Program-made: the position numbers and the translations under genes
Origin: Candidatus Omnitrophota bacterium
GTDB lineage: Bacteria > Omnitrophota > Gorgyraeia > Pluralincolimonadales > Pluralincolimonadaceae
Assembly (NCBI GenBank): GCA_003141835.1
Contig: PLNR01000002.1
Coordinates: forward strand, 78,026 to 142,025
DNA: 64,000 nt
Direction: 5' to 3'
Notes under the pieces: model-generated
The model's database searches: none
The model's input: only the letters and a program-made list of their open reading frames with translations
What the model was told of the DNA's origin: nothing
Shown: one piece after another, positions 1 to 64,000 of the stretch
Layout of the letters: every line of letters begins with the position of its first letter
Numbering within the stretch: the first letter of the stretch is position 1

Positions 1-948
1 GCCGGTCGCCTTGGACGCCAGGGCAGACGATCTCGATACCCTCGGGTTCATCTCGATTATTACCTGCCTTCCCGTGTCCGGATCTACGCCGAATTGTATA
101 TTAGAGCCCCCGGTCTCGACGCCTATCTCGCGTATGACCTTTATCGCCGAGTCCCTCATCACCTGGTATTCCCTGTCGGTCAAGGTCTGGGCGGGAGCCA
201 CTGTAATGGAATCGCCCGTGTGTATCCCCATCGGGTCGAAGTTCTCGATCGAGCATATTATTACGACGTTGTCCTTAAGGTCGCGCATGACCTCGAGCTC
301 GTACTCTTTCCATCCGACGACGGATTCCTCTATGAGGACCTCGCCTATCATACTTAAGGAGAGGCCTCTCCGCGCGATCTCCTCGAATTCTTTCCAGTCC
401 TCCGCTGTCCCGCCGCCTGTGCCGCCGAGCGTGAACGACGGCCTTATGACGAGCGGGAAGCCTATCTTTTCGGCGATCTCTTTCGCCTGCTTAATGTTGT
501 AGGCGAGGTCGCTCTTAGGCATGTCGAGCCCTATCTTGGTCATCGCCTCTTTAAAAAGTTTCCTGTCCTCGGCTTTTTTTATCGCCTCGGCTTTCGCTCC
601 TATCATCTCGACCCCGAATTTCTTCAGGATCCCCATATCGTGCAGTTGTATGGCGCAGTTTAAGCCCGTCTGCCCGCCGAGTGTAGGCAATAAGGCGTCA
701 GGCCTCTCTCTTTCTATTATCTTCGCTATCATCTCCGGAGTTATTGGTTCGATGTAAGTAACATCGGCCGTCTCCGGGTCTGTCATGATAGTGGCCGGGT
801 TGGAGTTGACGAGGATGACTTTGAACCCTTCTTCGCGCAGCGCTTTGCACGCCTGGGTACCGGAATAATCGAATTCGCAGGCCTGGCCTATCACTATCGG
901 GCCTGATCCTATTATCAATATCTTGTTTATGTTTGTCCTTTTAGGCAT
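1..948 (-). CDS. carB: Carbamoyl-phosphate synthase large subunit, N-terminal part; the gene runs off the window edge.
   Basis: Reverse-strand translation from ATG at 946-948 gives [33 protein letters not shown]..., the conserved CarB N-terminus. The start overlaps the carA stop by 8 nt (ATGCCTAA). The plus-strand ORF 11..502 is its shadow. Confidence 0.9.
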
Positions 949-2035
949 TTTTCCATTTGCTCATCAATGTTGCAAATTTATCGAAGAGGTGTTCCGCGTC
1001 GTGCGGGCCGGGGCACGCCTCAGGATGGTACTGCACGGAAAATAGCGGCAGCTTCTTGTGCTCCATCCCCTCTACCGTCTTGTCGTAAAGGTTTATATGC
1101 GTCAATACGACATCTTTATCCGGGATTGAATCTATATCCACCGCAAACCCGTGGTTCTGCGACGTGATATCGACTTTTCTCGTCCTCAGGTCCATCACAG
1201 GGTGGTTTCCGCCGTGGTGCCCGAATTTAAGCTTGTAGGTCTTTCCGCCGAGCGCCAGGCCAAGTATCTGGTGGCCGAGGCATATCCCGAATATCGGGAG
1301 CTTCCCGATCAGTTTTCTCACGGCTTCGATATGGTACGGCACGCCTTCGGGATCGCCGGGACCGTTCGAGAGGAATAGCCCGTCCGGCTTCAGCGCGAGT
1401 ACGTCTTCAGCCGTGGCCGAGGCAGGCAGGACCTTTACCTTGCAGCCTATCCTGCTCAAATTCCTGAATATGTTCAGCTTCGTCCCGCAATCTATCGCGA
1501 CGACGGTGAACCGCGCCTTGCCGCCTTTATCTTCCCAATCGAATGGCTTTTTGCATGTAACTTCTTTGACAAGGTCTCTTCCTAAGAGGCCGGGCGAGGC
1601 CTTTACTTTGTTAAGGAGGCCATTTCCATCCGAGTCCTCAGTCGAGATGGCGCATCTCATCGCGCCCTTGGTCCTTAATTTTCTCGTGATGGCCCTCGTA
1701 TCGACGCCTTGTATGCCGACTATCTTGTATTTTTTCATATAATCATCGAGCGTGGCTTTTTTCCGGTAATTCGACGCTATGCCGCTTAATTCTTTTATTA
1801 CGAAGCCCTCGGCCCACGGCCTGCATGATTCCGCATCCTCATCGTTTACGCCGTAATTGCCTATCAACGGGTAGGTCATCGTCACTATCTGGCCTTTATA
1901 CGACGGGTCTGTCAGGATCTCCTGGTATCCGAACATCGAGGTATTGAACACCAGCTCACCGAACGACTCGCCCTGCGCGCCGAACGACTCGCCCTTAAAC
2001 GTGCTTCCGTCTTCCAGTACAAGGTATGCTTTCAT
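941..2035 (-). CDS. carA: Carbamoyl-phosphate synthase small subunit, glutamine amidotransferase.
   Basis: ORF 941..2224 contains [19 protein letters not shown]... and the class I GATase motifs GICLGHQ and HPE. The true start is taken at M64 (ATG 2033-2035), because the upstream extension overlaps the lipoprotein gene. Confidence 0.88.
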
Positions 2036-2061
2036 CCTTAGCTTTTCATTCTCCGCTGAAT

Positions 2062-2376
2062 TTATAAGATCGGTTCCAGGGCCTCTTTCCCTTTCCCAAC
2101 GGCCTTGCCGATAAGGGACCTTTGGTAATTGACATAACCGAGGTTTTCTTTCGCCTTCTTGCCGTAATAGCTGTCCGGATATTTTTTTACCAGGAGGTCG
2201 TAATAATACTGGGAGGTGTCCCAATCCTTGATCTTGTATGCGAGATCTCCGGCGCTAAGCCAATCCTTCGCTTCAAGCTTTTCTTGGCCTTTAAGATACG
2301 GCGCCGGACTGGCGCACCCCAGAACAAAAACCAACGCCATCGCAAAAGCGAAGACCATCATCATCCTGCGGCCCAT
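2062..2376 (-). CDS. Small lipoprotein with a single TPR-like repeat, inserted inside the pyr/car operon.
   Basis: Signal peptide with lipobox (VFVLGC, then ASPAP). A Tyr- and Lys-rich TPR-like segment (YYYDLLVKKYPDSYYGKKAKENLGY). Which of the N-terminal Met codons is the start is uncertain. Confidence 0.55.
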   Translation of the reverse strand: MGRRMMMVFAFAMALVFVLGCASPAPYLKGQEKLEAKDWLSAGDLAYKIKDWDTSQYYYDLLVKKYPDSYYGKKAKENLGYVNYQRSLIGKAVGKGKEALEPIL

Positions 2377-2389
2377 AATACCCTCCTTT

Positions 2390-3679
2390 TTAATCGAATC
2401 TCCCGTTTTCGTATTTTATCTTTCCGCCCACTATAGTAATAAGAACCGCCCCGCCCATCTTCCTGCCGGCCAGCGGCGTGTTCTTCGATTTGGATTCTAT
2501 GCGTTTCTCGTCGACTACCCATTCCGCGGAAGGGTCGAATACCGTGACGTCGGCATCGCTTCCCGCGGCAAGCGAGCCCTTCCCGGTAAGGCCTAATATT
2601 TTTGAAGGGTTGACCGACATCTTCATTGCCAGGCCGCTCCAGTCGAGGACTTTGTTCTTTACCAGCTCGGTATTCGCAAGCGACAGGGCGAATTCGAGGC
2701 CTATCATCCCTGACGCGGCAAAATCAAACTCAAGGTCTTTCTCTTCCGCGGAATGCGGCGCGTGGTCAGTGGCTATAGCGTCTATGGTGCCGTCGGACAA
2801 TCCTTTTTTGACGGCCGCGATATCCTCTTTCGTCTTCAGCGGCGGATTCACCTTCGCCTTTGTATTAAAACCCAGCACCGCCTCTTCGGTGAGCGTGAAA
2901 TAATGCGGGCACGTCTCGCAAGTCACCTTGATGCCCCTCTTTTTCGCTTCCCTGACCGCTTCCACGCTTTCTTTTGCGGATAAATGGGCGATGTGCAGCT
3001 TCCCGCCGGTGAGCCCCGCTAATTCCATGTCCCTCATGACCATGACGGTCTCCGAGGCGCGCGGTATGCCTTTGAGCCCGAGCTTCGTGGAAACGAATCC
3101 TTCATTCATGACCCCGTTCCCGGACAAGTTTATATCCTCGCAGTGCGATATTATCGGAAGGCCGGACATCTTGGCGTATTCAAGCGCCCGTCTCAATATC
3201 TCGGCATTCATGACCGGCTTTCCGTCGTCGGAAAGGGCCTTTGCCCCAGCTTCGGCGATCTGGCCTATCTCGGTAAGTTCTTTCCCTTCGAGGCCTTTTG
3301 TTACCGCCGCGGCCGTGTAGACATTTATAAGCCCGGCCCTCGAGGCTTCTGCGTGGATGTACTCCACGACGCCTTTATTGTCTATGGCCGGGTTTGTATT
3401 CGCCATGCACAGCACCGAGGTAAACCCCCCTTTGAGCGCCGCCCTTGAACCGGTAAGGATCGTCTCCTCATCCTCCCTCCCTGGCTGCCTCAGGTGGGTA
3501 TGCATATCTATGAGGCCGGGGAAGACCAGTTTTCCTTTGCAATCTATCGTCTTGGCGCCGTTCGCCTTGATGTTCTTCCCGACCTGCGCTATCTTATCGC
3601 CTTTTATCAGGACGTCGGCTTCCGAGTCTACATTATTTGCGGGATCGACTACGTGTCCGCCCTTCAGGATGATATCCAT
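2390..3679 (-). CDS. pyrC: Dihydroorotase.
   Basis: 429 aa. Metal-binding HxH (DMHTHLRQPG), ...ATDHAPH..., and the amidohydrolase fold pattern typical of multimeric-type DHOase. Confidence 0.85.
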   Translation of the reverse strand: MDIILKGGHVVDPANNVDSEADVLIKGDKIAQVGKNIKANGAKTIDCKGKLVFPGLIDMHTHLRQPGREDEETILTGSRAALKGGFTSVLCMANTNPAIDNKGVVEYIHAEASRAGLINVYTAAAVTKGLEGKELTEIGQIAEAGAKALSDDGKPVMNAEILRRALEYAKMSGLPIISHCEDINLSGNGVMNEGFVSTKLGLKGIPRASETVMVMRDMELAGLTGGKLHIAHLSAKESVEAVREAKKRGIKVTCETCPHYFTLTEEAVLGFNTKAKVNPPLKTKEDIAAVKKGLSDGTIDAIATDHAPHSAEEKDLEFDFAASGMIGLEFALSLANTELVKNKVLDWSGLAMKMSVNPSKILGLTGKGSLAAGSDADVTVFDPSAEWVVDEKRIESKSKNTPLAGRKMGGAVLITIVGGKIKYENGRFD

Positions 3680-3680
3680 C

Positions 3681-4619
3681 TCATTCGATCCTCTCTTTTA
3701 CGCCTGACACCAGGTACAGAACCGCCATCCTCACCGCTATGCCGTTCGTCACCTGCTCAAGTATCACGGAATACGGCCCGTCGGCAACCTCAGGGGTGAT
3801 CTCGACCCCGCGGTTGATCGGCCCGGGATGCATTATAAGGACGTCTTTCTTCGCATATTTCATCTTTTCTGCGTCCAGCCCGAACTTCATGGCATACTCC
3901 CTGATTGACGGGAAGAGGCTCTGCCCCTGGCGCTCCAGCTGTATCCGCAGCATATTTATGACATCTGCGCCCTCGATCGCCTCTTTGATATCGTACGTCA
4001 CTTTTACGCCGAGTTTTTCTATCTCCGGAGGCATGAGCGTCGCCGGCCCGCAGACCGTGACTTTCGCGCCCATCTTTGTCAGCCCCCAGATATTGGACCT
4101 CGCCACCCTCGAGTGCGCGATGTCGCCTATTATTGAGACGTTAAGGCCGGCTATCTTTTTTTTGTGCTCTTTTATCGTGAAGATGTCGAGCAGGCCCTGC
4201 GTCGGGTGTTCGTGCGAACCGTCGCCGGCATTTATTATCGACGGTGAGACCGATTCGGCCAGGAGTTGCGGCGCGCCGGAGCATGAATGGCGCATTATTA
4301 TTATGTTCACTTTCATCGCTTCTATATTTTTTGCGGTATCCTTGAGCGTCTCCCCTTTCGTCAGGCTCGAGGCGTTTGTCTGTATATTCACCATGTCGGC
4401 GCTCATGCGTTTCGCGGCCAACTCGAACGAGGTGCGCGTCCTGGTCGACGGCTCGAAGAAGAAGAGGACGACGGTCTGGCCGCGGAGCGTCGGCACTTTC
4501 TTTATCGGCCTCTGCGAAATCTCCTTGAACGAGTCGGCGGTCTCGAGGATGAGCCCTATCTCATCCGCCGAGAGGGTCTCAAGACCCAGAAGGTCTTTTT
4601 TCGTCCACTTGACGGCCAT
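3681..4619 (-). CDS. pyrB: Aspartate carbamoyltransferase catalytic subunit.
   Basis: STRTR motif ([13 protein letters not shown]), HPxQ ([10 protein letters not shown]) and the C-terminal HPGP/LP motif ([12 protein letters not shown]). Confidence 0.9.
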
Positions 4620-4621
4620 CT

Positions 4622-5170
4622 CTATTCCTCCATTTCGGCGACTATCACACCGTCTTCGCCGTCGGCTTCTTTTATCTTGACCTGAACGGTCTCTTTCTGG
4701 GACGTAGGTATATTCTTACCGGCGTAATCGGCCCTTATCGGCAGCTCGCGATGGCCCCTGTCGACCAGCACGGCCAGCTGTATGCTCTTCGGCCTGCCGA
4801 AGTCTATGAGAGCGTCGAGCGCGCATCTTATCGTCCTGCCGGTATAGAGGACGTCATCCACCAGGATTATAACCTTATCGTGTATGTCAAAATCTATCTC
4901 GGTCTTGTGGACGACCGGTTGTTCCGCGACGTCGGTAAGGTCGTCCCTGTACAGGGTGATGTCCAGGGCGCCCACCGGGATCTCCCTGTTGGCTATAGCC
5001 CCCATCTTCGCGGCGAGGCGGTCGGCCAGCAATGCGCCCCTCGTCCTGATCCCGACTATCGCGAGCCCGTCTACGGATTTGTTATTCTCGATTATCTCAT
5101 GCGCGATCCGCACCAGGGCGCTCTCGATCTGTCCGGCATCCATCACTTTTGCCTTCTCGCGAAGTTTCAT
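4622..5170 (-). CDS. pyrR: Bifunctional pyrimidine operon regulator and uracil phosphoribosyltransferase PyrR.
   Basis: 182 aa. PRTase motif [13 protein letters not shown]. Sits at the head of the pyrB-pyrC-carAB operon. Its own SD is GGAGGG, 4 nt before the ATG. Confidence 0.85.
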
Positions 5171-5256
5171 GAAACCCTCCGGGCAACAAAATTGCCTGTC
5201 CCCGGCTCTTTGCCGAAAACAGGCAGAATATACTTTTTCTTATGGTTACAGCTCAT
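5167..5256 (-). CDS. Putative 29-aa pyr leader peptide (upstream ORF), translationally coupled to pyrR.
   Basis: Strong SD AAAAGGAGAGGAAG directly before ATG (5254-5256). Translation is [29 protein letters not shown]. The TGA stop overlaps the pyrR ATG (ATGA). The ORF encloses the terminator hairpin listed next. Confidence 0.4.
   Translation of the reverse strand: MSCNHKKKYILPVFGKEPGTGNFVARRVS
5185..5225 (-). terminator. Intrinsic terminator or attenuator hairpin in the pyrR leader.
   Basis: mRNA UGCCUGUUUUCGGC-AAAGA-GCCGGGGACAGGCA forms a 14-bp stem (7 bp + 3 G.U + 4 bp) with a 5-nt loop. AUUUUGUU follows immediately. It ends about 10 nt before the pyrR SD. Confidence 0.45.
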
Positions 5257-5361
5257 CTTCCTCTCCTTTTCCGGCCTCACTGGGCCAGATTAAAAGGTTA
5301 CTAAAAGTAAAATATATCATGCGGCCGCCTTATTGTCAAGGGCTAATTTCAGGCGGGGCGC

Positions 5362-7461
5362 CTACGGAGCATACCCTAACGAATCCGTAGGTATCGAATT
5401 AAAGAACTTCGAGACGACCTCGAACCCGGGCTTTGGCCTCCTGTCCCATGTCAGGATCCCCCAATACTCTTCGATATTCGGGTCCTGGACCGAGGGGTTG
5501 CCGCCCTTCCACCATTCATCCGTCCATTCAAATATCACTATGCCGGCCAGGTCCGTGCCGATGCTCTCTATCTGGGCCTTCAGGGCCTTGTCCTGGGTCT
5601 CTTTCTTGACGAAAGTGCTGTATCCGGTCTCGGTTATTAAAATGGGCTTATTGTATTTCTTTGATATCCCATTCATCTCTTTCACGGTGCCTATCGCGTC
5701 GTTTTTACCGCGCCAGTTGAAGCCGTGGCCGCCGATATAGGCGTTGCAGCCGATAACGTCGAGGAAATCGAACCCGAGGTCGAATCCCTTTACCTTGAGT
5801 ATGTTCGCTGCGGTCACCGGATGGCTTTTGTCCGCGGCCTTTACCGCGAGATATATATCTTTCATGAAATTATTTACCTTGTCGAAACCGTAGCGCGGCA
5901 CCGGGTTCCCCGGCTCGTCGTAACAGAACGGCGCGTCATTCCAGATGCTCCACATGAGTATGCAGCGCCTGTTCCTGTGTCTTTTCACGACGTCCAAGGC
6001 CATCTTCTTAAGGGCTTTGAGCTCGACATCGGACGAATAATCCGTGTAGGCGGAGGGATATATGACCTGCTCTATTATCTTTAAATTATACTTCTCTGCC
6101 AGGTCAAGCAGGGCATCGGGAAGGGGCTCGTAGGTCCTTATCGTGTTTACCCCGGCCTCCTTCATCATCCTGAAATCATTCTCGAAGACCGATAGGGGTA
6201 TTTTAGAGAAGCAACCGTCGACTCCCGGAGGCAACCCCGGGGCGCTTATCCCGTAGGCCACGCCCTTTATGAAAAATAACGTACCGTCGGCGTATATCCT
6301 GTTGCCCTTCACCACCACGCCGCGTTCCGGTATCTTCCTTGACACAAGGACTTCGGGCTCACCCGGCCTCTTTTCGACTATCACCTTCCCGGCTTTCTCC
6401 CTTTCGGCGGCCCGCTGCCTTTCCACTTCTTTCTGCTTTTCCACCTCTTTGGCGCGCTCTTCGAGGCGGATGCGCTCTTTCGCGAGCTCTGCGATCTCCT
6501 CGTCTGAAGGCGTCTCCATGGAAGATATCTGGGGACGCTTAAGCGTTATGACGCCTGTGGGCACCTCTACCCTCACTGAATCCGCCGTCTCGAGGATGAC
6601 TTTACCTACGACAACACCGCCGGCCGCGAGGGTGACCTTTACCGGCTTGGAAGCCCTTATCTCGGCCAGGACCTGAAGCTGCCCTTCGAGCGCTTTCTTG
6701 CCTTTGGCGACCTTCGAGAGCTCCTTATTGAGCTCTTCGGACCTGCCCTTCGCCGCAGCCAGCTCGGCTTCCAGTTTCGCTATCTCCTCGGGTTTAGCCT
6801 GGGCCTCGGCTTTCGCCGCCTCAAGCTTCTTCTCCAGGTCGGCCCTGTTTTGTTCGAATTCCTTGAATTTTATCTCGAGCTCGTCGCGGCTGGCCCTGAG
6901 CTCTTCGAGCGATGCGCTCAATTTCGAGCGTTCGGCCTCTATGATCGCGATCTTCTTCTCCGCTTCCTTCCGCAGCGCCTCTTTCTTTACCACCTCGACC
7001 CCGGTCACGGCGATAGTTGCTACCAAAATAATCATAACAGCAACTGCGATGACCGGCCTGAGCTGCAGCAGGTTGGCGTAATTTACTATGCTCTTTCTTT
7101 CTTTTTCGGATATCCGTTCGTAATAAATACCGATAAGGTATTTATTGGGGCGGCCTTCTACCGTCTTCTTGAGCCACGCAGCCTCAGCGACCGCGGCGAT
7201 CGGTTTGGCGGAGAACGGCATGTTGATCTGCAGGCGGAGTTTGGCGGATTTTTTGTTCAGTTTTTCGGCGAGGTCGTCTTTGAGGTTGTTGACCTCGAGG
7301 CACATGCCGCCTTCGCTGACGTCCCTTGTGAAGGCCTGGTGGAACTCGGAGTATATCTCTTTTTCGTCGAGGCTGACTATCTCGAACTCGACGGGGAAGA
7401 CTGTGCTAAGCCTTATATATCTTCTGCGCTCGATTCCGCCACTGTTTTGCGGTGTTTGCAT
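5362..7461 (-). CDS. PilZ-domain / transmembrane / coiled-coil / glycoside hydrolase (GH-A clan TIM barrel) fusion protein.
   Basis: N-terminal RxxxR (RRRYIRL) and DxSxGG (DVSEGGMCL) PilZ motifs. One TM helix (PVIAVAVMIILVATIAVTGV). About 200 aa of A/E/K-rich heptad coiled coil. C-terminal TIM-barrel hydrolase signatures (GVNTIRTY, MWSIWNDAPF, ILITETGY nucleophile-Glu context). Confidence 0.7.
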   Translation of the reverse strand: MQTPQNSGGIERRRYIRLSTVFPVEFEIVSLDEKEIYSEFHQAFTRDVSEGGMCLEVNNLKDDLAEKLNKKSAKLRLQINMPFSAKPIAAVAEAAWLKKTVEGRPNKYLIGIYYERISEKERKSIVNYANLLQLRPVIAVAVMIILVATIAVTGVEVVKKEALRKEAEKKIAIIEAERSKLSASLEELRASRDELEIKFKEFEQNRADLEKKLEAAKAEAQAKPEEIAKLEAELAAAKGRSEELNKELSKVAKGKKALEGQLQVLAEIRASKPVKVTLAAGGVVVGKVILETADSVRVEVPTGVITLKRPQISSMETPSDEEIAELAKERIRLEERAKEVEKQKEVERQRAAEREKAGKVIVEKRPGEPEVLVSRKIPERGVVVKGNRIYADGTLFFIKGVAYGISAPGLPPGVDGCFSKIPLSVFENDFRMMKEAGVNTIRTYEPLPDALLDLAEKYNLKIIEQVIYPSAYTDYSSDVELKALKKMALDVVKRHRNRRCILMWSIWNDAPFCYDEPGNPVPRYGFDKVNNFMKDIYLAVKAADKSHPVTAANILKVKGFDLGFDFLDVIGCNAYIGGHGFNWRGKNDAIGTVKEMNGISKKYNKPILITETGYSTFVKKETQDKALKAQIESIGTDLAGIVIFEWTDEWWKGGNPSVQDPNIEEYWGILTWDRRPKPGFEVVSKFFNSIPTDSLGYAP

Positions 7462-8228
7462 ATCCCTCTTTCCGATCGCTTGACGAATTCGACCATGTGC
7501 GCGGCTTCAGGCGCCAATTTCTCAAATTTGGATATTTCGGCCAACGCCTGCGAGACGTTAAGGCCGGAGCGGTAAAGCAGCCTGTATATCTTCTTGATCT
7601 GCGCCTTAGCGTCTTCGCCTAAAGTCGAGCGTTTCAGGCCGACGACATTCAACGAGCATGCTTCGGAATCGCCTTCGATAAGCGTGTAAGGCACGACGTC
7701 CTTGTTCACGCGCGCCAGCCCGCCTATCATTGCGAGCGTCCCGATCCTGACGAACTGGTGCAGTGTGACGTTACCGGAGATAAAAGCCGAGTCCTCGACC
7801 TCTATGTGCCCGGCGACGAGCGCGCCGTTGCATAATACTATATTATTCCCTATACGGCAGTCATGCGCGACGTGCGAGAACCCCATGAAGAAATTATCGT
7901 TCCCTATAACGGTCGCCGAGCCTTCCTCCAGCCCGCGGTGTATGCTCGTGTATTCCCTGAATATGTTCCTGTCGCCTATCTTAAGGAAGCTCTTGCCGCC
8001 TTTGAAATGCAGGTGCTGCGGCACATGGCCGATCACCGCGCCCATATGCACTTCGCAGTCCTTTCCGATCGTCGTCCCGGAACAGATATACGCGTGCGCG
8101 AGCACTATTGTGCCGCTGCCTATCGAGGCGCCGTCCTCGATAATAGCGTACGGCCCGACCTCAACTTCACCCAATTCGGCCTTTTTCCCCACGATAGCCG
8201 TGGGATGTATCTTAGCCACTCTCGCCAC
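7413..8228 (-). CDS. lpxA: UDP-N-acetylglucosamine O-acyltransferase.
   Basis: Left-handed beta-helix hexapeptide repeats throughout. An LpxA-like C-terminal helical domain. 271 aa. The stop lies 49 nt inside the start of the upstream PilZ-GH ORF. Confidence 0.8.
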   Translation of the reverse strand: MARVAKIHPTAIVGKKAELGEVEVGPYAIIEDGASIGSGTIVLAHAYICSGTTIGKDCEVHMGAVIGHVPQHLHFKGGKSFLKIGDRNIFREYTSIHRGLEEGSATVIGNDNFFMGFSHVAHDCRIGNNIVLCNGALVAGHIEVEDSAFISGNVTLHQFVRIGTLAMIGGLARVNKDVVPYTLIEGDSEACSLNVVGLKRSTLGEDAKAQIKKIYRLLYRSGLNVSQALAEISKFEKLAPEAAHMVEFVKRSERGICKHRKTVAESSAEDI

Positions 8229-8904
8229 CTCTTTTGGGATTAAGCACGACCAGGAATTCGCCCTTCGGTTTCGACTTTTCGAAGCGCACGGCTATCTCGC
8301 TCACCTTCCCGCGCAATACCTCCTCGAATTTCTTCGTCAATTCCCGCATGACGCAGATCCTGATATCGCCGAATACCTCAAGTATATCATATAAAGCCCT
8401 CAAAATCCTGTGCGGGGACTCATAAAATACGACGGTCCGTTTCTCGTCCTTGAATTCCGACAATTTATTCTTCCGCGCACCTGACTTGTTCGGCAGGAAT
8501 CCCTCAAAAATAAAACGGTCCGTAGGCATGCCCGATGTTATGAGGCCGAGGATGATAGCGGCCGGGCCGGGTATCCCGACGACGGTTATCCCCTCTTTTA
8601 TCGCGAGCGCTATTATGTGCGCCCCTGGGTCGGATATGCCCGGAGTCCCGGCGTCCGAGACGAGGGCTATATTCTTCCCTTCCTTCAGTAGCTTTATAAG
8701 GTGATCGCCTTTTGTTATCCTGTTGTGTTCGAAATAGCTGGTGAGCGGGACTTTAATGCCGTAGTGTTCAGTGAGTATCTTTGTGTGGCGGGTATCTTCG
8801 GCGGCGATGAGGTCGGCTTCCTTTAATATCTCGACCGCCCGGATAGTTATATCCTTAAGGTTGCCTATAGGCGTGGCGACTACATAGAGCGTTCCGGATG
8901 GCAT
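8212..8904 (-). CDS. rsmI: 16S rRNA (cytidine1402-2'-O)-methyltransferase.
   Basis: MPSGTLYVVATPIGNLKDIT...AEDTR... is the canonical RsmI tetrapyrrole-methylase-fold N-terminus. 230 aa. Confidence 0.85.
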   Translation of the reverse strand: MPSGTLYVVATPIGNLKDITIRAVEILKEADLIAAEDTRHTKILTEHYGIKVPLTSYFEHNRITKGDHLIKLLKEGKNIALVSDAGTPGISDPGAHIIALAIKEGITVVGIPGPAAIILGLITSGMPTDRFIFEGFLPNKSGARKNKLSEFKDEKRTVVFYESPHRILRALYDILEVFGDIRICVMRELTKKFEEVLRGKVSEIAVRFEKSKPKGEFLVVLNPKRGGESG

Positions 8905-8906
8905 TT

Positions 8907-10736
8907 TTATTCGACCGTAACTGACTTTGCAAGGTTCCTGGGCTGGTCCACGTCCCTTCCCTTCAAAACGGCGATATAATAGGCCAGCAGCTGGAGCGGC
9001 ACGACCGTCAAAAGGACCGAGAGCATCTCTTCGGTCTCGGGTACATACAAGACCGAGCTGACGTGTTTCTTTATCGAGACGTCACCCTCAGTGGCTATGG
9101 CGATTATCGCGCCGTGCCGCGCGCGGATCTCCTGTATATTGGATATCATCTTGTCGTAAGTGAGCGACCGCGGCGTGATGGCCACGACCGCCATGTTCCT
9201 GTCGATAAGAGCTATCGGCCCGTGCTTCATCTCGCCGGCGGCGTAACCCTCGGCGTGGATATACGATATCTCTTTAAGCTTCAGCGCCCCCTCGAAAGCG
9301 TTGGGATAATTCACCCCGCGGCCGATATACATAAAGCAGGGGAGCTTGTAATACTTTTTCGCGCAAGCCTTGATCGCCTCGGCCCCGTCGAGTATCCCGT
9401 CCATGTGTTCGGGGATCATTTCAAAGCTGTTCAGCACCGCCTTCAGCCGCTTTTTCGTCAACGCGCCGTTTATCCTGCCGAGATACAGCGCCAGCAGGAT
9501 AAAAGTCGCTATCTGCGCCGTATAGGCCTTGGTCGAGGCGACCCCGATCTCCGGGCCGGCGTGCGTATAGATGATGCCGTCGGATTCCCTGGCGATCGTC
9601 GAGCCGACCACGTTGCATATCGATATTACTTTTATGCCGTTCTTCTTCGCTTCGCGCAGCGCCGCGAGCGTATCCGCGGTCTCGCCGGATTGGCTCACCG
9701 CAATGAACAAACTCTTCTTCCCGTATACGGGGTCCCTGTACCTTAACTCGCTGGAGACGTCCACCCCTACCGGGATCCCGGCGAATTTCTCGATCAGGTA
9801 CTCGCCGACAAGGCCGGCATGATAAGCGGTCCCGCACGCCGAGATGACTATATTGTCGATATTCCGCAACTCGGAGACAGCAAGGTTTATACCGTCCATC
9901 TTTATCCGGCCTGCCGGGATATCGGCACGGCTTGACAATATCTTGTGGATGACCCGCGGCTGCTCGTAGATCTCCTTCAGCATGAAGTGCGCGTATCCGC
10001 CCTTTTCAGCCTGCGAGATGTCCCATTCGATATTGGTGGTCTTTTTATTTATCTTTTTCCCGTTAAGGTCGGTTATGGCGACCTTATCCCTCGTCAGGGT
10101 TATGACCTCCTGGTCGTCGACAAAGATCACCTTCCTGGTCCTGTCCATTATGGCCGGGCAGTCGGATGCGAGGAAATTCTCGCCGTCGCCCACCCCTACG
10201 ATGAGCGGGCTGCCGCACCGGGCCCCGACAAGCTTTTCAGGTTCATCCTTGTGTATCACCGCTATCGCGTATGAGCCTTTTGCGTCTTTCAGCGCGCGGC
10301 GGACCGCGTCCTCGAGGGTCCCTTTGTAATATTTTTCGATGAGATGGGGGAGTACTTCGGTGTCTGTATCCGAGATGAATTTATGGCCTTCTTTTTTGAG
10401 CTGGGCCTTGAGCTCTTCGCAGTTCTCTATTATCCCGTTGTGGACAAGCGCTATCGCCTTGCGGCAATCATAGTGGGGGTGGGCATTGATGTAGTTAGGG
10501 ACCCCGTGCGTCGCCCAACGCGTATGGGCGACCCCGGTAGTGCCGCTCAAGCGGGTCTTCTTGAGGCCCTCGTAGAGTTCTTTTATCTTGCCGGGCATCT
10601 TCAGGGTCTTTATCCTGCCCCGTTCAAGGACGGCGATGCCGGCCGAGTCATAGCCCCTGTACTCGAGCCTGGCCAGCCCTTTTATTAAAATAGGGGCGGC
10701 CTCATCCTTCCCTATATATCCGGTTATCCCGCACAT
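8907..10736 (-). CDS. glmS: Glutamine--fructose-6-phosphate aminotransferase (isomerising).
   Basis: N-terminal MCGITGYIG, where Cys2 is the Ntn glutaminase nucleophile. Two SIS domains. 609 aa, ending ...VTVE. Confidence 0.92.
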   Translation of the reverse strand: MCGITGYIGKDEAAPILIKGLARLEYRGYDSAGIAVLERGRIKTLKMPGKIKELYEGLKKTRLSGTTGVAHTRWATHGVPNYINAHPHYDCRKAIALVHNGIIENCEELKAQLKKEGHKFISDTDTEVLPHLIEKYYKGTLEDAVRRALKDAKGSYAIAVIHKDEPEKLVGARCGSPLIVGVGDGENFLASDCPAIMDRTRKVIFVDDQEVITLTRDKVAITDLNGKKINKKTTNIEWDISQAEKGGYAHFMLKEIYEQPRVIHKILSSRADIPAGRIKMDGINLAVSELRNIDNIVISACGTAYHAGLVGEYLIEKFAGIPVGVDVSSELRYRDPVYGKKSLFIAVSQSGETADTLAALREAKKNGIKVISICNVVGSTIARESDGIIYTHAGPEIGVASTKAYTAQIATFILLALYLGRINGALTKKRLKAVLNSFEMIPEHMDGILDGAEAIKACAKKYYKLPCFMYIGRGVNYPNAFEGALKLKEISYIHAEGYAAGEMKHGPIALIDRNMAVVAITPRSLTYDKMISNIQEIRARHGAIIAIATEGDVSIKKHVSSVLYVPETEEMLSVLLTVVPLQLLAYYIAVLKGRDVDQPRNLAKSVTVE

Positions 10737-10739
10737 ATC

Positions 10740-11348
10740 TTAGTCGGTAGTGAGCCTTATCTCGTCCATATATAAAACGCCTTCTTTTGCATCTACGGTC
10801 ATGTCGTCAAAGGTGACGTCCAATTCCACGATATTGCTAAGATTTCCCATCGTCCCGGTCGCCAGGAATTTCTTCACAGGGATGGAGATCTTCTGCCAGT
10901 TATCGGTTATGCCTGTTACCCGGCAGGTCGCTCGCTGGCCGCTTGAGCTTGTCAGTGTTACGCTGAATTTCGTCGTAAAACCCTTGTCAGGGTCGCCCTT
11001 AATCAGGAAGGTCAGGTTTTTGTACGGCGCAAGATTCATCTTGTTGAGCATTATATAAATCCCGTTTAAGGCCGGCCCGTTCGTAGCTACGTCATATGTT
11101 ATCTTCGCGACATGCGTCGACCCCGTCCTCCCCATCACGCCGTAGACATCGATCGTTTCCATCGTGGTGCCTTGGCTGGAATCGAGGGGGTTGGAGGTCC
11201 ATGTCCCCATCTCAGTGCCCAAGTCGCTCTTCGTAGCGCTTTCGAAACTGGTTAAGAGAAGGTCGTCGGCAAAAACTTGAGCGTTGAAAATTAACGATAC
11301 CGACAGAAAAAGAAGTGCGGATAAGATCCTGGCTGTTCTGTTTCCCAT
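10740..11348 (-). CDS. Secreted hypothetical protein, predicted beta-sandwich and possibly CIA30/CBM11-like carbohydrate-binding.
   Basis: Start reassigned to MGNRTARILSALLFLSVSLIFNAQVFA (ATG 11346-11348, AGGAGG 8 nt upstream). The longer ORF would overlap tRNA-Glu. Signal peptide. The fold call comes from sequence composition only. Confidence 0.5.
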   Translation of the reverse strand: MGNRTARILSALLFLSVSLIFNAQVFADDLLLTSFESATKSDLGTEMGTWTSNPLDSSQGTTMETIDVYGVMGRTGSTHVAKITYDVATNGPALNGIYIMLNKMNLAPYKNLTFLIKGDPDKGFTTKFSVTLTSSSGQRATCRVTGITDNWQKISIPVKKFLATGTMGNLSNIVELDVTFDDMTVDAKEGVLYMDEIRLTTD

Positions 11349-11370
11349 TACAGGCCTCCTTTTTTTATTT

Positions 11371-11447
11371 TGGCGTCCCCACGGGGATTTGAACCCCGGT
11401 CGCAAGCTTGAAAAGCTCGTGTCCTGACCAGGCTAGACGATGGGGAC
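11371..11447 (-). tRNA. tRNA-Glu (anticodon UUC).
   Basis: Reverse complement is GTCCCCATCGTCTAGCCTGGTCAGGACACGAGCTTTTCAAGCTTGCGACCGGGGTTCAAATCCCCGTGGGGACGCCA. It has a cloverleaf with a 7-bp acceptor stem, a TTC anticodon in a 7-nt loop and an encoded CCA. The 3' end closely matches E. coli tRNA-Glu (GGGGACGCCA). Confidence 0.9.
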
Positions 11448-11461
11448 GCTGTATTTTTCCG

Positions 11462-13915
11462 TTATTTCTTCTCCGCTTCGCCTTCGGCCTCTTCCACTTC
11501 CGCGACCGAGGCGATGGAGGATACCCTGTCTTTATCGTCGAGCTTTATGATCCTCACGCCCTGCGCGGCGCGTCCGGTCGACCGGATGTCCTTGACCGGG
11601 CAACGGACTATTACGCCCTTGCCGGTCATGATCATTATCTCGTCTTTTTCCGAAACGGTCTTGAGGGCGACGGCCTCGCCGTTCTTCGCGGTGACCCTGA
11701 TGTTTATGATGCCTTTGCCGCCGCGGCTCTGCGTCCTGTATTCCTTGAACTGCGACCTCTTGCCGAAACCTAACGAAGTGACGGTAAGTATCGTAGCTTC
11801 CGGGTCGGCGACAGACATCGCGATGACCTCGTCCTTTTTAGCGAGACTTATGCCTTTGACGCCTTTTGCCGAGCGCCCCATATCCCTGACCTGCGATTCC
11901 GGGAACCTTATCGCCTTGCCTTCCCTTGTGGCGAGCAGTATCTCTTTCTTCCCGTCGGTCATTTCGACGCCTATGAGCTCGTCGCCTTTTTCAAGCGTTA
12001 TCCCTATTATCCCGCCTTTGCGCGGGTGGCTATAGGCTTCCAGCGTGGTCTTCTTTATTATACCCTGCTTCGTCGCCATGACCAGGAAATTGCCTTCTTT
12101 ATATTCTTTTACCGGGATGAAGGCGCTCATCTTCTCGCCCTGCTGCATCTCGAGGAGATTGATGATGGCTTTCCCTCTCGCCTGGCGCCCGGCCTGCGGT
12201 ATATCGTAGACCTTAAGCCACAGGACGCGCCCCTGGTTGGAGAAGAATAATATGTGCTCGTGCGTGGTCGCAATGAAGAGGTGTTCGACGAAATCTTCCT
12301 CTTTCACGTCCGCTCCGGTCACGCCGTGGCCGCCGCGGCGCTGTTTCCTGTACGCCGAGACCGGCAGGCGCTTGATATACCCCGTATTGCTCACGGTTAT
12401 CACGACATCCTCTTCGGCAATAAGGTCCTCGACCTCGAGGTCCTCGACCTCGCCGACGACATCGGTCATCCTCTCGTCGCCGTATTTCTCTTTTATCTTC
12501 AGGACCTCTTCTTTTACTATCTGGTATACCTTCTTCTCGCTCTTTAATATGGACTCGTACAATTCTATCTTTTTTATGAGTTCGAGATATTCCGCCTCGA
12601 GCTTATCGCGTTCCAGGGCCGTCAACCTGCGCAGCTGCATCTCGAGTATCGCCTGGGCTTGGACGTCGCTGAAATCGAATTTCTTGATGAGGGCTTCTTT
12701 CGCCTCGGCCTCTGATTTGGATTTCTTTATGAGCTCTATTATCTTGTCGAGGTTCGCGAGCGCCTTCTTCAGGCCTTCGAGTATGTGCGCCCTCTCCTTG
12801 GCCCTTGCCAGGTCGAATTTAGTCCTGCGTATTACTATCTCTTTCCTGTGCGCTATGTAGCACTCAAGCATCTGCTTGAGGTTCAACACCTTCGGCCTGT
12901 TCTCCACAAGCGCCAGCATTATTATGCCGAACGATACCTCAAGCTGGGTGTGCTTATAGAGCTGGTTCAGTATCACCTGGGCGTTCGCGTCGCGCTTCAG
13001 CTCGATGACTACCCTCAGGCCGTCCTTATCCGACTCGTCGCGTATATCGGATATCCCCTCTATCTTCTTGTCGGTGACAAGCTGGGCGACCGCCTCTATC
13101 ATGTTCGCCTTGTTCACCTGGTATGGTATCTCGGTAATGATTATGGATTCTTTCCCTGATTTCTGCTCCTCTATCCCGGCCCTCGCGCGGATCTTTATCA
13201 GGCCCCGGCCCGTGGTATAGGCCTGTTTTATCCCCTCGCGGCCGCAGATTATGCCGCCCGTCGGGAAGTCAGGCGCCTTTATTATCTTCATCAGGTCTTT
13301 GATGGAGATCTCCGGGTCGTCTATCACAGCCGTGACGCCCTGCGATACTTCTGTAAGGTTATGCGGGGGAATATTCGTGGCCATGCCGACCGCGATACCC
13401 GACGACCCATTTATCAAAAGGTTCGGAAGCGTCGCCGGCAGCACAGTCGGTTCCTTGAGCGAGGCATCAAAGTTTGGTACGAATTCAACAGTATCTTTTT
13501 CGAGATCGGAAAGCATCTCCTCGGTTATGGCTGCCATGCGCGCCTCGGTGTATCTCATGGCCGCCGGCGAGTCGCCGTCCACGGAACCAAAGTTGCCCTG
13601 GCCTTCGGCCAGCGGGTACCTTAACGAGAAATCCTGGACCATCCTAACGAGCGAATCATAGACAGCCACGTCGCCGTGCGGATGGTATTTACCGAGGACC
13701 TCACCGACGATCCTCGCCGACTTCTTATAGGGCTTAGTATGCTCGAGCCCGAGTTCTTTCATCCCGTAGAGTATCCTGCGGTGTACCGGTTTAAGGCCGT
13801 CGCGCACGTCGGGCAGGGCGCGGCCTACGATAACGCTCATCGCGTATGAGATATAAGAATCTTTCATCTCGTCTTCGATATATACAGGGACTATCTTCTC
13901 ATTGCGCGCGTACAT
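11462..13915 (-). CDS. gyrA: DNA gyrase subunit A.
   Basis: 817 aa. Active-site region AAMRYTE, N-terminal ...[12 protein letters not shown]..., and C-terminal beta-pinwheel repeats. Confidence 0.95.
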
Positions 13916-13938
13916 ATTAGACCTATAATCCTCCTATC

Positions 13939-16395
<2,457 letters not shown>

Positions 16396-16695
16396 CTATA
16401 TCTCCCCTATCCTGAGTTTTATATCTTTGACCGGGCCCTCTCCCAGTTCGCTCTTTATTTTCGCCAGGATCCCGGCCTTCTCCATCGTCAATTTATGGAG
16501 CCAACTCGACGAGTCCACATGGACCACAAGGACCCCTTCTTTTATATCCACGGGCTTCGCGTGCTTTACCGAAGCTTCGCCCGCCGCTCTAGCCCACACT
16601 TCGCCGAGCATCCCAGCTTGCGAAACTTTCCCGCCGCCCAGGTTCTTCAGTATCCCGTCCAACACATCTTTAATGACGACGGGCCTATTCTTCAT
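16396..16695 (-). CDS. DUF721 (DciA-like) protein.
   Basis: 99 aa. Conserved W..A.G...A...P.....G.L.V.V.SS.W..L pattern. Canonical position between dnaN and gyrB. Confidence 0.6.
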   Translation of the reverse strand: MKNRPVVIKDVLDGILKNLGGGKVSQAGMLGEVWARAAGEASVKHAKPVDIKEGVLVVHVDSSSWLHKLTMEKAGILAKIKSELGEGPVKDIKLRIGEI

Positions 16696-16698
16696 CTG

Positions 16699-17799
16699 TT
16701 ATTCGGTGCGCACCGGCAGGACTATGTACACATAATCTCCGCCTTCCGCCCTTATCACGCCGCGCCTGTCCTGGCCGGCAAATTCAAAATCCACTTCCTC
16801 TTCGGATATGTTCTTAAGCGCGTCCATGAGGTAATTCGGGTTGAAGCCGATGGTGAATTCATCTCCGGAATATTCGCAATCAACCTCTTCGCGCGACTCG
16901 CTGCCGTCCTGCGACGCCTTGGATATTATGGCCCTGTTCTTCAGCAGGTCCAGTTTGATCGACTGTGAATCCGGTGTCGCGAGCAAACTCGCCCTTTTTA
17001 CCGCCGCATAAAAATTATCCCTGTTAACCTTCATCTTATCCTGGCCCTGCTTCGGGATAACCTGTTCATAATTGGGGTATTCGCCTTCTATTAACCTTGT
17101 TATGAGCTGCGAATCGTCCAGCTCGAAGGCAACCTGGTTCTCGCTAAACAATATCTTTACGTCGCCGTCGTCCTTTAATATCCTCTGCAGCTCGTTGACC
17201 GCCTTAGACGGGACGATGATCCTTTTTGTGAACCCGGGAGGTTTCGGCGTCTCTTTCTCTACCATCGCGAGCCTTCTCCCGTCGGTAGCTACGACGCGCA
17301 ATTTCTTGTCTGATAGGACGAACAGGACCCCGTTAAGGATGTACCTGGTCTCGTCCTTGGATATCGCGAATGCCGTAGAATTTAAGATAGACTTTAACTG
17401 CCTTTGCGGCATGGCCAGTGTGTCTTTATCTGACAGCTCGGGGACCTTCGGGAACTCGTCTTTCGGCAGCCCCATTATTTTAAATATCGATTTATCGCAT
17501 TTTATCGTGACCTGGTTATTCTTTTTGGCGGAAAGGCTTATTTCTTTATTTGGGAGCTCTTTCACTATATCGCTTATTTTTTTCGCTGGGATGGATATCG
17601 AACCTTCCTCCTGGACGTCGACCCCGCTTATTTTTGATATCACCCCTATTTCAAGATCCGTGGCTATGAGCCTCATTTTGTCTTTCGACGCTTCGAACAA
17701 TATATTAGATAAGATGGGCAATCCGCTTTTTTGCGATACCGCGTTTTGCACAGTCTGTATCCCTCTCTGTAGTATCTCCCGGGTCAACTTAACTTCCAT
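16699..17799 (-). CDS. dnaN: DNA polymerase III beta sliding clamp.
   Basis: 366 aa, three-domain clamp. N-terminus MEVKLTREILQRGIQTVQNAVSQKS... Confidence 0.9.
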   Translation of the reverse strand: MEVKLTREILQRGIQTVQNAVSQKSGLPILSNILFEASKDKMRLIATDLEIGVISKISGVDVQEEGSISIPAKKISDIVKELPNKEISLSAKKNNQVTIKCDKSIFKIMGLPKDEFPKVPELSDKDTLAMPQRQLKSILNSTAFAISKDETRYILNGVLFVLSDKKLRVVATDGRRLAMVEKETPKPPGFTKRIIVPSKAVNELQRILKDDGDVKILFSENQVAFELDDSQLITRLIEGEYPNYEQVIPKQGQDKMKVNRDNFYAAVKRASLLATPDSQSIKLDLLKNRAIISKASQDGSESREEVDCEYSGDEFTIGFNPNYLMDALKNISEEEVDFEFAGQDRRGVIRAEGGDYVYIVLPVRTE

Positions 17800-17839
17800 C
17801 TCTTCTCCTTCTTCTTATTTATTAATTAAAAATAGTAGT

Positions 17840-18050
17840 AGAAGTAGTAACGCCTGTTCATTTGTGAACAACAACACAACACCTTAACCAACGGCTAATT
17901 ATAGAAAAATCTCACCTAAAAGTTATGCACAGGTTGCTAACACAAAGCAGCGTTTCTTTTGAAATCCCGGCTCTAAGCCTGAGTTATGCACAATTACGAA
18001 CAGGTTATCCACAACAAAAGCAAAGCTAGTCAACAGGTTATTCACCCCTT
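17840..18050. promoter_or_regulatory. Probable oriC core: AT-rich unwinding element plus four co-oriented DnaA boxes.
   Basis: TTATGCACA at 17923-17931 and 17984-17992. Perfect TTATCCACA at 18005-18013. TTATTCACC at 18038-18046. AT-rich run ttattaattaaaaatagtagtagaagtag at 17815-17850. Palindrome TGTTCATTTGTGAACA at 17855-17870. Genes diverge from this point. Confidence 0.6.
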
Positions 18051-19399
18051 ATCTGGGTCATAAGCTTGTTTACCAGCTCTTTTATTTTAGCGTCTTTTTT
18101 CATGTCCGACTCTATGCTCTCGCAGGCGTGTAAAATAGTAGTGTGGTCCCTGTCCCCGCATAACTCACCTATTTCAGGCAGTGAGTGGTCGGTCAGTTTC
18201 CTTATGAGGTACATAGAGATCTGCCGCGGCACGACCATCTGCTTCGTCCTCCGCCTGCCTTTTATATCCGATACGCGCACGTTGAAATAACTCGCAACTT
18301 CCTCGAATATCGACTCTGCGAGTATCCGCGATTCCTTCTCTTTTACCATATCCTTCAGGACCGAGCGGGCCAGCTCAAGCGTGACGCTCTGCTTAAGGAG
18401 GACGGCGTTCGCGACGACTCGTTTCAACGCGCCTTCGAGCTCGCGTATATTGGACTTTATCTTTTCCCCTATATAGAAGATGACATCATCAGGGACGGCT
18501 ATGCTCTCCCTCTTTAATTTCTGGCGTAATATAGCTATCCTCGTCTCGAAATCCGGCTGGGATATTGAGACGATCAGGCCCCACTCAAACCTCGAGACGA
18601 GCCTCTCCTCAAGCCTGTCGATCTCCTTGGGCGGCTTGTCGCTGGAAAGGACTATCTGCTTATGCGCGTCGTGCAGGGTGTTAAAGGTGTGGAAGAACTC
18701 TTCCTGCGTCGACTCTTTCCCGGCGATGAAATGGACATCGTCTATTAGAAGGACGTCTACGGTCCTGTATCTTGCCCTGAACCTGTCCGTCGACCGGTTT
18801 TGTATGGATTGTATCAGCTGGTTCGTGAACTGCTCACTCGTTATGTAAACCACTTTCATGCCCGGGTTTTTCGCCGCGACGCAATGCCCGATGGCATTCA
18901 TCAGATGCGTCTTCCCCATACCCGCCTTCCCGTATATGAAGAGCGGGTTGTAGGCCTTTGCCGGGGATTCGGCGACGGCCATCGCGGCGGCATGCGCCAT
19001 CTTGTTGCTCGAGCCGATGACGAAATCATCGAAAGTGTAAGCCGGGTTAAGCCCGATATTATTCTGGGCTTCCTGCTTTTTCGGTGAATCCGCGGATCTT
19101 ACGGCGGCGCTGGCAGCGGCAGGCGGGACATAATCCGGCTCCCTGGCCGAATAACGGAAATCCAGCGCCAGGTTATCGCCGGCGACATCCTTGAGGGTGG
19201 ACCTGATCAAATCCAGGTGATGCTCAAGCAGCCAATCCTTAAAGAAGCTGTTAGGGACCTCGAGGACAAGACACCCTTTCGAGATCTCCAGCCCCTTTGT
19301 GGGCTTAAACCATGTCTCAAAAGTCTGGGGGTTTACCTTGGATTTAATGAGGTCCTTGGCTTTTTCCCAGACCTCGATGATATTCTTTATATTTTCCAT
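18038..19399 (-). CDS. dnaA: Chromosomal replication initiator protein DnaA.
   Basis: 453 aa. Walker [11 protein letters not shown], an AAA+ core and a C-terminal DNA-binding helix-turn-helix. Confidence 0.95.
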
Positions 19400-19416
19400 A
19401 AAAAGGCCGCAAAAAG

Positions 19417-19436
19417 TTATTCACAATTTATTCACA
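19417..19436. promoter_or_regulatory. Tandem DnaA boxes upstream of dnaA (autoregulation or second oriC module).
   Basis: TTATTCACA at 19417-19425 and again at 19428-19436 (TTATNCACA consensus). They are direct repeats 11 bp apart and sit 18-37 nt upstream of the dnaA start. Confidence 0.55.
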
Positions 19437-19512
19437 GGCCGCAACCGGGGCGGGCCGTGCCAAACCTTGATAAATTATAGCAAAGAGACCGTCCGGTTGC
19501 AAGAACTTTTTC

Positions 19513-19540
19513 TTGACTAAGCCGGCAATCGTGCTATAAT
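19513..19540 (+). promoter_or_regulatory. Sigma70-type promoter for the rpmH-rnpA-yidD-yidC operon.
   Basis: TTGACT (19513-19518), a 16-nt spacer, then TATAAT (19535-19540). It is 29 nt upstream of the rpmH ATG, which has SD AAAAGGAGAGG. Confidence 0.6.
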
Positions 19541-19568
19541 CGTCCTTTAACTTTAAAAGGAGAGGACA

Positions 19569-19706
19569 ATGAAGAAGAACATTACCCTAAAATCCAATTT
19601 AAAGAGGGTGCGCGCCCACGGGTTCAGGAAAAGGATGTCAACCGCGGACGGCAGAGCGATCTTAAGGAGAAGGCGCCAAAAAGGCAGAAAGCGCCTTATC
19701 CCCTAA
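19569..19706 (+). CDS. rpmH: 50S ribosomal protein L34.
   Basis: Not in the ORF track because it is under 60 aa. Translation [45 protein letters not shown] (45 aa) matches the L34 consensus ...KR.R.HGFR.RM.T..GR.VL.RRR.KGRK.L. Confidence 0.9.
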
Positions 19707-19720
19707 CCCTTCGGTTCCCC

Positions 19721-20077
19721 ATGAAGAGGTTCTCCCTTTCGCGTTCCGAGAGGATAACCAAGACAACTGATTTTAAGCGGATATTCAAAACCGCCCAATT
19801 TTATAACGGGAAAGCCTTAAAACTCGGCGTCTCGCGCAACGACCTCGGCGTCTCGAGGATAGGCGTTTCGCTGCGCAAGCACGTATTCAAGCTTGCCGTT
19901 TCCCGCAATAGGCTTCGCAGGTGCGTCAAGGAGATCTTCAGGTTAAGCAAAGAAAAACTGGTAAAAGGCTGCGATCTCATAGTTATCCCGAGGGCCGCGG
20001 CCGCTGGTTTAAAATACGAAGAATTGAGTTCAGGGTTCCTGGCATTAGCAAAGAAAGCAGGCGTCACCAAGGATTAA
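19721..20077 (+). CDS. rnpA: Ribonuclease P protein component.
   Basis: 118 aa, basic. RNR-like motif region (KLAVSRNRLRRCVKEIFR). Immediately downstream of rpmH. Confidence 0.85.
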   Translation: MKRFSLSRSERITKTTDFKRIFKTAQFYNGKALKLGVSRNDLGVSRIGVSLRKHVFKLAVSRNRLRRCVKEIFRLSKEKLVKGCDLIVIPRAAAAGLKYEELSSGFLALAKKAGVTKD

Positions 20078-20290
20078 ATGGCCAAAAATTTTTTAGTATC
20101 CCTGATTAAATTTTATCGTAACTTCTTGTCTGGGTATAAGTTACAATGTTGCAGATATTATCCCTCCTGTTCGGAATACGCGGCTGAAGCGATAGAAAAG
20201 AAGGGCATCTTCAAAGGCATCCTTCTTTCATCTTTCAGGATATTAAGGTGCAACCCATTATCTAAAGGCGGATACGATCCGGTAAAATAA
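20078..20290 (+). CDS. yidD: Membrane protein insertion efficiency factor YidD.
   Basis: 70 aa with CxxxC...C...GG.DP ([20 protein letters not shown]...GGYDPV). Adjacent to yidC. Confidence 0.85.
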
Positions 20291-20291
20291 T

Positions 20292-21956
20292 ATGAATATG
20301 GAAAAACGCGCGTTATTGGCTATCGTCATATCAATGGCAATACTGTTGTTGTCCCAGCCGCTCATGGTCAAATACTTCCCACAGAAGAAAACAGTGGTTG
20401 CGACATCCGCCGCAACCACTAAAACGGTCCAAGGCCCGGCAGTGGTTGCGAATACTGCCACAACCGCCACTTCGCAAACGCAAAAGGCAGGATCGCCGGC
20501 CCAGGCAGTCAAGCTAGCCGACGAAAAAGACATTATTTTCGAGAACGAAGAGTATCGCGCAGTCCTTTCGAACGCAGGCGGCGTCATTAAAAAGGCCTTT
20601 CTCAAAAAGCACCCCGGTTCAGACGGCAAGCCGATGGTATTATTTGACGAATCGAACCCGTCCGACGCCACATTTGCAGTGTCCGGGCTCGAACCCGCCA
20701 TCGACAACGCCGTATTTTCTTACTCGACGCGCCCGAACGGGATTCTCTTTACCGCTAAGTCGCCCGACGGGATAAGCATAGAGAAAGAGATAACCTTCCG
20801 GCCGGGAAGCTACGCTATAAACCTGCGGCAGACGCTTACTAACTATTCCGGCCAGTCTCGGAACCTTAAATATTCGATCGTCAACGGAGCCGGCTTGACG
20901 AACCTTTCGCCGCAGGACGAGACATACGATGAGCTCGTCAAGGAGATCGACGGCAAGATAACCAACGTGAACAAGAGGTCGCTCAAAAAACCGGCTACAT
21001 GGGACGGCATGCAGGTTAATTGGGTCTCGCTGAAAGCCAAATATTTTTCCTTAATAACAAAACCCCCGGTCTCTTTCAAAATAGTTTCTTCTAACACATT
21101 GCAAGACAAGAACTTACAATCAAAAATAAGCTCGGATAGTTTCACCGTAGCCCCTAATTCCTCGGTGACCCATGAATTCGTCTTATACGCCGGGCCGAAC
21201 GAATATAAGAAAATCAGCAGCCTGAAACTGGATTTTGAGGATTCCCTCTACCTGGGCTTTACAGGAAGCATAGGCCGCATATTATTCGTTATTTTGGAAC
21301 ATATCCAAAAGTTGGCAAAAAACTGGGGCCTTTCAATAATATTGCTTACAGTTTTTATAAATATATTGCTCTTCCCGCTCACGTTCAAAGGCATAAAATC
21401 GATGAAGCAGATGCAGGCGCTCCAGCCGAAGATGGAGGCGTTGCGCAAGGCGCATAAAAAGGATCCCCAGAAGCTCAACAAAGAGATAATGGAGCTATAT
21501 AAGAAATATAAGGTAAACCCGGTGAGCGGCTGCCTGCCCATGATATTGCAGATGCCGGTATTCTTCGCCTTATACCAGGTCCTTATGAGGTCGATAGAGC
21601 TAAGAGGCGCATCGTTCCTATGGATAAAAGACCTTTCGCAGCCGGATAGATTGATCGTGTTTAAAACTCCTATCTTATTGATAGGAAACGAGTTCAACAT
21701 TTTACCCATCTTAATGGCGATCGGAATGTTCTTCCAGCAGAAGATGTCTACACCCACCCATTCAGGGGCTGACGACCAGATGGTCCAACAGCAGAAGATG
21801 ATGATGATCATGATGCCCATCCTTTTCGGGTTCATGTTCTATCACCTCCCCTCCGGCCTCGTAATGTATTGGCTTACCAATACGGTCTTGACCGTAGCCG
21901 AGCAGGAGATATTCCTCAAAAAGCAATTGTTCCACGTGGAACAATCGGAGAGTTAG
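20292..21956 (+). CDS. yidC: Membrane protein insertase YidC.
   Basis: 554 aa. N-terminal TM anchor, large periplasmic P1 domain, and the C-terminal 5-TM 60 kDa IMP domain (GCLPMILQMPVFFALYQVL). Confidence 0.9.
   Translation: MNMEKRALLAIVISMAILLLSQPLMVKYFPQKKTVVATSAATTKTVQGPAVVANTATTATSQTQKAGSPAQAVKLADEKDIIFENEEYRAVLSNAGGVIKKAFLKKHPGSDGKPMVLFDESNPSDATFAVSGLEPAIDNAVFSYSTRPNGILFTAKSPDGISIEKEITFRPGSYAINLRQTLTNYSGQSRNLKYSIVNGAGLTNLSPQDETYDELVKEIDGKITNVNKRSLKKPATWDGMQVNWVSLKAKYFSLITKPPVSFKIVSSNTLQDKNLQSKISSDSFTVAPNSSVTHEFVLYAGPNEYKKISSLKLDFEDSLYLGFTGSIGRILFVILEHIQKLAKNWGLSIILLTVFINILLFPLTFKGIKSMKQMQALQPKMEALRKAHKKDPQKLNKEIMELYKKYKVNPVSGCLPMILQMPVFFALYQVLMRSIELRGASFLWIKDLSQPDRLIVFKTPILLIGNEFNILPILMAIGMFFQQKMSTPTHSGADDQMVQQQKMMMIMMPILFGFMFYHLPSGLVMYWLTNTVLTVAEQEIFLKKQLFHVEQSES
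21928..21943. promoter_or_regulatory. parS centromere-like site 1.
   Basis: TGTTCCACGTGGAACA is a perfect 16-bp palindrome and a variant of the parS consensus tGTTNCACGTGAAACa. The palindrome extends to 20 bp (ATTGTTCCACGTGGAACAAT). It lies in the last codons of yidC. Confidence 0.7.
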
Positions 21957-21963
21957 AAGGTTT

Positions 21964-22167
21964 ATGAAGTCCATAGAAGCTGAAGGAAAGACCACGAAAG
22001 AAGCTATCCACCTGGCGCTGCAAAAGCTGGGGGTTGCCCGGGACAAGGTCCAGGTCAAGATCCTGTCCGAAGGCCATCGCGGCCTCTTTGGCATGGAAGG
22101 CCTGAAAATGGCCAAAGTCAAGGTAACCTTAAAGGAAGAAACTCACCAGGCACACCGCAAAGCTTAA
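21964..22167 (+). CDS. Jag/KhpB N-terminal-domain-only protein.
   Basis: 67 aa with the Jag_N signature ([34 protein letters not shown]). It lacks the KH and R3H domains of full-length Jag. Confidence 0.6.
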
Positions 22168-22183
22168 TCCGGAAGTACCCAAA

Positions 22184-23944
22184 ATGCCCGAAATTCCTTA
22201 TTCTAACGACTATGATGTCATTGTGGTAGGCGGAGGCCACGCCGGCTGCGAAGCTGCCCTCTGCACGGCCAGGATGGGCTTAAAATGCCTGCTTCTGACC
22301 ATGGACCCTGCTACGATAGCCCAGATGTCCTGCAACCCGGCCATAGGCGGGCTTGCCAAGGGCCACATAGTCCGGGAGATCGATGCTCTTGGCGGCGAGA
22401 TGGCAAAAGTGACCGATAAGACCGGGATCCAGTTCCGGCTCCTTAATACTAAAAAAGGCCCGGCTGTCCAGGCGCCCCGCGCACAAGCAGACAAGAAGCT
22501 TTATCAGTCCGCCATGAGGAAAGTCATCGAAGCCCAGGATGGCCTTGACCTGAAGCAGGAAGTTGCTGAGGAGATCATTACTGAAAACGGGAAAGCCGCA
22601 GGCGTTCTCTGCCAGTCAGGCGCGCGGTATGGCGCCAAAGCCGTTATCATTACGACAGGCACATTCCTGAACGGGTTGATACACATCGGCATGACGACTT
22701 TCCCGGCAGGCAGAATCGGGGAACCGCCGGCGGTCAAATTATCGTACTCTTTACGCTCGTTAGGCTTTGAAATAAAAAGGCTTAAGACCGGAACCCCGGC
22801 CAGGCTAAAGAAAGGATCTATAGACTTCACAAAGACAGAGATCCAGGACGGCGATCCGGAGCCGACGCCCTTCTCGTTCTCAACCGAAAAAATAGAGCAG
22901 CAGCAGGTCCCTTGCTATATCACTTATACAAATAAAGAAACCCATAAATATATCCTGGATAACCTTGACCGCTCGCCGCTTTACAGCGGAAAGATCAAAG
23001 GGATCGGTCCGCGTTATTGCCCGTCAATTGAAGACAAGGTCGTAAGATTTAAGGACAAAGAGCGCCACCAGATCTTTCTTGAGCCTGAAGGGCTTGGTTC
23101 CGATGAGATATATCCTAACGGAGTGTCTACGAGCCTTCCAGAGGATGTCCAATTATATATGTTAAGGACTATCAAAGGATTAGAACATTGTGAAGTTTCC
23201 CGATTTGGCTATGCCATCGAATACGACTTCTGCCCGCCAACCCAGCTTAAACCAACGCTTGAGACAAAGCTCGTGGGAGGCCTTTATTTTGCCGGCCAGA
23301 TCAACGGAACTTCCGGTTACGAAGAAGCCGCCGGCCAGGGCCTAGCCGCCGGGATAAACGCCGCATTGAAGATCAAAGGCAATGAGCCTTTTATCCTTAA
23401 ACGGTCGGAGGCGTATATAGGTGTTTTAATTGATGACCTGGTGACCAAGGGAACAAACGAGCCGTACCGGATGTTCACTTCCCGCGCCGAATACAGGCTC
23501 CTGTTAAGGCACGACAACGCAGACTTAAGGCTTATGGGATATGGCCATGAGTTGGGCCTTATCCCGGAAGCGCAATATAACGCCCTGATCGAGAAGAAGA
23601 AAATGATCGAAACCGGAGTCACCGCCTTAAAACGTAAACGCCCGGATGAGATATCCTCGTATCCGGCGGAGGCCAGGAAACAGGCCGAGATCGAGGTCAA
23701 ATACGAAGGATATATCCAGCGGCAGGTCCGGGAGGCCGAAAAGTTAAAGAAGTTGGAGCAGGTCACGATCCCGCCGACTATAGATTTCAAGGATGTCAGG
23801 GGCCTGCGGATAGAAGCACGGGAAAAGCTCGACAAGATAAAGCCCAACTCTGTCGGCCAGGCCTCGAGGATATCAGGCATTTCTCCGTGCGACATATCAC
23901 TTCTTTACGTCTACATAGAAGCCCTTCATAAAAGAAAATCTTGA
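22184..23944 (+). CDS. mnmG: tRNA uridine-5-carboxymethylaminomethyl modification enzyme MnmG/GidA.
   Basis: 586 aa. FAD-binding [10 protein letters not shown] at the N-terminus and MnmG family blocks throughout. Confidence 0.9.
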
Positions 23945-23967
23945 CAAAAAATCCGTCTCTGTTAGAA

Positions 23968-23983
23968 TGTTCCACGTGGAACA
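23968..23983. promoter_or_regulatory. parS centromere-like site 2.
   Basis: Identical TGTTCCACGTGGAACA, directly abutting the parA start codon at 23984. Confidence 0.7.
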
Positions 23984-24817
23984 ATGGCAAAGATAATCTC
24001 TGTCTGCAATCAGAAGGGCGGCGTCGGTAAAACTACCACAGCCATAAACCTCGCTTCATTCATCGCGTTGGCAGGGCGTAATGTCCTGGTCGTCGACTGC
24101 GATCCCCAAGCCAATGCCACCTCCGGCCTAGGCATCGATAAAAAACAAGTCAAAGAATCGATCTACGACGTCCTAATCAATGGAAAAGAAATCTCACAAG
24201 TAATTGTAAGTACTAAACTTACAAATTTATACGTCATCCCGTCGAATGTCCATCTTACAGGGATGGAGATCGAGCTTGTCAATTCAGAAAGCCGCGAGTT
24301 CCATTTAAAACAAGCGCTTGAACATATAAGGCCCTCGTTCGATTATATAATCCTCGATGCCCCGCCGAGCCTCGGGCTTTTGACGATAAACGCGCTGACC
24401 GCTTCCAAATCCGCGCTGATACCGCTGCAATGCGAATACTACGCGCTCGAGGGTTTATCCCAATTGCTGAGCACTATCAACCTCGTCAGGCAGAACCTGA
24501 ACCCGTCGCTCGAGATAGAGGGCATACTCCTCACGATGGCCGACTTCAGGACCAAGCTTACCGACGAGGTCATAAAAGAAGCGAGAAGTTATTTCGGCGA
24601 AAAGGTATATAAGACGGTCATACCGCGTTCCGTGAAATTAGGGGAGGCGCCGGGCTTCGGCGTGCCGATCGTGATGTATGACAAGCATTCCCAGGGCGCG
24701 CGCAGTTATTACGAATTTGCGAAAGAATTCCTGAAAATAGATTTTCCGCTCGAACTGAACACCAAGCCAGAAAAGGAGATCCCGGATGGAGAAGAGAGTA
24801 TTAGGCAAGGGGCTTAA
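23984..24817 (+). CDS. parA: Chromosome partitioning ATPase ParA/Soj.
   Basis: Deviant Walker A KGGVGKTTTA. 277 aa. Confidence 0.9.
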   Translation: MAKIISVCNQKGGVGKTTTAINLASFIALAGRNVLVVDCDPQANATSGLGIDKKQVKESIYDVLINGKEISQVIVSTKLTNLYVIPSNVHLTGMEIELVNSESREFHLKQALEHIRPSFDYIILDAPPSLGLLTINALTASKSALIPLQCEYYALEGLSQLLSTINLVRQNLNPSLEIEGILLTMADFRTKLTDEVIKEARSYFGEKVYKTVIPRSVKLGEAPGFGVPIVMYDKHSQGARSYYEFAKEFLKIDFPLELNTKPEKEIPDGEESIRQGA

Positions 24818-25643
24818 GGCCTTAATTCCCGACGACGTCCCGCAAAAGTCCGAAAGCAGGGGAGCGATACAATTAAAGATCAGCGAGATAATACCAGGCA
24901 GGTTCCAGCCCAGGGAGGTCTTCGACCCGGATAAGCTTAAGGAATTGGTACTCTCGATAAAAGAGAAGGGGGTCATACAGCCGGTCATAGTGCGGCCGAA
25001 AGGCGACGGCTATGAATTGATCGCCGGCGAAAGGCGGTTGAGGGCCGCGAAGGCGCTGGGGATCACCCAGGTCCCGGCGATAATAAAGGACGTCAAGGAC
25101 GATGAGGCGCTCGAGATCGCGCTTATAGAGAACATACAGCGCGATAATCTCAACCCGATCGAGGAAGCGAAGGCTTATCAGAGGCTGTCTGAGGAGTTTT
25201 CGATGACGCAGGAACAGATATCGGAGAAAGTGGGAAGGGATAGGGCTTCGATCTCGAATATGATGAGGCTATTGAGGCTCCCCGATAAGATAAAAGAAGA
25301 GATATACCTGGGCAGGGTTTCGATGGGCCACGCTAAAGCGATACTCATGCTTGATTCCGAGCAGTCGCAGTTGGAACTTTGCTTAAAGATAATAAGGCGC
25401 GGCCTCTCGGTCAGGGAAGCGGAATATTTCGTTAAACGGAAGATCGTCGGGAAAGCGCGCCCGGCGAGGCCGAGGAAACATTCTACCGAGGTACGCGCGG
25501 TCGAGGAAGAATTACAGAGGATCCTCGGCACGAAGGTGACGCTCCTGCATAATAATAAGCGGGGCAAGATCCTTATCGAGTATTATTCCAACGAGGACCT
25601 GGAGAGGCTGCTGAATTTATTACGCGGACGGCACAGGTCGTAA
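24786..25643 (+). CDS. parB: Chromosome partitioning protein ParB/Spo0J.
   Basis: ParB box GERRLRAAK, HTH (QEQISEKVGRDRASISNMMRLL). 285 aa. Overlaps parA by 32 nt. Confidence 0.9.
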   Translation: MEKRVLGKGLKALIPDDVPQKSESRGAIQLKISEIIPGRFQPREVFDPDKLKELVLSIKEKGVIQPVIVRPKGDGYELIAGERRLRAAKALGITQVPAIIKDVKDDEALEIALIENIQRDNLNPIEEAKAYQRLSEEFSMTQEQISEKVGRDRASISNMMRLLRLPDKIKEEIYLGRVSMGHAKAILMLDSEQSQLELCLKIIRRGLSVREAEYFVKRKIVGKARPARPRKHSTEVRAVEEELQRILGTKVTLLHNNKRGKILIEYYSNEDLERLLNLLRGRHRS

Positions 25644-27187
25644 AGGATCACGAGGAAGGCGCAGCATAATATTGAAAGCGCGGCCCGCGTCCCGAGGACC
25701 GGCTTTACAGGCGCAGATTTAAAAGACCCGTCCCGTATAAGTATCTTCGCTTTATCGGTCTCCGCTATCAGCCTGAATTTATATTTGTCCGACGCTATCT
25801 TTAACGCGGCCATATCGTAATTCCCGTCGAGCTCCCTCAACCAAATGGCCAGTTTTGATGAACCGAATTCATTGATCGGGACCTCAGGCCTTTTTATTTC
25901 GTAGAACGTCTGGGCGGCGTTCGGCCGTCCGGAGATCGCCGAAAGCATCCCCCCGATATAGGCCCAGTTAGAGCATATTATATCGTCGTGCGCCGTGTTC
26001 TTTTCTATCAGCCTCGCCCATTCCTTAGCCTCAAGATCGACCAGGTTTATCTCAAAAGGCCTGACATGTTTATTGTAATACGGCATAAGGTTATAGGCCG
26101 AAGAGTCCCGGAGAAAGAAAAACAGCTCTTTTTGGTTTTTTGCCGGGTCCTTATACAGCGAGATGCTCGGCGAAATGACATTGATGATAACAAAAAAGGA
26201 TACCAGATAAAATACGGCGAAACGCGCCCCGGTTATTCTTGCAGCCAGGAACTTTTCCAGCGCGTCATAGGTTTTTTCTATCCCCAGCCCGGCGAAGAAA
26301 AGGACGGGCAGGAGCCCTTCTCCGCTTAAGAACCTGTACCTGTAATTAAATGCCAGGGGCAGGAAAGCCAGGAAGAGCGCGGCGAAGAAAATGGCGCGGG
26401 AACCGCGCCATTCGGCCTTAAACTTATAAAGGCCTAATATTGCGAAGATACATATGAACGGGTAAAGCTCAAAAAGTTCGTTTTCGCCTACTCTTATCCC
26501 TAGCGGATTTTCAAACTTGTTTATATTCACCAGGACGTGTATTATTACCGGCGCGGCCAGCAATAAAGAGAAGAAGGCGGCCTTCAGCGCTTTCTTCAAT
26601 ACAGCCTTTTTCATCAATCCGTAAATAATGAACGCCAGCAGTCCTATCCACGGCATGGCCAGATGGGTATAGAACGCGCAGGCGATAAGCATCGGGCAGG
26701 CGAGCTTCCTCTTCTCCTCGAACGCATAGAACGCGAGGAGGATGAAAACCAGCGACAGGCTTACGGGTATAGTGATCGTCAGCTTCAGGAAGAACGCATA
26801 AGGGATCACCGTTGCGGCGGCTACGAAGAACCCTGTTTTCGGGGAAAATAGCCTGTTTACGACGAAGGAGAGCGTTGCCAGCAGGGCCAGGAACGATAAG
26901 ACCGAGAACAACCTGGATATGGAGAGTATGTCGAGCCCGAGTTTATACGGGACCAGCAGGAGCAGGTGGAAGAGGGGAGGGTAGAGATGGATATTCCCGG
27001 CCGGCGCCAATTCCCAGAAGGCATGGTTGACTATCCCGCCGGCAGCGTCGAAACCGCGCATCACGTTGATATGGTAATATATGTCGAGGAAGAACGGGAA
27101 CTTTTGCCAGTTAAAAAAAGAAAGGGCCGCGAAGAACGCTATTACAGCAGCTGTCAGGATGCCCCATCTTGGCTTACCGGAGACCAT
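25583..27187 (-). CDS. Polytopic membrane protein, putative GT-C-fold glycosyltransferase (ArnT/PMT-like). Divergent from the large operon.
   Basis: 534 aa. About 11 predicted TM helices in the first 300 residues, then a soluble C-terminal domain. No definitive family motif recognised. The 3' end overlaps parB convergently by 61 nt. Confidence 0.4.
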   Translation of the reverse strand: MVSGKPRWGILTAAVIAFFAALSFFNWQKFPFFLDIYYHINVMRGFDAAGGIVNHAFWELAPAGNIHLYPPLFHLLLLVPYKLGLDILSISRLFSVLSFLALLATLSFVVNRLFSPKTGFFVAAATVIPYAFFLKLTITIPVSLSLVFILLAFYAFEEKRKLACPMLIACAFYTHLAMPWIGLLAFIIYGLMKKAVLKKALKAAFFSLLLAAPVIIHVLVNINKFENPLGIRVGENELFELYPFICIFAILGLYKFKAEWRGSRAIFFAALFLAFLPLAFNYRYRFLSGEGLLPVLFFAGLGIEKTYDALEKFLAARITGARFAVFYLVSFFVIINVISPSISLYKDPAKNQKELFFFLRDSSAYNLMPYYNKHVRPFEINLVDLEAKEWARLIEKNTAHDDIICSNWAYIGGMLSAISGRPNAAQTFYEIKRPEVPINEFGSSKLAIWLRELDGNYDMAALKIASDKYKFRLIAETDKAKILIRDGSFKSAPVKPVLGTRAALSILCCAFLVILYDLCRPRNKFSSLSRSSLE

Positions 27188-27244
27188 TCTTATGTTGCCC
27201 GCTTTCTTAAAGTATTAAAGCTACCCACCCACCCGGGAATAGTG

Positions 27245-27250
27245 TATAAT
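27245..27250 (+). promoter_or_regulatory. Candidate -10 element for the large plus-strand operon.
   Basis: Perfect TATAAT 10 nt upstream of the ATG at 27261. No convincing -35 and no SD, so the transcript is possibly leaderless or has a very short leader. Weak call. Confidence 0.3.
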
Positions 27251-27260
27251 ATTATAACAC

Positions 27261-28721
27261 ATGATCTTAATAAATCCAAAATCAACGAGGTTCGGGATAT
27301 TTGAGAGATACGTCCCGCTCAGCGTCCCTATCGGCGTAGGTTGTCTCGCAGGTTATCTTTTGCAGCACGGCAGAAAAGCTGAGATAATAGACGAGCATAT
27401 CGAACCCCTGTCTAAAGAACTGTTGGATAAAGCGCTAGAGGGGGTCTCTCCGCCGTATATTTTTGGCATATCGACTTTAACTGCCTGCGCTCAAAGAAGT
27501 TATAGTATCTCAAGAGAAATAAAAAACCGGTATCCGGATTCAAAGGTCGTTTTGGGCGGGATACATCCTACGGTCCTTCCTGACGAAGTCCTGGGGGTAG
27601 ATACTGTCGATTTTGCCGTAAGGGGCGAAGCAGAGAAGATCCTCCTGGAGCTGTATGACGCCATAAAAAATAATAAGGACTATTCAAAGATAAAAGGGCT
27701 GTCATATAAGAACGGCGGCAAGCTTGCCCATAACCCGCCCGCGGAACTGCCGGCCCTGGACGATTTCCCCCCGTTCCCCTACCATCTTTTCAAGAATGAC
27801 CGCGGAAAATACAATTTCGGTTTCATAGCCAGCTCAAGAGGGTGCCCTTATGACTGCATTTTTTGCAGCCAGAGGGTAATATCCGGGCAGAAATTCCGCT
27901 ATGTTCCCGAAGAGATGGTGATCGGCGAGATAGATGAGCTCATTAATAAGCACGGGCAGACGCACATCAATTTCGTCGACGACAACTTTACCGCGAACAA
28001 GCAAAGGATATTCCGACTGTGCGAACTGATGATAAAGAACGGATTTCACGAGAAGGCGACCTTCGATTGCCAGACGAGGGCTGACGCGGTCAACGACGAG
28101 ATCCTGGCGCTGTTGAAAAAAGCAGGCTTCAGGGTCATCAATTACGGCCTCGAGACAGCCTCAGAACGGCTTATGGTGATGTTAAATAAGAAAGAGACCG
28201 TAGCCGACAATATCGCCGCGGTGAAACTGGCGAAGAAACATGGCTTAAGGGTCTCGGGGACTTTTATCTTCGGACTTCCCACGGAAACAAAGGAAGAGAG
28301 GCGGCAGGCTTACGAGTTGGCCAAGAAGCTGGACCTTGATTATGTCAGGTTTAATAACGCGACCCCTTATCCGGGCACGAGGTTATACGAAATGGCGAAA
28401 GAAGAGGGGCGCCTCTTCGTAGATGATGGATGGGCCAACCTTAATGCATGCGCGTCGCTGGTCCAGGACTCGATAACAGAGTCGAGGTTGCCTTATGTGC
28501 CCAAAGGTTGCGACGAGAAAGAGCTGAAAAAAGATATCATCAGGGCCAACCTGCTTTTTTCGCTCAGGCCCAAAAGGGTGCTTCGCCTGCTCACCAAAAG
28601 GATCGGGCCTGCCGGCTGGTTCTATCTCCCTCCACGGTGGTATTTAAGCTCTGAAGAATGGCGTTGTCTTATAAAACTGGGATGTAATTTATTTAAGTCG
28701 TTGGTGAAAGCATATAGCTAA
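27261..28721 (+). CDS. B12-binding (class B) radical SAM enzyme, number 1.
   Basis: N-terminal cobalamin-binding domain pattern. CxxxCxxC cluster CPYDCIFC. 486 aa. Confidence 0.8.
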   Translation: MILINPKSTRFGIFERYVPLSVPIGVGCLAGYLLQHGRKAEIIDEHIEPLSKELLDKALEGVSPPYIFGISTLTACAQRSYSISREIKNRYPDSKVVLGGIHPTVLPDEVLGVDTVDFAVRGEAEKILLELYDAIKNNKDYSKIKGLSYKNGGKLAHNPPAELPALDDFPPFPYHLFKNDRGKYNFGFIASSRGCPYDCIFCSQRVISGQKFRYVPEEMVIGEIDELINKHGQTHINFVDDNFTANKQRIFRLCELMIKNGFHEKATFDCQTRADAVNDEILALLKKAGFRVINYGLETASERLMVMLNKKETVADNIAAVKLAKKHGLRVSGTFIFGLPTETKEERRQAYELAKKLDLDYVRFNNATPYPGTRLYEMAKEEGRLFVDDGWANLNACASLVQDSITESRLPYVPKGCDEKELKKDIIRANLLFSLRPKRVLRLLTKRIGPAGWFYLPPRWYLSSEEWRCLIKLGCNLFKSLVKAYS

Positions 28722-28722
28722 A

Positions 28723-29421
28723 ATGCCATTACTTACGGTGATAATACCCGTTTATAATGAAGTAAACACATTAAAAAGCATCTTAGAAAAAGTAAATTCC
28801 GTGGATTTAGATAAGGAGATCATCGTGGTCGATGATGGCTCTTCCGACGGTACGAGAAAACTGCTGGGTGAGATCAAAAGCGATAGTATGAAGATAATCT
28901 ACCATGCCAAAAACAAGGGGAAAGGCGCTTCTTTTTTGACGGGCCTTGCAAATGCCAAGGGTGAATTTGTCATACCGCAGGACGCCGACTTAGAGTACGA
29001 TCCGCAAGATCACGTGGCTTTAGTCGATTACGCCCTGAAAAACAACTTAGCAGCGGTGTACGGGTCCCGTTTTCTAAAAACATGGAGATGCACTTATCTC
29101 TGGCACTATCTTGTAAATAGATTCCTTACGATTTTTACGAATATCCTTTTCGGGTCTTCCTTAACCGACATGGAAACCTGCTATAAGCTTATAAGGCTGG
29201 ACCTGGTAAGGGGGTTGGACCTTCAATCCAGCGGGTTTGAAATAGAGGCGGAGATAACCGGTAAGCTCCTCAAAAAAGGCCATAAAATAGCCGAGATCCC
29301 CATATCTTATAAGCCCCGTTTTGGCGATCAAGGCAAAAAAATTGGCTGGAAAGACGGCGTAAGCACCCTATTATGCCTTATTAAATTACGATTAAAAAAT
29401 GACCAGAACCATAAACCCTAA
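28723..29421 (+). CDS. GT2 glycosyltransferase, polyprenol-phosphate sugar synthase (DPM1/ArnC)-like.
   Basis: VIIPVYNE...VVDDGSSDGT...DADL (DxD). 232 aa, soluble. Confidence 0.75.
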   Translation: MPLLTVIIPVYNEVNTLKSILEKVNSVDLDKEIIVVDDGSSDGTRKLLGEIKSDSMKIIYHAKNKGKGASFLTGLANAKGEFVIPQDADLEYDPQDHVALVDYALKNNLAAVYGSRFLKTWRCTYLWHYLVNRFLTIFTNILFGSSLTDMETCYKLIRLDLVRGLDLQSSGFEIEAEITGKLLKKGHKIAEIPISYKPRFGDQGKKIGWKDGVSTLLCLIKLRLKNDQNHKP

Positions 29422-30454
29422 GCTTTTTACAAGATTCTGCGTTAATTTCAGGTATGCCGTTAGGCTTAACAAGCCCCTCCTGACGGCCCGCCTGATCAAA
29501 ACGTATTTAGCGGTCCTGTTATTTAAAAAAAGGCCGCTTAGGTACGTAGATTTTGCGATAGGATACGATTGTAATCTTAAGTGCGAACACTGCTTTGCAA
29601 CCGCCCTGCGAAACGATTCCCGGAGACGGCTAACCCTTTCGGAGCACAAGAGGGTAGTAAAAGAAGCCATGAGACTGGGCGCGGTCAACTTTTCATTTCA
29701 AGGCGGAGAACCAATCTTATACACGGAGTTGCACGATTACATCAAGAATACTTACCCCTCGCAAAACCTCATTTCGGTAACAACTAACGCCACCCTGCTG
29801 AATGAACGGAATATACGTGAATTAAAACGCTGCGGAGTGGATATATTGACGATAAGCCTGGACAGCGCCATCGCGGAAGAACACGACGGATTTCGCGGTG
29901 TCCAGGGAACTTTTGACAAGGTCATGAATAGTGTTAAGCTTGCTTTAAAAAATGGGATGAACGTTACGCTTGGAGGCGTCGCCTCGCACAAAAATATTCG
30001 GAGCAAAGGGCTTATTGATTTAATAGAACTGGCCCACCGTTTAAATGTCATTATATTTCTAGCGCTTGCGGTACCGATCGGGAGGTGGGCAGACTACAGG
30101 GAGATACTGCTCACGGATGAAGACCGGGAATATCTTTATGCCCTTGTCAGGGAATACCCGCTTTTGAGGACCGATTTTGAGGCAAATTATGTTCATTACG
30201 GATGCGGCGCCGTAAAAGAGATACTTTATCTTACGCCATACGGCGATGTGCTGGCCTGCCCGTTTATACACGTTTCACTCGGCAATATATCTGAGGAAAG
30301 CCTGGAAAGCATCAGAGAAAAAGCGCTTCGCGATCCCTATTTCGGGAATTATCACAAATTATGCCTGGCTGCGGAAGACGCCGGATTCATGGAAAAATAT
30401 TCAGGAAGCTTTTATGGTCGTGACGGGAAGGCACGCGCGTTTGGGGAGTCATGA
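29399..30454 (+). CDS. Radical SAM enzyme with a C-terminal SPASM/twitch-type auxiliary cluster domain, number 1.
   Basis: CNLKCEHC. C-terminal Cys-rich segment (HYGCGAVKEILYLTPYGDVLACPF). 351 aa. Confidence 0.7.
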   Translation: MTRTINPKLFTRFCVNFRYAVRLNKPLLTARLIKTYLAVLLFKKRPLRYVDFAIGYDCNLKCEHCFATALRNDSRRRLTLSEHKRVVKEAMRLGAVNFSFQGGEPILYTELHDYIKNTYPSQNLISVTTNATLLNERNIRELKRCGVDILTISLDSAIAEEHDGFRGVQGTFDKVMNSVKLALKNGMNVTLGGVASHKNIRSKGLIDLIELAHRLNVIIFLALAVPIGRWADYREILLTDEDREYLYALVREYPLLRTDFEANYVHYGCGAVKEILYLTPYGDVLACPFIHVSLGNISEESLESIREKALRDPYFGNYHKLCLAAEDAGFMEKYSGSFYGRDGKARAFGES

Positions 30455-31440
30455 AAAGACGCATATTTATAACAGGCGCTGGCGGATTTATTGGTTCGGC
30501 TTTAGCAAGGCGATTATCGGCCGAGGGGCATGATCTCGTTTTATTTCTGCGCGCGAATGAACGCTATCTGGGCCTTGACGGCATCCAGGCGGCTAAAGAA
30601 TACGGCGACGTTTCAGATGGCCATGGTAAAATCATGGATGCCATGAAAGGTTGCGATCTCGTATATCATTGCGCCTCTAAGATATCGTTTAACAGGTTCA
30701 ATTATGCCGAATCATATCGCATAAATGTTTTGGGCACAAGAAATGTTTTAGATGCCGCTTACCGAAATGGCATAAAAAAGTTCGCTTATATCAGCGCCTG
30801 TGCCGTTTTTGGATTCGCGAAACAGAAAGATATTATCGATGAGCGCTCCCGCTACGCGGTCAAAAAGATAAATACATATGCGTATACGAAAAAACTGGCC
30901 GAGGAAGAAGTCAGGAACTATTGCTCCAAGGGCCTGGATGCGGTTATCGTAAACCCATGCACTGTATATGGGCAGGGGGACAGGAAGCTTAATTCCGGCG
31001 CCATCATAAAAACTGTTTATCATAATAAACTTAGGTTCGCCCCACCCGGGGGGACCACCGTCATATCAATTGATGACGCGGTTGAGGGATTGATCACGGC
31101 GCTTGATAAGGGACGTAAAGGAGAAAATTATATACTCGCAAGCGAGCATATGGAATATATAGACCTTTTAAATATTATTGCGAAGATTACGGGGGCACGG
31201 CGTATTTCCGGGAAGATCCCCTCATTCTTTTATTATCCCGCCGTATTCGGAGCGGCGCTGATAGAGCTTTTTGATAGGAGGTCCGATTTCATAACGCCTC
31301 AGATAGTGAAAGAGCTGTTCGGATACAAATATTACAGCTCTTCCAAGGCAACCGCTGAACTGGGCTGGAGGCCGAAAGTTAAAATTGGCGAGGCGATACA
31401 AAAGGCCTTTATCTTTTATAGGGACCAGGGGTTGCTATGA
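30451..31440 (+). CDS. NAD-dependent sugar epimerase/dehydratase (extended SDR).
   Basis: GAGGFIGSALARRL Rossmann motif and YxxxK catalytic dyad (YAYTKKL). 329 aa. Confidence 0.8.
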   Translation: MKRRIFITGAGGFIGSALARRLSAEGHDLVLFLRANERYLGLDGIQAAKEYGDVSDGHGKIMDAMKGCDLVYHCASKISFNRFNYAESYRINVLGTRNVLDAAYRNGIKKFAYISACAVFGFAKQKDIIDERSRYAVKKINTYAYTKKLAEEEVRNYCSKGLDAVIVNPCTVYGQGDRKLNSGAIIKTVYHNKLRFAPPGGTTVISIDDAVEGLITALDKGRKGENYILASEHMEYIDLLNIIAKITGARRISGKIPSFFYYPAVFGAALIELFDRRSDFITPQIVKELFGYKYYSSSKATAELGWRPKVKIGEAIQKAFIFYRDQGLL

Positions 31441-31483
31441 ACGCAGGGCCGGGACGTAAATAACAAGGAAAAAGAGGGTAAGC

Positions 31484-32677
31484 ATGTTCACGACCACATC
31501 GGTTTATTTTTTACTTTTATTTCTTATTTTCTGGAACTACTGCGGTTATCTTATCCTGCTCTGTGTCGTATATTTCCTGAACAAAAAGGGGCCCGCGCAA
31601 AATAATGCCGGGGACGATTCTTTAAAAGTAGCGGTTCTCGTTCCTTGCTACAATGAGGAAGGGTACGCGTCGCAGAAGGCCGAAAACACCAAAGCCCTTA
31701 ATTACAACAGTGAAAGGCTGGAGGTGTTCTTTCTTAACGGGCTTTCCACGGATAATACGGGCGCAGAGATCAAAAAAGCAATAGAAGGACGCCCGAATTT
31801 CCACATCATAGAAACGGGATGCGTAGGTAAGATCAACCAGCTTAATGTGGGGCTTTCCGGCATAAAAAACGACGTGGATATCGTCGTATGCACCGATATG
31901 GATACCTTACTTGCCCCGGATTGCCTGCTTCAGTTAGGCGCTGTCTTCAAGTCAGACGCCAGGGTCGCGGCGGCAGGCGCGAACATAACCCCTGAAAAGG
32001 CGATCGATATAGAAGAGATGCACTGGAGCGACCAGAATTTTTTCCGGATACTTGAAAGCGTTGCCCTTACTTCTTCCATAGTAGTTGCGCCATGTTACGC
32101 CTTCAGGAGAGGCACGATAGACAGGTTTCCCGACGATTGCGTCGCCGACGATATTTATATCGCCTTCAAGGCGAACACGGATGGCCACATAGTTAAATAC
32201 GTGGAATCGGCGGCAGGCCGTGAACTGAGAGTACCCCGCACGTTCTCCGAATATTTCTCCCACAAGTTCCGCAAGGGGAACGCGTACATGATAGAGCTTT
32301 TGCGTTTTTTCTACCGCATGCCGCATATGTCCGGCTGGTGGAAGATGATCTACATAACAAAATTTCTGCAAGTGGTAATAATGCCGTGGCTGATCCCATA
32401 CTTCCTGCTGTCATCGCTCTCCTTGCTTCTAAGCGGATGGGGGTTGGCGCAGATCCCCGTGATGGGAATAATATTTTTGTTCATCTCCCTGGTAGCGACT
32501 TCGTCAATAATAAGGACGGAAGGAAGCAAGTTCTATAAGAATAAACGCCTCAAGATAGGGCTGAGGCCCCTGGTCTTCCTGATCAATAATTTTATACTGA
32601 TAGTAATAGGCTTGAGCTACCCATTTTACAAACAGGACAGCGCGTATTCAAAACTGGGGAAGGACAGGGGCTTATGA
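31484..32677 (+). CDS. Membrane-bound GT2 glycosyltransferase.
   Basis: N-terminal TM segment. GT2 core (VLVPCYNEE, DMD, the conserved D's). Four C-terminal TM helices. 397 aa. Confidence 0.7.
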   Translation: MFTTTSVYFLLLFLIFWNYCGYLILLCVVYFLNKKGPAQNNAGDDSLKVAVLVPCYNEEGYASQKAENTKALNYNSERLEVFFLNGLSTDNTGAEIKKAIEGRPNFHIIETGCVGKINQLNVGLSGIKNDVDIVVCTDMDTLLAPDCLLQLGAVFKSDARVAAAGANITPEKAIDIEEMHWSDQNFFRILESVALTSSIVVAPCYAFRRGTIDRFPDDCVADDIYIAFKANTDGHIVKYVESAAGRELRVPRTFSEYFSHKFRKGNAYMIELLRFFYRMPHMSGWWKMIYITKFLQVVIMPWLIPYFLLSSLSLLLSGWGLAQIPVMGIIFLFISLVATSSIIRTEGSKFYKNKRLKIGLRPLVFLINNFILIVIGLSYPFYKQDSAYSKLGKDRGL

Positions 32678-34074
32678 GTAAGATACTTCTGCTGAGCCCT
32701 CCGTACCTGCCGGAGTATATGCGCAACGCAAGGTGCGACTTCGTCTCCTTATCGGCAACGCAGTGGTACCCGATCTTATTGGGTTATTGCGGCGCATATT
32801 TGGAAGGCAAAGGTCACGAAGTTAAACTTATTGATGCACCAAGCCAGCGCCTCAACCATGAGCAGGCGCGCAAGATCGCAACAGATTACAGGCCGGATTT
32901 GCTGGTTTTATATACCGGCTTAATGAGCGAGAAGAATGACCTGGAATTTACCGATTCCCTGCTGGAAAAATTAAAATGCGACGCGGTCATCGTTGGGCCA
33001 TACGCTTCTATCGATCCCGAAGGGACGCTTGGCCGTGCGCGGTCCATTAATAAGTTAGTCGCGGGTGAGTTTGAATATCCGGTCGGCGAGGTGGCCGCAA
33101 GGGGAAAAGCGCAGGGAATAAGGAACCTGTTATATAAGGAGAACGGAAAGGTGGTCCGCAATCCCGCGCGGCCGTATCTCGGCACTAAAGAACTTGACGC
33201 AATGCCTTTTGTCTCGCGTTTTTTCCGCGGCCACATTGATATTTACCGATATAAGACCCCGTCCGAACCGTACCCTTTTATGGATATCATGACCGGGCGC
33301 GGGTGTAAATGGGGATTATGCACTTATTGCCTTTGGGTGCATACTTTCGTAAAGGGGAGCTGCTATAATTTACGCAGTATCGCAAATGTCATGGATGAGC
33401 TCCATTTTATTGAGCGCGATATGCCAGCGGTGCGCTCCGTAATGATCCAGGATGACACTTTCACGCAGGAACGGGCGGCTGAATTTTGCGAAGCCAAAAT
33501 AAGGGAGGGCATCAAGATCCCCTGGTCCTGCTATACCAGGGCCGACCTGGACCGCGAAGTATTAAAACTAATGAAAAGGTCCGGATGCCGTAATCTGCAC
33601 GTAGGTTATGAATCCGCCTCAGAGCGGGTGCTCACATTGATAAAAAAGGGATTGACCGTAGAGAGGATGACAAAATTCACCGAAGACGCGAAGCACTCGG
33701 GTTTGCGTATCCACGGTGATTTTGCCTTGGGTTTTCCCGAAGAGACCGTTGAGGATGCCGAAAAGACCATCGAATGGGCTTACAGGCTCAATCCCGATAC
33801 CGCGCAGTTCCAGCTCATGATCCCTTACCCGGGGACGCCTTTTTACGAGCTTATGGTGAAGAACAAATGGTTGAATGCCTGCGGTCAGCCGGATATGCCA
33901 AAATTCAGCAATGAACAGATACGTATGATGGCCAAGAAGGCTTACCGCCGGTTTTACCTGAGCCCGCGGTATATTTGCAAATGCCTAAGGCACCCGAGGG
34001 ACCATTTTTTTAACAGGCTAAAGACAATAAGAAGGGCCGTTCCGGCCATGTTTTGGAAGAAATGGGAGGTTTGA
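32674..34074 (+). CDS. B12-binding radical SAM enzyme, number 2.
   Basis: B12-domain N-terminus (MSKILLLSPPYLP...). Variant cluster motif CKWGLCTYC. 466 aa. Confidence 0.75.
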   Translation: MSKILLLSPPYLPEYMRNARCDFVSLSATQWYPILLGYCGAYLEGKGHEVKLIDAPSQRLNHEQARKIATDYRPDLLVLYTGLMSEKNDLEFTDSLLEKLKCDAVIVGPYASIDPEGTLGRARSINKLVAGEFEYPVGEVAARGKAQGIRNLLYKENGKVVRNPARPYLGTKELDAMPFVSRFFRGHIDIYRYKTPSEPYPFMDIMTGRGCKWGLCTYCLWVHTFVKGSCYNLRSIANVMDELHFIERDMPAVRSVMIQDDTFTQERAAEFCEAKIREGIKIPWSCYTRADLDREVLKLMKRSGCRNLHVGYESASERVLTLIKKGLTVERMTKFTEDAKHSGLRIHGDFALGFPEETVEDAEKTIEWAYRLNPDTAQFQLMIPYPGTPFYELMVKNKWLNACGQPDMPKFSNEQIRMMAKKAYRRFYLSPRYICKCLRHPRDHFFNRLKTIRRAVPAMFWKKWEV

Positions 34075-36095
34075 TGAAAAAGGCGGTCTCTCCTTTCATA
34101 TTAGTGGGCTATATCTCTATTTTAGTTTTTCTTGTTTATTGGGGATATAACCATTCGTTCTGGACGCAATGCGATCCCACCCTTGTGCCTCAGAATGAAC
34201 AAGCCAGTTATGACGCCTTCGGCCTCTATACTTATGCCAAAGTGGTACACAGGGAACACATCCATCCCCAAAGGGTCTTTTCTACATTATGGGGAGAACT
34301 GCCGTTTTACGTTTACTCCATGGGTATCGGCGTATTCGGCGAACGGTTTTCCAGCATCAGGGAAGTCTTTGCCTTATTCAGCGGATTATGGGGGGCGGTA
34401 ATATTTTTGATCGTTTGGCTAGCGACAAAAAGACCGACGCTTTCTTTTTTTGTAGCTTTGATCTTTATCCCGTTTTCCGGGCATGTGAATTTCCACGCTA
34501 ACCGGGGTTACGCCCATTTTTATACTTTTATATTCCAGGCGCTGTCGTTGTATTTTATGCTGCTTTATTCCAAAAGGAAAAGAAGATGGTTGTTAGCGGC
34601 CGTCGGCCTGATACAGGGGATCTCTTTCGGGTTTAAGTATGAACTGTCGTTACTCGGATTATCGGCGGCGCTGATGGTGCTGTATGCCCTCGAGACCGTC
34701 GAAGCATATAATTACGTAATAACGGAAAGCGGGCATATCGGCTGCGGGCTAAAATACCGGGCATTGAGGATAGCCAAGTTTTTGTCCCTGTTCCTCGTTT
34801 TTGTAGCCAGTTTTTACTTTGTCCGTTTAGGGTTTTTATCCTACCTTTTACTTGTTTTTTGGATAGGTTGTTTTGCGATGTTGCTCTTTGAATTAAGATT
34901 GATGCGGGCTATCCGGCAGCAACCGGACAAACCCGGAGCGCCAGGCAGGCCGTATAACGGCATCTCCGGCCTGGGGAAGGATATTTTCGCTTTAGTAGCG
35001 CCGTTTGCGTTGGTCATCGTGTTGTTATTTGTACATATGTGGCAGGCGACCAACTTTGAAGTGGCAAGGAATTATTTTATCCAATTAACGAATACCTCAA
35101 GCCAAATTGCCCAGATGAATCTTTCCTCTTTGGCTAATCAGGCTGATTACAACTTAATGTATTTTTTATCCAGCCATCCATTTACGCTTCCGCAGATCGT
35201 TACCTGGTTTTTTGGGGCGTTCCTGGCTTATTGGGTGCTGTTTTTCATTAAAGATATGATCAGCAGGGGGATCTTAATAGGATTCTCGCTATTCGCCGTT
35301 TTTGCCGTATTAAAGATCGACCAGATCTATATCCTTTCAATGTTCTATTTTATATCCGCGGTCAGTTTATTATTATGGGCGTATTTTTTGGACCTGGTTC
35401 GCAGGTCGGAAATAAAGCGCCTGCCTCCGGAACTTATCGTTTATCTCTGTTTTATGGCTGTCGGGTCTTTAAGCCTTTTGAGGGAATCGGCAAGTTTCGA
35501 CCTTAATATATGGTCCATGCTCCCCGCGTTGATCGGGAGCCTTGCTTTTGTCGTATATTCGCCGTCCATCGGCAGTAATAAATCCACTTATCTTAAGACG
35601 ATGTGCCTGGCAGCCGTATTTTATTTTGCGGCGGTAGCGTGGTTCCAGATAGAAGCGGTAAACATGGTTTTCTACAGGTTCATGCCACAAGGAAGGCTTA
35701 TGGCCATAGACCGCGAATTCGATCTTTTGATCCCAAAGGAAACAGCCGTCCCCCTCAGGGAAATGAAAGAATACTTCCAGGCCAATCTCGGTAAGGATGA
35801 GTACATTTTTATTTTCAGCGACCACATTTACCCTTATATCTTCACGCCGGGCGGGCTTCCTTGCGAGTACCTTGCGAGCTTCCAGGTTCCCGACAAGAAG
35901 AGGGAGGACAGGATGCTTTTATTATTAAGGACTAAAAAAATAAAATACGTCTTATTCTCATGCGGGATGGCGGCCTATAATTCAGAATTGGCAGCCAGGA
36001 ATTATCCGAAGCTTTACGATTTTATTTCCAAAAATTACGTAAAAACAGACAAGCAATTCCTGAATTTCGTCGTATATAGGAATACTAACACATAA
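34053..36095 (+). CDS. Large polytopic membrane protein of unknown function. GT-C-like glycosyltransferase or polymerase is possible.
   Basis: 680 aa, at least 14 hydrophobic segments, no recognisable soluble domain. Confidence 0.4.
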   Translation: MEEMGGLMKKAVSPFILVGYISILVFLVYWGYNHSFWTQCDPTLVPQNEQASYDAFGLYTYAKVVHREHIHPQRVFSTLWGELPFYVYSMGIGVFGERFSSIREVFALFSGLWGAVIFLIVWLATKRPTLSFFVALIFIPFSGHVNFHANRGYAHFYTFIFQALSLYFMLLYSKRKRRWLLAAVGLIQGISFGFKYELSLLGLSAALMVLYALETVEAYNYVITESGHIGCGLKYRALRIAKFLSLFLVFVASFYFVRLGFLSYLLLVFWIGCFAMLLFELRLMRAIRQQPDKPGAPGRPYNGISGLGKDIFALVAPFALVIVLLFVHMWQATNFEVARNYFIQLTNTSSQIAQMNLSSLANQADYNLMYFLSSHPFTLPQIVTWFFGAFLAYWVLFFIKDMISRGILIGFSLFAVFAVLKIDQIYILSMFYFISAVSLLLWAYFLDLVRRSEIKRLPPELIVYLCFMAVGSLSLLRESASFDLNIWSMLPALIGSLAFVVYSPSIGSNKSTYLKTMCLAAVFYFAAVAWFQIEAVNMVFYRFMPQGRLMAIDREFDLLIPKETAVPLREMKEYFQANLGKDEYIFIFSDHIYPYIFTPGGLPCEYLASFQVPDKKREDRMLLLLRTKKIKYVLFSCGMAAYNSELAARNYPKLYDFISKNYVKTDKQFLNFVVYRNTNT

Positions 36096-38278
36096 TGTTC
36101 AAGATATTATTGGTCAATCCGCCGCGGGAACATGTGGTTAAACCCGATCTTCCGGGGACTATCAATGTTGATCTGGGCGAAATATCTTCGTTCCCCCCGA
36201 TGGGGCTGATGTATCTGGCCCAAGCGGTGCGCCAGCATGACCGAAATTTCAGTGTAAAGATATTAGATGCGGTACCGGATAAGATCTCTTATGGCCGGAT
36301 CGCGGAAATAGCCTTTGACTATTCCCCGCAGGTCATAGGGATCACGGCCCATACGTATACTTTTTATGACGTTTGGAAAACGGCATCCGAGCTGAAGAAG
36401 CGCTTACCCGGGGTGCCTATCGTCATCGGAGGATCGCACATGTATATCTTCCCCCGGGAAACCATGACACACAACTGTTTTGACTTCGGTGTCAGCGGGG
36501 ACGGAGAGGATGTTTTTTCGGGTTTATGCGGATCTTTATATAAGAACATCGAGATAAGGTCATCACCGGGATTATTTATAAGGAAAGGCGATGAGGTTAC
36601 TGGGTCCGGCACGGCCCTGGTCAGCGACCTCGACCTGGTCAAATTACCGGCAATAGACCTTATAGACCACGACAAGTATTACAGTACGATAGGTCAGCAA
36701 AAAGCTGTCGGAACGATCTGTTCATCAAGGGGATGCCCTTTCCGGTGCACGTTTTGCCAGGTCCCGAAAGTCCCGTTCAGGACCCGGTCTATTAAAAATG
36801 TCATACTTGAGATCAAGGAATACGGCAAGGCCGGCGTAGATGATTTTTTCTTTTTTGATGACCTTTTTAACATGACCAAAGGCCGCGTCGTTGAATTTTG
36901 CAATGAAGTACTGGATAATAAGTTAAAGATCGGTTTTATGTTCAGGGGGCGGATAGACCAGATAGACGATGAGATGCTGGAGCTCGCGCGCAAAGCGGGT
37001 TGCCACAGCATTTCTGTCGGGATAGAAGATGCCACGGATGAAGGCCTTAAGGCCATAAAGAAGAACATCACGATAAAGCAGGCTTTTGATTGCGTACGCC
37101 TTATACGTAAATACGGGATACGTTGTTCAACGAATTGGATCATCGGTTTTCCGCACCATAAAACAGCAGGCGATCTTGAACATTTATTGAATACGGCAAT
37201 AAAGATGGATTCCGACTATGCGCAGTTCAGCGTATTACAATGCCTGCCGGGCAGCGAGATCTACGAGCAGGCGGTCAGGGAGAAAGGAATAGACCCGGAA
37301 GCATGGCGTTCGTATGTATTAAATCCCGTGGATAAATTCGAACCATTAATATGGGAAAAGCATTTTACCAAAGCAGAGCTTTTTAAATTCTACGAGCACT
37401 GTTATAAAAAGTATTATTTCAGGCTTAAAGTATTTGCTCGGGAGATGCTTAATCTCAAGAGCGCAGACGAGTTTTTGCTCAAAGTCCGTGCGTTTAAGAC
37501 GGTATTTTTCAAGAAGAGGGAAGAGATAACGAGGGAGAGGGTCACTGAGGCCAACCGCATCTTTTACGACGCAGTCGCCGAAGATTATGAAAAGATAGAC
37601 GGGAGGCGGAACGCAGGGCTTATGAGGTGGCTCAGGTCAAACCTCGAGGGCATCCGTAAGATCTCTCCTGGAGGCAGGTTATTGGATATCGGGTCCGGCA
37701 GCGGTTTGGTTGGCCGCTGCGCAGAAGGGATATTTGAATACAGGGCCGGCATCGACGTGTCAAAGGCGATAGTAGACGCCAACCGTAATTCGTACGATTT
37801 TGTAATAGAAGGCGATCTTAATAAGTTGCCGTTTGAATCGGAAAGCTTCGACGTTATAACATGTTTTGCGGTCCTGCACCATTTACATGGTTTTGAATCG
37901 CTGGTCTCAGAGGTATCCAGGGTCCTGAAGCCGGGGGGAGTGTTTTATGCCGACCACGATATGGATAAAAAATTTAGCGAGAATTTCTACCTACCGCTCG
38001 CGATTTACAGAAGACTGAAAAATGCAAAAGGCCAATACGGTAAAATAGCGGGCAAGGCCGCCTATGACACGTATGATTATGCCGAATGGCAGGCGGACGG
38101 CATAAAATCCGGGGAGATCGTGAAATTGTTCCGGGAGAAAGGGTTTTCCGTCTCCGTCAAATATCACTGGTATGGGCTCTCTTTTTTCACTGACATTGTT
38201 TTTTCCAAAATGCCGTATCCACGAGGATTCGCGCCGGTATTCTCGATACAGGCGGTTAAAACAGGTAAGCGGCCATGA
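36095..38278 (+). CDS. B12-binding radical SAM enzyme (number 3) fused to a C-terminal class I SAM-dependent methyltransferase domain.
   Basis: CPFRCTFC in the rSAM core. The C-terminal roughly 230 aa carry the Rossmann MTase motif I LLDIGSGSGLVG and the post-I acidic residue. 727 aa. Confidence 0.75.
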   Translation: MFKILLVNPPREHVVKPDLPGTINVDLGEISSFPPMGLMYLAQAVRQHDRNFSVKILDAVPDKISYGRIAEIAFDYSPQVIGITAHTYTFYDVWKTASELKKRLPGVPIVIGGSHMYIFPRETMTHNCFDFGVSGDGEDVFSGLCGSLYKNIEIRSSPGLFIRKGDEVTGSGTALVSDLDLVKLPAIDLIDHDKYYSTIGQQKAVGTICSSRGCPFRCTFCQVPKVPFRTRSIKNVILEIKEYGKAGVDDFFFFDDLFNMTKGRVVEFCNEVLDNKLKIGFMFRGRIDQIDDEMLELARKAGCHSISVGIEDATDEGLKAIKKNITIKQAFDCVRLIRKYGIRCSTNWIIGFPHHKTAGDLEHLLNTAIKMDSDYAQFSVLQCLPGSEIYEQAVREKGIDPEAWRSYVLNPVDKFEPLIWEKHFTKAELFKFYEHCYKKYYFRLKVFAREMLNLKSADEFLLKVRAFKTVFFKKREEITRERVTEANRIFYDAVAEDYEKIDGRRNAGLMRWLRSNLEGIRKISPGGRLLDIGSGSGLVGRCAEGIFEYRAGIDVSKAIVDANRNSYDFVIEGDLNKLPFESESFDVITCFAVLHHLHGFESLVSEVSRVLKPGGVFYADHDMDKKFSENFYLPLAIYRRLKNAKGQYGKIAGKAAYDTYDYAEWQADGIKSGEIVKLFREKGFSVSVKYHWYGLSFFTDIVFSKMPYPRGFAPVFSIQAVKTGKRP

Positions 38279-39309
38279 TGAGTGCCATGAAAACGGTAAA
38301 ATTCGGATGTCGACTTCTGAAGGCGAAGATCTTGCGCAGGAATATCCCGTTCGTAGTGCAATTTTCGGTAACTAACAGATGCAACTATAAATGCAGGTAT
38401 TGCTACGCGAAATATTACGAACGGAAGACTGCCGAATTAGACTTAAGGCAGATATTTAAGATGGTAGATGACTTGTGCCGGATAGGGACAGTCAGGATCA
38501 ACCTTGTCGGAGGCGAGCCGTTGTTAAGAAAGGATATAGGAGAAATAATAGATTACATCACGGGTAAGGGGATTGAGTGCGCGATGACAAGCAACGGTTC
38601 TTTAGTCAGGGAAAAGATAAACGATATAAGGAAGCTGGACCTGCTATGCCTGAGCCTGGACGGCGATAAAGCGGCGAATGATTATAACAGGCATGCCGGG
38701 TCATATGATAAGGTCATGGAAGCGATCGACAGCGCGCTTGAGCGAGGCATAAAGGTCCAGATCGCCACGGTATTGACAAAAGAGAGCATTCCATCAATAG
38801 ATTTCCTGGTAAATTTAGCAAATAAGAAGAAGATCAAGATTGCGTTTACAACCCCGATCACGCAGGCATCCGAAGGCGGAAGCAAAGCCATCTCAAATAT
38901 CCCTTCGGACAGAGATCTGAAGGCCGCCATCAAGAAAATAATCAGCCTAAAGAGGATGAAAAACCCAATACTCTTCTCGTACAAACCTTACAAGTTCGCT
39001 TTAGATTGGCCTATCGGATACGATATCGATAAGATCATAGGCAAAAAACCGGGTTTTAAGTTCCCGAAATGCTATGCCGGGAAATATTGGGGGATCATAG
39101 ATGTCAACGGTGATGTCTATCCATGCCCCGCCCTGGTAGGGGTAGTGAAACCGCATAACTGCATAGAAAAGGGATTTAAAGAGGCATGGCGGGAAGTCTC
39201 AAAACACGCATGTTTCACGTGCCATCTCCCGTGCAATAACGAGTTCAATTACCTGTTCGCGTTAGATCCGGAGACCATAATAGACACATGCAGGCACAAC
39301 GGGAAGTAA
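38275..39309 (+). CDS. Radical SAM/SPASM enzyme, number 2.
   Basis: CNYKCRYC. C-terminal 7-Cys SPASM-like segment (CYAGKYW...CPALVG...CIEK...CFTCHLPC). 344 aa. Confidence 0.75.
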   Translation: MMSAMKTVKFGCRLLKAKILRRNIPFVVQFSVTNRCNYKCRYCYAKYYERKTAELDLRQIFKMVDDLCRIGTVRINLVGGEPLLRKDIGEIIDYITGKGIECAMTSNGSLVREKINDIRKLDLLCLSLDGDKAANDYNRHAGSYDKVMEAIDSALERGIKVQIATVLTKESIPSIDFLVNLANKKKIKIAFTTPITQASEGGSKAISNIPSDRDLKAAIKKIISLKRMKNPILFSYKPYKFALDWPIGYDIDKIIGKKPGFKFPKCYAGKYWGIIDVNGDVYPCPALVGVVKPHNCIEKGFKEAWREVSKHACFTCHLPCNNEFNYLFALDPETIIDTCRHNGK

Positions 39310-40817
39310 AGGCGATGAAGGTGTTGCTGATAAAGCCTTACCTTACCATAAATTCCGAAGATTGCGAAACGTACGGGTTATTCCCGCCGATGGGCCTTGC
39401 TTATCTGGCAAGCGTGTTAGAAAGGGACGGATTTGATGTGAGGATCCTGGATTGCCAGATAACAAAATCCGGAAAGAGCAATGCAGGATTAGGCGATTCT
39501 GTAAGAATGGGGATATCAGATAGCGAAATAAGGAAATATATAAACGATTTCAAGCCGAGTATAATTGGCATCTCCAGCAATTTTACCAGTTTTTATTTGG
39601 ACCCCATCAATGTTGCAAAGCTGTCAAAAGGTGCCTGCCCTACGGCCAAGATCGTGCTGGGCGGTGCGCATGCTACGGTTGCTTACAGGGATACGTTGAA
39701 TGTAAAAGAGGTGGATATCGTCGTCAAGGGCGATGGGGAGATGCCTTTCCTGGAGTTGCTTCAGAAGATCCGGGAAGGAAGACATTATCACGATACCTGG
39801 AATATTGCGGCGAAGGACGAGACCGGGAATATAATCGACAATCCCCTGAGAGAGCCGATGACGAAGCTGGACGATCTGCCGTTCCCGGCTTATCATTTGC
39901 TGGACATGGACCGATATATACACCAGCACGGCAAGAACTTCGCTTTTTATTACGCTTCCCCGGCCGGTTTTATCATGACTCAAAGGGGATGCCCCTATAA
40001 TTGCATATTTTGTTCCACGTCGAAGTTCTTTAAAAAATACAGGGAAAGAAGCCCCAAGAACGTGGTGGACGAGATAGAATTCCTGGTCAAGGAATATAAA
40101 ATACGCGAGATCCATATATTAGACGACTGTTTTAACGCCAATGCCGGACGGGTAAAAGAGATCTGCAGGGGCATGATCGACAGGGACCTAAAGATCTCAT
40201 GGCAAGTTGGGCAGGGTATGAGCATAACAAACCTTGACCGGGATTCCTTGAAGTTAATGGTAGAAAGCGGCCTGTACAGGATAGGTTTTTCGATAGAATC
40301 CGGCTCGCGCAAGACCCTTAAGTACATCAGGAAGGCCATGGACCTGGAACGGTCGCTGCAAATAATAGAACAGTGTAATTCCGTGGGGCTTTATACGCAC
40401 GGGAATTTTGTTATAGGCTTCCCCTATGAGACTGTAGAAGATGTCGGGGAAACCGTTGCGTTCATAATGAAGTCGAAACTGGATTTTATCAAACTTACCA
40501 TTTGCCAGCCCTTATCAGGAGCGGACATTTACCAGTCTTTTATCGACGCGGGGATCTTTGACGGCACTCCCAGGGACGGGAGCCATTACCTCCACACCCT
40601 GTACGACACCAAATTCTTAACTGCCTCGCAGCTGAATAATATCCGGACAGGGACCGTCAGGAAATTTTTTATCAATAAGATATTATGCGTATTCAGTGTC
40701 AACGGCCTCAGGTATTCGATCTGGCCGAAAGTCGGGTCGCCCGGGAAATTACGGTATTTTCTTAAAGTGAGTTTTAATATCCTGCGCTTGATAGTCTTAA
40801 GAAGGAATATCGCATAA
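39288..40817 (+). CDS. B12-binding radical SAM enzyme, number 4.
   Basis: MKVLLIKPYL... B12 domain. CPYNCIFC. 509 aa. Confidence 0.8.
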   Translation: MQAQREVKAMKVLLIKPYLTINSEDCETYGLFPPMGLAYLASVLERDGFDVRILDCQITKSGKSNAGLGDSVRMGISDSEIRKYINDFKPSIIGISSNFTSFYLDPINVAKLSKGACPTAKIVLGGAHATVAYRDTLNVKEVDIVVKGDGEMPFLELLQKIREGRHYHDTWNIAAKDETGNIIDNPLREPMTKLDDLPFPAYHLLDMDRYIHQHGKNFAFYYASPAGFIMTQRGCPYNCIFCSTSKFFKKYRERSPKNVVDEIEFLVKEYKIREIHILDDCFNANAGRVKEICRGMIDRDLKISWQVGQGMSITNLDRDSLKLMVESGLYRIGFSIESGSRKTLKYIRKAMDLERSLQIIEQCNSVGLYTHGNFVIGFPYETVEDVGETVAFIMKSKLDFIKLTICQPLSGADIYQSFIDAGIFDGTPRDGSHYLHTLYDTKFLTASQLNNIRTGTVRKFFINKILCVFSVNGLRYSIWPKVGSPGKLRYFLKVSFNILRLIVLRRNIA

Positions 40818-40818
40818 C

Positions 40819-41817
40819 ATGAAGAACCTGGATAAGAGGCTGTATTTGGCCTCACGTTATCTGTTGAGGAAAACCGACTGCAATATGCCTCCACTCAGGA
40901 TGGGCGTAGAGCTTACAAATAACTGTAACCTGGAATGTATCATGTGCCCCAGGGGTGGGATGAGCCGGAAGATAGGGAACATGGATATTGCCGCCTTCAA
41001 GAGGGTAATAGACCAGGGGAAACAGGGCCTGGAGATGGTTTCCCTGCAGGACGCCGGAGAGTCGACATTGAACCCGGGCCTGGCCGAAATGATACGATAT
41101 TGCAAAAAGAACGGAGTCCGGACATTATTATCGACGAATGCTACGCTTTTGCGCGGGAAACTGGCTGAGGACCTGGTCTCGTCCGGTCTTGATTACATCA
41201 TTTTCGCCTTAGACGGGGCCACAAAAGAAACATATGAAAAAATAAGGATAGGGGCAGATTACGATGCCGTAGTGTCAAATATAAAAAATTTTATTACTGA
41301 AAAGAAACGGCGGAACGTCAGGCTATTTTGCACTTTGCAGTGTATCTATATGGATGATACGGAGAAGGAGATCAGGCAGTTCGTGCGCATGTGGAATATA
41401 CCGGGCGTTGACGCGGTAAGGATCCGCCAGATCACGCACGGCGTCGACACCGGCGACCCGAAGCAAAATAAATATTCCAATATCGATTACAAACTGCCTT
41501 GTTATTGGTTATGGAGCGACCCGTATGTTAAGTGGGACGGCACAGTGGTCCCGTGCTGCCAGGACGTTAACGCAGATTACGTCCTCGGGAATATCATAGA
41601 CAAACCGATGAGCGAAATATGGAACTGCCAAAAGATGCAGGATCTGCGCAATATGCACCTGAAAGGCGGGATCGGCCTGGTGCCCTTATGTAAAAATTGC
41701 AATATGTATAAGCCTAAATGGCCTTTTATTTTAGGCAGTTCATTTGTCGGCATAATGCAATTGCAAAAGTTAGTCCCGTTTATTGAAAGTGTAATATGCA
41801 AGAGAAGGTACTCGTGA
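40819..41817 (+). CDS. Radical SAM/SPASM enzyme, number 3.
   Basis: CNLECIMC. C-terminal Cys-rich SPASM (LPCYW...PCCQD...CQK...CKNC). 332 aa. Confidence 0.75.
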   Translation: MKNLDKRLYLASRYLLRKTDCNMPPLRMGVELTNNCNLECIMCPRGGMSRKIGNMDIAAFKRVIDQGKQGLEMVSLQDAGESTLNPGLAEMIRYCKKNGVRTLLSTNATLLRGKLAEDLVSSGLDYIIFALDGATKETYEKIRIGADYDAVVSNIKNFITEKKRRNVRLFCTLQCIYMDDTEKEIRQFVRMWNIPGVDAVRIRQITHGVDTGDPKQNKYSNIDYKLPCYWLWSDPYVKWDGTVVPCCQDVNADYVLGNIIDKPMSEIWNCQKMQDLRNMHLKGGIGLVPLCKNCNMYKPKWPFILGSSFVGIMQLQKLVPFIESVICKRRYS

Positions 41818-43199
41818 AATTCTTACTTGTCACGGCGCTTGACAAAAAATTCGTCAAACTTTGGGCTTGCCAGGAGACTTCGCATATAGGGAGCATGCTT
41901 CCCCCGTCTGACCTGTGCAGCATCGCCTCGAACATCCGGTCAAACGGCCACGATGCCGCCATTTTAGATCTGCGCCTGTTCGCGGATCCCGTCGGTACAT
42001 ACGTCCGTAAATTAAAAGAATACGGCCCGGATGCCGTTATCCTGAATATATCGACAACTACGGCAAACGATGATTTTAGGATCGTCTCTTTGACCCCTGA
42101 TCCGGTAAAAAAAATAGCTTTTGGGACCCATGCCATAGCCGAACCCGGCGATTGTTTTCAACACGGAGTAGATTTCATCCTGGCCGGAGACCCGGAAAAG
42201 TGTATCATGGAACTGGCTGATCACGGCCTCGCGCCGGATAAAACCAGGGGTGTTATTTCAAAAGATACGGTTATTGAAGGGTTTAAGCCCCTTTACGAAG
42301 AAGACCTGGACCATTTCCCGTTGCCTGCCCTTGACCTGGTCGACCTGGACAGGTATCATACCCTTTTCGTAAAGAACAGGAGATTTTCCGTCATACTCGG
42401 CAGCCGGGGCTGCCATTTCGAGTGCAACTTTTGCCTTATGCCGTGTTTATTCGGGGCGAAAATAAGGCAAAGAAGCGCGAAAAATATCATAGATGAAATG
42501 AAGCGCGATTTCGAGATGTTCAAGGTAAGGGATTTTGTTTTTTTGGACGCCACATTCAACAGCAGCGAGTCGCGGGTGTTCGACATCTGCGAAGAGATCG
42601 ACAGGAATAAGATGAATTTCGTAAGATGGTCATGCAACATGCGCGTTTCTCCCGTATCTGGAGCTTTATTAAAAGCAATGAAAAGATCGGGATGCCAAAG
42701 GATATTCTATGGAGTGGAAGATGCCGGCTTATTGAACGAGATAAATAAGAATATAACCTTCGAGCAGATAAAAAAGGCATTCTATCTCACCAGGAAACAC
42801 AGGATAGAAGCAGGAGCTTTTTTGATGCTATTCCCGAACGGGGCCGTGAGCGAAGCAGATTACACCGCGAAGATAGTACGATTGATTAAAGAGATAAAGG
42901 CGGACATGTTCCAGTGTAATGTTGCAATACCGTTCCCCGGTACGGCGATGTATAAGAAAATGAAAAATGATCTGTCAGGCAACTGGTCTCTTTACGACCC
43001 CAACGGGACATGCCTTCCCTATAGTTCACCGGTAGACCTCGTATCAGTAAAGAACAGCGTGTATTTAAAAATAGCATTATCCAGCCCGCGTATAGTATTA
43101 AGGACATTATTAACCGCGAACAGGGAAGACCTTATTTATGTCATTAAGAAATTTATCGCCATGATCAGGAAGGGCAAGAAGGGAAGATGGAAAAAATAG
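41796..43199 (+). CDS. B12-binding radical SAM enzyme, number 5.
   Basis: B12-domain N-terminus. CHFECNFC. 467 aa. Confidence 0.75.
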   Translation: MQEKVLVKFLLVTALDKKFVKLWACQETSHIGSMLPPSDLCSIASNIRSNGHDAAILDLRLFADPVGTYVRKLKEYGPDAVILNISTTTANDDFRIVSLTPDPVKKIAFGTHAIAEPGDCFQHGVDFILAGDPEKCIMELADHGLAPDKTRGVISKDTVIEGFKPLYEEDLDHFPLPALDLVDLDRYHTLFVKNRRFSVILGSRGCHFECNFCLMPCLFGAKIRQRSAKNIIDEMKRDFEMFKVRDFVFLDATFNSSESRVFDICEEIDRNKMNFVRWSCNMRVSPVSGALLKAMKRSGCQRIFYGVEDAGLLNEINKNITFEQIKKAFYLTRKHRIEAGAFLMLFPNGAVSEADYTAKIVRLIKEIKADMFQCNVAIPFPGTAMYKKMKNDLSGNWSLYDPNGTCLPYSSPVDLVSVKNSVYLKIALSSPRIVLRTLLTANREDLIYVIKKFIAMIRKGKKGRWKK

Positions 43200-45052
43200 A
43201 CCTATTCTTCGAAAAATATGCGGATCACCTGATCTGGGTGCTTATTTCAGCGTATATCCTAATTTTCGGGTATATATGTTTCTTAAAATACCAATATTTT
43301 GGTTATTACGACTTTGACTTGGCCAGCGACGCGGTCGTTTTTTGGAATAGCGTTCACGGCAAACTGCTGTATTTTCCTTTTTTGGAAGAGATAATTTTCG
43401 GGGCCCATTTGTATCTGATAATGTTCCTGATCATGCCGATATACGCGGTTTTCCAGAGCCCGTTGACGATCTTATTCCTGCAGAGCGCGTTCCTGGGATT
43501 GGCGGCATACCCGCTGTATTTGTTGGCAAAGACCAAGCTGAACAAAACTTTTTCTTTGGCCGTAGTCCTGGCCTACCTGTTATATCCCGCGCTGGGATTC
43601 GGCAATCTTTTTGAAACGCATTTTGATATGTACGAGATCTTTTTTCTTTTCTTTACATTGTATTATTTTGAAAAGGGCTATTTTAAAAAGTTCCTCGTTT
43701 TTATATTCTTGACACTGTTCTGCAAAGAGAACGCGAGCCTGGTCGTATTCATGATGGGCATATACGCGATGGCGCGAAGGAGGCCGGCAAAGTGGGTCCT
43801 GGTGCCTTTGTTTGCCGGCGCTGCCTGGTTTTTAGTATCGGTGAAGGTCGTGATCCCCTTCTTTGCGAAGGACGCGAAATTATATCCCGAAGGTTTTATA
43901 TTCGGCTCCCATTACAGGCACCTAGGGAACAGCCTCTCTGAAATGGTCAAGACGATAATCCTGCATCCGGTACAGGTCGCGGCTTACGCGCTTACCCCCA
44001 GGAAAATACTGTACCTGTTCCACCTATTTTTGCCGGTCGGCTTTATAGGTTTATTAAGCCCGTTGCCCTTGTTGATCATCATCCCGATCTTGATGCAGAA
44101 TTTGCTGGCTTGGTCGGAAACCACCTCATCGATCTATTTCCACTACGTTGCGATAATGATCCCCTTCATATTCTTTTCGGTCATATGCGGGCTCGATAAG
44201 CTGATGCGCTATGAAGCCGTCTCCAGGCACCGGGCGAGGTTATTGTTTTGTTTTTTAGGGTTTGTCGTTATTTCAGGCATATATTTACAGGCGCCGCAAT
44301 TTACCTTCGCGCGGCACATATCCCAGTATCAAGCCGGAGATAATACGCGGGAAAGAGATAAACTGATCGAAGCAATACCGAAAGATTCTTCCGTAATAGC
44401 GACTTTTCAGTTTTTACCCAAGTTATCCAACAGGCACGATCTTTATTCCATGCATTTTGTATCGACCGGGAACAAGATGTATACGAACGTGAAATATGAA
44501 CCGCCAAAGGACCTTCAATATGCGCTCATAGATTTCAACGAGCCTTTAATGATCAATGCCTTCTTCCCGCCATCCGCCCCGGACAACATCCGCTCTTTCC
44601 TTGAAGCGGGGGACTGGAGGGTCGCAAGGGCCTTTAATGACACCGTCCTGTTCAGGAAGGGCTATGTTAAAGGCCCAAAGCTCTGCGAGATGGTCGTTGA
44701 TCCCAAGATACAATACCCGATGAGCGTGGACTTGAATAAAGAGATCCTCTTTTTGGGCTATGATATCGTCGATGATAGCGCGCCGGACAGCAGGATATTA
44801 CATCTGGCCTATTACTGGAAGAGGATAAAAGGCAATAGCAGGCCGACAAGCTTTTTCATCCAATTCTCGGATGCGGAAGGCAACGCCAGGTTAAGGGTCG
44901 AGCACGCGTTCGGCTACAGGGTGTACATGCAGGACGAATGGAAAGAAGGGCAGGTTGTAAAGGAGCACCATTACATCCTAGTCCCTTCCGGTACGAGTAA
45001 GGGCGATTATAATATCAGCTTCGGCCCATTTATTTTCGTTAAAACAGATTAG
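43187..45052 (+). CDS. Polytopic membrane protein with a C-terminal extracytoplasmic domain (DUF2079-like, putative GT-C). Paralog A.
   Basis: 621 aa. About 12 TM helices, then a roughly 200-aa soluble domain. Same architecture as the next gene. Confidence 0.5.
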   Translation: MEKIDLFFEKYADHLIWVLISAYILIFGYICFLKYQYFGYYDFDLASDAVVFWNSVHGKLLYFPFLEEIIFGAHLYLIMFLIMPIYAVFQSPLTILFLQSAFLGLAAYPLYLLAKTKLNKTFSLAVVLAYLLYPALGFGNLFETHFDMYEIFFLFFTLYYFEKGYFKKFLVFIFLTLFCKENASLVVFMMGIYAMARRRPAKWVLVPLFAGAAWFLVSVKVVIPFFAKDAKLYPEGFIFGSHYRHLGNSLSEMVKTIILHPVQVAAYALTPRKILYLFHLFLPVGFIGLLSPLPLLIIIPILMQNLLAWSETTSSIYFHYVAIMIPFIFFSVICGLDKLMRYEAVSRHRARLLFCFLGFVVISGIYLQAPQFTFARHISQYQAGDNTRERDKLIEAIPKDSSVIATFQFLPKLSNRHDLYSMHFVSTGNKMYTNVKYEPPKDLQYALIDFNEPLMINAFFPPSAPDNIRSFLEAGDWRVARAFNDTVLFRKGYVKGPKLCEMVVDPKIQYPMSVDLNKEILFLGYDIVDDSAPDSRILHLAYYWKRIKGNSRPTSFFIQFSDAEGNARLRVEHAFGYRVYMQDEWKEGQVVKEHHYILVPSGTSKGDYNISFGPFIFVKTD

Positions 45053-45058
45053 GAAGAT

Positions 45059-46924
45059 ATGAAAAAAATAGAAGAATTTTGCCAGAAATACGCAGATCGC
45101 CTGGTCTGGGTATTTATTTCAGCGTATGTTATTATTTTCACTTGTTTATGTTTCATGAAATACAGGTCATTCCACTATTATGACTGGGACCTGGCAAGCG
45201 ATGCGGTCGTCTACTGGAACAGCATCCACGGCAAGATGCTGTATTATCCGTTTCTCGGCGGTAACATATTCGGCGCGCACATTTATCTGATCGCCTTCCT
45301 GGTCATGCCGCTATACGCCGTCTTCCAGACGCCGCTCTTGCTCCTATTCCTCCAGAGCCTTTTTTTAGGAACGGCCGCCTACCCGCTTTATCTTATCGCG
45401 AGGTCCAGGCTCGGTAAAAGTTTCGCTTTAGCTATAGCGGCAGCATACCTTCTTTATCCGCCGTTGGGCAACACCAACCTTTTCGAGACGCATTTTGACG
45501 CATACGCCGTTTTCTTCCTGTTTTTTACGCTGTATTTTTTTGAGGTAGAAAAATTTTGGAAGTTCCTTGTATTTGCTTTGCTGGCGATATCATGTAAGGA
45601 GAATATCGGAGCCGCGATATTTATGATAGGTGTTTACGGCCTCGTCAGGAGAAGAAGCGCGAGATGGACGTTTTTGCCCATGGCGTTGGGAGCGGCATGG
45701 TTTATTATTTCCATCGGAGTACTGGTGCCCATGCTCTCAAAAAGCATGAAAGTGCAATTAAACAGCGATAACTACATGTTCATGGAACTTTACAGGCACT
45801 TCGGAAAAGGAATTTTCGGGATAGCAAAGGGAATGTTATCGGAACCGTTTGATACGATAAGATTTGCTTTTACTCCCGGGAAATTATCATATCTTGCCCA
45901 GATATTCGCTCCGCTTGCTTTCACGCCTTTACTGGCGCCTTCCGCGCTAATGATGGCAATACCGCTGTTCCTGCAGAACCTGCTGGCAGGTAAGTGGACG
46001 TTCACATCCATACATTATCACTACACGGCGCTGCTTATTCCTTTTATATTTTTCGCTTCCGTCGTCGGGATAGAGAGGATCTCAAAGTCCGCGGCGCCTT
46101 TCCTTAAAAAGAGTAATTTAAAAGTTTATTTTCTTGTTGCGGCAGTAGCGTCTTCCATCTTCCTCGAGGCTCCGCAGATGGAGCTATATAAGATTTTTAG
46201 ATTGTACCGGATAGACGAATACTCTAAAGAGAAAGAAAAGGTCCTGGATCGGATACCTAAAGATGCTTCCGTGATCGCTACATTCCAGTTCTTGCCAAGG
46301 CTTGCGAACAGGCATGATGTTTATCCGTTAAATTGGTTATTGGTGCGCGATAAGGTGCACGCGTCCTGCGGATACGAACCGCCCGCAAACCTCGAATACA
46401 CACTGATAGATTTCAACGAACCCCTCATGACCAGGGGGGCTTTCTTCCCGCCCTCCGCCCCGGGCAACATCCGTTCTTTCCTTGAAGCGGGGGACTGGAG
46501 GGTCGCAATGGCTTTTAATGACATCGTCCTGTTCAGGAAGGGCTATGATAAAGGCCCAAAGCTCTGCGAGGCGGTCCTTAATCCCAGGATACGGTACCCC
46601 ATGAACGTGGACCTGAATAAAGAGATCCTCTTTTTGGGCTATGATATCATCGATGATAGCGCGCCGGACAGCAGGCTATTGCATATGGTATATTACTGGA
46701 AGATGATAAAAGGCAATAGCAGGCCGACAAGCTTTTTCGTGCAGTTCTTGGACGCCAAAGGCAACTTCAAGTTCCAAAATCAGCATGTTTTCGGTTACAG
46801 GGTATATTTACGGGACGAATGGAAAGAAGGGCAGGTTGTAAAGGAGCACAATTATATCCTGATCCCTTCCGGCGCGGATGAAGGCGACTACAGCATTAGC
46901 TTCGGCCCGTTTATTTTCGATTAA
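45059..46924 (+). CDS. Polytopic membrane protein (DUF2079-like, putative GT-C). Paralog B.
   Basis: 621 aa, co-linear with paralog A. The C-terminal domain DNA is nearly identical to paralog A (compare 44560-44690 with 46440-46570). Confidence 0.5.
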   Translation: MKKIEEFCQKYADRLVWVFISAYVIIFTCLCFMKYRSFHYYDWDLASDAVVYWNSIHGKMLYYPFLGGNIFGAHIYLIAFLVMPLYAVFQTPLLLLFLQSLFLGTAAYPLYLIARSRLGKSFALAIAAAYLLYPPLGNTNLFETHFDAYAVFFLFFTLYFFEVEKFWKFLVFALLAISCKENIGAAIFMIGVYGLVRRRSARWTFLPMALGAAWFIISIGVLVPMLSKSMKVQLNSDNYMFMELYRHFGKGIFGIAKGMLSEPFDTIRFAFTPGKLSYLAQIFAPLAFTPLLAPSALMMAIPLFLQNLLAGKWTFTSIHYHYTALLIPFIFFASVVGIERISKSAAPFLKKSNLKVYFLVAAVASSIFLEAPQMELYKIFRLYRIDEYSKEKEKVLDRIPKDASVIATFQFLPRLANRHDVYPLNWLLVRDKVHASCGYEPPANLEYTLIDFNEPLMTRGAFFPPSAPGNIRSFLEAGDWRVAMAFNDIVLFRKGYDKGPKLCEAVLNPRIRYPMNVDLNKEILFLGYDIIDDSAPDSRLLHMVYYWKMIKGNSRPTSFFVQFLDAKGNFKFQNQHVFGYRVYLRDEWKEGQVVKEHNYILIPSGADEGDYSISFGPFIFD

Positions 46925-46949
46925 AGGCTTAATTAGAAGGAAAAGGCGC

Positions 46950-47891
46950 ATGCCGGCTAAAATATTGATAATAAAATTGGGGTATTCAGAGACCCTTGAC
47001 AAGGAAATAGGGACTACCACGAGTTTGGGGGACGTCCTGCGGACGACCGTCATCTTGAATTATTTTAAAGATGACGACGTCACCTGGCTTGTGGACGAGA
47101 AAGCCTACCCGCTGCTCAAGGGGAACCCTTTTATAAGGCGCGTCCTCGTCTTCGGGCCGGGATCGGTGAAACAATTGCAGCGCGAGCGGTTCGATACAGT
47201 GATCAATCTCGAAAAAGGCCCGGAGATCTGCGCTTTTTCGGATTCGGTGAAAGCGCGGAGGAGGTTCGGGTTCAGGCTCGACCCGGGAACCGGTGCCGCG
47301 CAGGCATACGGCGGCGCGGAGATGGTATTAAGCCTTTGCCTTGACCTGGAGAAGAAAAAGGAGAATATGAAATTTTGGCAGGACGCGCTCGCTTCCATGA
47401 TAGGCAAAAGATGGTCGGCGCGCGAAGAATATATACTTGGTTACAAGCCGCGTTCTAAGGTAAAATATGATATAGGCTTTAATTGGGTCGTGGGAGACAA
47501 ATGGCCTAACAAGGCGTGGCCCAAAAAGAATTGGCAAAAGCTCGAAAGGTCGTTAAAGGGCAGATACAACGTATCCTGGCAAAAGGGCCTCCGTGACCTT
47601 GACGACTACATGGATTGGATAAACTCCTGCCGGCTCATCGTGACCAATGACAGCCTGGGGATGCACCTGGCGATCGCCTTAAGGAAAAAGATAATCGCGC
47701 TTTTCGGGCCAAGTTCCTCGAAAGAGGTCTATCTTTACAAGAGAGGCGTAAAGCTTCTGCCGAAGACGCGGTATAAATGTGTGCCGTGCCTCGATCCCGT
47801 CTGCGCCCAAAAGGTCAATTGCATGGAATATATCACTCCGGAAGCGGTAAGAGAAGAGATCGTAAAGATGCTTCCGGCCAAGAGGAGATAG
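46950..47891 (+). CDS. GT9 family glycosyltransferase (ADP-heptose:LPS heptosyltransferase-like).
   Basis: Start reassigned to MPAKILIIKLGY (ATG 46950, SD GAAGGAAAAGG). GT9 C-terminal motif region (IVTNDSLGMHLAIAL...ALFGPS). Confidence 0.7.
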   Translation: MPAKILIIKLGYSETLDKEIGTTTSLGDVLRTTVILNYFKDDDVTWLVDEKAYPLLKGNPFIRRVLVFGPGSVKQLQRERFDTVINLEKGPEICAFSDSVKARRRFGFRLDPGTGAAQAYGGAEMVLSLCLDLEKKKENMKFWQDALASMIGKRWSAREEYILGYKPRSKVKYDIGFNWVVGDKWPNKAWPKKNWQKLERSLKGRYNVSWQKGLRDLDDYMDWINSCRLIVTNDSLGMHLAIALRKKIIALFGPSSSKEVYLYKRGVKLLPKTRYKCVPCLDPVCAQKVNCMEYITPEAVREEIVKMLPAKRR

Positions 47892-48959
47892 ATGGAAGAC
47901 CATTTCAGGATAGACAGCCACAAGCTTATCTTCCACGTCGAGAGAGTGAATGACTGGCTTAAGGGCAAGCAGATAAGCCCGATATATCTCGAGATCGCCC
48001 CGTCAGGCGGATGCAACCACAGGTGTGTCTTTTGCGCGGTCGATTACCTGAAGTATAAAGGCGTGCTCTTAGATACGGACGTCCTTAAGAGAACGGTCAA
48101 AGAGGCGGGCGCGCTCGGCGTAAAAAGCATAATGTTTGCAGGTGAAGGCGAACCCCTGCTGCATAAGGGTATATGCGAGATAATAAGATACACGAAACGC
48201 AGAGGCATAGACGTCGCGGTCACGACCAACGGGGTCCTTCTTAAAAAAGAGGTCTCGCGGAAGATCCTGAAATACTTAAGCTGGATCAGGATAAGCCTTA
48301 ACGCGGGCACTGCCGGGACTTATTGCAAGATACACCGCACAAAGAAAGAAGATTTTTACAAGGTGATGGAGAACCTGCGCGAAGCGGTGAAGATAAAAAA
48401 GTCAGGGAAATTAAAGACGACGATCGGCGTCCAGTTATTGCTGATTCCCGGCAACGTCAAAGAGGTCGTTACCCTTGCGCGGATATTAAAAAAGACCGGC
48501 GTCGATTATCTGGCTGTCAAGCCGTATTCGCAGCATCCCTTGAGCGGGTCGCGCATAAACCCGGGATTTGACTATAGGGACCATATCTCAATGTATAAAA
48601 AACTGCGCGGCCTTGAGGATGGCAGGTTCAAGATAGCTTTCAGGGACGATACGATGAAAAGATTGGGTTCGGAAAAGGAGTACGGGCGCTGTTTGGGGCT
48701 GCCGTTCTGGGCTTATATCGACGCGAACGGTGAAGTATACGCCTGCAGCGCTTTCCTCGGGAAGAAGGAATACAGTTTCGGCAATATTTATAAGAATAAT
48801 TTTAAGGATATAATAAAAAGCAAGCGCAGGAGATTGGTGATGGCCGGGATAAGCTCAAAGATGGATGTGGAGAAATGCCGCAGGGCCTGCCGGCTGGATA
48901 AGATCAACAGCTACCTCTGGGAGTTGAGCAACCCGGGGCCGCACGTTAATTTCATTTAA
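47892..48959 (+). CDS. Radical SAM enzyme with a SPASM/twitch-like C-terminus, paralog 1 (ends ...PHVNFI).
   Basis: CNHRCVFC. C-terminal Cys cluster. 355 aa. Paralog of 51770..52873. Confidence 0.7.
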   Translation: MEDHFRIDSHKLIFHVERVNDWLKGKQISPIYLEIAPSGGCNHRCVFCAVDYLKYKGVLLDTDVLKRTVKEAGALGVKSIMFAGEGEPLLHKGICEIIRYTKRRGIDVAVTTNGVLLKKEVSRKILKYLSWIRISLNAGTAGTYCKIHRTKKEDFYKVMENLREAVKIKKSGKLKTTIGVQLLLIPGNVKEVVTLARILKKTGVDYLAVKPYSQHPLSGSRINPGFDYRDHISMYKKLRGLEDGRFKIAFRDDTMKRLGSEKEYGRCLGLPFWAYIDANGEVYACSAFLGKKEYSFGNIYKNNFKDIIKSKRRRLVMAGISSKMDVEKCRRACRLDKINSYLWELSNPGPHVNFI

Positions 48960-48960
48960 G

Positions 48961-49947
48961 GTGAAGATGCCAAAACAGGACAGGGGCCGCGATCTTATAC
49001 GGATATACGAGATGATGCTGAAGATCCGCCTTTTCGAGGAACGGGTCATCAGTTTGTATCCTAAGGAAGAAATGAAGACGCCGGTCCATCTATGCGTCGG
49101 CCAGGAGGCTATCGCGGCAGGAGTTTGCCGCAACCTCACCGATAAAGATTATGTTTTTACGAACCACCGCTGCCACGGCCATTGCCTGGCGAAGGGGATG
49201 AGCATGTCTTCCATCATGGCCGAGCTTTACGGGAAGAGGGCCGGCTGCTGCAAGGGGAAAAGCGGTTCCATGCATCTCTCCGACCCGGATAAAGGCATCC
49301 TCGCAACATCGGCCATAGTCGCGGGGAACATCCCCATAGCCGTTGGGGCGGCGCTGAGCCTGAAACTCAGGAGGAGAGGGGGTATCGCGGCCGTCTTTTT
49401 CGGGGACGGGGCTGCAGACGAAGGCGCGTTCTACGAAAGCCTTAATTTTGCCTCGCTGAAAAAACTGCCGGTCTTATTTATCTGCGAGAATAATTTTTAC
49501 GCCACGAATTCCAGGCAGGAAACAAGACAGCCGTTGGATAACATATTTAAAAGGGGCGGGATCTTCGGGATAAAGGGGTTCCGCTGCGACGGCAACGACG
49601 CCGTGAAAGTATTCGACCTCTCAAGAGGCCTGGTCGAAAAGATAAGGAAAGGTTCGGGGCCGTATCTTATGGAATGCCGGACTTACCGCTGGAAGGGACA
49701 CGTCGGGCCGGATTGCGATTTTGAAAAAGGCTGCCGGCCGAAATATGAGCATGATGCCTGGGTAAAAAGATGTCCGGTAAGGAAGCTCGAAGGCATATTA
49801 TTGAAGAAGGGTGCGCTGACCGGCAAAGGGATCGAAAACATGCGCCGCCGCATTACAAGAGAAATAACGAAAGCGGAGAAATTCGCAAAGAAAAGCCGTT
49901 TCCCCGCAAGCAGTGAACTTTACGACGATGTATACTGGAAGGAATAA
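48961..49947 (+). CDS. TPP-dependent dehydrogenase E1 component, alpha subunit.
   Basis: TPP-binding GDG(X)n N motif (FFGDGAADEGAFYESLNFA...ICENN). 328 aa. Confidence 0.8.
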   Translation: MKMPKQDRGRDLIRIYEMMLKIRLFEERVISLYPKEEMKTPVHLCVGQEAIAAGVCRNLTDKDYVFTNHRCHGHCLAKGMSMSSIMAELYGKRAGCCKGKSGSMHLSDPDKGILATSAIVAGNIPIAVGAALSLKLRRRGGIAAVFFGDGAADEGAFYESLNFASLKKLPVLFICENNFYATNSRQETRQPLDNIFKRGGIFGIKGFRCDGNDAVKVFDLSRGLVEKIRKGSGPYLMECRTYRWKGHVGPDCDFEKGCRPKYEHDAWVKRCPVRKLEGILLKKGALTGKGIENMRRRITREITKAEKFAKKSRFPASSELYDDVYWKE

Positions 49948-49949
49948 GC

Positions 49950-51002
49950 ATGCCTTGGACTAATGTTGCGGTAGGCAGGGCGTTAAAGGGCAGATATTCC
50001 GCGGATAAGCCCGCGTCAGGCCGGACTTTAAACTATAGGGAGGCATTGAGAGAAGCCCTCTATCAGGCCCTCAAGAGGGACTCCAGGGTTTTTATCCTGG
50101 GGGAGGGCGTAGACGATTCCGCCGGGGTTTTCGGCTCTACGGTAGGGTTGCATAAAGATTTTCCCGGAAGGGTCTTCGATACGCCGATCGCCGAAAACGG
50201 ACTGACCGGTTTCGCTGTAGGAGCGGCCCTGGCCGGGATGAGGCCGGTACTGGTCCATATGAGGATGGATTTCCTCCCGCTCTCTTTCGACCAGATATTG
50301 AACCACGCCGCGAAATTATGTTATATGTCGGGCGGGATGAGCAATGTCCCGCTGGTAATACGGGCGGTTATAGGCAGGGGATGGGGCTCTGCGGCGCAGC
50401 ATTCGCAAAGCCTGCAGGCGATGTTCATGCATATGCCGGGCATAAAAGTCGTCGCGCCAAGTTCCGCGTATGACGCCAAGGGATTACTGCTATCAAGCAT
50501 AGCCGACGGGAACCCGGTCATTTTTATCGAACACCGCTGGCTTTACGATATGAAAGGCGGCGTCCCGGAAAAGGAATATTTTGTACCCATCGGGAAAGGC
50601 GTTATCAGGCGGCCGGGGAAAGACGCGACCGTAGTCGCTGTTTCCCTGATGGTGAACGAAGCCGCTAAGGCCGCGAAGGAGCTTAAGGACGGCGGCATAG
50701 ATATAGAAATAATAGACCCGAGGTCCCTCGTCCCTTTTGACGAAAAGATAGTCGTGGATTCAGTGAAAAAGACAGGCAGGCTCGTCATCGCGGATATGGG
50801 GTGGCGCTCCGGAGGCGCGGCCGAGATAATTTTAGGGCGGATCCACGGCAAGATAAGGAGATACCTTAAAGCAGACGTGCAGATAGTGGCGCTTCCGGAC
50901 ACTCCGACACCAGCGTGCCCCCGGCTGGAAAAAGCGTTCTACAAGGGTTCCGGGGACATAGTAAAGGCGGTAAGAAAGGCCTATGGATTACGAAAAAAAT
51001 AA
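49950..51002 (+). CDS. TPP-dependent dehydrogenase E1 component, beta subunit (transketolase-like).
   Basis: Transketolase Pyr and C-terminal domains (FDTPIAENGLTGFAVGAALAGMRP). 350 aa. Sits next to and co-directional with the alpha subunit. Confidence 0.8.
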   Translation: MPWTNVAVGRALKGRYSADKPASGRTLNYREALREALYQALKRDSRVFILGEGVDDSAGVFGSTVGLHKDFPGRVFDTPIAENGLTGFAVGAALAGMRPVLVHMRMDFLPLSFDQILNHAAKLCYMSGGMSNVPLVIRAVIGRGWGSAAQHSQSLQAMFMHMPGIKVVAPSSAYDAKGLLLSSIADGNPVIFIEHRWLYDMKGGVPEKEYFVPIGKGVIRRPGKDATVVAVSLMVNEAAKAAKELKDGGIDIEIIDPRSLVPFDEKIVVDSVKKTGRLVIADMGWRSGGAAEIILGRIHGKIRRYLKADVQIVALPDTPTPACPRLEKAFYKGSGDIVKAVRKAYGLRKK

Positions 51003-51750
51003 ACTTAGCATCATAATGCCGGCTTTGAACGAAGAGGCCAATATACGCGATGCCGTCTCAAGTACGCTTAAGGCGCTTGGCCTTTTTAATATCAACGGAG
51101 AGATCGTAATAGTCAACGACGGCAGCACCGACCGGACCGGGGCGCTGGCCGAAGAAATATCCAGGGAATATCCGGGCCGCGTCAGCGTAATAAATCATGA
51201 CAAGCCGAAAGGCATAGGCGCATCGTTCTGGGAAGGCGTGGACTCGGCTAAAGGCGATGCCATCGTCATGGTACCGGGGGACAACGAGAACGACCCGCAA
51301 GAGGTATTCCGTTATTATAAGCTGCTTGAGCAGGTGGATATCGTGATCCCCTTCATTTTCAACAGGGAGGCGAGGCCTTTATTCAGGAACGTCCTCTCGC
51401 TCCTCTACCGTTTTATAATCAATACGACCTTCCTCGTCAATTTCAATTACACGAACGGTACCATCCTTTACAGGAGGTCTATTTTATGGGGGATAGACGA
51501 ACGCTCCGGCGGCTTCTTCTTCCAGACCGATATATTGATCAGGGCCGTGAAAAATGGCTATCTCTTCGCCGAGGTCCCCTATAAGGTAGGCTCGAGGAAG
51601 AACGGTTCCTCCAAGGCAATAAGCTTCCCGTCCCTGTTCAAGGTCATCGAAGGTTACCTGAAACTGGTAAAAGATTTTTATTTCAGTAAAGATAAAAAAC
51701 GGCAGCAGGAGTACTCGAGCGATTCGCAGACAGCCGCCCGCAAGAAATAA
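50983..51750 (+). CDS. GT2 glycosyltransferase, polyprenol-phosphate sugar synthase-like.
   Basis: LSIIMPALNEE...IVNDGSTDRT...PGDNE. 255 aa. Confidence 0.75.
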   Translation: MDYEKNKLSIIMPALNEEANIRDAVSSTLKALGLFNINGEIVIVNDGSTDRTGALAEEISREYPGRVSVINHDKPKGIGASFWEGVDSAKGDAIVMVPGDNENDPQEVFRYYKLLEQVDIVIPFIFNREARPLFRNVLSLLYRFIINTTFLVNFNYTNGTILYRRSILWGIDERSGGFFFQTDILIRAVKNGYLFAEVPYKVGSRKNGSSKAISFPSLFKVIEGYLKLVKDFYFSKDKKRQQEYSSDSQTAARKK

Positions 51751-51769
51751 CCGGCAGCAAAATTTAAAT

Positions 51770-52873
51770 ATGGACAAATTGATACTGGACGGCCAAAAAT
51801 TGATATGGCACCAGGAGCGCCTCAAGGCCTGGCTCAAGGACGAGAGGATCGCGCCTATAACCATCGACTGCTCATTGACCAGGAGATGCACTTACAGGTG
51901 CGCCTATTGTTACGGCGCGCTGCAGGCCAACGACGAAAAGAAGATGACCAAAGACGTGATATTCAGGTTCCTGGATGACGCGGCCGAGATAGGCGTCAAG
52001 GCGGTGAGCTTTGTTAGCGATGGTGAAAGCACTTGTTCGCCGCATTTTTACGATGCTGTCCTGAGAGGGAAGGCGAATGGGCTCGACATGGCCGTCGGGA
52101 CGAACGGCTACCTGCTTAAGGAAGAGCGCCTCGAAGAAATATTGCCCGCCCTGACTTATATAAGGTTTAACATATCCGCCGCTGACCCGAAAAGGTACGC
52201 GCAGATACACGGTTGCGGCGAGAAGTGTTTTGAAAAGGTCTGCCGGACCATCCGCGAATGCGTAAGGATAAAAAAGGCGAAGGGGCTGGATGTCACGATC
52301 GGTCTGCAGATGGTCCTTTTGCCGGATTTTATAGACCAGGTGAAACCGCTTGCCAAGCTCGGGAAAGACCTCGGGGTTGATTACACTATTTTTAAACACT
52401 GCAGCGATGATGAGAAGGGGAGCCTTGGCGTCGATTATTCGAAATACAAAAAGTACATCGACGTGCTAAAGGAAGCCGAGAAACTCTCGACGGAAGACTA
52501 TAAGGTTGCCGTCAAGTGGTCGAAGATATTAAGCGATGGAAAGAGGGACTACTGCCGTTGTTACGGCCCGCCTTTCATCATGCAGTTTTCCGGCTCGGGC
52601 CTTGTTGCTCCATGCGGGATGTTATTTAACGAAAAATATTCAAAATACCATATCGGGAACATAGCGGAAAAATCGTTTAAAGAGATATGGCGGAGCGAAC
52701 GCTATTGGGAGGTCATACGCCTGGTCTCCTCGGATAAGTTTGACGCCCGGACGATGTGCGGTACCTTATGCTTACAGCATAAGGTAAACGAATTTTTGTG
52801 GGACCTCAAGAACGGGAAGACCTCCCCTGAAAAACCCGAGGGGAAACCCCCGGCGCATATCAATTTCATATGA
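51770..52873 (+). CDS. Radical SAM enzyme with a SPASM/twitch-like C-terminus, paralog 2 (ends ...PAHINFI).
   Basis: CTYRCAYC. 367 aa. Co-linear with 47892..48959. Confidence 0.7.
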   Translation: MDKLILDGQKLIWHQERLKAWLKDERIAPITIDCSLTRRCTYRCAYCYGALQANDEKKMTKDVIFRFLDDAAEIGVKAVSFVSDGESTCSPHFYDAVLRGKANGLDMAVGTNGYLLKEERLEEILPALTYIRFNISAADPKRYAQIHGCGEKCFEKVCRTIRECVRIKKAKGLDVTIGLQMVLLPDFIDQVKPLAKLGKDLGVDYTIFKHCSDDEKGSLGVDYSKYKKYIDVLKEAEKLSTEDYKVAVKWSKILSDGKRDYCRCYGPPFIMQFSGSGLVAPCGMLFNEKYSKYHIGNIAEKSFKEIWRSERYWEVIRLVSSDKFDARTMCGTLCLQHKVNEFLWDLKNGKTSPEKPEGKPPAHINFI

Positions 52874-53349
52874 ACGCCATATCTCACGCCTTACTGACGT
52901 TTTTTGTCGCCATGCTGGTCCACTTGGCTATCTGGAGGATCCGCTTGCCGAAGAAGAACAGGGCCATCGTCCTGTTGAATGTTTTTTTCTGGACGCTGGT
53001 TTTAGGAGTTATCCTGCTGGAGGGTATTTCAAGCTATACGGATTACATAGTCCTGTATTGCTGCCTGGCCGCTGCTTATATCGTTTCTTACCCGGCTATG
53101 GAGGCCGACAGCCCGTCGCTTGAAATAGTGCGTAACATTGCCAAAGCCGGCGCGTCCGGGCTGGAGAAAGGGGAGCTCTACAGTACAATGACCGACGAGA
53201 AACTGGTAGTCGCAAGGGTCGAAGACCTTTTAAATGACGGCCTGGCCAGGTTGGATTCCGGTAAATATATGCTGACCCCGAAAGGGCGTTTCCTGGCGGG
53301 CGTATTTGTATGGTTTCGCGGGCTCTTGAACGCCCCGAAGGGCGGCTAA
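52870..53349 (+). CDS. Small membrane protein with a possible C-terminal winged-helix-like domain. Paralog A.
   Basis: 159 aa. Three N-terminal TM helices and a soluble C-terminus. Confidence 0.45.
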   Translation: MNAISHALLTFFVAMLVHLAIWRIRLPKKNRAIVLLNVFFWTLVLGVILLEGISSYTDYIVLYCCLAAAYIVSYPAMEADSPSLEIVRNIAKAGASGLEKGELYSTMTDEKLVVARVEDLLNDGLARLDSGKYMLTPKGRFLAGVFVWFRGLLNAPKGG

Positions 53350-53834
53350 GCGGGATGGGCGATAACGGCATGCATATTTTTATTCCTTTTATCGGTTTAG
53401 CGGCGAACAGTCTTGCCCAGGTCGCTGTTTTCAGGTTTTTTCCGAGGATAGGATTGCTGAGGTCCGTGTTTTTCGGGTTTGCGTGCGGATTCATCGCGTC
53501 ATTACTGGTAACACCCGGCGCTATGTCAGCGAGTAATTTCGCGATATACGTCTTGCTTGGTTATTGTTATTTTCATTTTGTCAACATGGGCGAGACCGCC
53601 CGCAGGATACGCATCCTGACGGAATTAGCGGATGCCGGAAACGGCCTTTCGCTGGGAGAGATACTGGGGCGCTATAACTCCAAGGATATCATAGACCGGC
53701 GCCTCACCAGGCTCATCAACAGCGGACAGATAAGATGCGAAAATGGGAGATGCTATACCGGAAACGTAACCGTGCTGGCGATGGCCGGTTTTTTGGCGGC
53801 CGCGAAAAGGATCATTTTTGGTGAAATGCGATGA
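53310..53834 (+). CDS. Small membrane protein. Paralog B of the preceding gene.
   Basis: Same architecture. The true start is probably internal (MGDNGMHIF at about 53355), which would remove the overlap with the preceding gene. Confidence 0.4.
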   Translation: MVSRALERPEGRLSGMGDNGMHIFIPFIGLAANSLAQVAVFRFFPRIGLLRSVFFGFACGFIASLLVTPGAMSASNFAIYVLLGYCYFHFVNMGETARRIRILTELADAGNGLSLGEILGRYNSKDIIDRRLTRLINSGQIRCENGRCYTGNVTVLAMAGFLAAAKRIIFGEMR

Positions 53835-54682
53835 AGCCGATCAAAGTACCCGGTAACTACAATTATATAGCCGTTTTTTTGACGTTCGCCTGCAACCTGA
53901 AATGCAGCTACTGCATAAATAATTTCGAGCAGAAACTGATAAAGAGGAGAGTCGTCCCGGGAAAGGATCTCGTCATCGGGTTGAACAGGATCGTCTCAAG
54001 GGAGGACCTCCCGGTGACCCTTCAAGGCGGAGAGCCCACCTTGCATCCGGATTTTTACTATATCGTCAACAACCTGAAGCCGGAACTTAACATTGATCTC
54101 CTCACGAACCTGCAGTTCGACGCGGACGAGTTCATCGCGAATGTCGATCCGGGCAGGATCAAGAGGGACTCTCCGTACGCGTCGATAAGGGTCAGCTATC
54201 ATCCGGAACAGATGAAACTCGACGATCTCATAAAAAAGACGCTTAAGCTGAAAGACGCGAAATTCAGTGTGGGGATATGGGGAGTTTTGCATCCGGCCTC
54301 GGAGAAGGTCATCCTCGAGGCGATGGAGAGATGCAAAAAACTGGGCATCGATTTCCGCACCAAGGAGTTTTTGGGCGGGCACGAGGGGCGCTTATACGGG
54401 ACGTACAAGTATCCGGGCGCCTTCGACGGGAAGTCCAGGAAGAAAGTGAAATGCAGGACGACAGAATTCCTGATAGACAGCGAGGGCAGCGTTTTCCGGT
54501 GCCACGCAGACCTTTATGCGGGCAAGAACAGGATCGGCAGCATCCTTGACGCGGGGTTTGAGATAGAAAACAAATTCAGGGATTGCGCCGACTTCGGGCA
54601 CTGCAACCCGTGCGACGTAAAGGTCAAGACCAATAGGTTCCAGGAATACGGCCATACCTCCGTAGAAATAGAGATCCCATGA
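53831..54682 (+). CDS. Small radical SAM enzyme with a twitch-like Cys cluster.
   Basis: CNLKCSYC at residues 21-28. C-terminal CRTT...CHAD...C..FGHCNPC. 283 aa. Confidence 0.7.
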   Translation: MKPIKVPGNYNYIAVFLTFACNLKCSYCINNFEQKLIKRRVVPGKDLVIGLNRIVSREDLPVTLQGGEPTLHPDFYYIVNNLKPELNIDLLTNLQFDADEFIANVDPGRIKRDSPYASIRVSYHPEQMKLDDLIKKTLKLKDAKFSVGIWGVLHPASEKVILEAMERCKKLGIDFRTKEFLGGHEGRLYGTYKYPGAFDGKSRKKVKCRTTEFLIDSEGSVFRCHADLYAGKNRIGSILDAGFEIENKFRDCADFGHCNPCDVKVKTNRFQEYGHTSVEIEIP

Positions 54683-56574
54683 TGGCATTACTCCTTCCCG
54701 CGGTCATCGTCATTTCGGGCGCGATTGCGTACCTGAATTCGCTGTTAAATCCTTTTATCTGGGATGATGCATTCCTGATCGCCGCGAACCTGCACATAAG
54801 GTCCCTCGGGTTTATCCCAAGGCTTTTTCTCGAGAACGTCTATCATCAGGATATGGTAGGCAGGTTCTACCGGCCCGTGCTGATGACCAGTTTCGCGTTA
54901 GATTATCATCAATGGGGGCTGGACCCGTTCGGTTACCATATAACTAATATCCTGATACATCTGGGCAACGCGCTGCTCGTGTTCGGTATTATCCGCCTGG
55001 TCTTCCGGAGGAAGCTCCTTGCTTTTTTGACGGCCATGCTGTTTGTATTACACCCTGTCCAGGTCGAGTCAGTGACATATATCTCCGGAAGGGCGGATCT
55101 GCTCGCGGCATTTTTCTGTCTCCTGACCCTTTATTTCTTTATAAGATATGCCGACTTTGGCGGTTACAGGAGAAAGCTTTATTTCGGGGCCTCCGTATTA
55201 TCTTTTTTGTCGGCCCTTTTTTCAAAGGAGTCGGCCGTGGTCTTTCCCTTAATACTCATCTTCTATGAAACTTGTTTTAGGAAAGACGGGATTAAGGGTA
55301 ATAAGTCCTTGAAATACGCATTCTACGCCGCGGCCTTGCTGGTCTTCGGCATCATAAGGCATCTGGTCCTGCTTAATGTTAAAGGCACTTTGACCGCGAG
55401 CGGTTCTTTGCCCCTGTCGGACCGTTTTTGTCTCATCCCGTCCATTATCTTTACGTACATAAAGCTGCTCCTGTTCCCGAAAGGATTGCACATGGAACGA
55501 AGCGACTTTCTGTTCGAGAGGCCGCACTATTTTTTTGACCACCGCGTTATCATCGCCATTTTTGCCCTGATCGCGGTCGCAATATTTGTATGGCTGGTGA
55601 GAAAGCGCCGCAGGGAAGCGCTCTTCGGCTTCGGATGGTTCATCCTCCTGCTCATACCCGTCTTAAACATCATCCCCATAAACGCTTTCATAGCGGAACA
55701 TTGGCTTTACCTCCCTTCCGCCGGTTTTTTCCTTTTATGTTCGTCTGCGCTCATCGGTCTTTTCCGTTTCGAATCGATAAAGCTTTGCATAGCGAGCTTC
55801 ATGGTCGTCATTTTAGTCATGCTGTGCACGCTTACCATAAGGCAGAACTATATATGGAGGGACCCCGTATTCTTTTATAAATATACTTTAAAGTTCTCTC
55901 CCCTGAGCACCCGCCTGCGCACTAATTTAGGCGTCGAATACTTCAATCTTGGCTTATATAAGGATGCGGAGAGGGAATTAAGGCTCGCGCTCGCCGCCGA
56001 ACCGGCAGGCGTAAACGCGGTCAATGACTACATAAACCTCGGGGCCGCGCTTTATTGGCAGGGGAAGAAGAAGGAATCGATGGAGGCTTATGATAACGCC
56101 ATAAGGCTTAAACCGGATTCTCCCCTGGGGTACTGGTTCATGGCTAACATCCTTTTCCATGACAACCAGACGAAGAAAGCCATAGGGTTTTACAAGAAGG
56201 CCGCCGAATTAGTTCCATCCAACGCTTCCTATTGGCTTACGCTGGGCAATGCCTATCAGAAGGATAAGGATCTCAAGGAAGCTGAAGGGGCGTACAAAAA
56301 GGCCATCGCGGCATATCCGGCTTTCTTTGAGGCCAGGATAAACCTGGGCGCCGTTTATTACAGGCAAGGCCTCTTTAAAAAAGCATTCGGGGAATACGGG
56401 GACGCCATGAAGATCGACCCGGAAAGCCCCGAATCTTATTATGGCATCGGGAACATCAGCGCCGCGATCGGGAAGGCCCAAGAGGCCAGGGATTTCTGGG
56501 AAGAGGCGCTTAAAAAGGACCCGAACCATGCCGGCGCGAAAAAGAAACTCGAAAAAGCCGGAAAAAAGAAGTAA
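54679..56574 (+). CDS. TPR-repeat membrane glycosyltransferase, GT-C, TMTC/PMT-like O-mannosyltransferase family.
   Basis: N-terminal multi-TM domain with a DD motif in the first loop (NPFIWDDAFLIA). C-terminal roughly 200 aa of TPR repeats. 631 aa. Confidence 0.55.
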   Translation: MMALLLPAVIVISGAIAYLNSLLNPFIWDDAFLIAANLHIRSLGFIPRLFLENVYHQDMVGRFYRPVLMTSFALDYHQWGLDPFGYHITNILIHLGNALLVFGIIRLVFRRKLLAFLTAMLFVLHPVQVESVTYISGRADLLAAFFCLLTLYFFIRYADFGGYRRKLYFGASVLSFLSALFSKESAVVFPLILIFYETCFRKDGIKGNKSLKYAFYAAALLVFGIIRHLVLLNVKGTLTASGSLPLSDRFCLIPSIIFTYIKLLLFPKGLHMERSDFLFERPHYFFDHRVIIAIFALIAVAIFVWLVRKRRREALFGFGWFILLLIPVLNIIPINAFIAEHWLYLPSAGFFLLCSSALIGLFRFESIKLCIASFMVVILVMLCTLTIRQNYIWRDPVFFYKYTLKFSPLSTRLRTNLGVEYFNLGLYKDAERELRLALAAEPAGVNAVNDYINLGAALYWQGKKKESMEAYDNAIRLKPDSPLGYWFMANILFHDNQTKKAIGFYKKAAELVPSNASYWLTLGNAYQKDKDLKEAEGAYKKAIAAYPAFFEARINLGAVYYRQGLFKKAFGEYGDAMKIDPESPESYYGIGNISAAIGKAQEARDFWEEALKKDPNHAGAKKKLEKAGKKK

Positions 56575-56582
56575 CCATCTTG

Positions 56583-56611
56583 TTGACAAATGGGCCTATA
56601 TGTAATAAAAT
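56583..56611 (+). promoter_or_regulatory. Sigma70-type promoter for ndk.
   Basis: TTGACA (56583-56588), a 17-nt spacer, then TAAAAT (56606-56611). The SD AAGGA and the ATG at 56641 follow. Confidence 0.5.
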
Positions 56612-56640
56612 CTAGGTTTACATAAAAAGGAAAACCGAAT

Positions 56641-57144
56641 ATGGAACAGAAAACCTTGGTAGTGATCAAGCCCGACGGACTGAAGAAATCCCTGACCGGT
56701 AACATATTGACTCGGTTGTCGGAAACGAAGCTTGAGATCGTCTCGGCAAAGATAATACGGGTAAGCAGGGAACTGGCGGTAGAGCATTACAAGCATATGA
56801 AGGATAGGCCCTTCTTTGAGGAGCTCGTAAAATATATACAGGGCGAGCTACACGAGAGGCGTAAGGTCATGGCCATGGTCTATTGGGGTGATGACGCCAT
56901 AAGTAAAGTTAGGAAGCTTGCCGGTTCCACGAACCCCGAAGAGGCCGATCCTACGACCATCCGCGGTTCATACGGCCGCATCACCACGAAAGGGCTTTAC
57001 GAGAACGTGATACATACGTCCTCGAACGAAGAAGAGGCCGAGCGCGAGATAAAACTCTGGTTCGAGCCGGACGAAATAATAGTGGACCTTTATCCCACCA
57101 AATTCGTGACGCTTACCAACATAACAAAGAGAGTCTGGGAATAA
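56641..57144 (+). CDS. ndk: Nucleoside diphosphate kinase.
   Basis: VVIKPDGL, RPFF, GSTNP and the active-site His context NVIHTS, all aligned to the NDK family. 167 aa. Confidence 0.8.
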   Translation: MEQKTLVVIKPDGLKKSLTGNILTRLSETKLEIVSAKIIRVSRELAVEHYKHMKDRPFFEELVKYIQGELHERRKVMAMVYWGDDAISKVRKLAGSTNPEEADPTTIRGSYGRITTKGLYENVIHTSSNEEEAEREIKLWFEPDEIIVDLYPTKFVTLTNITKRVWE

Positions 57145-58919
57145 TGCTGATACGTTCCGAAGAGATCACCGCCAACAGTTTCCTCGATATCTTCAAGAAG
57201 TTAGTCAAGAAGAAAGAGGCAGCCGGCATAACCGCGGTCCAGAACAACCCCAAAGACCTTTTCGACAGGGCCAAATCTTACGGCATACATTACAAGAACG
57301 GCAGCTGGGGCTGGTCATCAAATATATGGAGCCGCAGTGCGGCCGGCAGCGTTGTCGTAGAGAAAGACGAAGACCTGCGAGCGGAGCATACCCAGCTCAT
57401 GCAGCGCGTACTCGAGCAGATCTTATGCAAGCCGATGGTCCAGGTCGACGCTAACCTCGGCCAGCCCGGCTCGAAGGCGGAGATGAGATGCAGGCTATTT
57501 ATAGATCCCCAATTCCCTGACATCGGTTACCGCTGGAAAGAATTGAATTTCGACGGCGACCCGTCGAAAGAGCCCGACGTGACGCTTTTTTGCATACCGC
57601 ATTATCTTGAAAATCCCAACGTTCCGGGCGGACACGAAATGCTGAGAGTGATCAGGTTCCCCAACCATTCATATTCCATCGTCACCACCAGTTCTTACCA
57701 GGGAGAAGTGAAGAAGGGCTTCCTTTCCCATTGGATATACTATGTTTACAAGAAGGGCGGGACCGGCGAACACGCCAGCCTGAAGGAGTTCACCGCGAAA
57801 CGCATAGACGGGAAAAACAAAAGGATCGTTATGGCCCTGTGGGGCCTTACAGGCAGCGGAAAGTCCACCCATGGCATGTATACCATAAACAGCCACACCG
57901 CCCCGGCCTTCAAAGAAAAATTTGGCATTGATATTTCAAAATATATAACCGAACAGGTGATAAAGAATGACGATATTATAGGCGTATTTGAGGATTGCGT
58001 GGTCAGCCCTGAAAGGGGAGCCTGGACCAAGACCGAGGATCTCGACGACAGCCAGGAAGCGATGTTCAAGGCCGTCTCCTCTCCCCGGGCCCTGCATGAG
58101 AACACCGAGTGGGACGAAAAGGGCGATGTAAGCTTCGACGGGAAACTCCTCCAGTACCACGGTAAGCCCAACCAGAACGCAAGGACCGTCCTTATGCTGG
58201 AGGATACCGGCTATTACGACGGCAGCGTCGATTCGACCGGCCCGCTTAACATGGCGGTCTTCATCAGCCCCGGCTATATATCAGATTACGCCTGGCTCAA
58301 GTTGAACGACCCGGCTTTTGCGGCAAAAGTGCTCGCCGACGGCCGCACGACAGGACATCCGGCGCAGAGCAGGAAAGGGATCGGCGAGGAGAAATACGAA
58401 TCGAGATACTGCCTTCCTTTCACTATGGGCGTCGGGAATGCCGCGCACGTAAAAAGATTCCACGATTTTATCAAGAAGAGGGAGAAGACCGATAACCCGC
58501 TCGAGGTATTCCAGATCAGCACCACAGGAAGAGTGGGCGCAAACTACGATTGGGTAGAAGTGCAGCTCGGTGACAAAAAAGTAAAATTACCGAAGACAAA
58601 GTTCGAGGAGATAGGCGGCAAAATAAGGCCGGTCGGGGGCACGGGGCCCACGATAGAAGAAACGGAATTGTTCCTGTTCCAGGCGGCAAGGGGCGCGGTC
58701 AAGTACGAGCCCCATCCCGTATGGCGCGATAAGGTCCTGGTGCCGGTAGAAGTCGAGGGGCTGTCAAAGGAACGGCTTAAGGAGTTGAACCCGTTCCATT
58801 ACAGGTCTGCCGCAGAGATGAAGCGCCTGCTGAAGGCCCAGATATTGACCAGCAAGTTCTACCTGGAACAGCAGTGCCCGGGCCTCTCCAAGAACATATC
58901 TAACGCGATGGATTTTTAA
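57144..58919 (+). CDS. Phosphoenolpyruvate carboxykinase (ATP)-like protein, divergent.
   Basis: The kinase-1a-like P-loop WGLTGSGKST is preceded by YQGEVKKGFLSHWIY, which resembles the PEPCK-specific YGGEMKKGMFS block. 591 aa. Confidence 0.5.
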   Translation: MLIRSEEITANSFLDIFKKLVKKKEAAGITAVQNNPKDLFDRAKSYGIHYKNGSWGWSSNIWSRSAAGSVVVEKDEDLRAEHTQLMQRVLEQILCKPMVQVDANLGQPGSKAEMRCRLFIDPQFPDIGYRWKELNFDGDPSKEPDVTLFCIPHYLENPNVPGGHEMLRVIRFPNHSYSIVTTSSYQGEVKKGFLSHWIYYVYKKGGTGEHASLKEFTAKRIDGKNKRIVMALWGLTGSGKSTHGMYTINSHTAPAFKEKFGIDISKYITEQVIKNDDIIGVFEDCVVSPERGAWTKTEDLDDSQEAMFKAVSSPRALHENTEWDEKGDVSFDGKLLQYHGKPNQNARTVLMLEDTGYYDGSVDSTGPLNMAVFISPGYISDYAWLKLNDPAFAAKVLADGRTTGHPAQSRKGIGEEKYESRYCLPFTMGVGNAAHVKRFHDFIKKREKTDNPLEVFQISTTGRVGANYDWVEVQLGDKKVKLPKTKFEEIGGKIRPVGGTGPTIEETELFLFQAARGAVKYEPHPVWRDKVLVPVEVEGLSKERLKELNPFHYRSAAEMKRLLKAQILTSKFYLEQQCPGLSKNISNAMDF

Positions 58920-58923
58920 TGAA

Positions 58924-59023
58924 GGCGCGACTTACGGAACGAAGGGAACGTAAGTCGCCGCCTGAATTAATACTTGATACGAAAGAGGCAACATCTTTTT
59001 ATAATAACTTTCGTATCAAGTAT
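58924..59023. repeat. Two consecutive inverted repeats in the pck-like/yicC intergenic region.
   Basis: IR1: GCGACTTACG (58927-58936) and CGTAAGTCGC (58949-58958). IR2: perfect 16-bp arms ATACTTGATACGAAAG (58970-58985) and CTTTCGTATCAAGTAT (59008-59023), with TATAAT (59000-59005) in the 22-nt spacer. Confidence 0.6.
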
Positions 59024-59042
59024 CCGATGAAGGAGGAATGCT

Positions 59043-59924
59043 TTGCTTAGGAGCATGACCGGTTTCGGCCGCGCCGAAACGGCCGCGAAAAACGGCAAGA
59101 TACAGGTAGAGATAAGGACCGTGAACCACAGGTTCTTCGAGGTATCGTCCCGCCTGCCGGAAAATTTCCAGATATTCGAAGACAAGCTGAGGACCGAGAT
59201 AGCGAAGAAAGTAAAGCGCGGGAAGATAAACCTGTCGGTAGTGTATGATAACCAACAGAAGTCAGGGCCGAAGCTCATCATAAACAAGGACCTCGCCCAT
59301 AAATACAAGAAGCTGCTGCTGGACCTGAAACATTCCCTGGGATCTAAAGACGAAATAAACTTTTCCCAGATAATCTCCTTCCCCGGCGTAATAAGCGTAG
59401 AAGAACAGCCCAGGGAAGAAACCAGGCTCTGGCCGCACATCAAGTCTGCCCTGGACAAGGCCCTCTCATCCCTGGTAAAGATGCGCGAAGATGAAGGAAA
59501 GAGGCTCGTTGCGGATATATTAAAGAGGAAGGCCCTGATCTCCAGGAGCCTTGCGGTGATAGAGCACCGCTCTAAACTGACCGTCAGGGAATACCGCGGC
59601 CATCTATTAAAGAAGATAAAAGAGCTCTCCTCCGGGAAGATAACCCTCGACAAGGGAAGGATAGAGCTCGAAGTGGCCCTATTCGCCAAGAATTCCGATA
59701 TCACCGAAGAGGTGACCAGGATAAGATCGCATCTTAAAGGCCTCGTGGAAGCGCTGTACCAGCAGGACGAAGTGGGCAGGAAACTGGATTTCATCGCCCA
59801 GGAATTGCACCGCGAGATAAATACGGTAGGCCAGAAGACGAACGATTACAAGATCGCCCAATTGGCCATCGCCGTAAAAGGCGAGATAGAAAAGATAAGG
59901 GAACAGATCCAGAACATAGAATAG
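59043..59924 (+). CDS. yicC: YicC/YloC family stress-induced protein.
   Basis: N-terminal MLRSMTGFGRAE plus IRTVNHRF. 293 aa. Confidence 0.85.
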   Translation: MLRSMTGFGRAETAAKNGKIQVEIRTVNHRFFEVSSRLPENFQIFEDKLRTEIAKKVKRGKINLSVVYDNQQKSGPKLIINKDLAHKYKKLLLDLKHSLGSKDEINFSQIISFPGVISVEEQPREETRLWPHIKSALDKALSSLVKMREDEGKRLVADILKRKALISRSLAVIEHRSKLTVREYRGHLLKKIKELSSGKITLDKGRIELEVALFAKNSDITEEVTRIRSHLKGLVEALYQQDEVGRKLDFIAQELHREINTVGQKTNDYKIAQLAIAVKGEIEKIREQIQNIE

Positions 59925-59929
59925 GGCCT

Positions 59930-60505
59930 ATGCCTGAGAGAAGGGGACACATTTTCGTCGTTTCAGCGCCGTCGGGAGGCGGCAAGACTTCGCTTGTGAA
60001 AGCCCTTTTGAAAGAAGACAAGGTCATTACCCATCCGGCTTCTTTCACCACGCGGCCCAGGCGCGTAGGCGAGAAAGAAGGCGTCGATTACCGCTTTATT
60101 TCAGAGGATGAATTCAAGCGCCGGCTTAAAAAGAAAGATTTTTTGGAATGGTCCCGCCCCTTCGGGCGGTATTACGCGACGTCAAAGAGCGCCATAACGG
60201 CCAATATCAGCAAGGGCAGGGACGTTATCCTCAGCCTGGATTGTAACGGCGCGAATTTCGTAAAGAAGAATTTCAAGGATTCGACCTCTATCTACATACT
60301 CCCGCCTTCGTTGAAGGCTTTAAGGCAGAGGCTTGTCGGCCGCATGACCGACCATTCCTCCGAGATAAATAAGAGGTTGAGCTGCGCGAAGGCCGATATC
60401 TGCAATATCAGGAAATATGACTACGTGGTAGTCAACGACAGTTTTTCGGAAGCCGTAAAGAAGATCAAATCAATCATCGTCGCGGAAAGACTTAGGGTGA
60501 GGTGA
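59930..60505 (+). CDS. gmk: Guanylate kinase.
   Basis: P-loop SAPSGGGKTS and the ...TTRPRR.GE.EG.DY.F... pattern. 191 aa. Confidence 0.9.
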   Translation: MPERRGHIFVVSAPSGGGKTSLVKALLKEDKVITHPASFTTRPRRVGEKEGVDYRFISEDEFKRRLKKKDFLEWSRPFGRYYATSKSAITANISKGRDVILSLDCNGANFVKKNFKDSTSIYILPPSLKALRQRLVGRMTDHSSEINKRLSCAKADICNIRKYDYVVVNDSFSEAVKKIKSIIVAERLRVR

Positions 60506-60509
60506 AAAA

Positions 60510-60719
60510 TTGAAGAAAAAGGGTATTATTTCGATGGAAAGCCTTCTCGACAAGACCGACAATTCGATCTACAAGCTTGTGATACTTGCTTCGAAGCGCG
60601 CCCTGGAACTGAACGAAGGGAGCCCGAAGCTGGTCGAGACCGAAAGCAAGAGGATATCGACCATAGCGCTTGAAGAGATCAAGGAAGGCAAGATCAGCAT
60701 GAAGGAAAAGAAAAAATGA
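60510..60719 (+). CDS. rpoZ: DNA-directed RNA polymerase subunit omega.
   Basis: 69 aa. ...DNSIYKLVILASKRALEL... The conserved yicC-gmk-rpoZ-coaBC order is present. Confidence 0.8.
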   Translation: MKKKGIISMESLLDKTDNSIYKLVILASKRALELNEGSPKLVETESKRISTIALEEIKEGKISMKEKKK

Positions 60720-61261
60720 TGGCGAAGAAAGAAGTGATCCTCGGGGTCAGCGGTTCCATCGCCGCTTACAGGGCGTGCGATATCGTCAATAACCTGAGGA
60801 AGACGGGGGCAAACGTCACTGTAATCATGACGAAGGAGGCGAAAGAGTTCGTCGCCCCGCTGACGTTCCAGACCCTCTCTCGCAACAAAGTCTATTCCGA
60901 GATGTTCGAATTGCCGGACGGATGGAGCCCGGTCCACACCTCACTGGCCGACATGGCCGACCTGATAATTATCGCCCCTGCCTGCGCAAACGTTATAGGC
61001 AAGATAGCCAACGGCATTTGCGACGACCTGCTGACCTGCGTGGTCCTGGCGTCAAAGGCGAAGGTCCTCATGGCTCCTGCCATGAACGAAAAGATGTACC
61101 TGAACCCGGCCGTGCAGGATAACATCAAAAAACTCAAAAGCAGGGGAATCAAATTTATAGGCCCCATCAAAGGCCCGCTGGCGTGCGGGCATGACTCCAT
61201 CGGGCACATAGCCGATACCGCGTCGATAATCCTGGAAGCGAAAAAATCACTCAAGGGTTGA
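60716..61261 (+). CDS. coaC: Phosphopantothenoylcysteine decarboxylase (flavoprotein), encoded separately from CoaB.
   Basis: ILGVSGSIAAYRACDIV..., PAMN and the flavoprotein fold. 181 aa. Confidence 0.8.
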   Translation: MMAKKEVILGVSGSIAAYRACDIVNNLRKTGANVTVIMTKEAKEFVAPLTFQTLSRNKVYSEMFELPDGWSPVHTSLADMADLIIIAPACANVIGKIANGICDDLLTCVVLASKAKVLMAPAMNEKMYLNPAVQDNIKKLKSRGIKFIGPIKGPLACGHDSIGHIADTASIILEAKKSLKG

Positions 61262-61914
61262 AGTTGCGAATACTCATAACCGCGGGTCCCACCAAAGAAT
61301 ATATAGATCCCGTCCGTTTCATCTCAAATTCCTCGACGGGTTTTTTCGGATACCAGATAGCGGCGGAAGCGGCCAGGCGCGGGCATAAAGTCACGCTCAT
61401 AAGCGGCCCGGTATGCCTGATTCCTCCCAAAAAGGCGAAATTCATCCCAGTCGTCTCCGCTCTTGAAATGAAAAAGGCCGTAGAGAAACATTTTCCCGGG
61501 TCAGATTGCCTTATAATGTCGGCTGCGGTCGCGGATTACAGGCCGGTTACGGTCTCCCCGCAGAAGATCAAAAAAGAAAAAGGCCCGCTTACATTAAAAT
61601 TAAAAAGGAATCCTGACATACTTTCGATTATTGCGCGAAAAAAGAAAAACAGGGTTGTGATAGGCTTTGCTTTAGAGACCGGCGGTCTAAAGAAGAACGC
61701 GGAGAAGAAATTAAAAGGGAAGAACCTCGACTATATAGTCGCCGTAGCCATAAATAACAAGAAATGCCCGTTTGGAGACCAAAAAATCCCAGTTACGATA
61801 ATATCGCGAACAGGCAAAATAGAAACTCTTGTTTCCGACAAAAAAAGCCTCTCAAGAATTATCCTTGACAAAGCAGAGGCGGCAAAGTATCATTATAACG
61901 CTAGTAAAATTTAA
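61258..61914 (+). CDS. coaB: Phosphopantothenate--cysteine ligase.
   Basis: ILITAGPT.E.IDPVR.ISN.S.G and the downstream MSAAVADYRP. 218 aa. Overlaps coaC by 4 nt. Confidence 0.8.
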   Translation: MKLRILITAGPTKEYIDPVRFISNSSTGFFGYQIAAEAARRGHKVTLISGPVCLIPPKKAKFIPVVSALEMKKAVEKHFPGSDCLIMSAAVADYRPVTVSPQKIKKEKGPLTLKLKRNPDILSIIARKKKNRVVIGFALETGGLKKNAEKKLKGKNLDYIVAVAINNKKCPFGDQKIPVTIISRTGKIETLVSDKKSLSRIILDKAEAAKYHYNASKI

Positions 61915-61935
61915 AAGAGAAAGGAGGCAAGCAAC

Positions 61936-62337
61936 ATGTTGAAGAGAAAAGGTTTTACCCTTATTGAGTTGTTGGTTGTCATGGCTATCATACTTATCCT
62001 CGCGGGTTTACTCACACCTGGACTATTTAAGGCCAAGACACAGGCCGGTAAGGTAAGCTGCGCCAATAACATGAAGCAGATAGGTACGGCGCTGGAATTG
62101 TATGCGGGCAAAAACAACGATAGCTATCCCTCCAGCCTAAGCGCGTTAAGCGTAGATAACGACATCGATGATATAGCTGTCATAAGTTGCCCTGTGTCCG
62201 CATCCGTGTACGGCAGTTTTACAACGCCTTCAAGCACAATGGCATCAAATTCCAAAGTTTTGGAGTGCACTGCAACTGGCCATGGTACGGGAGCCGCTAT
62301 AACTCTCTACAAGGGCGGTTACGTAAAGATCAAATAA
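61936..62337 (+). CDS. Type IV pilin / T2SS pseudopilin-like protein, copy 1.
   Basis: Class III signal KRKG|[20 protein letters not shown] (prepilin peptidase site with Glu+5). 133 aa. Ser/Thr-rich C-terminal segment. SD AAAGGAGG. Confidence 0.8.
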
Positions 62338-62363
62338 GAGTTTAGTTAATTAAAAACTTCAAA

Positions 62364-62402
62364 AAGGCACCCAAGAGGAATTCTTAGGTGCCTTTTATTT
62401 TG
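62364..62402 (+). terminator. Rho-independent terminator after pilin copy 1.
   Basis: AAGGCACC...GGTGCCTT is an 8-bp stem. The T-run TTTATTTT follows. Confidence 0.6.
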
Positions 62403-62457
62403 ACTTTTATATTTTTTTATGTTAAATTAAGTAACAAAGCTAAAGGAGGGGGTGGAG

Positions 62458-62871
62458 ATGTGGCTATATAGATGCAAGAGAAAAGGTTTTACCCTTATTG
62501 AGTTGTTGGTTGTCATGGCTATCATACTTATCCTCGCGGGTTTACTCACACCTGGACTATTTAAGGCCAAGACACAGGCCGGTAAGGTAAGCTGCGCCAA
62601 TAACATGAAGCAGATAGGTACGGCGCTGGAATTGTACGCTAGCAAAAACAGCGATAAATATCCCTCCAGCCTAAGCGCGCTGAGCGTGGATAACGACCTC
62701 GACGATATAGCTGTGATAAGCTGCCCTGCGAGCGGATCCGTGTACGGCAGTTTTACAACGCCTGCAAGCAGTATGGCATCAAATGCCAAAGTTTTGGAGT
62801 GCACTGCAGCTGGCCATGGTACAGGATCCGCTATAACTCTCTACAAGGGCGGTTACGTAAAGATCAAATAA
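62458..62871 (+). CDS. Type IV pilin / pseudopilin-like protein, copy 2.
   Basis: Start taken at ATG 62458 ([10 protein letters not shown]|FTLIELLVV...) behind SD AAGGAGGGGG. About 93% nucleotide identity to copy 1 across the gene. Own putative promoter TTGACT (62400-62405), 17-nt spacer, TAAATT. Confidence 0.75.
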
Positions 62872-62904
62872 TAATGGGTGAAATTTAGGGTATTTACAAA
62901 GAAA

Positions 62905-62940
62905 GGCACTTGAGCTACAATACTCAGGTGCTTTTTGTTT
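62905..62940 (+). terminator. Rho-independent terminator after pilin copy 2.
   Basis: GGCACTTGAG...CTCAGGTGCC forms a stem of about 10 bp (including G.U pairs) with an 8-nt loop. TTTTTGTTT follows. Confidence 0.55.
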
Positions 62941-62942
62941 AA

Positions 62943-63017
62943 GGCGACGTACCCAAGTGGTAAGGGAGCGGTCTGCAAAACCGCGATCCACCGGTTCGAT
63001 TCCGGTCGTCGCCTCCA
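62943..63017 (+). tRNA. tRNA-Cys (anticodon GCA).
   Basis: GGCGACGTACCCAAGTGGTAAGGGAGCGGTCTGCAAAACCGCGATCCACCGGTTCGATTCCGGTCGTCGCCTCCA. It has a 7-bp acceptor stem, U73 discriminator, a GCA anticodon and an encoded CCA. Confidence 0.9.
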
Positions 63018-63042
63018 AATTTACCTGTATAAGAGCCAAAAC

Positions 63043-63129
63043 GCCGGGATGGCGGAATTGGCAGACGCACGGGACTTAAAATCCCGCGACCGTAAGGTTA
63101 TGAGGGTTCGACCCCCTCTCCCGGCACCA
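63043..63129 (+). tRNA. tRNA-Leu (anticodon UAA), type II with a long variable arm.
   Basis: GCCGGGATGGCGGAATTGGCAGACGCACGGGACTTAAAATCCCGCGACCGTAAGGTTATGAGGGTTCGACCCCCTCTCCCGGCACCA. The anticodon loop CTTAAAA gives UAA. A73 discriminator. CCA is encoded. Confidence 0.9.
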
Positions 63130-63170
63130 CTCTAGTCAACAAATTACCACTAAAAAGCAAGATATTTTTC

Positions 63171-63262
63171 TTGACAAATATCTACGTTGGGTGTATTTTA
63201 TACCAAGCAATGTCGTAACATGAAAACCAAACCGGAGCCGGAAATTAGGCTCCTTTTTGTTT
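63171..63262 (+). promoter_or_regulatory. Putative promoter followed by an intrinsic terminator hairpin (leader, attenuator or small-RNA candidate) upstream of the response regulator.
   Basis: TTGACA (63171-63176), a 17-nt spacer, then TATTTT (63194-63199). At 63234-63262 the hairpin GGAGCC-ggaaatta-GGCTCC is followed by TTTTTGTTT. The hairpin ends 14 nt before the ATG at 63277. Confidence 0.4.
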
Positions 63263-63276
63263 GGTGAAAGCGGAGA

Positions 63277-64000
63277 ATGGAAAAGAAGAAAATAATAATA
63301 ATCGAAAACAACCCGGCAGCGGCCAGGGACATCTCTGAAGTATTTTCCGAAAGAGATTGCAACCCCATGGTGGCGGCCAACGGCCTGGACGGCATAGAGT
63401 TAGTCTGCCAGGAATCGCCGGACCTTATCCTGCTCGACCCTTGCATTACCGATATAAACGGAAGCTCCGTATACAAACTGCTCAAGGACGACCCTAAAAA
63501 CTCCGATATCCCCATCCTGATCTGCGTCACCAACGAAAGGGACCTGTTCAGGTTCTGCGGCATGAAACAGCAGCCCGAAGAAAATATAATAAGATTTACT
63601 ACGAAGCCCGATTTCAAAGAGAACGTAGACAAGGTCCTTAAGCTCCTGGAAAGCAGGATGTTGTCGAATAAATTCCAGCTCAACAGCGAGCAATTCAAGA
63701 AGATCCTGGTAAAACTCGTGAGCGCTTACCAGGAATATAACGGCCTGTCGTCGGAAGAGGTCAGGGGCATACTGAACGAAGTCCTCGAGAATATAACGAC
63801 GATGTTAAGCTCCGAGCTCGGGTCGGTGATGCTCGTCGATGAACCGGCGCAGGAGCTTGTGATCAGGGCTTCCAAGGGCCTAAGCGAAGACGTGATAAAC
63901 AAGACCCGCGTAAAGGTGGGCAAGGGGATATCAGGCTGGGTGGCGAAGGCAGGCAGCCCGCTCCTCATAAGGAATATCGAGACCGACGAGCGTTTTTCCC
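63277..64000 (+). CDS. Response regulator: receiver (REC) domain plus GAF domain. 3'-truncated by the window edge.
   Basis: Not in the ORF track because there is no stop inside the window. Translation MEKKKIIIIENNPAAARDI...DLILLDPCITDINGS...ILICVTNERD...TTKPDF matches a REC domain (phospho-Asp in LILLD, T and K present). A GAF-like segment follows (...SVMLVDEPAQELVIRASKGL...GKGISGWVAKAGSPLLIRNIETDERF). Confidence 0.65.
   Translation, partial: MEKKKIIIIENNPAAARDISEVFSERDCNPMVAANGLDGIELVCQESPDLILLDPCITDINGSSVYKLLKDDPKNSDIPILICVTNERDLFRFCGMKQQPEENIIRFTTKPDFKENVDKVLKLLESRMLSNKFQLNSEQFKKILVKLVSAYQEYNGLSSEEVRGILNEVLENITTMLSSELGSVMLVDEPAQELVIRASKGLSEDVINKTRVKVGKGISGWVAKAGSPLLIRNIETDERFS

Follow-up and report, generated by a model that had tools for sequence, protein, structure and literature searches.

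How is a pyrR operon controlled when its leader carries a short open reading frame that runs through an intrinsic terminator and stops on the start codon of pyrR itself? The locus analysed here raises this question, since a leader peptide across an attenuator recalls the pyrBI operon of enteric bacteria, while pyrR encodes a protein that in other bacteria binds pyr mRNA. We examined the whole stretch of DNA of 64,000 nucleotides (hereafter, the window) together with the leaders of related loci. The reading which agrees best with the data is a PyrR-dependent Thermus-type attenuator, where antitermination would be the work of a translating ribosome and not of an RNA helix. Judged from sequence comparison, we put the probability of this reading at about three in four.

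Organization of the pyrR leader

The minus strand carries all elements described here. A sigma-70-type promoter was found at 5339–5311, with the −35 hexamer TTGACA (5339–5334), a 17-nt spacer with TG, and the −10 hexamer TATATT (5316–5311). It agreed with the consensus at 11 of 12 positions and was the sole promoter-like site between 4500 and 5800. Transcription probably starts near 5304, approximately 7 nt 5' of a putative PyrR-binding loop (PyrR box, 5297–5265), which begins approximately 13 nt 3' of the −10 hexamer. A −10-like hexamer no more than 30 nt 5' of the box was also present in 61 of 77 related leaders.

The box is followed by AGAGGAAG and then by the ATG (5256–5254) of the leader ORF (5256–5167), which consists of 29 codons and a TGA, crosses the terminator, and ends on the start of pyrR. 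The Shine-Dalgarno (SD) region of this ORF, AAAAGGAGAGGAAG, is located directly 5' of the ATG; its core AAGGAG (5268–5263) is 6 nt away from the start codon. The leader TGA (5169–5167) overlaps the pyrR ATG (5170–5168) as ATGA. The SD, the ATG, the 29 codons, and the overlap with pyrR had all been described in the initial annotation and hold on the minus strand. In a program-made list of ORFs, the leader frame starts further 5', at a GTG (5280), and encodes 37 aa. This start was rejected, as it lies inside the loop of the PyrR box, and the ATG at 5256 is the position kept in relatives. In addition, a sequence GGAGGG (5180–5175), 4 nt 5' of the pyrR ATG and within the end of the leader ORF, is probably the own SD of pyrR.

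The intrinsic terminator (5225–5185) is formed by a 14-bp stem (5225–5212 and 5206–5193), the loop AAAGA, and the tail AUUUUGUU (5192–5185). The stem, UGCCUGUUUUCGGC-AAAGA-GCCGGGGACAGGCA, begins 31 nt after the leader AUG and contains eight G-C and three G.U pairs among its 14 pairs. The energy of the hairpin (5225–5193) was −23.4 kcal/mol. It was present in both the minimum free energy (MFE) and the centroid folds of 5310–5160, with z = −2.6, and only one of 200 shuffled sequences folded as well. Thus, the stem, the loop, the G.U pairs, and the tail were confirmed as they had been originally described.

Regulated genes

The pyrR gene (5170–4622) encodes a protein of 182 aa, a bifunctional pyr mRNA-binding regulator/uracil phosphoribosyltransferase (UPRTase). 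The product matched NCBIfam NF003549 (PyrR equivalog) with 247.6 bits at a cut-off of 138, and its best solved structure was 1ufr, the PyrR of Thermus thermophilus (E = 1.7e-67). The motif RIAHE and a 12-letter motif were invariant, as were a 17-letter motif and the motif GKNxPT in comparison with PyrR of Thermus, Deinococcus, and Bacillaceae. The latter two motifs reportedly carry RNA-binding residues, according to mutagenesis work on the B. subtilis protein. Further downstream are pyrB (4619–3681; NCBIfam aspartate carbamoyltransferase, 416.7 bits), pyrC (3679–2390; dihydroorotase TIGR00857, 425.6 bits), and carA (2224–941; NCBIfam carbamoyl-phosphate synthase small subunit, 516.8 bits). The gaps between pyrR, pyrB, and pyrC are 1–2 nt. 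The cognate pyrR, together with pyrB, pyrC, and carA, is located directly 3' of the PyrR box.

PyrR-binding loop

The initial annotation reported that no conserved PyrR-binding loop could be found in this leader, and on this point it has to be corrected. A 33-nt sequence, CCUUUUAAUCUGGCCCAGUGAGGCCGGAAAAGG (5297–5265), lies just 5' of the leader ORF and has the outer stem CCUUUU/AAAAGG, the internal loop AAU, the inner stem CUGGCC/GGCCGG, and the hexaloop CAGUGA. All features by which a PyrR loop is recognized, namely the outer stem CCUUU/AAAGG, the A-rich internal loop, the inner stem of 6 bp, and the CNGNGA motif, which fits the hexaloop, were found at this position. From the consensus used originally, CCAGAGAGGCU, the sequence differs in two places, the N position of the hexaloop and one compensated stem position. 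Four of the six bases of the leader SD (AAGG, 5268–5265) belong to the 3' arm of the outer stem.

At the gathering threshold, Rfam listed three tRNAs and no PyrR element in the window. In a search of 301 nt, the Rfam PyrR family RF00515 aligned over its full length to 5301–5188 with 44.9 bits and an E-value of 3e-5; this does not reach the gathering score of 54, and E-value mode is needed to see the match. A canonical Rfam element overlapping this region had been named at the outset as a finding that would speak against an enteric-style attenuator, and such an element is present at the level of the E-value but absent at the level of the gathering score. Both the binding loop and the terminator were aligned with a posterior probability near 1. 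The score deficit is located in the middle helix of the model, which was poor, with non-canonical pairs and low posterior probability.

Our own covariance model, designated R1, was made from the loop alone, with 20 equal-length boxes of relatives. It recognized the box with 46.7 bits (E = 2e-7) as the single match in the 64-kb window, where no second PyrR box was found at E ≤ 1. Among 97 R1 matches from all loci, compensatory changes were seen in all six pairs of the inner stem, and 95% of the cells were paired, in an alignment that was fitted to the model and biases such pair counts toward that structure. None of 500 shuffles reached the observed covariation score, and controls with slid partners were paired in 31–68% vs. 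90.6%. A covariance model was employed because MAFFT alignment of the boxes followed by RNAalifold gave no structure, due to loops of 6 vs. 7 nt and differences in stem length, which shift the register.

Conservation of the leader in related genomes

Relatives were collected from genomes sampled at one per species. From at least 462 relatives, 80 loci were kept, with PyrR identity of 63–97%; nearly all of them are MAGs of Candidatus Omnitrophota, and three belong to Acidobacteriota. The window therefore belongs to an Omnitrophota genome. The leaders of 78 loci could be analysed, and 72 of these had a hairpin with a U-tract beginning 15–60 nt after the box. With the window counted, 80 of 81 leaders had the PyrR box 5' of pyrR; the upstream sequence of the exception is just 200 nt long. 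The PyrR family was the only Rfam family matching the sampled relatives (18 of 19, 34–59 bits), and 3 of 19 reached 54 bits or more.

The leader start was defined as an ATG or GTG 4–13 nt downstream of the G that ends the box, with ATG preferred. Such a codon was present in 78/78 leaders, most often at 8 nt, and was ATG in 70 of them. An ATG at 5–11 nt after the box occurred in 67 of 78 leaders, compared to 7–10 of 78 for three control windows placed deeper in the leader and to 2 of the 15 Bacillaceae attenuators described below. In 71 of 72 leaders, no stop codon interrupted the ORF before the hairpin, vs. 8/72 and 22/72 when the two alternative frames were read, so a lack of conservation, which would have counted against a functional leader ORF, is clearly not what was observed. 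The sole exception, locus L016, is an artefact of the ATG preference: its GTG at 9 nt opens an ORF of 31 codons ending as ATGA. The whole hairpin was passed in 61/72 leaders (4/72 and 14/72 in the other frames), and ten of the 72 ORFs stopped within the hairpin, usually in its loop. The distance between the leader stop and the pyrR start showed a sharp spike at +1 (ATGA) with 18 loci, while any other position was represented by at most three.

The leader peptides of the relatives were unrelated to each other, with lengths from 14 to approximately 49 codons. In locus L005 (84% PyrR identity), the frame that crosses the terminator is not the one used in the window. Locus L002 (96% identity) carries a duplication of 60 nt which is in frame and stop-free, and its ORF of 49 codons still ends as ATGA. 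Since the peptides and the terminator frame differ while the ORF stays open, selection seems to act on an open translated frame and not on the peptide. The position of the ribosome-binding site was equally constant: in 78/78 leaders, the best window of anti-SD pairing shared 3 nt or more with the 3' arm of the box, and an independent SD-like core 3' of the box was detected in just 12 of 78.

These data bear on the alternative that survives best, although it is still unlikely, namely a control of the Mycobacterium kind that acts on translation only. PyrR would hide the SD and lower the translation of the leader and of the coupled pyrR, and the hairpin would be a constitutive partial terminator or a stabiliser unaffected by the ribosome. 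The SD in the 3' arm of the box, the ATGA coupling, and the own SD of pyrR within the end of the leader are all consistent with this possibility. However, 72 of 78 leaders retain a terminator 15–60 nt after the box, and it is specifically over this terminator that the frame has been maintained free of stops. Moreover, in loci with long spacers, the leader ORF crosses the terminator but stops short of pyrR, so that coupling to pyrR cannot be its only selected function.

Search for an RNA antiterminator

Nascent RNA was modelled by MFE folding of the sequence from the box through the terminator loop, with the 3' arm of the terminator omitted. As a positive control, we used five pyrR-pyrP-pyrB loci of Bacillaceae with 15 attenuators, all of which were detected by Rfam with 46–90.6 bits. 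In these controls, the 5' arm of the terminator paired with the box (at least 4 nt) in 15/15 cases, and at least four box pairs were destroyed in 14/15. In the Omnitrophota-type leaders, pairing of the terminator 5' arm with the box was observed in only 2/72 and disruption of the box in 5/72; the median stabilisation was −1.8 kcal/mol vs. −8.4 kcal/mol in Bacillaceae. In the window, not a single nucleotide of the terminator 5' arm paired with the box, which remained folded. A weak, non-conserved pairing of the early ORF with the terminator 5' arm (−6.6 kcal/mol) was predicted here. The energy of duplexes between the arm and the upstream leader was no better than that of shuffled arms (median z = −0.13; 2/72 below −2), with the limitation that this z-score separates Bacillaceae from Omnitrophota weakly; the nascent-RNA test was cleaner. 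The RNA antiterminator is absent from the leader of the window and from those of its relatives. Without it, the PyrR site could not alter the fate of the terminator via RNA alone, and ribosome-mediated relief of termination is the best reading.

The same results make a Bacillus-type attenuator very improbable. In such a system, PyrR stabilises an anti-antiterminator loop, an RNA antiterminator forms otherwise, and the leader ORF would be incidental. The protein family, the consensus of the binding loop, and the downstream terminator are shared with it, and RF00515, a model derived mainly from Firmicute sites, aligns over its whole length. However, complementarity between the box and the terminator 5' arm, present in every Bacillaceae attenuator, was lacking in the window and in 70/72 relatives, and the energy of the arm duplex was at the level of shuffled sequences. 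Furthermore, the middle helix of RF00515 is not formed in the window, and the ORF, conserved far beyond chance in the relatives, is absent from Bacillaceae leaders.

Attenuation of the enteric pyrBI type, with UTP-sensitive polymerase pausing setting the distance to the ribosome and PyrR having no regulatory part, has in our opinion hardly any chance of being correct. A leader ORF spanning the attenuator and the lack of an RNA antiterminator are indeed as in pyrBI, and a polymerase speed that depends on UTP may still contribute a second input. But the covarying PyrR box occupies the leader SD in all relatives and always co-occurs with pyrR. In addition, the segment between the start codon and the terminator contains 48% A and 27% U (72 leaders); it shows no conserved U-tract, and its sequence varies between relatives. 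Of the pyrBI-style attenuation suggested in the initial annotation, the relief of termination by a ribosome is supported, as the ORF runs through the terminator and no antiterminator is formed; the signal, UTP-sensitive pausing, is not supported or is incomplete, given the A-rich segment and a protein site that would gate the ORF. It was also supposed that PyrR acts perhaps mainly as a UPRTase. A role as a mere UPRTase is unlikely because the box is conserved, with the SD inside it in every analysable leader, and the PyrR motifs are invariant. The operon is not a hybrid of PyrR as an enzyme with enteric attenuation.

Finally, a functional micropeptide encoded by the leader ORF was rejected as having a negligible probability, despite the conserved position and good SD of the ORF, since the peptides are not conserved in sequence or length and the terminator is read in different frames in L005 and the window.

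Proposed mechanism

We propose that the Thermus-type attenuator would operate as follows. The transcript would start a few bases 5' of the PyrR hairpin (5297–5265), the 3' arm of which, AAGG, is also the core of the leader SD. The ORF of 29 codons begins 8 nt later, crosses the terminator located 31 nt after its AUG, and stops on the start codon of pyrR. When pyrimidines are plentiful, PyrR with UMP or UTP would clamp the hairpin, and the leader SD would be hidden. No ribosome would then follow the polymerase, the terminator would fold, and transcription would stop near 5185–5192. When pyrimidines are scarce, PyrR would be off the RNA, and a ribosome could load and reach the 5' arm of the terminator within a few codons. 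Positioned over this arm, it would prevent formation of the hairpin, and the polymerase would read on. The leader ribosome would probably be handed over to pyrR by stop/start coupling, as the location of the stop on the pyrR start codon favours re-initiation.

PyrR binding, its dependence on nucleotides, occlusion of the SD, and coupling of transcription and translation in Omnitrophota are the steps that we infer from this arrangement. The leader AUG is separated from the terminator stem by a median of 28 nt in the relatives. This is tight timing, and a polymerase pause may be needed. No pause site was identified in the leader from its sequence. The speed of the polymerase, if dependent on UTP, might provide a second input to the same race between ribosome and polymerase.

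It is conceivable that a PyrR attenuator with a leader ORF and without an antiterminator is the standard form in whole phyla, i.e., in every analysable Omnitrophota species sampled, in Deinococcota, and, as a terminator-poor variant, in some Acidobacteriota. This generalization is tentative, and we would give it slightly less than even odds. If it is true, the comparison of 78 species would be the first broad evidence that an RNA-binding protein controls termination by gating a leader-translating ribosome.

Significance

On the comparative evidence, the element upstream of pyrR is a real and well-conserved regulatory element, best read as a Thermus-type PyrR attenuator of a known but little-studied kind, now recognized in the phylum Omnitrophota. 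Its description corrects a tempting misreading, according to which a leader peptide in a pyrR operon would indicate a PyrR-independent attenuator of enteric style. In the Thermus-type mechanism, it would depend on the regulatory protein whether the polymerase is followed by a ribosome, and the latter would itself act as the antiterminator. The mechanism proposed for Thermus gains comparative support from 78 species, from the frame controls, and from the positive controls in Bacillaceae. Curated Rfam thresholds miss this class of sites: the window scored 44.9 vs. 54 bits, and most of the relatives were also below the gathering score. A specialist in pyr regulation is unlikely to be surprised by this mechanism, and the value of the data lies in the broad comparative support and in the note on Rfam thresholds. 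They also offer a route to test transcription-translation coupling in Omnitrophota, an uncultured and little-studied phylum.

Comparison with known pyr systems

In pyrBI and pyrE of E. coli and Salmonella, a ribosome translating the leader prevents formation of the terminator, and no RNA antiterminator is involved. The mode proposed for the window is similar in that a ribosome on the ORF across the attenuator would block the terminator without an RNA antiterminator. The enteric signal is UTP-sensitive pausing at U-rich tracts and requires no regulatory protein, in contrast to the PyrR site and the A-rich segment found here.

Attenuators of the Bacillus subtilis type (RF00515) share with the window PyrR itself, the loop consensus (UUUAA internal loop, CNGNGA, and AAGG in the 3' arm), and the downstream terminator. 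The Bacillaceae loci differ by an antiterminator overlapping both the box and the terminator 5' arm (15/15) and by the lack of a leader ORF. They have three attenuators per operon, vs. one here.

In Mycobacterium smegmatis, PyrR reportedly binds a loop that contains the ribosome-binding site and blocks the initiation of translation. A PyrR loop with a ribosome-binding site inside it is likewise part of the mode proposed for the window. In M. smegmatis, the ribosome-binding site of pyrR is the one occluded, and a terminator plays no part; here, it would be the site of the leader ORF, the translation of which would control a terminator. The pyr operon of M. smegmatis is subject to PyrR-dependent translational repression (Fields and Switzer, 2007, via PMC13328217).

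The closest known systems are those of Deinococcota. Loci of Thermus (L081), Meiothermus (L082), and Deinococcus (L083) were fetched with the PyrR sequence of Thermus. In Thermus, the box is followed after 7 nt by an ATG opening an ORF of 28 codons, which runs through a terminator, GCGGAGGC-UUUG-GCCUCCGC-UUCUUUUU, and ends 11 nt inside pyrR. In Meiothermus, the distance from the box to the ATG is also 7 nt, and the ORF passes the terminator and ends as an ATGA overlap. In Deinococcus, the ATG is at 6 nt, and the ORF crosses the terminator and ends 8 nt inside pyrR. In all three loci, as in the window, the SD and start codon of the leader are located where PyrR on the box would occlude them. 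No pairing between the box and the terminator was detected in Thermus and Meiothermus by the nascent-RNA MFE test. RF00515 missed all three Deinococcota sites at E ≤ 0.01, while the site in the window was matched with 44.9 bits.

For Thermus strain ZO5, Van de Casteele and colleagues reportedly proposed in 1997, in the Journal of Bacteriology, that PyrR together with a translating ribosome acts in place of an antiterminator. To our knowledge, this mechanism has never been proven since. A full-text literature search met no description of a leader-peptide PyrR model; the comparison with Thermus made here is a direct comparison of sequences. Thermus differs from the window in its phylum (Deinococcota vs. 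Omnitrophota) and in an unrelated leader peptide, and the leader of the window, unlike that of Thermus, is AT-rich. The ORF of the window has an ATGA overlap with pyrR, as in Meiothermus, in place of the 11 nt by which the Thermus ORF extends into pyrR. In both Thermus and the window, 7–8 nt separate the box from the ATG, the SD is located in the 3' arm of the box, and the leader ORF (28 codons in Thermus vs. 29 here) crosses the terminator and overlaps the pyrR start. Both lack complementarity between the box and the terminator, both have the gene order pyrR-pyrB-pyrC, and the solved PyrR structure closest to the protein of the window, 1ufr, is that of Thermus.

Genomic context and pairing within the leader

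At the gathering threshold, the Rfam search of the whole window matched nothing beyond three tRNA genes, located at 62943-63014 and 63043-63126 on the plus strand and at 11374-11447 on the minus strand. Upstream of the pyr leader lies a 699-aa ORF (5362-7461, minus strand), for which only weak, glycosidase-like NCBIfam matches were found (beta-glucuronidase/beta-galactosidase, E 4e-10 to 1e-4). The -35 hexamer of the pyr promoter is located 22 nt past the end of this ORF, and a terminator-like hairpin (5424-5408, minus strand) lies within its 3' end. Inside the leader, weak pairing (-6.6 kcal/mol) was predicted on the minus strand between 5231-5252 and 5212-5225, that is, between the leader ORF's opening codons (AGCUGUAACC...) and the 5' arm of the terminator. 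The PyrR box takes no part in this pairing, which was not conserved among the relatives.

Variation of the leader among relatives

Locus L002, whose PyrR is 96% identical to that of the window, carries a 60-nt tandem duplication between the terminator and pyrR (L002:1400-1500), in which a unit of about 30 nt, TTGCCAAAATTYGYRAAGACTGGCACTTYG, occurs twice. Since the duplication keeps the frame and contains no stops, the leader ORF is lengthened to 49 codons, and the ATGA overlap at its end is retained.

Inserts of 100-200 nt were observed between the leader terminator and pyrR in six loci (L012, L013, L019, L046, L060, and L065), and perhaps inserts of the same kind in L032, L048, L055, and L056. 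Each of the six is built from two or three hairpins of very high stability (predicted energies, -42 to -71 kcal/mol), and in these loci the leader ORF stops shortly past the terminator. Motifs common to the inserts include GAATTAATCCCGC...GCGGGATAAGTTCA and ATAAGTTATGTC...CATAACTTATGTCTTCACTTATGAAA, the last of which extends over the start of pyrR. At E <= 1, the inserts matched no Rfam family. They may constitute an additional regulatory element, or else a repeat.

In the Deinococcus locus (L083:1330-1395), the PyrR box region appeared duplicated or extended, CCCUUUUCGGCAGACCCGCGAGUCUGC followed by ACCCGCCCCGUGAGGCAGGAAAGG; it was reported neither by the Rfam PyrR model (E <= 0.01) nor by our own covariance model of the box (E <= 1).

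Three loci from Acidobacteriota (Vicinamibacterales) MAGs, L059, L069, and L073, have a PyrR box whose 3' arm reads ..CAAGAGG, some 150 nt upstream of the pyrR gene. This box is followed by a leader ORF of 35-47 codons, starting with ATG or GTG and overlapping the pyrR start. Our terminator finder detected no U-tract terminator in these leaders; in its place, the GC-rich hairpin CGTCCGCGTGAGCGGACG is repeated two or three times. This layout may represent the PyrR box/leader ORF scheme in a terminator-poor form.

Follow-up and report, generated by a model that had tools for sequence, protein, structure and literature searches.

Predicted membrane-tethered periplasmic glycanases with a cytoplasmic PilZ domain in Omnitrophota

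The locus and its product

The minus strand of the window (the whole 64,000-nt stretch of Omnitrophota DNA analysed here) carries a complete open reading frame that runs from an ATG at 7461 to a TAG at 5364-5362, exactly the span given in an earlier note on this DNA, and encodes a protein of 699 residues (Table 1). The gene is the fourth member, X, of a conserved block, glmS-rsmI-lpxA-X-pyrR, and its neighbours glmS, rsmI, lpxA and pyrR-pyrB-pyrC recur in at least 12 genomes. A sigma-70-like promoter sits directly past the stop codon and upstream of pyrR, which makes X the last gene of its transcription unit. No PyrR element was found in the pyrR leader by Rfam at the gathering threshold, which returned only three tRNAs. 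A large cluster of glycosyltransferase and radical-SAM envelope-glycan genes lies about 20 kb away in the window.

Full-length homologues of the protein numbered 51, at 35-98% identity. Both PilZ and Glyco_hydro_2_C score above their Pfam gathering thresholds, and Pfam, hydropathy and AF2 agree with the earlier note on the domain order, which is a PilZ domain, one transmembrane (TM) helix, a coiled coil and a clan GH-A TIM barrel. The AF2 model (mean pLDDT 77.9) contains the PilZ barrel, two long helices (119-218 and 224-270), a small beta domain and the TIM barrel.

Table 1. Features of gene X and its surroundings, in window coordinates.
Feature	Coordinates	Strand	Evidence or remark
Complete ORF, 699 aa + stop	5362..7461	minus	PilZ - TM - stalk - beta domain - linker - GH-A TIM barrel
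PilZ domain, residues 11-128	7078..7431	minus	Pfam PF07238, PDB profile, AF2 secondary structure
RxxxR motif, R13-R-Y-I-R17	7411..7425	minus	R13 and R17 invariant in 48 homologues
DxSxxG motif, D47-V-S-E-G-G52	7306..7323	minus	Conservation in 48 homologues
Single TM helix, residues 137-160	6982..7053	minus	Hydropathy, AF2, positive-inside bias
Periplasmic heptad stalk, residues 161-270	6652..6981	minus	Helices 161-218 and 224-270; heptad periodicity
Small beta domain, 46 aa, residues 273-318	6508..6645	minus	AF2 strands 274-316
Helix 320-351 and low-confidence Lys/Glu-rich linker 352-380	6322..6504	minus	AF2, family alignment
(beta/alpha)8 glycosidase domain, residues 381-699, clan GH-A	5365..6321	minus	Pfam, PDB profile, Foldseek
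Asp509 codon, acid/base position (W-N-D-A-P)	5935..5937	minus	Alignments; Glu in distant homologues and solved relatives
Glu611 codon, predicted catalytic nucleophile (I-T-E-T-G)	5629..5631	minus	Alignments
lpxA, upstream gene	7413..8228	minus	3' end overlaps start of X by 49 nt; part of glmS-rsmI-lpxA-X unit
Sigma-70-like promoter, TTGACA, 17 nt, TATATT, with TG	5311..5339	minus	11/12 hexamer matches

PilZ domain, membrane helix and stalk

The N-terminal domain scores 28.0 bits with PF07238 (gathering score 22.5), the match spanning profile positions 1-99 of 102, and the family profile finds the Bacillus subtilis c-di-GMP receptor YpfA/MotI among solved structures (PDB 5vx6, E=4.6e-4). AF2 models a beta-barrel over residues 23-116, with strands at 23-30, 36-49, 52-58, 73-79, 88-101 and 107-116, and after these six strands a C-terminal helix that begins at 119 (pLDDT about 80-89). 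The two signature motifs noticed in the first reading of the sequence survive profile alignment: the arginine pair of RxxxR is also invariant in 13 scaffold relatives (see below), and DxSxxG is largely kept, the first position being Asp in 35 and Asn in 13 of the 48 homologues, Ser49 being retained in 36 and substituted in 12, and Gly52 present in all. By these motifs the domain is of the canonical c-di-GMP-receptor type, and we infer that it would bind the messenger.

It could also be that the PilZ domain does not signal through c-di-GMP here and acts as a cytoplasmic module for anchoring, folding or protein interaction, in which case the protein would be a membrane-tethered digestive glycanase. 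We consider this quite unlikely. A survey of PilZ domains describes certain members that do not bind c-di-GMP, the Pfam and PDB-profile scores given above are modest, Ser49 is replaced in a quarter of the homologues, and a regular-expression scan found no GGDEF motif in any of the six frames of the window or of six related loci (L001-L006). Against this, the arginine pair and Gly52 are invariant and Asp or Asn occupies position 47 in 48/48 homologues down to 35% identity, whereas non-binding PilZ domains usually lose their motifs. Fused PilZ domains are reported to keep binding, those within fusion proteins having retained their binding motifs in the same survey, and GGDEF domains are reported in Omnitrophota, as are pilZ genes beside sugar transporters and glycosyl hydrolases.

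The protein has a single hydrophobic segment (Kyte-Doolittle 2.86), and AF2 models the PilZ C-terminal helix, this segment and the first stalk helix as one helix, 119-218. Net charge beside the segment is +5.1 on the N side versus +0.8 on the C side, and the N side is the more positive in 48/48 sequences. Paralogues that have the same beta domain, linker and glycosidase behind a signal peptide align to residues 276-698 (47% identity). The charge bias and these paralogues together put the PilZ domain on the cytoplasmic side and the enzyme on the periplasmic side, supporting the topology that had been predicted.

The coiled coil following the TM helix is real, at about 110 residues of heptad shorter than the roughly 200 first estimated, and more structured. 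Its two heptad helices flank a poorly conserved break at 219-223; they have hydrophobic a and d positions, a heptad frame that is continuous in this protein and a 3.5-residue periodicity (power 46 versus 11 +/- 11 in shuffles, p about 0.014). Stalk length is 108-112 residues in one clade and 123 in another, with one outlier of 147, and is held while identity drops to 16%. Two geometries are conceivable for the stalk, a parallel coiled coil stretched out to about 16 nm or a hairpin that folds back on itself and measures about 8 nm; because clade 2 has 7 + 4 inserted residues and a Gly/Ser/Thr-rich break, we do not settle on a single continuous 16-nm coiled coil.

Beyond the stalk, the small beta domain is the first domain of an exported cassette common to the signal-peptide paralogues, the BLASTP alignment with one of them (P0061) beginning at residue 276. 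A Pfam scan gave no significant family for it, only noise-level SH3-like or Sm-like matches. The linker that precedes the glycosidase varies from 38 to 97 residues across the family.

The glycosidase and its active site

A C-terminal TIM-barrel hydrolase, as the earlier note had proposed, is upheld by both profile and fold. The catalytic domain matches PF02836 at 33.6 bits (gathering score 21); the single sequence retrieves PDB 9fz9 at E=8e-14, and the family profile retrieves the TIM barrels of GH2 beta-glucuronidases together with 9fz9 at about 6e-20. Foldseek adds structural matches at E of about 1e-16, with an rmsd of about 4 A over about 340 columns. The best matches in sequence and fold are 9fz9, 9g5g and 9g4n, entries for a 537-residue 'Glycoside hydrolase family 2 catalytic domain-containing protein', and GH2 beta-glucuronidases such as 6u7j and 1bhg, all of which share with our protein the motifs NTIR, N-[ED], TE-x-GYS and D-x-WWKGG. 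We found no paper on the three former entries by PDB code and topic. In the profile search the nearest relatives of known activity were beta-glucuronidases and not glucanases.

Membership of GH72 or GH17 had been raised by precomputed PF03198 labels and by a JGI 'GH17' name, and was rejected on the profile-PDB search, in which no GH72 or GH17 structure appeared among the 60 best PDB matches listed. PF03198 matches only some homologues, over only about 65 N-terminal residues and at 16-28 bits, around the threshold.

The segments WNDAP and ITETG lie where the earlier note had quoted them. WNDAP aligns opposite the N-E motif of the solved relatives ('WSVANE' in human beta-glucuronidase 1bhg, 'VINEP' in 9fz9) and the Glu of ITETG opposite the conserved Glu of 'IQSEYG' and 'TTEFGYS', which we take to be the acid/base and the nucleophile of GH2, respectively. 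The protein thus combines the (beta/alpha)8 fold of clan GH-A and Glu611 opposite the conserved Glu with Asn508-Asp509 opposite N-E, where the carboxylate is Asp rather than the Glu of GH2 enzymes and of the 9fz9 group; the reading of ND for NE at the acid/base position was correct. In clan GH-A the nucleophile Glu lies on strand 7, and the carboxylate that follows Asn on strand 4. It also differs from the GH2 enzymes in lacking their N-terminal sugar-binding jelly-roll and Ig-like domains, for which PF02837 and PF00703 gave no match. Fold and aligned residues mark the domain as a TIM barrel of clan GH-A, of retaining type and akin to GH2 catalytic domains.

In clan GH-A enzymes, Asp in place of the acid/base Glu usually reduces activity. 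Here, Asp509 is fixed in 47 of 48 anchored homologues and Asp is also found at this position in all 38 paralogues aligned without the PilZ-TM-stalk part. WND[AM]P is fixed in 42/42 aligned Omnitrophota-clade sequences, the corresponding motif being GNE in 15 distant homologues and N-E in 9fz9. Fixation of Asp among the Omnitrophota relatives, with Glu in distant homologues, points to a selected variant, not decay. Glu611 is retained in 47 of 48 homologues, and Arg442, Asn573/Tyr575 and a W646-D648-W650-K652 strand are also conserved. The loop after Asp509 is poorly modelled, with pLDDT below 50 at 515-517.

These patterns disfavour the earlier suggestion of a lectin-like pseudoenzyme. A catalytically dead barrel that binds carbohydrate would make the protein a c-di-GMP-dependent tether linking the inner membrane to glycan of the periplasm or cell wall. 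In favour of this reading one can cite the change of the acid/base Glu to Asp and a stalk whose length is kept despite low identity, as fits a spacer. The nucleophile and the remaining GH-A catalytic set are nevertheless conserved, and Asp, itself a carboxylate and one nucleotide change from Glu, is yet fixed down to 35% identity. The residues around it changed along with it (G-N-E became W-N-D-[AM]-P), a sign of an active site that has adapted, and the GH16 domain of a sister fusion (see below) has an intact ExDxxE motif. A dead binder is in our view very unlikely, and we infer that the domain would be catalytically competent.

A scaffold family and its possible role

The same PilZ-TM-stalk scaffold carries GH16 laminarinase, GH144, GH26, GH42-like and (alpha/alpha)6 domains, and at least six kinds of carbohydrate-active domain, of unrelated folds, occur on it. 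Matches to the scaffold at E<=1e-10 form about 200 clusters (50% identity), and the organism names obtained for its proteins and loci are all Omnitrophota or other PVC-group lineages, known from metagenome-assembled genomes (MAGs), except for unspecific labels such as 'bacterium'. Judged by these matches, the protein is not a one-off and belongs to a scaffold family with many different glycoside hydrolase domains; one scaffold with many folds and with names from the PVC group suggests a solution that is general yet specific to this lineage. The cassette also has numerous paralogues that are free and secreted. In those of Omnitrophota (e.g. P0057-P0072) the beta domain, linker and W-N-D TIM barrel recur at 47-58% identity over residues 276-698, with a cleavable signal peptide in place of PilZ, TM helix and stalk, so that these proteins are free of a receptor tether. 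We found no published PilZ-GH fusion and no description of the PilZ-TM-stalk-GH architecture in the literature, and the family with its varied carbohydrate-active domains is apparently undescribed. One scaffold relative gave a 16-bit match to an EmrA adaptor, likely coiled-coil noise.

Hints of substrate come from related loci. At the orthologous glmS-rsmI-lpxA-X locus of a relative, the same first 385 residues (70% identity) are joined to a GH16 laminarinase domain (EIDIME motif intact) that matches solved laminarinases at E=3e-44. In a clade of 38-40% identity (clade 2), the gene stands with an MFS_2 transporter, two ABC permeases, two further GH2_C-like proteins, a GlgC-like nucleotidyltransferase and a GH161 phosphorylase (E=1e-222 to PDB 9qqk), GH161 being the beta-1,3-glucan phosphorylase family. 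Judged by this context, the substrate is probably a beta-glucan, and probably beta-1,3-glucan. Several points speak against this: the clade 2 cluster also holds a GH42 enzyme, the nearest relatives of known activity are beta-glucuronidases, X itself lies among housekeeping genes, and a domain swap need not keep the substrate, given the GH144, GH26, GH42-like and (alpha/alpha)6 domains found on the same scaffold.

The earlier note had linked the protein to exopolysaccharide, and gene context speaks against this. A role in an exopolysaccharide operon was rejected on that ground: neither in the window nor in the gene-called loci L001-L006 does a polysaccharide synthase, Wzx/Wzy, OPX/PCP or export gene adjoin X, whose own neighbours are housekeeping genes, while in other clades the gene sits at tilS/ftsH or with the transporters and GH161 phosphorylase. 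That the enzyme shortens or breaks down exopolysaccharide made by its own cell, within a synthase/export machine (as do BcsZ, PslG, AlgL and PelA), under direct c-di-GMP control through the PilZ fusion, seems to us unlikely. Exopolysaccharide machines are the classical targets of c-di-GMP and PilZ, Alg44 has the same PilZ-TM-periplasmic layout, X points the same way as glmS and overlaps lpxA, two genes for envelope precursors, and the envelope-glycan cluster lies in the same window. However, no processive synthase is adjacent, synteny with rsmI and the pyr genes is of a housekeeping kind, the uptake transporters and cytoplasmic phosphorylase of clade 2 form a catabolic layout, and many free secreted paralogues are typical of degradative enzymes.

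We lean, with moderate confidence, towards a c-di-GMP-linked, membrane-tethered periplasmic glycanase that probably acts on beta-1,3-glucan. The protein would be bitopic in the inner membrane, its PilZ domain lying in the cytoplasm right beneath the membrane and the C-terminal helix of that domain, as modelled, running unbroken into the TM helix and the first periplasmic heptad helix. The stalk would bear the exported cassette (small beta domain, helix, flexible linker, glycosidase), which is also found free and secreted in the same phylum. With Glu611 as predicted nucleophile and the lineage-fixed Asp509 at the acid/base position, the enzyme would most likely cleave or transglycosylate beta-glucan in the periplasm. 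Binding of c-di-GMP to the PilZ domain probably governs how the tethered enzyme assembles, which partners it binds, where it is placed or whether it is retained. Allosteric gating of the active site is probably not involved, because the stretch that joins the stalk to the catalytic domain is flexible and differs in length across the family, which argues against a rigid form of the direct control from across the membrane envisaged in the earlier note.

Several known systems share parts of this arrangement. Alg44, the alginate co-polymerase of Pseudomonas aeruginosa, was wrongly listed before as a PilZ-glycosyltransferase fusion; it is not a glycosyltransferase. Like our protein it begins with a canonical PilZ domain in the cytoplasm, crosses the membrane once and continues in the periplasm, and its intracellular binding of c-di-GMP is needed for a polysaccharide process beyond the membrane. 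The periplasmic part of Alg44 is HlyD/membrane-fusion-protein-like and holds no enzyme; ours ends in a glycosidase, gave no Pfam or NCBIfam match to an HlyD-family domain and has no polymerase (Alg8-like) gene adjacent. The cellulose synthase system also combines a PilZ c-di-GMP receptor with a periplasmic glycoside hydrolase, but there PilZ is C-terminal on the glycosyltransferase BcsA and the GH8 hydrolase BcsZ is a separate secreted protein, while here both are in one polypeptide with no synthase nearby. In LapD/LapG, much as is proposed here, a membrane protein uses its cytoplasmic c-di-GMP receptor to control whether a hydrolytic activity is available in the periplasm; LapD works through a degenerate EAL domain and a HAMP relay, and its periplasmic domain sequesters a protease that is a separate protein, whereas our protein has neither HAMP nor EAL and carries the enzyme itself. 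PslG (GH39) and plant KORRIGAN (GH9) are glycanases with a type-II anchor: the N-terminus is cytoplasmic, one TM helix crosses the membrane and the glycoside hydrolase lies outside it. Unlike our protein they lack both a receptor domain for a second messenger and a long coiled-coil stalk.

The known receptors through which c-di-GMP controls the making of polysaccharides are carried by the synthases or lie beside them. A receptor fused across the membrane to glycan-degrading enzymes would extend this logic to breakdown and, after LapD and Alg44, would be a third kind of inside-out c-di-GMP signalling, in a lineage of uncultured and poorly understood bacteria. The system is small, with a 135-residue PilZ domain, a 320-residue catalytic domain and natural cassette swaps, and is directly testable; the fixed Glu-to-Asp change at the clan GH-A acid/base position is a separate, testable enzymological question. 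More speculatively, and less likely than not, PilZ-TM-stalk may be a plug-and-play actuator that spans the membrane and that only Omnitrophota and related PVC lineages possess, one that couples the cytoplasmic c-di-GMP level to how active or clustered its interchangeable periplasmic glycanases are, or to their release. If so, the lineage-fixed Asp would mark a mechanistically distinct branch of clan GH-A, and a second messenger would switch periplasmic glycan catabolism, unlike the known role of c-di-GMP in synthesis, which could serve the digestion of host, prey or environmental beta-glucans by putatively host-dependent nanobacteria.

The PilZ-GH gene and its catalytic domain

The PilZ-GH coordinates given in an earlier note enclose one reading frame, which lies on the minus strand (see table). 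This is a genuine gene; full-length homologues number 51 (35-98% identity) in a search of some 5.8 billion proteins. Residues 11-128 match the Pfam PilZ model (28.0 bits against a gathering score of 22.5), and both signature motifs claimed for it hold in an alignment of 48 full-length homologues: R13 and R17 of RxxxR are invariant, as is G52 of DxSxxG, in which position 47 is always D or N and S49 is found in 36 of the 48. Run against the PDB, a profile of this domain recovered YpfA/MotI, a c-di-GMP receptor of Bacillus (E = 4.6e-4), and the two motifs line up in that match.

The C-terminal domain proved, as had been supposed, to be a clan GH-A TIM barrel, with Pfam Glyco_hydro_2_C at residues 423-616 (33.6 bits against a gathering score of 21). 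The family profile matched GH2 beta-glucuronidase barrels and an uncharacterised relative, PDB 9fz9, equally well (E about 6e-20), with GH158 next (6e-10) and no GH72 or GH17 structure among the 60 best PDB matches listed; Foldseek agrees. Because the GH2 accessory domains are missing, we place the domain in clan GH-A as GH2-like rather than as a true GH2 enzyme.

Both catalytic strings read from the protein (MWSIWNDAPF and ILITETGY) are present, and align opposite the N-E motif and conserved Glu of human beta-glucuronidase and 9fz9, which we take to be the GH2 acid/base and nucleophile. The substitution of ND for NE at the acid/base position is likewise real: Asp occurs in 47 of 48 anchored homologues and in all 38 aligned paralogues lacking PilZ, TM and stalk, in which it forms part of W-N-D-[AM]-P. 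G-N-E is found in 9fz9 and in 15 aligned distant homologues (25-28% identity), those bearing a name being from Carboxylicivirga and Myxococcota. Asp and Glu are one nucleotide apart, and the retention of Asp down to 35% identity despite that short distance points to a selected, adapted active site. The lectin-like binder that the earlier note had envisaged is disfavoured by this retention and by the conservation of Glu611 and other catalytic residues (Arg442, Asn573/Tyr575 and the W646-D648-W650-K652 strand are all conserved).

Membrane tether and topology

A single hydrophobic helix (residues 137-160) precedes the A/E/K-rich region, for which a 200-aa coiled coil had been suggested. The heptad periodicity stands, with power at 3.5 residues of 46 against 11 +/- 11 in shuffles (p about 0.014) and hydrophobic a/d positions, but the length does not, as the region splits in the AF2 model (mean pLDDT 77.9) into helices, a beta domain, a further helix and a linker (see table).

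Coordinates of the PilZ-GH gene, putative regulatory elements beside it (window) and modelled segments of its product (residues)
Feature	Position	Strand	Remarks
PilZ-GH ORF	5362-7461	minus	699 aa; ATG at 7461, TAG at 5364-5362
pyrR promoter	5339-5311	minus	near-consensus: TTGACA, 17 nt, TATATT, with TG
pyrR leader	5225-5193	minus	extent of a 14-bp stem and following T-run, just before pyrR start
Stalk helices	residues 161-218 and 224-270		AF2 model
Beta domain	residues 273-318		46 aa; AF2 model
Helix after beta domain	residues 320-351		AF2 model
Low-confidence linker	residues 352-380		AF2 model

The stalk measures 108-112 aa in one clade, 123 aa in another and 147 aa in one outlier, with identity down to 16%, and the linker between stalk and enzyme ranges from 38 to 97 aa across the family. 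One AF2 helix spans residues 119-218 (122-225 in a second family model), and the PilZ domain is modelled as rigidly joined, via its own C-terminal helix, to the TM and first stalk helix. The two stalk helices could form either one extended parallel coiled coil or a folded-back hairpin of the kind seen in membrane-fusion proteins. The heptad frame runs unbroken through the target stalk, but the break between the helices is poorly conserved, and in clade 2, a group of relatives, it is Gly/Ser/Thr-rich with 7 + 4 inserted residues.

That PilZ lies inside and the hydrolase outside, also proposed earlier, agrees with the residues flanking the TM: mean net charge is +5.1 over the 15 residues on its N side and +0.8 on its C side, the N side being the more positive in 48 of 48 sequences. 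Independently, the phylum has many shorter paralogues (~340-560 aa) in which a signal peptide is followed by the same beta domain, linker and TIM barrel. One of these aligns to target residues 276-698 at 47% identity, and so the target after residue 272 corresponds to an exported cassette. From these sequence features the PilZ domain is predicted to be cytoplasmic and the enzyme periplasmic; the neighbouring lpxA indicates a diderm envelope.

Genomic settings

Scanning 185,579 species genomes yielded 39 loci. Every one is from Candidatus Omnitrophota or from MAGs of related PVC-group lineages, a few of them recorded under the name 'Planctomycetia'. The full-length PilZ form is present in about 17, the closest 90% identical, and at least 12 of the latter keep the order glmS-rsmI-lpxA-X-pyrR-pyrB-pyrC, where X is the PilZ-GH gene. 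Since the end of lpxA overlaps it by 49 nt in the window and an 11/12 sigma-70-like promoter for pyrR follows directly, the PilZ-GH gene closes the glmS-rsmI-lpxA unit, ~12 kb from dnaA. The pyrR leader stem and T-run resemble a PyrR-type attenuator, and the Rfam PyrR model falls below its threshold in this leader (window 5193-5339). No polysaccharide synthase or export gene adjoins the target gene, and the suggested exopolysaccharide-processing role is thus not borne out.

Several other features of the window deserve mention. The lpxA gene stands without lpxC, fabZ or lpxD; the glmS-rsmI-lpxA arrangement (7413-10736, minus) recurs in at least 12 Omnitrophota genomes, and sequence divergence is faster in the PilZ-GH gene (64-90% identity) than in the genes around it (pyrB, 87-98%). 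Between gyrA and glmS is a conserved 221-aa ORF without family assignment (10740-11447, minus; 44-61% identity in syntenic loci), whose true start is probably further downstream because the listed one gives it a 5' overlap of ~30 nt with a tRNA gene (11374-11447). In the replication-origin neighbourhood (11462-25643), gyrA, gyrB, dnaN and dnaA lie on the minus strand and are followed by plus-strand yidC, mnmG, parA and parB, with a sign change in GC and AT skew at ~19-22 kb. Beyond it, a long co-directional cluster (27261-54682, plus) is rich in radical-SAM enzymes, at least four with B12-binding domains, one fused to a methyltransferase, and several with SPASM domains; interleaved are two GT2 glycosyltransferases, an NAD-epimerase, a GT9 heptosyltransferase-like gene, E1 dehydrogenase subunits and two tandem DUF2079 membrane proteins (43187-46924). 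In content it resembles a locus, of an unusual sort, for modifying envelope glycans or lipids. Two large ORFs are without a Pfam match at E<=1e-5 (25583-27187, minus, 534 aa; 34053-36095, plus, 680 aa).

Relatives occur in other settings. One, 47% identical, is flanked by tilS and ftsH and has a GAF-HD gene close by, and the clade 2 gene (38-40% identity) lies in a carbohydrate cluster at two loci (L002:1-18876, L004:1-18768). The cluster encodes an MFS_2 transporter and two ABC permeases, a TPR protein, two further GH2_C-like proteins (one of which has a hydrophobic leader at its N-terminus and carries G-N-E), a beta-propeller protein, a GlgC-like nucleotidyltransferase, a GH42 enzyme and a 1025-aa protein matching a GH161 phosphorylase structure (PDB 9qqk, E=1e-222). 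Members of GH161 split beta-1,3-gluco-oligosaccharides by phosphorolysis, and their genes are usually grouped with transporter genes in catabolic loci. Abutting the cluster in L004 (19099-22238) is a giant gene with Peptidase_S8 and Fervidolysin-like repeats, whose product exceeds 3094 aa and continues beyond the locus.

A scaffold with different enzymes

At the orthologous glmS-rsmI-lpxA locus of another Omnitrophota genome (L006:6444-8309, from ENA ERZ27254756 contig k141_2000689), target residues 1-385 are shared at 70% identity and lead into a GH16 domain in place of the GH2-like barrel. This GH16 domain keeps its EIDIME motif intact and resembles laminarinases of known structure (E=3e-44). 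The catalytic domain has thus been swapped cleanly, with the breakpoint where the enzyme domain begins. A search with target residues 1-320 against 1.84 billion cluster representatives gave 426 matches at E<=1e-3 and 200 at E<=1e-10, spanning PilZ, TM and stalk; named members are Omnitrophota, Candidatus Theseobacter and one PVC-group bacterium. Among the long matches, the commonest partner (52 representatives; proteins P0052-P0055, P0123-P0126 and P0128 among those with the domain) is an (alpha/alpha)6 carbohydrate-active fold of ~370 aa with no Pfam family. Its AF2 model (pLDDT 84) matched glycosidases, GH76 mannanases and sugar 2-epimerases in Foldseek (TM-score 0.6-0.7, normalised by target length), and its sequence profile matched GH76 weakly (E=0.003). 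The other C-terminal groups are the GH2-like barrel, GH26 and GH42-like domains, GH144 endo-beta-1,2-glucanase (E=1e-48 to 5gzh, 9e-70 to XCC2207), a DUF3131-matching set that clusters with GH144, and TPR or unknown domains.

The target stalk carries a cassette found elsewhere as a free secreted enzyme. Binding of c-di-GMP at the RxxxR and DxSxxG site of PilZ would act, via the rigid helix, on the tether, altering its dimerisation, its helix packing or the partners it binds. As a flexible link of variable length joins stalk and barrel, it seems likelier that the enzyme's position, clustering, partner association or retention is controlled than that catalysis is gated allosterically. A beta-glucan is the probable substrate, beta-1,3-glucan being the likeliest, given the GH16 laminarinase swap and the GH161 neighbour as contextual evidence; our confidence in this is no more than moderate, since other glycans are served by enzymes on the same scaffold and, among characterised proteins, those closest in sequence are beta-glucuronidases.

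Alg44, the nearest functional analogue, has the same order of PilZ, TM and periplasmic domain, but its domain is HlyD-like and its working partner is a polymerase. LapD, the model case for inside-out c-di-GMP signalling, differs in its EAL/HAMP domains and separate protease, while in Bcs systems the PilZ domain is on the synthase and the BcsZ hydrolase is a separate protein. Hydrolase fusions are not mentioned in a comprehensive PilZ survey, and a full-text literature search found no published fusion of PilZ to a glycoside hydrolase or glucanase. A preprint on giant genes in Omnitrophota, which proposes a predation role, reports a neighbourhood where small pilZ genes and GGDEF domains occur together with sugar transporters and glycosyl hydrolases, and does not describe the fusion. 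We rate the protein as a variant on PilZ receptors, clan GH-A enzymes and inside-out signalling. The interest of the architecture is that it is recurrent and modular, and that it ties a putative c-di-GMP receptor to periplasmic glycan breakdown in an uncultured phylum.

Follow-up and report, generated by a model that had tools for sequence, protein, structure and literature searches.

A 29-kb locus with 11 radical SAM genes in an uncultured Omnitrophota bacterium and its probable role in tailoring envelope sugars

Layout and gene content of the locus

We analyzed a 64-kb stretch of DNA (the window) from an uncultured Omnitrophota bacterium. It holds a 29-kb locus (27261–56574) in which the ORF listing places 24 co-directional ORFs on the + strand. 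Most adjacent ORFs overlap by 1–47 nt and the widest internal gap, between 31440 and 31484, measures 43 nt, in agreement with the near-gapless one-strand run of 24 genes given in a preliminary description of this DNA. Their spacing suggests that these genes form an operon. Eleven of the 24 encode radical SAM enzymes (rSAMs), far more than chance would give: if about 2% of the genes in a genome are assumed to encode rSAMs, the binomial probability is roughly 1e-12, an estimate of our own rather than a tool output. The parAB genes adjoin the locus, and dnaA lies about 8 kb off.

The genes interleaved with the rSAMs include those for three GT2 enzymes, as previously proposed, although only two of these are of the DPM1/ArnC type. 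The first is a small soluble protein (28723–29421, 232 aa; PF00535 105.7 bits, 0 TM) resembling AglJ, PpgS and DPM1, with NCBIfam scores of 101.7 bits for AglJ and 54.6 bits for PpgS, both under the cut-off. The second (50983–51750, 255 aa) is likewise small and soluble, and its Pfam and PDB matches are DPM1/ArnC/GtrB-like (Dol-P-Man synthase 5mlz, 9e-17; ArnC, 1e-10; GtrB, 5e-9). By sequence, both are closest to polyprenyl-phosphate glycosyltransferases; unlike ArnC and GtrB, however, they have no predicted TM helix, and thus their use of polyprenyl phosphate is putative. The third GT2 (31484–32677, 397 aa; PF00535, PF13632, PF13641) is a synthase-type membrane enzyme with 4 TM helices, and scores 72.6 bits against PgaC, under the cut-off.

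The SDR, GT9, E1 alpha/beta, paired DUF2079 and TPR genes were all found where they had been placed. The NAD-dependent SDR epimerase/dehydratase (30451–31440; PF01370 116.3 bits) is HpnA-like (203 bits; NCBIfam cut-off 368). The GT9 (heptosyltransferase-family)-like protein (46878–47891) matches PF01075 in its C-terminal part only (52.7 bits) and NCBIfam heptosyltransferase models below cut-off; a counterpart in the CPR-like locus L086 is 58% identical. The TPP-dependent E1 alpha-like subunit (48961–49947; PF00676 221.9 bits) retains the GDG..NN TPP motif and scores 319.5 bits against the NCBIfam PDH E1 alpha model (cut-off 393.9), while the E1 beta-like subunit (49950–51002; PF02779, PF02780) reaches 304 bits (cut-off 321). 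No E2 or E3 gene lies within the 64-kb window.

Three membrane proteins are of the GT-C type, which supports the GT-C partners suggested earlier: two DUF2079 paralogues (43187–45052, PF09852 193.3 bits; 45059–46924, 199.2 bits) and a membrane glycosyltransferase with about 9 TM helices and C-terminal TPR repeats recognized by Pfam (54679–56574). The N-terminus of the latter aligned to PMT_2-annotated proteins (hhalign 97.8%, E 7e-13), and the first DUF2079 protein was weakly linked to this N-terminus (71.8%). Two small membrane proteins, one with 3 TM helices and a soluble C-terminal domain (52870–53349; no family found) and its 3-TM partner (53310–53834), have homologues that occur together in 10–11 of the 36 loci compared below. 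A larger polytopic protein (34053–36095, 673–680 aa) has about 11 TM helices and a C-terminal alpha/beta domain; it had no Pfam, NCBIfam or Foldseek match, an AF2 pLDDT of 54 and only 6 homologues. Searches of the locus turned up no flippase of the GtrA or Wzx type. Transcribed divergently from the operon is a further polytopic protein (25583–27187, − strand, 534 aa, about 10 TM), which has no Pfam match or family and, like 34053, yielded no fold assignment in our searches; it is kept in the same position in a relative (L082, 74% identity) and may be a 25th member of the locus.

Radical SAM enzymes and their nearest relatives

All 11 predicted rSAM genes (27261, 29399, 32674, 36095, 38275, 39288, 40819, 41796, 47892, 51770 and 53831) pass the PF04055 gathering score, and the cluster motifs quoted for the five B12-type members are all present (CPYDCIFC, CKWGLCTYC, which is a Cx4Cx2C, CPFRCTFC, CPYNCIFC and CHFECNFC). 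In three of the five, the B12-binding domain (PF02310) scores above the Pfam threshold. The enzyme at 27261–28721 (486 aa, CPYDCIFC; PF02310 58.7, PF04055 101.5 bits) has relatives in 11/36 cassette loci. That at 36095–38278 (727 aa) is fused to a class I SAM methyltransferase (PF02310 61.3, PF04055 75.6, PF08241 69.6 bits), which is a separate gene in L082; its family occurs in O-antigen-like glycan loci (L084, L172) with a GT2-DegT fusion, a methyltransferase and YfhO GT-C proteins. The third, an accessory gene (39288–40817, 509 aa; PF02310 73 bits), has a 43% identical counterpart in L083 and scores 237 bits against the NCBIfam Sden_1168-family P-methyltransferase model (cut-off 575). The remaining two, 32674–34074 (27.4 bits) and 41796–43199 (PF04055 46.5, PF02310 22.2 bits), fall below the 32.1-bit PF02310 cut-off despite full-length alignment to B12-rSAM NCBIfam models.

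The other six rSAMs have the Cys-rich C-termini ascribed to them, with 3–7 Cys each. Seven Cys, as in SPASM domains, are found in the accessory proteins 38275–39309, which has a 40% identical orthologue in L083, and 40819–41817 (SPASM 56.9 bits). Twitch-like C-termini with four Cys are found in the paralogues 47892–48959 (rS47) and 51770–52873 (rS51), and one with three Cys in 29399–30454 (PF04055 75.2, SPASM 25.9 bits). The short rSAM at 53831–54682 (283 aa; PF04055 40.5 bits) has five C-terminal Cys and no Pfam SPASM match, and its homologue adjoins the GT9 gene in L086, L088 and L158. No rSAM of the locus reached any curated equivalog cut-off in the NCBIfam search, and 51770 matches PDB entries at E 1e-5 at best; individual reactions are therefore candidates only. 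The best PDB matches of 47892, BlsE (3e-11) and DesII (7e-7), place it closest to these sugar-modifying rSAMs.

A C-methylase role for all five B12-type enzymes cannot be taken for granted. The gene at 32674 aligns with HpnJ (TIGR03471) across its full length at 315.9 bits (cut-off 577.6). This likeness favors contraction of a ring over methylation and makes 32674 a candidate sugar ring-contraction or rearrangement enzyme. For 41796, with its weak B12 domain, the NCBIfam ranking is HpnJ (116 bits), BchE (96.5) and, third, AprD4 (86); AprD4 is a diol dehydratase.

The likeness of 32674 to HpnJ, by far its nearest relative, raises a different reading, namely that the locus encodes synthesis of the head group of a membrane lipid by a pathway akin to that of hopanoid side chains or calditol. 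Once the membrane GT2 had glycosylated a lipid, the HpnJ-like rSAM would turn the sugar into a cyclitol by contraction. Methylation or cross-linking of the lipid would fall to other rSAMs, and the end product would be a glycolipid, not a polymer or a glycoprotein decoration. The membrane GT2 31484 lies immediately upstream of 32674, a pair that echoes hpnI-hpnJ of the hopanoid pathway; the SDR is nearest HpnA (203 bits), and several B12 rSAMs match the lipid-related models rSAM_ladder_B12 and HpnR at low scores. However, every Hpn-model score is well under its cut-off, HpnI is missing from the NCBIfam matches of 31484, and the window has no squalene-hopene cyclase (SHC), HpnH, HpnG or HpnK. 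True HpnI/J are confined to genomes with SHC and HpnH (PMC12324291), which also counts against this pathway, and in other genomes the core cassette is accompanied by nucleotide-sugar, GT4, Wzx, Wzt and Maf genes rather than by lipid genes. We regard a lipid product as unlikely.

It is far less credible still that the rSAMs modify a peptide or protein encoded elsewhere. Weak NCBIfam matches of the SPASM and B12 rSAMs to many peptide-maturase models could be read in this way, as could the TPR repeats of 54679, which could bind protein; all of these maturase scores are nevertheless far under their cut-offs. As argued earlier, no precursor-peptide gene fits in gaps that never exceed 43 nt, and both small ORFs (52870, 53310) encode membrane proteins. 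In all six non-B12 rSAMs the CxxxCxxC begins at residues 21–58, too close to the N-terminus for an RRE domain to fit ahead of it. The locus has no protease, leader peptidase or ABC exporter, and the neighbors in other genomes are sugar enzymes.

A cassette conserved across phyla

For comparison, we used 36 metagenomic loci of at least 12 kb, each holding a homologue of 51770, the most conserved cassette gene. This enzyme has more than 120 cluster representatives at ≥74% identity; identity across phyla is 70–90% (68% in Humidesulfovibrio), with invariant Cys in the alignment. A core recurs across phyla in metagenomes, in the order GT9, 47892, TPP pair (48961/49950), GT2 (50983), 51770, 52870/53310, 53831 and the GT-C-TPR gene 54679. 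The TPP pair adjoins the 51770 homologue in 33/36 loci, and its slot is filled interchangeably by PDH-E1-like alpha/beta subunits or a split transketolase. A small DPM1/ArnC-like GT2 accompanies the 51770 homologue in 27/36 loci and was directly upstream of it in 27/52 loci. A paralogue resembling 47892 is found in 21/36 loci, and in 18 of these it lies upstream of the TPP pair. Divergent heptose-nucleotide genes, HldE-like (21/36) and SIS/GmhA-like (16/36), are also found, as are DegT genes (13/36).

The B12-type and SPASM rSAM set, by contrast with the core, varies even between close relatives. The strict alternation of the two types, once taken to indicate paired modules, is not conserved: L083 is reordered, L082 lacks three middle genes (38275, 39288 and 40819) and L100 has one rSAM there. 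What is actually conserved is the succession rSAM (47892), TPP pair, GT2, rSAM (51770), plus GT-rSAM adjacency.

Nine window genes recur in Humidesulfovibrio at 38–68% identity, beside CTP_transf_3 (CMP-sugar-synthetase-like), Maf-like and Gtf3_C genes. There, the rSAM/E1 set occurs without the GT2 and without any GT-C, so that the rSAM steps probably precede lipid loading or are independent of it. In CPR-like loci, PMT_2, GT4, Wzx-like flippase and deacetylase genes lie alongside the cassette. Small-genome Omnitrophota and CPR bacteria commonly carry it, embedded in glycan-assembly loci. It is an uncharacterized sugar-tailoring set present in the metagenomes of several phyla; our search found no paper on it and no curated family.

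A possible route to tailored envelope sugars

The locus is probably a modular operon for the production and export of unusual sugars, tailored anaerobically and destined for an envelope glycoconjugate; its probable products are unusual cell-surface sugars made without oxygen. This supports the glycoconjugate pathway of the preliminary description, mainly through comparative genomics (cassettes elsewhere lie in sugar-nucleotide and glycan loci), and leaves aside its alternation pairing and blanket C-methylase role.

Several parts have their nearest characterized relatives in antibiotic pathways (AprD4, BlsE, DesII, AviB1/B2, Pau11/12), which would suit a diffusible aminoglycoside-, cyclitol- or orthosomycin-like compound. 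We think such a product very unlikely: the locus has six large polytopic membrane proteins, GT-C types included, and two small ones; it has no transporter, resistance or regulator genes; parAB stands beside it, with dnaA some 8 kb away; and the small-genome Omnitrophota and CPR bacteria in which the cassette is common keep it within glycan-assembly loci.

The envelope pathway would start from a nucleotide-activated sugar whose synthesis genes lie elsewhere in the genome. The 64-kb window has no gene for nucleotide-sugar synthesis (HldE, GmhA, transketolase, nucleotidyltransferase), so the starting sugar is a guess; a heptose type is favored, since in most other genomes the cassette is preceded by divergent HldE/GmhA genes, and here by a GT9 gene. 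A twitch rSAM, perhaps the BlsE/DesII-like 47892, would oxidize or otherwise activate this sugar. The TPP enzyme would then move a two-carbon unit onto the resulting carbonyl, either hydroxyethyl from pyruvate (E1 type) or glycolaldehyde (the transketolase type in the same slot elsewhere), giving a branched or chain-extended higher sugar. Yersiniose, an O-antigen sugar, uses another TPP enzyme, YerE, and the O-antigen precedent once cited for split E1 enzymes falls away. The chemistry itself has a precedent in antibiotic pathways, where E1-type pairs (AviB1/B2, Pau11/12) attach a two-carbon branch to a 4-keto sugar (PMC4425429).

After a further radical step by 51770, C- or O-methyl groups would come from the B12 rSAMs together with the fused SAM methyltransferase, and the HpnJ-like 32674, beside the membrane GT2, may rearrange or contract the sugar ring. 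The soluble DPM1-like GT2s would load the sugars onto polyprenyl phosphate, giving an intermediate that the small membrane proteins may anchor or flip. Finally, transfer of the sugars to an acceptor on the outer side of the cytoplasmic membrane would fall to at least three GT-C enzymes (the two DUF2079 proteins and 54679).

Layout and chromosomal setting of the cluster

The ORF list bears out an uninterrupted run of 24 co-directional genes at 27261–56574 (+ strand), as proposed in the preliminary description; genes are named herein by their start coordinates. Most neighboring ORFs overlap by 1–47 nt. The individual assignments also held: the GT2 genes (28723, 31484 and 50983), the SDR gene (30451), the E1 alpha/beta genes (48961 and 49950), two DUF2079 proteins (43187 and 45059) and a TPR-bearing membrane protein (54679) were all confirmed, as was a GT9-like gene (at 46878), whose match is confined to the C-terminal part. 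Three features extend that description: a methyltransferase fused to the radical SAM (rSAM) enzyme 36095, two small proteins with three transmembrane (TM) helices (52870 and 53310), and a divergent 10-TM protein at 25583–27187 (- strand), which is kept beside the cluster in one relative (locus L082).

A RiPP system, with a precursor gene and an RRE, was rejected as extremely improbable. The largest gap inside the cluster is 43 nt (31440 to 31484), so the earlier argument that no gap fits a precursor gene stands, and the small ORFs 52870 and 53310 encode 3-TM membrane proteins. An RRE is likewise missing, since the cluster motif of the six non-B12 rSAM enzymes starts at residues 21–58 and the search for RRE-type Pfam domains was negative.

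The window is chromosomal and adjoins the replication origin. The genes dnaA (18038–19399), dnaN (16699–17799), gyrB and gyrA lie on the - strand, while yidC, mnmG, parA and parB are found on the + strand just upstream of the cluster; ndk, yicC, gmk and coaBC follow downstream. The MnmG protein shares 76–77% identity with those of Candidatus Omnitrophota MAGs, and its matches revealed no synteny with the cluster. The region 17800–19500 is likely oriC: DnaA-box-like sites are concentrated at 17.9–19.4 kb, 9-mers of this kind flank dnaA and dnaN (17923, 17984, 18005, 19417 and 19428, the one at 18005 being a perfect TTATCCACA), and the AT skew changes sign near 19–20 kb. Given this position of dnaA and the likely oriC, the glycan operon starts ~8 kb from dnaA.

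Promoter and terminator scans gave the same counts as shuffled sequence, and thus speak neither for nor against the operon structure. The exception was a sigma-70-like site at 56583–56611 (11/12 match; TTGACA, 17 nt, TAAAAT), the best in the region, which lies in the 66-nt gap between the last cluster gene and ndk and is consistent with an operon end at 56574. The GC content is 0.45–0.47 over the first two thirds of the cluster (28000–46000), compared with 0.53–0.55 in the upstream housekeeping region (1–14000), a difference that would fit glycan modules having been acquired horizontally. The cluster is also present, in identical form, in a Logan assembly and on an NCBI contig of 145 kb.

An LpxA-like UDP-GlcNAc acyltransferase (7413–8228, - strand) and GlmS (8907–10736, - strand) suggest that the host is a diderm making lipid A, which bears on the possible acceptors. 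Two further genes of the window were noted. In the 699-aa protein encoded at 5362–7461 (- strand), a PilZ domain at the N-terminus is joined to a glycosidase domain of the GH2 TIM-barrel type; it would be an unusual fusion of a c-di-GMP receptor and a glycosidase. Directly after ndk, a 591-aa protein (57144–58919) has a weak partial match to PEPCK_ATP (55 bits, residues 81–334).

Radical SAM enzymes and the TPP pair

The radical SAM domain PF04055 scored above its gathering threshold of 29.5 bits in 11 of the 24 ORFs (40.5–101.5 bits). All 11 carry CxxxCxxC or a variant (Cx4Cx2C in 32674), and every cluster motif quoted in the preliminary description is present. Five of these enzymes had been called class B. 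An N-terminal B12-binding region is indicated in all five, while PF02310 exceeded its cut-off (32.1 bits) in three only: 27261 (58.7 bits), 36095 (61.3 bits) and 39288 (73.0 bits). The other two, 32674 (27.4 bits) and 41796 (22.2 bits), fell under it and align over their full length to B12-rSAM NCBIfam models. None of the cluster B12 rSAMs reached a curated NCBIfam equivalog; this family also includes non-methylases such as HpnJ, BchE and AprD4. The enzyme 36095, a B12 rSAM that continues into a class I SAM methyltransferase domain, matched AprD4, its best solved relative, as well as TsrM and TokK.

The six shorter rSAMs all have C-terminal cysteine clusters of the SPASM/twitch type, as had been claimed. 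Seven C-terminal cysteines were counted in 38275 and 40819 (SPASM), four in 47892 and 51770 (twitch-like), five in 53831 and three in 29399, where seven are expected for SPASM and three or four for twitch; the Pfam SPASM model scored above cut-off in 29399, 40819, 47892 and 51770. The enzymes 47892 and 51770 are paralogs (33% identity). The best solved relatives of 47892 are the sugar-modifying rSAMs BlsE (3e-11) and DesII (7e-7), and 51770 matched PqqE and MoaA only (E 1e-5). Four cysteines are invariant in the 51770 family (C264, C282, C330 and C334).

Twitch or B12-type architecture is common to the cluster rSAMs and the sugar-tailoring rSAMs of antibiotic pathways (BtrN, DesII, BlsE, AprD4, GenK/GenD1). 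However, the matches are weak (E 1e-7 to 1e-20) and reach no equivalog, and the cluster genes belong to an envelope locus in the primary genome of uncultured anaerobes, not to a gene cluster for secondary metabolites. To our knowledge, rSAM sugar chemistry has been characterized to date chiefly in antibiotic pathways and for a few lipid head groups. A secreted sugar-derived metabolite as the product of the locus is very unlikely, given that the cluster encodes many GT-C membrane proteins, has neither transporter nor regulator genes, and lies in the core genome.

A hopanoid- or calditol-like glycolipid head group is an unlikely product as well, despite some resemblances. The rSAM 32674 is closest to HpnJ (TIGR03471; 315.9 bits over the full length, next best model 106 bits), the SDR 30451 is closest to HpnA, and a membrane GT2 (31484) precedes the HpnJ-like gene, reminiscent of the hopanoid side-chain enzymes HpnI, HpnJ and HpnA. 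Yet 32674 fails the HpnJ equivalog test (cut-off 577.6 bits), 30451 scores 203 against a cut-off of 368, and 31484 has no match to the HpnI model. Moreover, SHC, HpnH, HpnI and HpnK are absent from the 64-kb window, and the core cassette described below is found in glycan contexts. With scores at about half the cut-offs and neither SHC nor HpnH in the window, a hopanoid pathway was rejected as the main reading.

The TPP pair resembles PDH and 2-oxoacid E1 enzymes, and its alpha subunit (48961) keeps the GDG...NN thiamine-diphosphate motif. Scores against PDH E1 models were below the NCBIfam cut-offs (alpha, 319.5 vs 393.85; beta, 304.2 vs 321), and no E2 or E3 partner was found within the 64-kb window. 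Similar pairs without E2 or E3 occur in sugar pathways: for the PDH-E1-like AviB1/AviB2 (avilamycin) and Pau11/Pau12 (paulomycin), the proposed role is transfer of a two-carbon unit of pyruvate onto a 4-keto sugar (PMC4425429). The likeness is one of size (328/350 aa in the cluster, 325/345 aa for Pau11/12) and sugar context only. The avilamycin and paulomycin routes differ in being aerobic actinomycete antibiotic pathways with the non-heme iron enzyme AviO2 instead of rSAMs, and, unlike them, the cassettes homologous to the cluster can hold a split transketolase in the TPP slot. The O-antigen precedent previously cited for C2 branching by split E1 enzymes was imprecise, because yersiniose is made via an unrelated TPP flavoprotein, YerE (PMC4425429).

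Glycosyltransferases and membrane proteins

By sequence similarity, 50983 and 28723 have a catalytic domain like that of polyprenyl-phosphate GT2 enzymes. The best PDB matches of 50983 were the Pyrococcus Dol-P-Man synthase (5mlz; 9e-17), ArnC (1e-10) and GtrB (5e-9), and 28723 matched the NCBIfam models of AglJ (101.7 bits) and PpgS (54.6 bits), both under the cut-offs. No TM helices were predicted in either protein; PpgS and human DPM1 are precedents for soluble enzymes of this kind. The GT9 match of 46878 covers residues 240–311 only (52.7 bits), and the protein missed the heptosyltransferase II equivalog (49.1 vs 134.6).

Among the membrane proteins, 43187 (193 bits) and 45059 (199 bits) matched Pfam DUF2079, which we take to be a member of the GT-C clan. 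For the TPR protein 54679, hhalign linked the N-terminal membrane domain to proteins annotated as PMT_2 (97.8%, E 7e-13), supporting its earlier reading as a putative GT-C glycosyltransferase. Iterative HMM and hhalign comparisons of 34053 and 25583 with PMT_2 and DUF2079 alignments revealed no relationship. For 34053, a homolog search found six proteins, the AF2 model is poor (pLDDT 54), and a Foldseek comparison with PDB structures had no match at E ≤0.001. When 52870, 53310, 34053 and 25583 were searched against Pfam with a relaxed limit (E up to 5) and against NCBIfam, the matches were noise only. The proteins 52870 and 53310 each have ~3 TM helices and a soluble domain of ~80 residues, that of 52870 with a faint HemN_C-like match (E 0.026). 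They co-occur with the GT2 across related loci and match no flippase family; they may be membrane tethers for soluble rSAM or GT2 enzymes rather than flippases.

Three-component systems for extracytoplasmic glycosylation consist of a polyprenyl-phosphate GT2, a flippase and a GT-C protein, as in ArnC/ArnEF/ArnT, GtrB/GtrA/GtrC and PpgS/Rv3632/Rv3779 (PMC11127046). The cluster resembles them in placing small DPM1/ArnC/GtrB/PpgS-like GT2s beside GT-C-type and small membrane proteins. It differs in that its GT2s lack TM helices, at least three GT-C genes are present, and the genes are interspersed with those for eleven rSAMs and a TPP enzyme. A search of the cluster for flippase domains of the GtrA or ArnE/F type was negative. 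We know of no described three-component system with interleaved rSAMs and a TPP enzyme. By analogy with these systems, the DPM1-like GT2s and GT-C proteins would provide polyprenyl-phosphate-linked delivery outside the cytoplasmic membrane (PMC11127046).

A conserved core in related loci

Close relatives and cassette loci were collected from contigs encoding homologs and from a metagenome scan with the 51770-family alignment. Locus L082 (~82% identical) holds the genes 27261–36095 in the same order, with the methyltransferase as a separate gene instead of the fusion seen in 36095, followed immediately by another rSAM of the B12 type and then a DUF2079 protein. The best window match of this second rSAM is 27261 (~32% identity), so L082 has no close counterpart of 38275, 39288, 40819 or 41796. 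Locus L100 has a single B12 rSAM between a 34053-like gene and DUF2079. These differences show that the rSAM complement is plastic.

The Humidesulfovibrio locus (L083) holds ortholog-like copies of nine window genes: 36095 (58% identity), 39288 (43%), 38275 (40%), 40819 (38%), 41796 (41%), 47892 (43%), E1 alpha 48961 (54%), E1 beta 49950 (53%) and 51770 (68%). Its neighbors, a Gtf3_C glycosyltransferase, an MptE-like (Maf-type) protein and a CTP_transf_3 cytidylyltransferase, tie the rSAM/E1 set to activated-sugar chemistry. The rSAM order in this locus is B12, B12, rSAM, SPASM, B12, which breaks the idea that B12 and SPASM enzymes alternate as paired modules. Since neither order nor content is kept in L082, L083 or L100, the idea was dropped.

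The 51770 family is large and conserved to an uncommon degree. Identity reaches 74% or more in over 120 cluster representatives, including Omnitrophota and one Magasanikbacteria (CPR) protein; 6371 of 8000 scored candidates, again cluster representatives, had E ≤1e-30; and relatives are encoded on at least 550 stretches of metagenome sequence. For this family, NCBIfam and Pfam yielded no curated model, and the full-text literature no described function. The scan yielded 80 loci among the matches listed, and the following counts refer to the 36 loci of at least 12 kb. A TPP enzyme pair occurs in 33/36 loci, mostly directly upstream of the 51770 homolog or its GT2. It is of the E1 alpha/beta type in 15–16 loci, while in 14–16, about half of the related loci, the same slot holds a split transketolase, with the N- and C-terminal halves as separate genes (L117:1151–1981 and the neighboring ORF; also L108, L113, L115, L120, L125, L165 and others). 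A 50983-like GT2 was found in 27/36 loci, usually directly upstream of the 51770 homolog, and a 47892-like rSAM in 21/36, 18 of which have it upstream of the TPP pair. A second SDR (19/36), DegT aminotransferases (13/36) and the 52870/53310 pair (10–11/36) were less frequent. The 53831-like rSAM frequently adjoins a GT9 gene. CPR-like loci carry extra genes for PMT_2 proteins, GT4s, a Wzx-like flippase, methyltransferases and a polysaccharide deacetylase.

Genes resembling the ADP-heptose pathway (GmhA/HldE) directly precede the cassette in 16–21 of the 36 loci: a GmhA-like SIS isomerase in 16, and an HldE-related kinase/nucleotidyltransferase fusion in 21 (rfaE domain I, 114 bits; domain II, 84 bits; under the cut-offs). 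In the window, a GT9-family gene occupies the same position. The resemblance has limits: scores are far under those required for equivalogs, and the fusion has its domains in the opposite order to the HldE model, with the adenylyltransferase-like domain N-terminal. The lincosamide higher-sugar nucleotide pathway to GDP-octose (LmbR/N/P/K/O) is presumably a parallel. In other genomes, genes of four kinds lie ahead of the cassette, namely for a GSU2086-family protein (NF052581, 391 bits; L096:1063–2028), a 163-aa RfaE-domain-II-like nucleotidyltransferase (L111:3426–3917), a reversed HldE-like fusion (L108:564–2099) and a GmhA-like isomerase (L115:6136–6714); genes of these four kinds are absent from the window.

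The best-supported interpretation is that the locus is a modular envelope-glycoconjugate pathway, to which the B12 rSAMs, fused methyltransferase and HpnJ-like enzyme add decorations that vary with the lineage. The conserved core, consisting in this order of a twitch rSAM, the TPP pair, a DPM1-like GT2 and a second twitch rSAM, and often supplied by divergent HldE/GmhA-like genes, would tailor a nucleotide-activated sugar, probably heptose-like, by radical chemistry and TPP-dependent two-carbon transfer. An rSAM would generate a carbonyl, to which the TPP pair would transfer a C2 unit; the sugar would thereby be branched, as in the AviB type, or lengthened, as in the transketolase type. The strongest hint of this job is that E1 alpha/beta and split transketolase interchange in a slot flanked by two twitch rSAMs. 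Because the Humidesulfovibrio locus has the rSAM/E1 set but neither the GT2 nor a GT-C protein, the radical steps more likely take place on soluble than on lipid-linked intermediates.

Tentatively, and with somewhat less than even confidence, we propose that the core makes higher-carbon sugars with a branch or an extended chain by a hitherto undescribed route that needs no oxygen, and that these sugars are displayed on the surfaces of ultra-small Omnitrophota and CPR bacteria and some Desulfobacterota. The window would then be an extreme elaboration, whose five extra B12-type rSAMs would yield a heavily methylated or rearranged sugar unseen in any glycan. Ultra-small Omnitrophota and CPR bacteria are often host-dependent; as their cells are tiny and often host-attached, surface sugars likely matter for their lifestyle.

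No curated family for the cassette exists in NCBIfam (June 2026) or Pfam, and full-text literature searching returned no paper on the cassette or on DUF2079. The kinds of components are already known, namely glycosylation by GT2 and GT-C enzymes, tailoring of sugars by rSAMs, and C2 transfer of the E1 type. Their combination and the density of rSAMs are unreported, and the core is widespread but unstudied. The locus suggests that rSAM sugar chemistry coupled to TPP-dependent C2 transfer is routine in envelope glycan synthesis of anaerobic, mostly uncultured lineages. The cassette is a compact candidate enzyme set for new C-C bond-forming, methylating and ring-rearranging sugar reactions, and its conserved core of four to five genes is small enough for reconstitution.

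The 36095 family has a distribution of its own. The context of a relative in Elusimicrobia is not glycan-related, and in other genomes the family also closes sugar operons. In Fundidesulfovibrio butyratiphilus (L084) and a Nitrospinota contig (L172), a 36095 relative comes after a conserved block in which an SDR gene is followed by a GT2-DegT fusion with a hexapeptide acyltransferase gene on either side; the Nitrospinota contig additionally encodes Wzt, a methyltransferase, a SPASM rSAM and two YfhO GT-C proteins. These two loci look like a second, distinct type of rSAM-containing glycan locus.

Follow-up and report, generated by a model that had tools for sequence, protein, structure and literature searches.

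A recent gene fusion joining a B12-domain radical SAM enzyme to a class I methyltransferase in a radical SAM-rich Omnitrophota operon

In the window (the whole 64,000-nt stretch of Candidatus Omnitrophota DNA that was analysed), a single 727-aa open reading frame is a real and recent fusion of a radical SAM (rSAM) enzyme carrying a B12-binding domain with a class I SAM methyltransferase, set within an rSAM-rich tailoring operon. Its product most likely carries out two pathway steps that are normally split between two proteins, a reading to which we assign a probability of roughly 60%, since both halves look intact and under selection and the fused methyltransferase is the only one of its family in the window. 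The features of the fused gene, all on the + strand, are as follows.

36095..38278, +, fused gene (B12-binding, radical SAM and class I methyltransferase), 727 aa (ORF list, translation, Pfam)
36191..36523, +, B12-binding domain (Rossmann-like), aa 33-143 (PF02310, 61.3 bits against a cutoff of 32.1)
36722..37159, +, radical SAM core, aa 210-355 (PF04055, 75.6 bits against a cutoff of 29.5)
36734-36757, +, CX3CX2C cluster motif CPFRCTFC, aa 214-221, in the radical SAM core
37160..37516, +, C-terminal helical domain of the rSAM half, aa 356-474 (alignment with P0002 of locus L001 and with loci L088 and L089; AF2 helices)
37517..37519, +, fusion point, codon 475, AGG (Arg) where the ancestral methyltransferase starts with ATG (sequences, protein and DNA alignments)
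37517..38275, +, class I SAM methyltransferase domain, aa 475-727 (Pfam, AF2)
37679-37714, +, methyltransferase motif I LLDIGSGSGLVG, aa 529-540 (translation)
37682-37948, +, Methyltransf_11 (PF08241), aa 530-618 (69.6 bits against a cutoff of 21.2)

The ORF starts with ATG and translates without internal stops; at its 5' end it shares 1 nt with the stop of the preceding gene, and at its 3' end its stop shares 4 nt with the start of the following one. The initial annotation had described one ORF holding a B12 domain, an rSAM core and a complete methyltransferase, and had proposed Pfam as the check. All three domains (B12-binding, Radical_SAM and Methyltransf_11) are recovered above the Pfam thresholds, and the C-terminal region is recognised as a methyltransferase, with PF13649, PF08242, PF13847 and PF13489 likewise above threshold. 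The motifs quoted there (CPFRCTFC, LLDIGSGSGLVG, DVSK and EGDLNKLPFESESFDVI) are all present in the translation, the last two in the methyltransferase region. Cysteines C214, C218 and C221 are invariant in two sets of homologues (n=33 and n=40). The methyltransferase half carries the SAM-binding signatures LLDIGSGSG (aa 529-537), GIDVS and EGDLNKLPF, and the aspartate and three glycines of its motif I DxGxGxG (D531, G533, G535 and G537) are invariant in 40 homologues; in the methyltransferase alignment (A4, 40 sequences) the invariant positions include D60, G62, G64, G66, D83 and S85.

The closest orthologous locus, L001, encodes a 478-aa rSAM protein (P0002) and, after a 10-nt gap, a separate 250-aa methyltransferase (P0121) in the +1 frame. 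These proteins, which have equivalents in L088 and L089, are about 83-84% and 66% identical to the respective halves of the fusion. Relative to L001, the window is short by 25 nt, the stretch that in L001 contains the end of the rSAM coding sequence, its TAA stop and the 10-nt spacer (DNA alignment A5), and the rSAM half stops 5 codons before the C-terminus of its orthologue. At codon 475 the fused frame is open, with stops in both other frames. The alignment shows the route to fusion: a deletion of ~25 nt took out the final codons and the stop of a BchE/HpnJ/AprD4-like B12-domain rSAM gene together with the spacer, and at the same time brought the downstream 250-aa Methyltransf_11 gene into frame, its old ATG now reading AGG. 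Judged from these sequences, the fused ORF is a young, lineage-specific merger of two adjacent genes. Production of a separate methyltransferase by internal translation was considered and rejected: no in-frame ATG, GTG or TTG lies between codons 461 and 510, and translation from M510 would leave out the conserved helix at the N-terminus.

The initial annotation had called the architecture unusual, and its relatives bear this out. For the methyltransferase half, the 120 best relatives are without exception stand-alone proteins of ~250 aa; for the whole protein, just 2 among its 120 best relatives are fused, the window's own protein excluded. Unlike the single ORF of the window, the unfused pairs are two genes in different frames, 1-13 nt apart, yet they share with it a neighbourhood of GT2, rSAM/SPASM, epimerase, B12-rSAM, methyltransferase, rSAM, B12-rSAM and SPASM genes. 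At L088 the rSAM gene is followed by the methyltransferase gene after 13 nt; at L089 the methyltransferase lies immediately 5' of the rSAM gene; at L002 it is about 5 kb off, still within the cluster; and at L007 it was not found within 8 kb of the rSAM gene. Every orthologous cluster inspected has one methyltransferase of the fusion's family on the same contig. Given that the methyltransferase gene may thus lie downstream, upstream or kilobases away, an obligate complex or consecutive action of the two proteins does not seem to be required. Both families, the B12-domain rSAM and the ~250-aa Methyltransf_11 proteins, span MAGs of Omnitrophota, Planctomycetota, Elusimicrobiota, Nitrospinota and Desulfovibrionales. 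As a background, 80 distant B12-rSAM loci (at most 33% identity) were taken among the matches listed, a set from which the window genome and its orthologues are absent; five of the 80 have a weak methyltransferase match, none adjoining or fused, and the nearest gap is 336 nt.

Three further sporadic fusions of this architecture, each rare, occur among the relatives inspected: the pair P0103 (750 aa) and P0111 (751 aa), P0271, and P0372. They have the same domain order as the window fusion and lie in clusters likewise rich in B12-rSAM and GT2 genes, and are 25-40% identical to it. In P0271 the junction is nearly the same and the methyltransferase is of the family found in the window fusion, whereas the methyltransferase of P0103 and P0111 belongs to another subfamily (no tblastn match). 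Since the nearest rSAM relatives of P0103 and P0111 are unfused, the fusions probably arose in independent events. P0103 and P0111 are both fused while only 65% identical to each other, which suggests that the fused state can persist.

That the fusion is artefactual, created by a sequencing or assembly error that joined two separate genes, was a concern of the initial annotation. The suspicion is fed by the two-gene arrangement of the closest relatives, by the fused protein forming a singleton cluster and by the DNA coming from a metagenome-assembled genome. However, a one-base error is ruled out, as it would take three coordinated differences: the TAA stop is gone, the length differs by a net 25 nt, which cancels the +1 offset, and AGG replaces ATG. 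Furthermore, a Logan assembly of SRR7151659, made independently, matches the fused sequence at 100% identity along 8,184 nt, the flanks diverge from L001 at a normal rate, the two halves have dN/dS values against L001 of 0.077 (rSAM) and 0.099 (methyltransferase), and similar fusions are known in other genomes. Because of the identical independent assembly and the low dN/dS of both halves, we regard an artefact as very improbable. The fusion is found on five contigs, which may all be from one sample. With its uninterrupted ORF, its recurrence in an independent assembly and its orthologues encoded as separate genes, it has the marks of a gene fusion of the Rosetta-stone type.

The dN/dS values, together with the retained catalytic signatures, point to purifying selection on both halves. 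They also bear on whether one half is dead, such that the methyltransferase would serve as a SAM/SAH-binding, regulatory or scaffold module, or the fusion itself would be an accident, neutral or mildly harmful, and heading for loss. The fusion does appear to be very young and limited to one lineage, the methyltransferase has diverged further from L001 than the rSAM half has, and in a related fusion (L090) the rSAM part is broken into two ORFs. Against this, every residue that is invariant across 40 stand-alone methyltransferases is retained in the fusion (DxGxGxG, the N-terminal N/Y/D/RR helix, HH and HD). The fused copy is also the sole member of its family in the window, none of the other operon proteins scanned having a methyltransferase domain, while each orthologous cluster inspected retains one per contig. 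Finally, the methyltransferase half, modelled on its own, gives a confident canonical class I fold (AF2, pLDDT 93.9, pTM 0.91). We therefore give little credence to a dead half and favour two working activities.

The model of the methyltransferase half matches >1,000 PDB methyltransferases at query-normalised TM scores of about 0.5-0.64 (best 0.6-0.64), consistent with a predicted seven-stranded Rossmann-like methyltransferase fold. In the full-length AF2 model, the multidomain model that the initial annotation had proposed, the B12-binding domain is well defined (pLDDT >90, with Foldseek matches to TsrM, MgmA, TokK, OxsB and CysS); in contrast, the junction has a pLDDT of about 50 and the inter-domain geometry is unreliable. 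That model was built from alignment A3, which is shallow over the methyltransferase half, and its confidence is low there. A joint MAFFT alignment (A2) of the fusion with rSAM-only and methyltransferase-only proteins was discarded, as it misaligned the methyltransferases onto the B12-binding domain. It had also been suggested that the class I domain would give a handle on the substrate. This expectation fails: the confident model finds no more than generic N-, O- and C-methyltransferases and thus does not reveal the substrate, and curated methyltransferase families with defined substrates all score below cutoff (DVU_1556, the best, 50 against 155; BioC 42 against 185; UbiE 35-40 against 158 or more). 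The idea that this domain methylates the cobalamin used by the rSAM half was set aside, because the methyltransferase is free-standing in relatives, at times several kb off, and class B enzymes methylate Cbl within their own active site (PMC12667779).

The N-terminal half, by sequence and predicted structure, appears to belong to the class B (B12-binding-domain) radical SAM subgroup and may bind cobalamin. It had been annotated as a class B methylase; the B12-domain rSAM part of that assignment holds up, while the methylase part is an assumption, as the half scores below every curated NCBIfam cutoff and its nearest solved relatives are mixed, comprising the methylases TsrM, MgmA, TokK and CysS and the non-methylases AprD4 and OxsB. 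AprD4 is a diol dehydratase that has a B12-binding domain but is Cbl-free, BchE is a cyclase, and HpnJ is a non-methylase that carries out a ring contraction. Among the non-methylase models, BchE gives the best score (172 bits against a cutoff of 481), with HpnJ at 137 against 578 and AprD4 at 79 against 500; the methylase models give 103 against 600 (PhpK), 96 against 650 (HpnR), 83 against 360 (the MgmA-type TIGR04014), 75 against 282 (rSAM_ocin_1) and 47 against 500 (Trp-2-C-methyltransferase).

Hence the rSAM half may not methylate, and the fusion may be real yet combine one ordinary methylation with a radical rearrangement of the AprD4, HpnJ, BchE or OxsB kind (dehydration, ring contraction, epimerisation or cyclisation). 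We hold this to be possible, if somewhat unlikely. In its favour, BchE and HpnJ outscore the methylase models PhpK and HpnR, and AprD4 is both the best sequence match among solved structures (phmmer, which also finds MgmA (9ccb), TsrM, TokK and OxsB) and the top structure by target-normalised TM score (0.76). In addition, the five rSAM paralogues of B12-domain type in the operon are just 26-30% identical to one another, a divergence that suggests diverse chemistries. On the other side, the B12-binding domain scores far above its Pfam cutoff, TsrM and MgmA head the Foldseek ranking by E-value, most enzymes of the cobalamin-dependent radical SAM class are methylases, and in CysF and CysS a class I methyltransferase is paired with a Cbl-rSAM methylase (PMC12667779). 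Given that the methylase identity of the rSAM half is assumed, two methylations of one substrate by the fusion are a plausible reading.

The gene lies in a large operon, next to which a divergent gene may also be part of the cluster.

27261..56574, +, host operon, 24 genes, closely packed or overlapping (ORF list, profile searches)
25583..27187, -, 534-aa protein with 10 TM segments and no Pfam matches, divergent, possibly part of the cluster (ORF list, TM prediction)

Eleven of the operon's genes, including the fused one, encode rSAM proteins. Five of these are of the B12-domain type, although the gene at 32674 has a sub-cutoff Pfam B12-binding match and the one at 41796 has none. The operon also encodes three GT2 and one GT9 glycosyltransferases, an HpnA-like NAD epimerase, a TPP-dependent E1 alpha/beta pair, two DUF2079 proteins, another 10-TM protein and a TPR protein. 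The small GT2 enzymes look like polyprenyl-phosphate sugar synthases, and the gene context also includes four polytopic membrane proteins whose topology is GT-C-like. This content suggests that the operon tailors a lipid-linked sugar. Because of the GT2 resemblance and the four membrane proteins, the substrate may tentatively be taken as a sugar on a nucleotide or polyprenyl phosphate, bound for the cell envelope. Matches of the neighbouring genes to curated NCBIfam models all fall below cutoff. In a comparison with the hopanoid genes HpnA, HpnI, HpnJ and HpnH, the epimerase resembles HpnA (203 bits, cutoff 368), a B12-rSAM immediately 3' of a membrane GT2 resembles HpnJ (316 bits, cutoff 578) and a further rSAM weakly resembles HpnH (below the cutoff of 225); the HpnJ-like paralogue is not the fused gene, and the window holds no squalene-hopene cyclase. 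Since the epimerase and one rSAM have such sub-threshold matches to HpnA and HpnJ, the substrate could also be a lipid.

Taken together, the preferred reading is that of one chain serving two steps of a pathway. The rSAM half would either transfer a methyl group to carbon by way of methylcobalamin or carry out a different radical reaction, the class I half would perform a conventional SN2 methylation of O, N or an activated C, and the fusion would enforce 1:1 expression and proximity of both activities. As the nearest relatives encode both proteins separately, usually as adjacent genes, what was gained is probably co-localisation, not a new enzyme type or chemistry. As Rosetta-stone evidence, the fusion would place a widespread uncharacterised pair, the BchE/HpnJ-like B12-domain rSAM and the ~250-aa Methyltransf_11 protein, in one pathway, and it offers one construct with which to probe both activities. 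The host operon, with its 11 rSAMs, polyprenyl-phosphate-type GT2s and membrane proteins of GT-C-like topology, is the more interesting object. Literature searches on class B rSAM fusions, on clusters of B12-rSAMs with glycosyltransferases, on DUF2079 with radical SAM and on Omnitrophota radical SAM returned nothing relevant.

Among known systems, the solved class B rSAMs (TsrM, MgmA, TokK, CysS, OxsB and AprD4) share with the fusion an N-terminal B12-binding Rossmann-like domain, a CX3CX2C TIM-barrel core and a helical C-terminal domain. Foldseek matches them at probability 1.0 and E-values of 1e-17 to 1e-22, with identities of only 12-19%. Unlike the fusion, they have no class I methyltransferase domain, and no PDB chain found by Foldseek covers both halves.

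A functional model for linking the two enzyme types, by analogy only, is found in cystobactamid tailoring, where the class I SAM O-methyltransferase CysF and then the Cbl-dependent rSAM methylase CysS act at the same position, the methoxy group being extended to ethoxy, isopropoxy and so on (PMC12667779). By this analogy, the fusion might be CysF and CysS in one chain, methylating and then radically extending a cell-envelope sugar, which we think unlikely. If so, the class I domain would put an O- or N-methyl on a nucleotide- or polyprenyl-phosphate-linked sugar, and the B12-rSAM would methylate that methyl or a neighbouring carbon, giving ethyl or isopropyl ethers or branched C-methyl sugars; with ten more rSAMs, the operon would make a surface glycan bearing many alkyl groups, a type undescribed in bacteria. 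CysF and CysS differ from the window fusion in being separate proteins that act on a carrier-bound aromatic acid, and CysS is 12-15% identical to it (Foldseek).

The gene at 36095-38278 on the forward strand is one ORF of 727 aa, which starts with ATG and has zero internal stops according to both the ORF list and the translation. With the Pfam gathering thresholds as the criterion for domain calls, the fused protein is laid out as follows:

aa 33-143, B12-binding domain (61 bits, above the gathering threshold)
aa 210-355, Radical_SAM domain (76 bits, above the gathering threshold)
aa 214-221, cluster motif CPFRCTFC
aa 529-540, methyltransferase motif I, LLDIGSGSGLVG
aa 530-618, Methyltransf_11 domain (70 bits, above the gathering threshold)

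Besides Methyltransf_11, four sister methyltransferase models pass the Pfam threshold in the C-terminal half. The three cysteines of CPFRCTFC are invariant in alignments of 33 and of 40 homologues, as are the DxGxGxG residues of motif I (D531, G533, G535 and G537) across 40 methyltransferase homologues. Thus, the ORF and motifs quoted in the initial annotation are correct as written, and the C-terminal region, for which it had proposed a Pfam check, is recognised as a methyltransferase above threshold.

Among 5.8 billion proteins, the closest whole-protein relatives, P0002 (83% identity) and P0003 (82%), are 476-478 aa long and have the B12 and radical SAM (rSAM) domains only. Of the best 120 whole-protein matches, the window's own protein, P0103 and P0111 are the only ones with a methyltransferase, and the best 120 relatives of the C-terminal half are all stand-alone proteins of ~250 aa (120/120). 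L001, the contig on which P0002 is encoded, shows synteny with the window. Its gene order is GT2, rSAM/SPASM, epimerase, 478-aa B12-rSAM, a 10-nt gap and the 250-aa methyltransferase, followed by a 345-aa rSAM, a 502-aa B12-rSAM and a SPASM rSAM; the methyltransferase is read in the +1 frame with respect to the rSAM. Direct comparison shows that 25 nt of L001 are absent from the window; they comprise the final codons of the rSAM gene, its TAA stop and the spacer. Codon 475 (nt 37517-37519) is AGG in the window versus the methyltransferase start ATG in L001, while the rest of the methyltransferase N-terminus is fully kept. Since that N-terminus is otherwise complete, the two enzymes are joined almost end to end, without an added linker.

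A sequencing error that joined two separate genes would give the same appearance. However, the fused ORF needs three coordinated differences, namely loss of the stop, a 25-nt change in length and loss of the start codon, so that a single sequencing error is insufficient; 25 nt is also 1 modulo 3, which corrects the frame offset relative to L001. Moreover, the Logan assembly of SRR7151659 is identical to the window across 8,184 nt, the entire gene included. Five contigs, possibly from one sample, carry the fused protein. Comparison with L001 gives dN/dS values of 0.077 (rSAM half) and 0.099 (methyltransferase half). The 25-nt difference, the identical Logan assembly and the dN/dS values together support, at the level of assembled sequence, the in-frame fusion proposed by the initial annotation, and the junction it had singled out for checking is assembled with neither frameshift nor stop. 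Separate translation of the complete methyltransferase was also considered and is ruled out, because no in-frame ATG, GTG or TTG lies between codons 461 and 510. Whereas each orthologous cluster keeps a methyltransferase of this family, the 64-kb window encodes none besides the fused domain.

Around a 64%-identical orthologue (L088), the rSAM gene is followed by a 13-nt gap and the methyltransferase, in the same order as in L001. Around a 62%-identical orthologue (L089, 4329-7468), the orthologous methyltransferase directly precedes the rSAM gene and a second, different one of 306 aa lies downstream of it, which indicates that the position of the methyltransferase is not fixed. At two further loci of unfused relatives, it lies ~5 kb from the rSAM gene inside the cluster (L002), or on the same contig with none within 8 kb (L007). 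In the fusion, the stop and spacer were lost with the 25 nt, the methyltransferase was brought in frame, and its ATG became AGG. In the nearest relatives, both enzymes are encoded by separate genes that usually adjoin each other; the fusion is hence a recent rearrangement of parts already known, not a new enzyme type.

When 1.84 billion representative proteins were searched by HMMER with a query made of the C-terminal part of the rSAM and the methyltransferase, only a few matched both query parts:

P0271, a 460-aa ORF, which aligns across the junction without a break (40% identity)
P0103, 750 aa
P0372, 787 aa, at 25% identity

In P0271 the junction is nearly as in the window, onto the same methyltransferase family. 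On its contig (L090, 3098-5273) the rSAM part is split into ORFs of 251 and 460 aa, a split that points to a frameshift or pseudogene, if it is not an assembly error of that contig. P0103 and P0111 are 65% identical and both fused, so this lineage has kept its fusion despite substantial divergence; their nearest rSAM relatives (≤63% identity) are unfused. The window's methyltransferase has no tblastn match in the P0103 and P0111 loci, and hence theirs belongs to a different subfamily. Since unfused relatives surround every fused form, parsimony suggests that the architecture has probably originated independently at least three times. A Foldseek structure search found no PDB chain spanning both halves, and our literature searches turned up no report of a fusion of this kind. 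Judged from sequence matches, the architecture is rare; the few proteins matching both parts and the uniformly stand-alone methyltransferase relatives bear out the earlier view of it as unusual.

The fused gene lies in an operon close to a chromosomal replication-origin neighbourhood, as listed here:

11462-25643, replication-origin neighbourhood: dnaA, dnaN, gyrB and gyrA (reverse); yidC, mnmG, parA and parB (forward)
19400-20291, gap between dnaA and yidC
25583-27187, reverse, divergent 10-TM protein
27261-56574, forward, operon of 24 tightly packed or overlapping genes (~29 kb), fused gene included
31484-32677, GT2 with four TM segments
32674-34074, forward, HpnJ-like B12-domain rSAM (316 bits; cutoff 578)
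43187-46924, forward, two tandem DUF2079 membrane paralogues of 621 aa, each with 7-9 predicted TM segments
48961-51002, forward, TPP-dependent, pyruvate-dehydrogenase-like E1 alpha/beta pair

At 90% identity, the window's GyrB clusters with proteins from Omnitrophica WOR_2 and Candidatus Omnitrophota MAGs. Elsewhere in the window, a 699-aa protein (5362-7461, reverse) has a c-di-GMP-binding PilZ domain at its N-terminus and a TIM barrel like that of glycoside hydrolase family 2, an unusual pairing, and a 591-aa protein (57144-58919, forward) that adjoins a nucleoside diphosphate kinase matches PEPCK_ATP only weakly and in part (55 bits).

The operon contains 11 rSAM genes, three GT2 genes (the other two small), one GT9 gene, an NAD epimerase (3-beta-HSD/HpnA-like), a TPR protein and a further 10-TM protein; none of its genes reaches a curated NCBIfam cutoff. 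Five of the 11 rSAM genes are of the B12-domain type, with a mutual identity of only 26-30%; of these five, the gene at 32674 has a Pfam B12-binding match that stays below cutoff, and the one at 41796 has none. The 32674-34074 gene has the cluster motif CX4CX2C (CKWGLCTYC) instead of the canonical CX3CX2C, and it directly follows the four-TM GT2, an order reminiscent of hpnI-hpnJ. The E1 pair is accompanied by neither E2 nor E3 genes in the operon. E1-like proteins have been proposed to attach two-carbon branches in some branched-sugar antibiotic pathways, and by analogy this pair could attach such a branch to a sugar.

The best matches of the two small GT2s are to polyprenyl- or dolichyl-phosphate sugar synthases (AglJ, PpgS, ArnC), all below cutoff, and four polytopic membrane proteins, counting the divergent one and the two DUF2079 proteins, have a GT-C-like topology. 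In the ArnC/ArnT, GtrB/GtrC and CsbB/YfhO systems, a small GT2 is paired with a polytopic transferase of the GT-C type, and a lipid-linked monosaccharide is built and then transferred outside the membrane. At equivalent places, the L088 and L089 clusters have YfhO or PMT_2 membrane proteins, and P0271 has a DegT aminotransferase and a Bac_transf initiating sugar-phosphate transferase as neighbours. No TM segment is predicted in the fused protein, which points to action on the cytoplasmic side, and we infer that it would act there on a nucleotide- or polyprenyl-phosphate-linked sugar. Given the sub-threshold HpnA-, HpnJ- and HpnH-like matches in the operon, the substrate may instead be a lipid (isoprenoid). 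Related clusters are present in many uncultured anaerobe lineages, and those of P0103 and P0111 (L004 and L006) are denser than the window's operon, with 7-8 consecutive B12-domain rSAM genes and interspersed GT2 genes.

The rSAM half reaches no curated NCBIfam cutoff, its best matches, BchE (172 bits, cutoff 481) and HpnJ (137 bits), included; further matches are to ApyD, a ladderane-associated B12 rSAM, BzaD, PhpK and HpnR. The solved structures closest in sequence are AprD4 (E = 9e-20), MgmA (9ccb), TsrM, TokK and OxsB. Its AF2 model (pLDDT mostly >90) superposes on these five and on CysS, with a target-normalised TM score of 0.76 for AprD4. This confident model and its superpositions place the rSAM half firmly in the B12-domain rSAM group; it is a putative methylase and a putative cobalamin binder. 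The earlier proposal of a class B methylase coupled to a second methylation on one substrate is therefore plausible as a whole, but its rSAM component falls below every curated cutoff.

The methyltransferase half is predicted with very high confidence to have a class I fold (pLDDT 93.9), and its structural neighbours (TM1293, Hvo_0019, PmtA, Coq5, MitM, LahSB, CouO/NovO and TleD) are mixed N-, O- and C-methyltransferases with query-normalised TM scores of ~0.5-0.64. With neighbours of this generic kind, the predicted fold does not allow the substrate class to be inferred, and the handle on the substrate that the methyltransferase had been expected to provide does not materialise. The main value of the fusion lies in the evidence that it gives for a functional link between two uncharacterised families; it also directs attention to the surrounding radical-SAM-rich glycan or glycolipid operon, which is arguably of more interest than the fusion itself. 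For the coupling of a class I methyltransferase with a Cbl-rSAM there is a documented precedent in CysF and CysS, where CysF, the class I enzyme, makes a methoxy group that CysS, the Cbl-rSAM, extends by radical methylation (PMC12667779).
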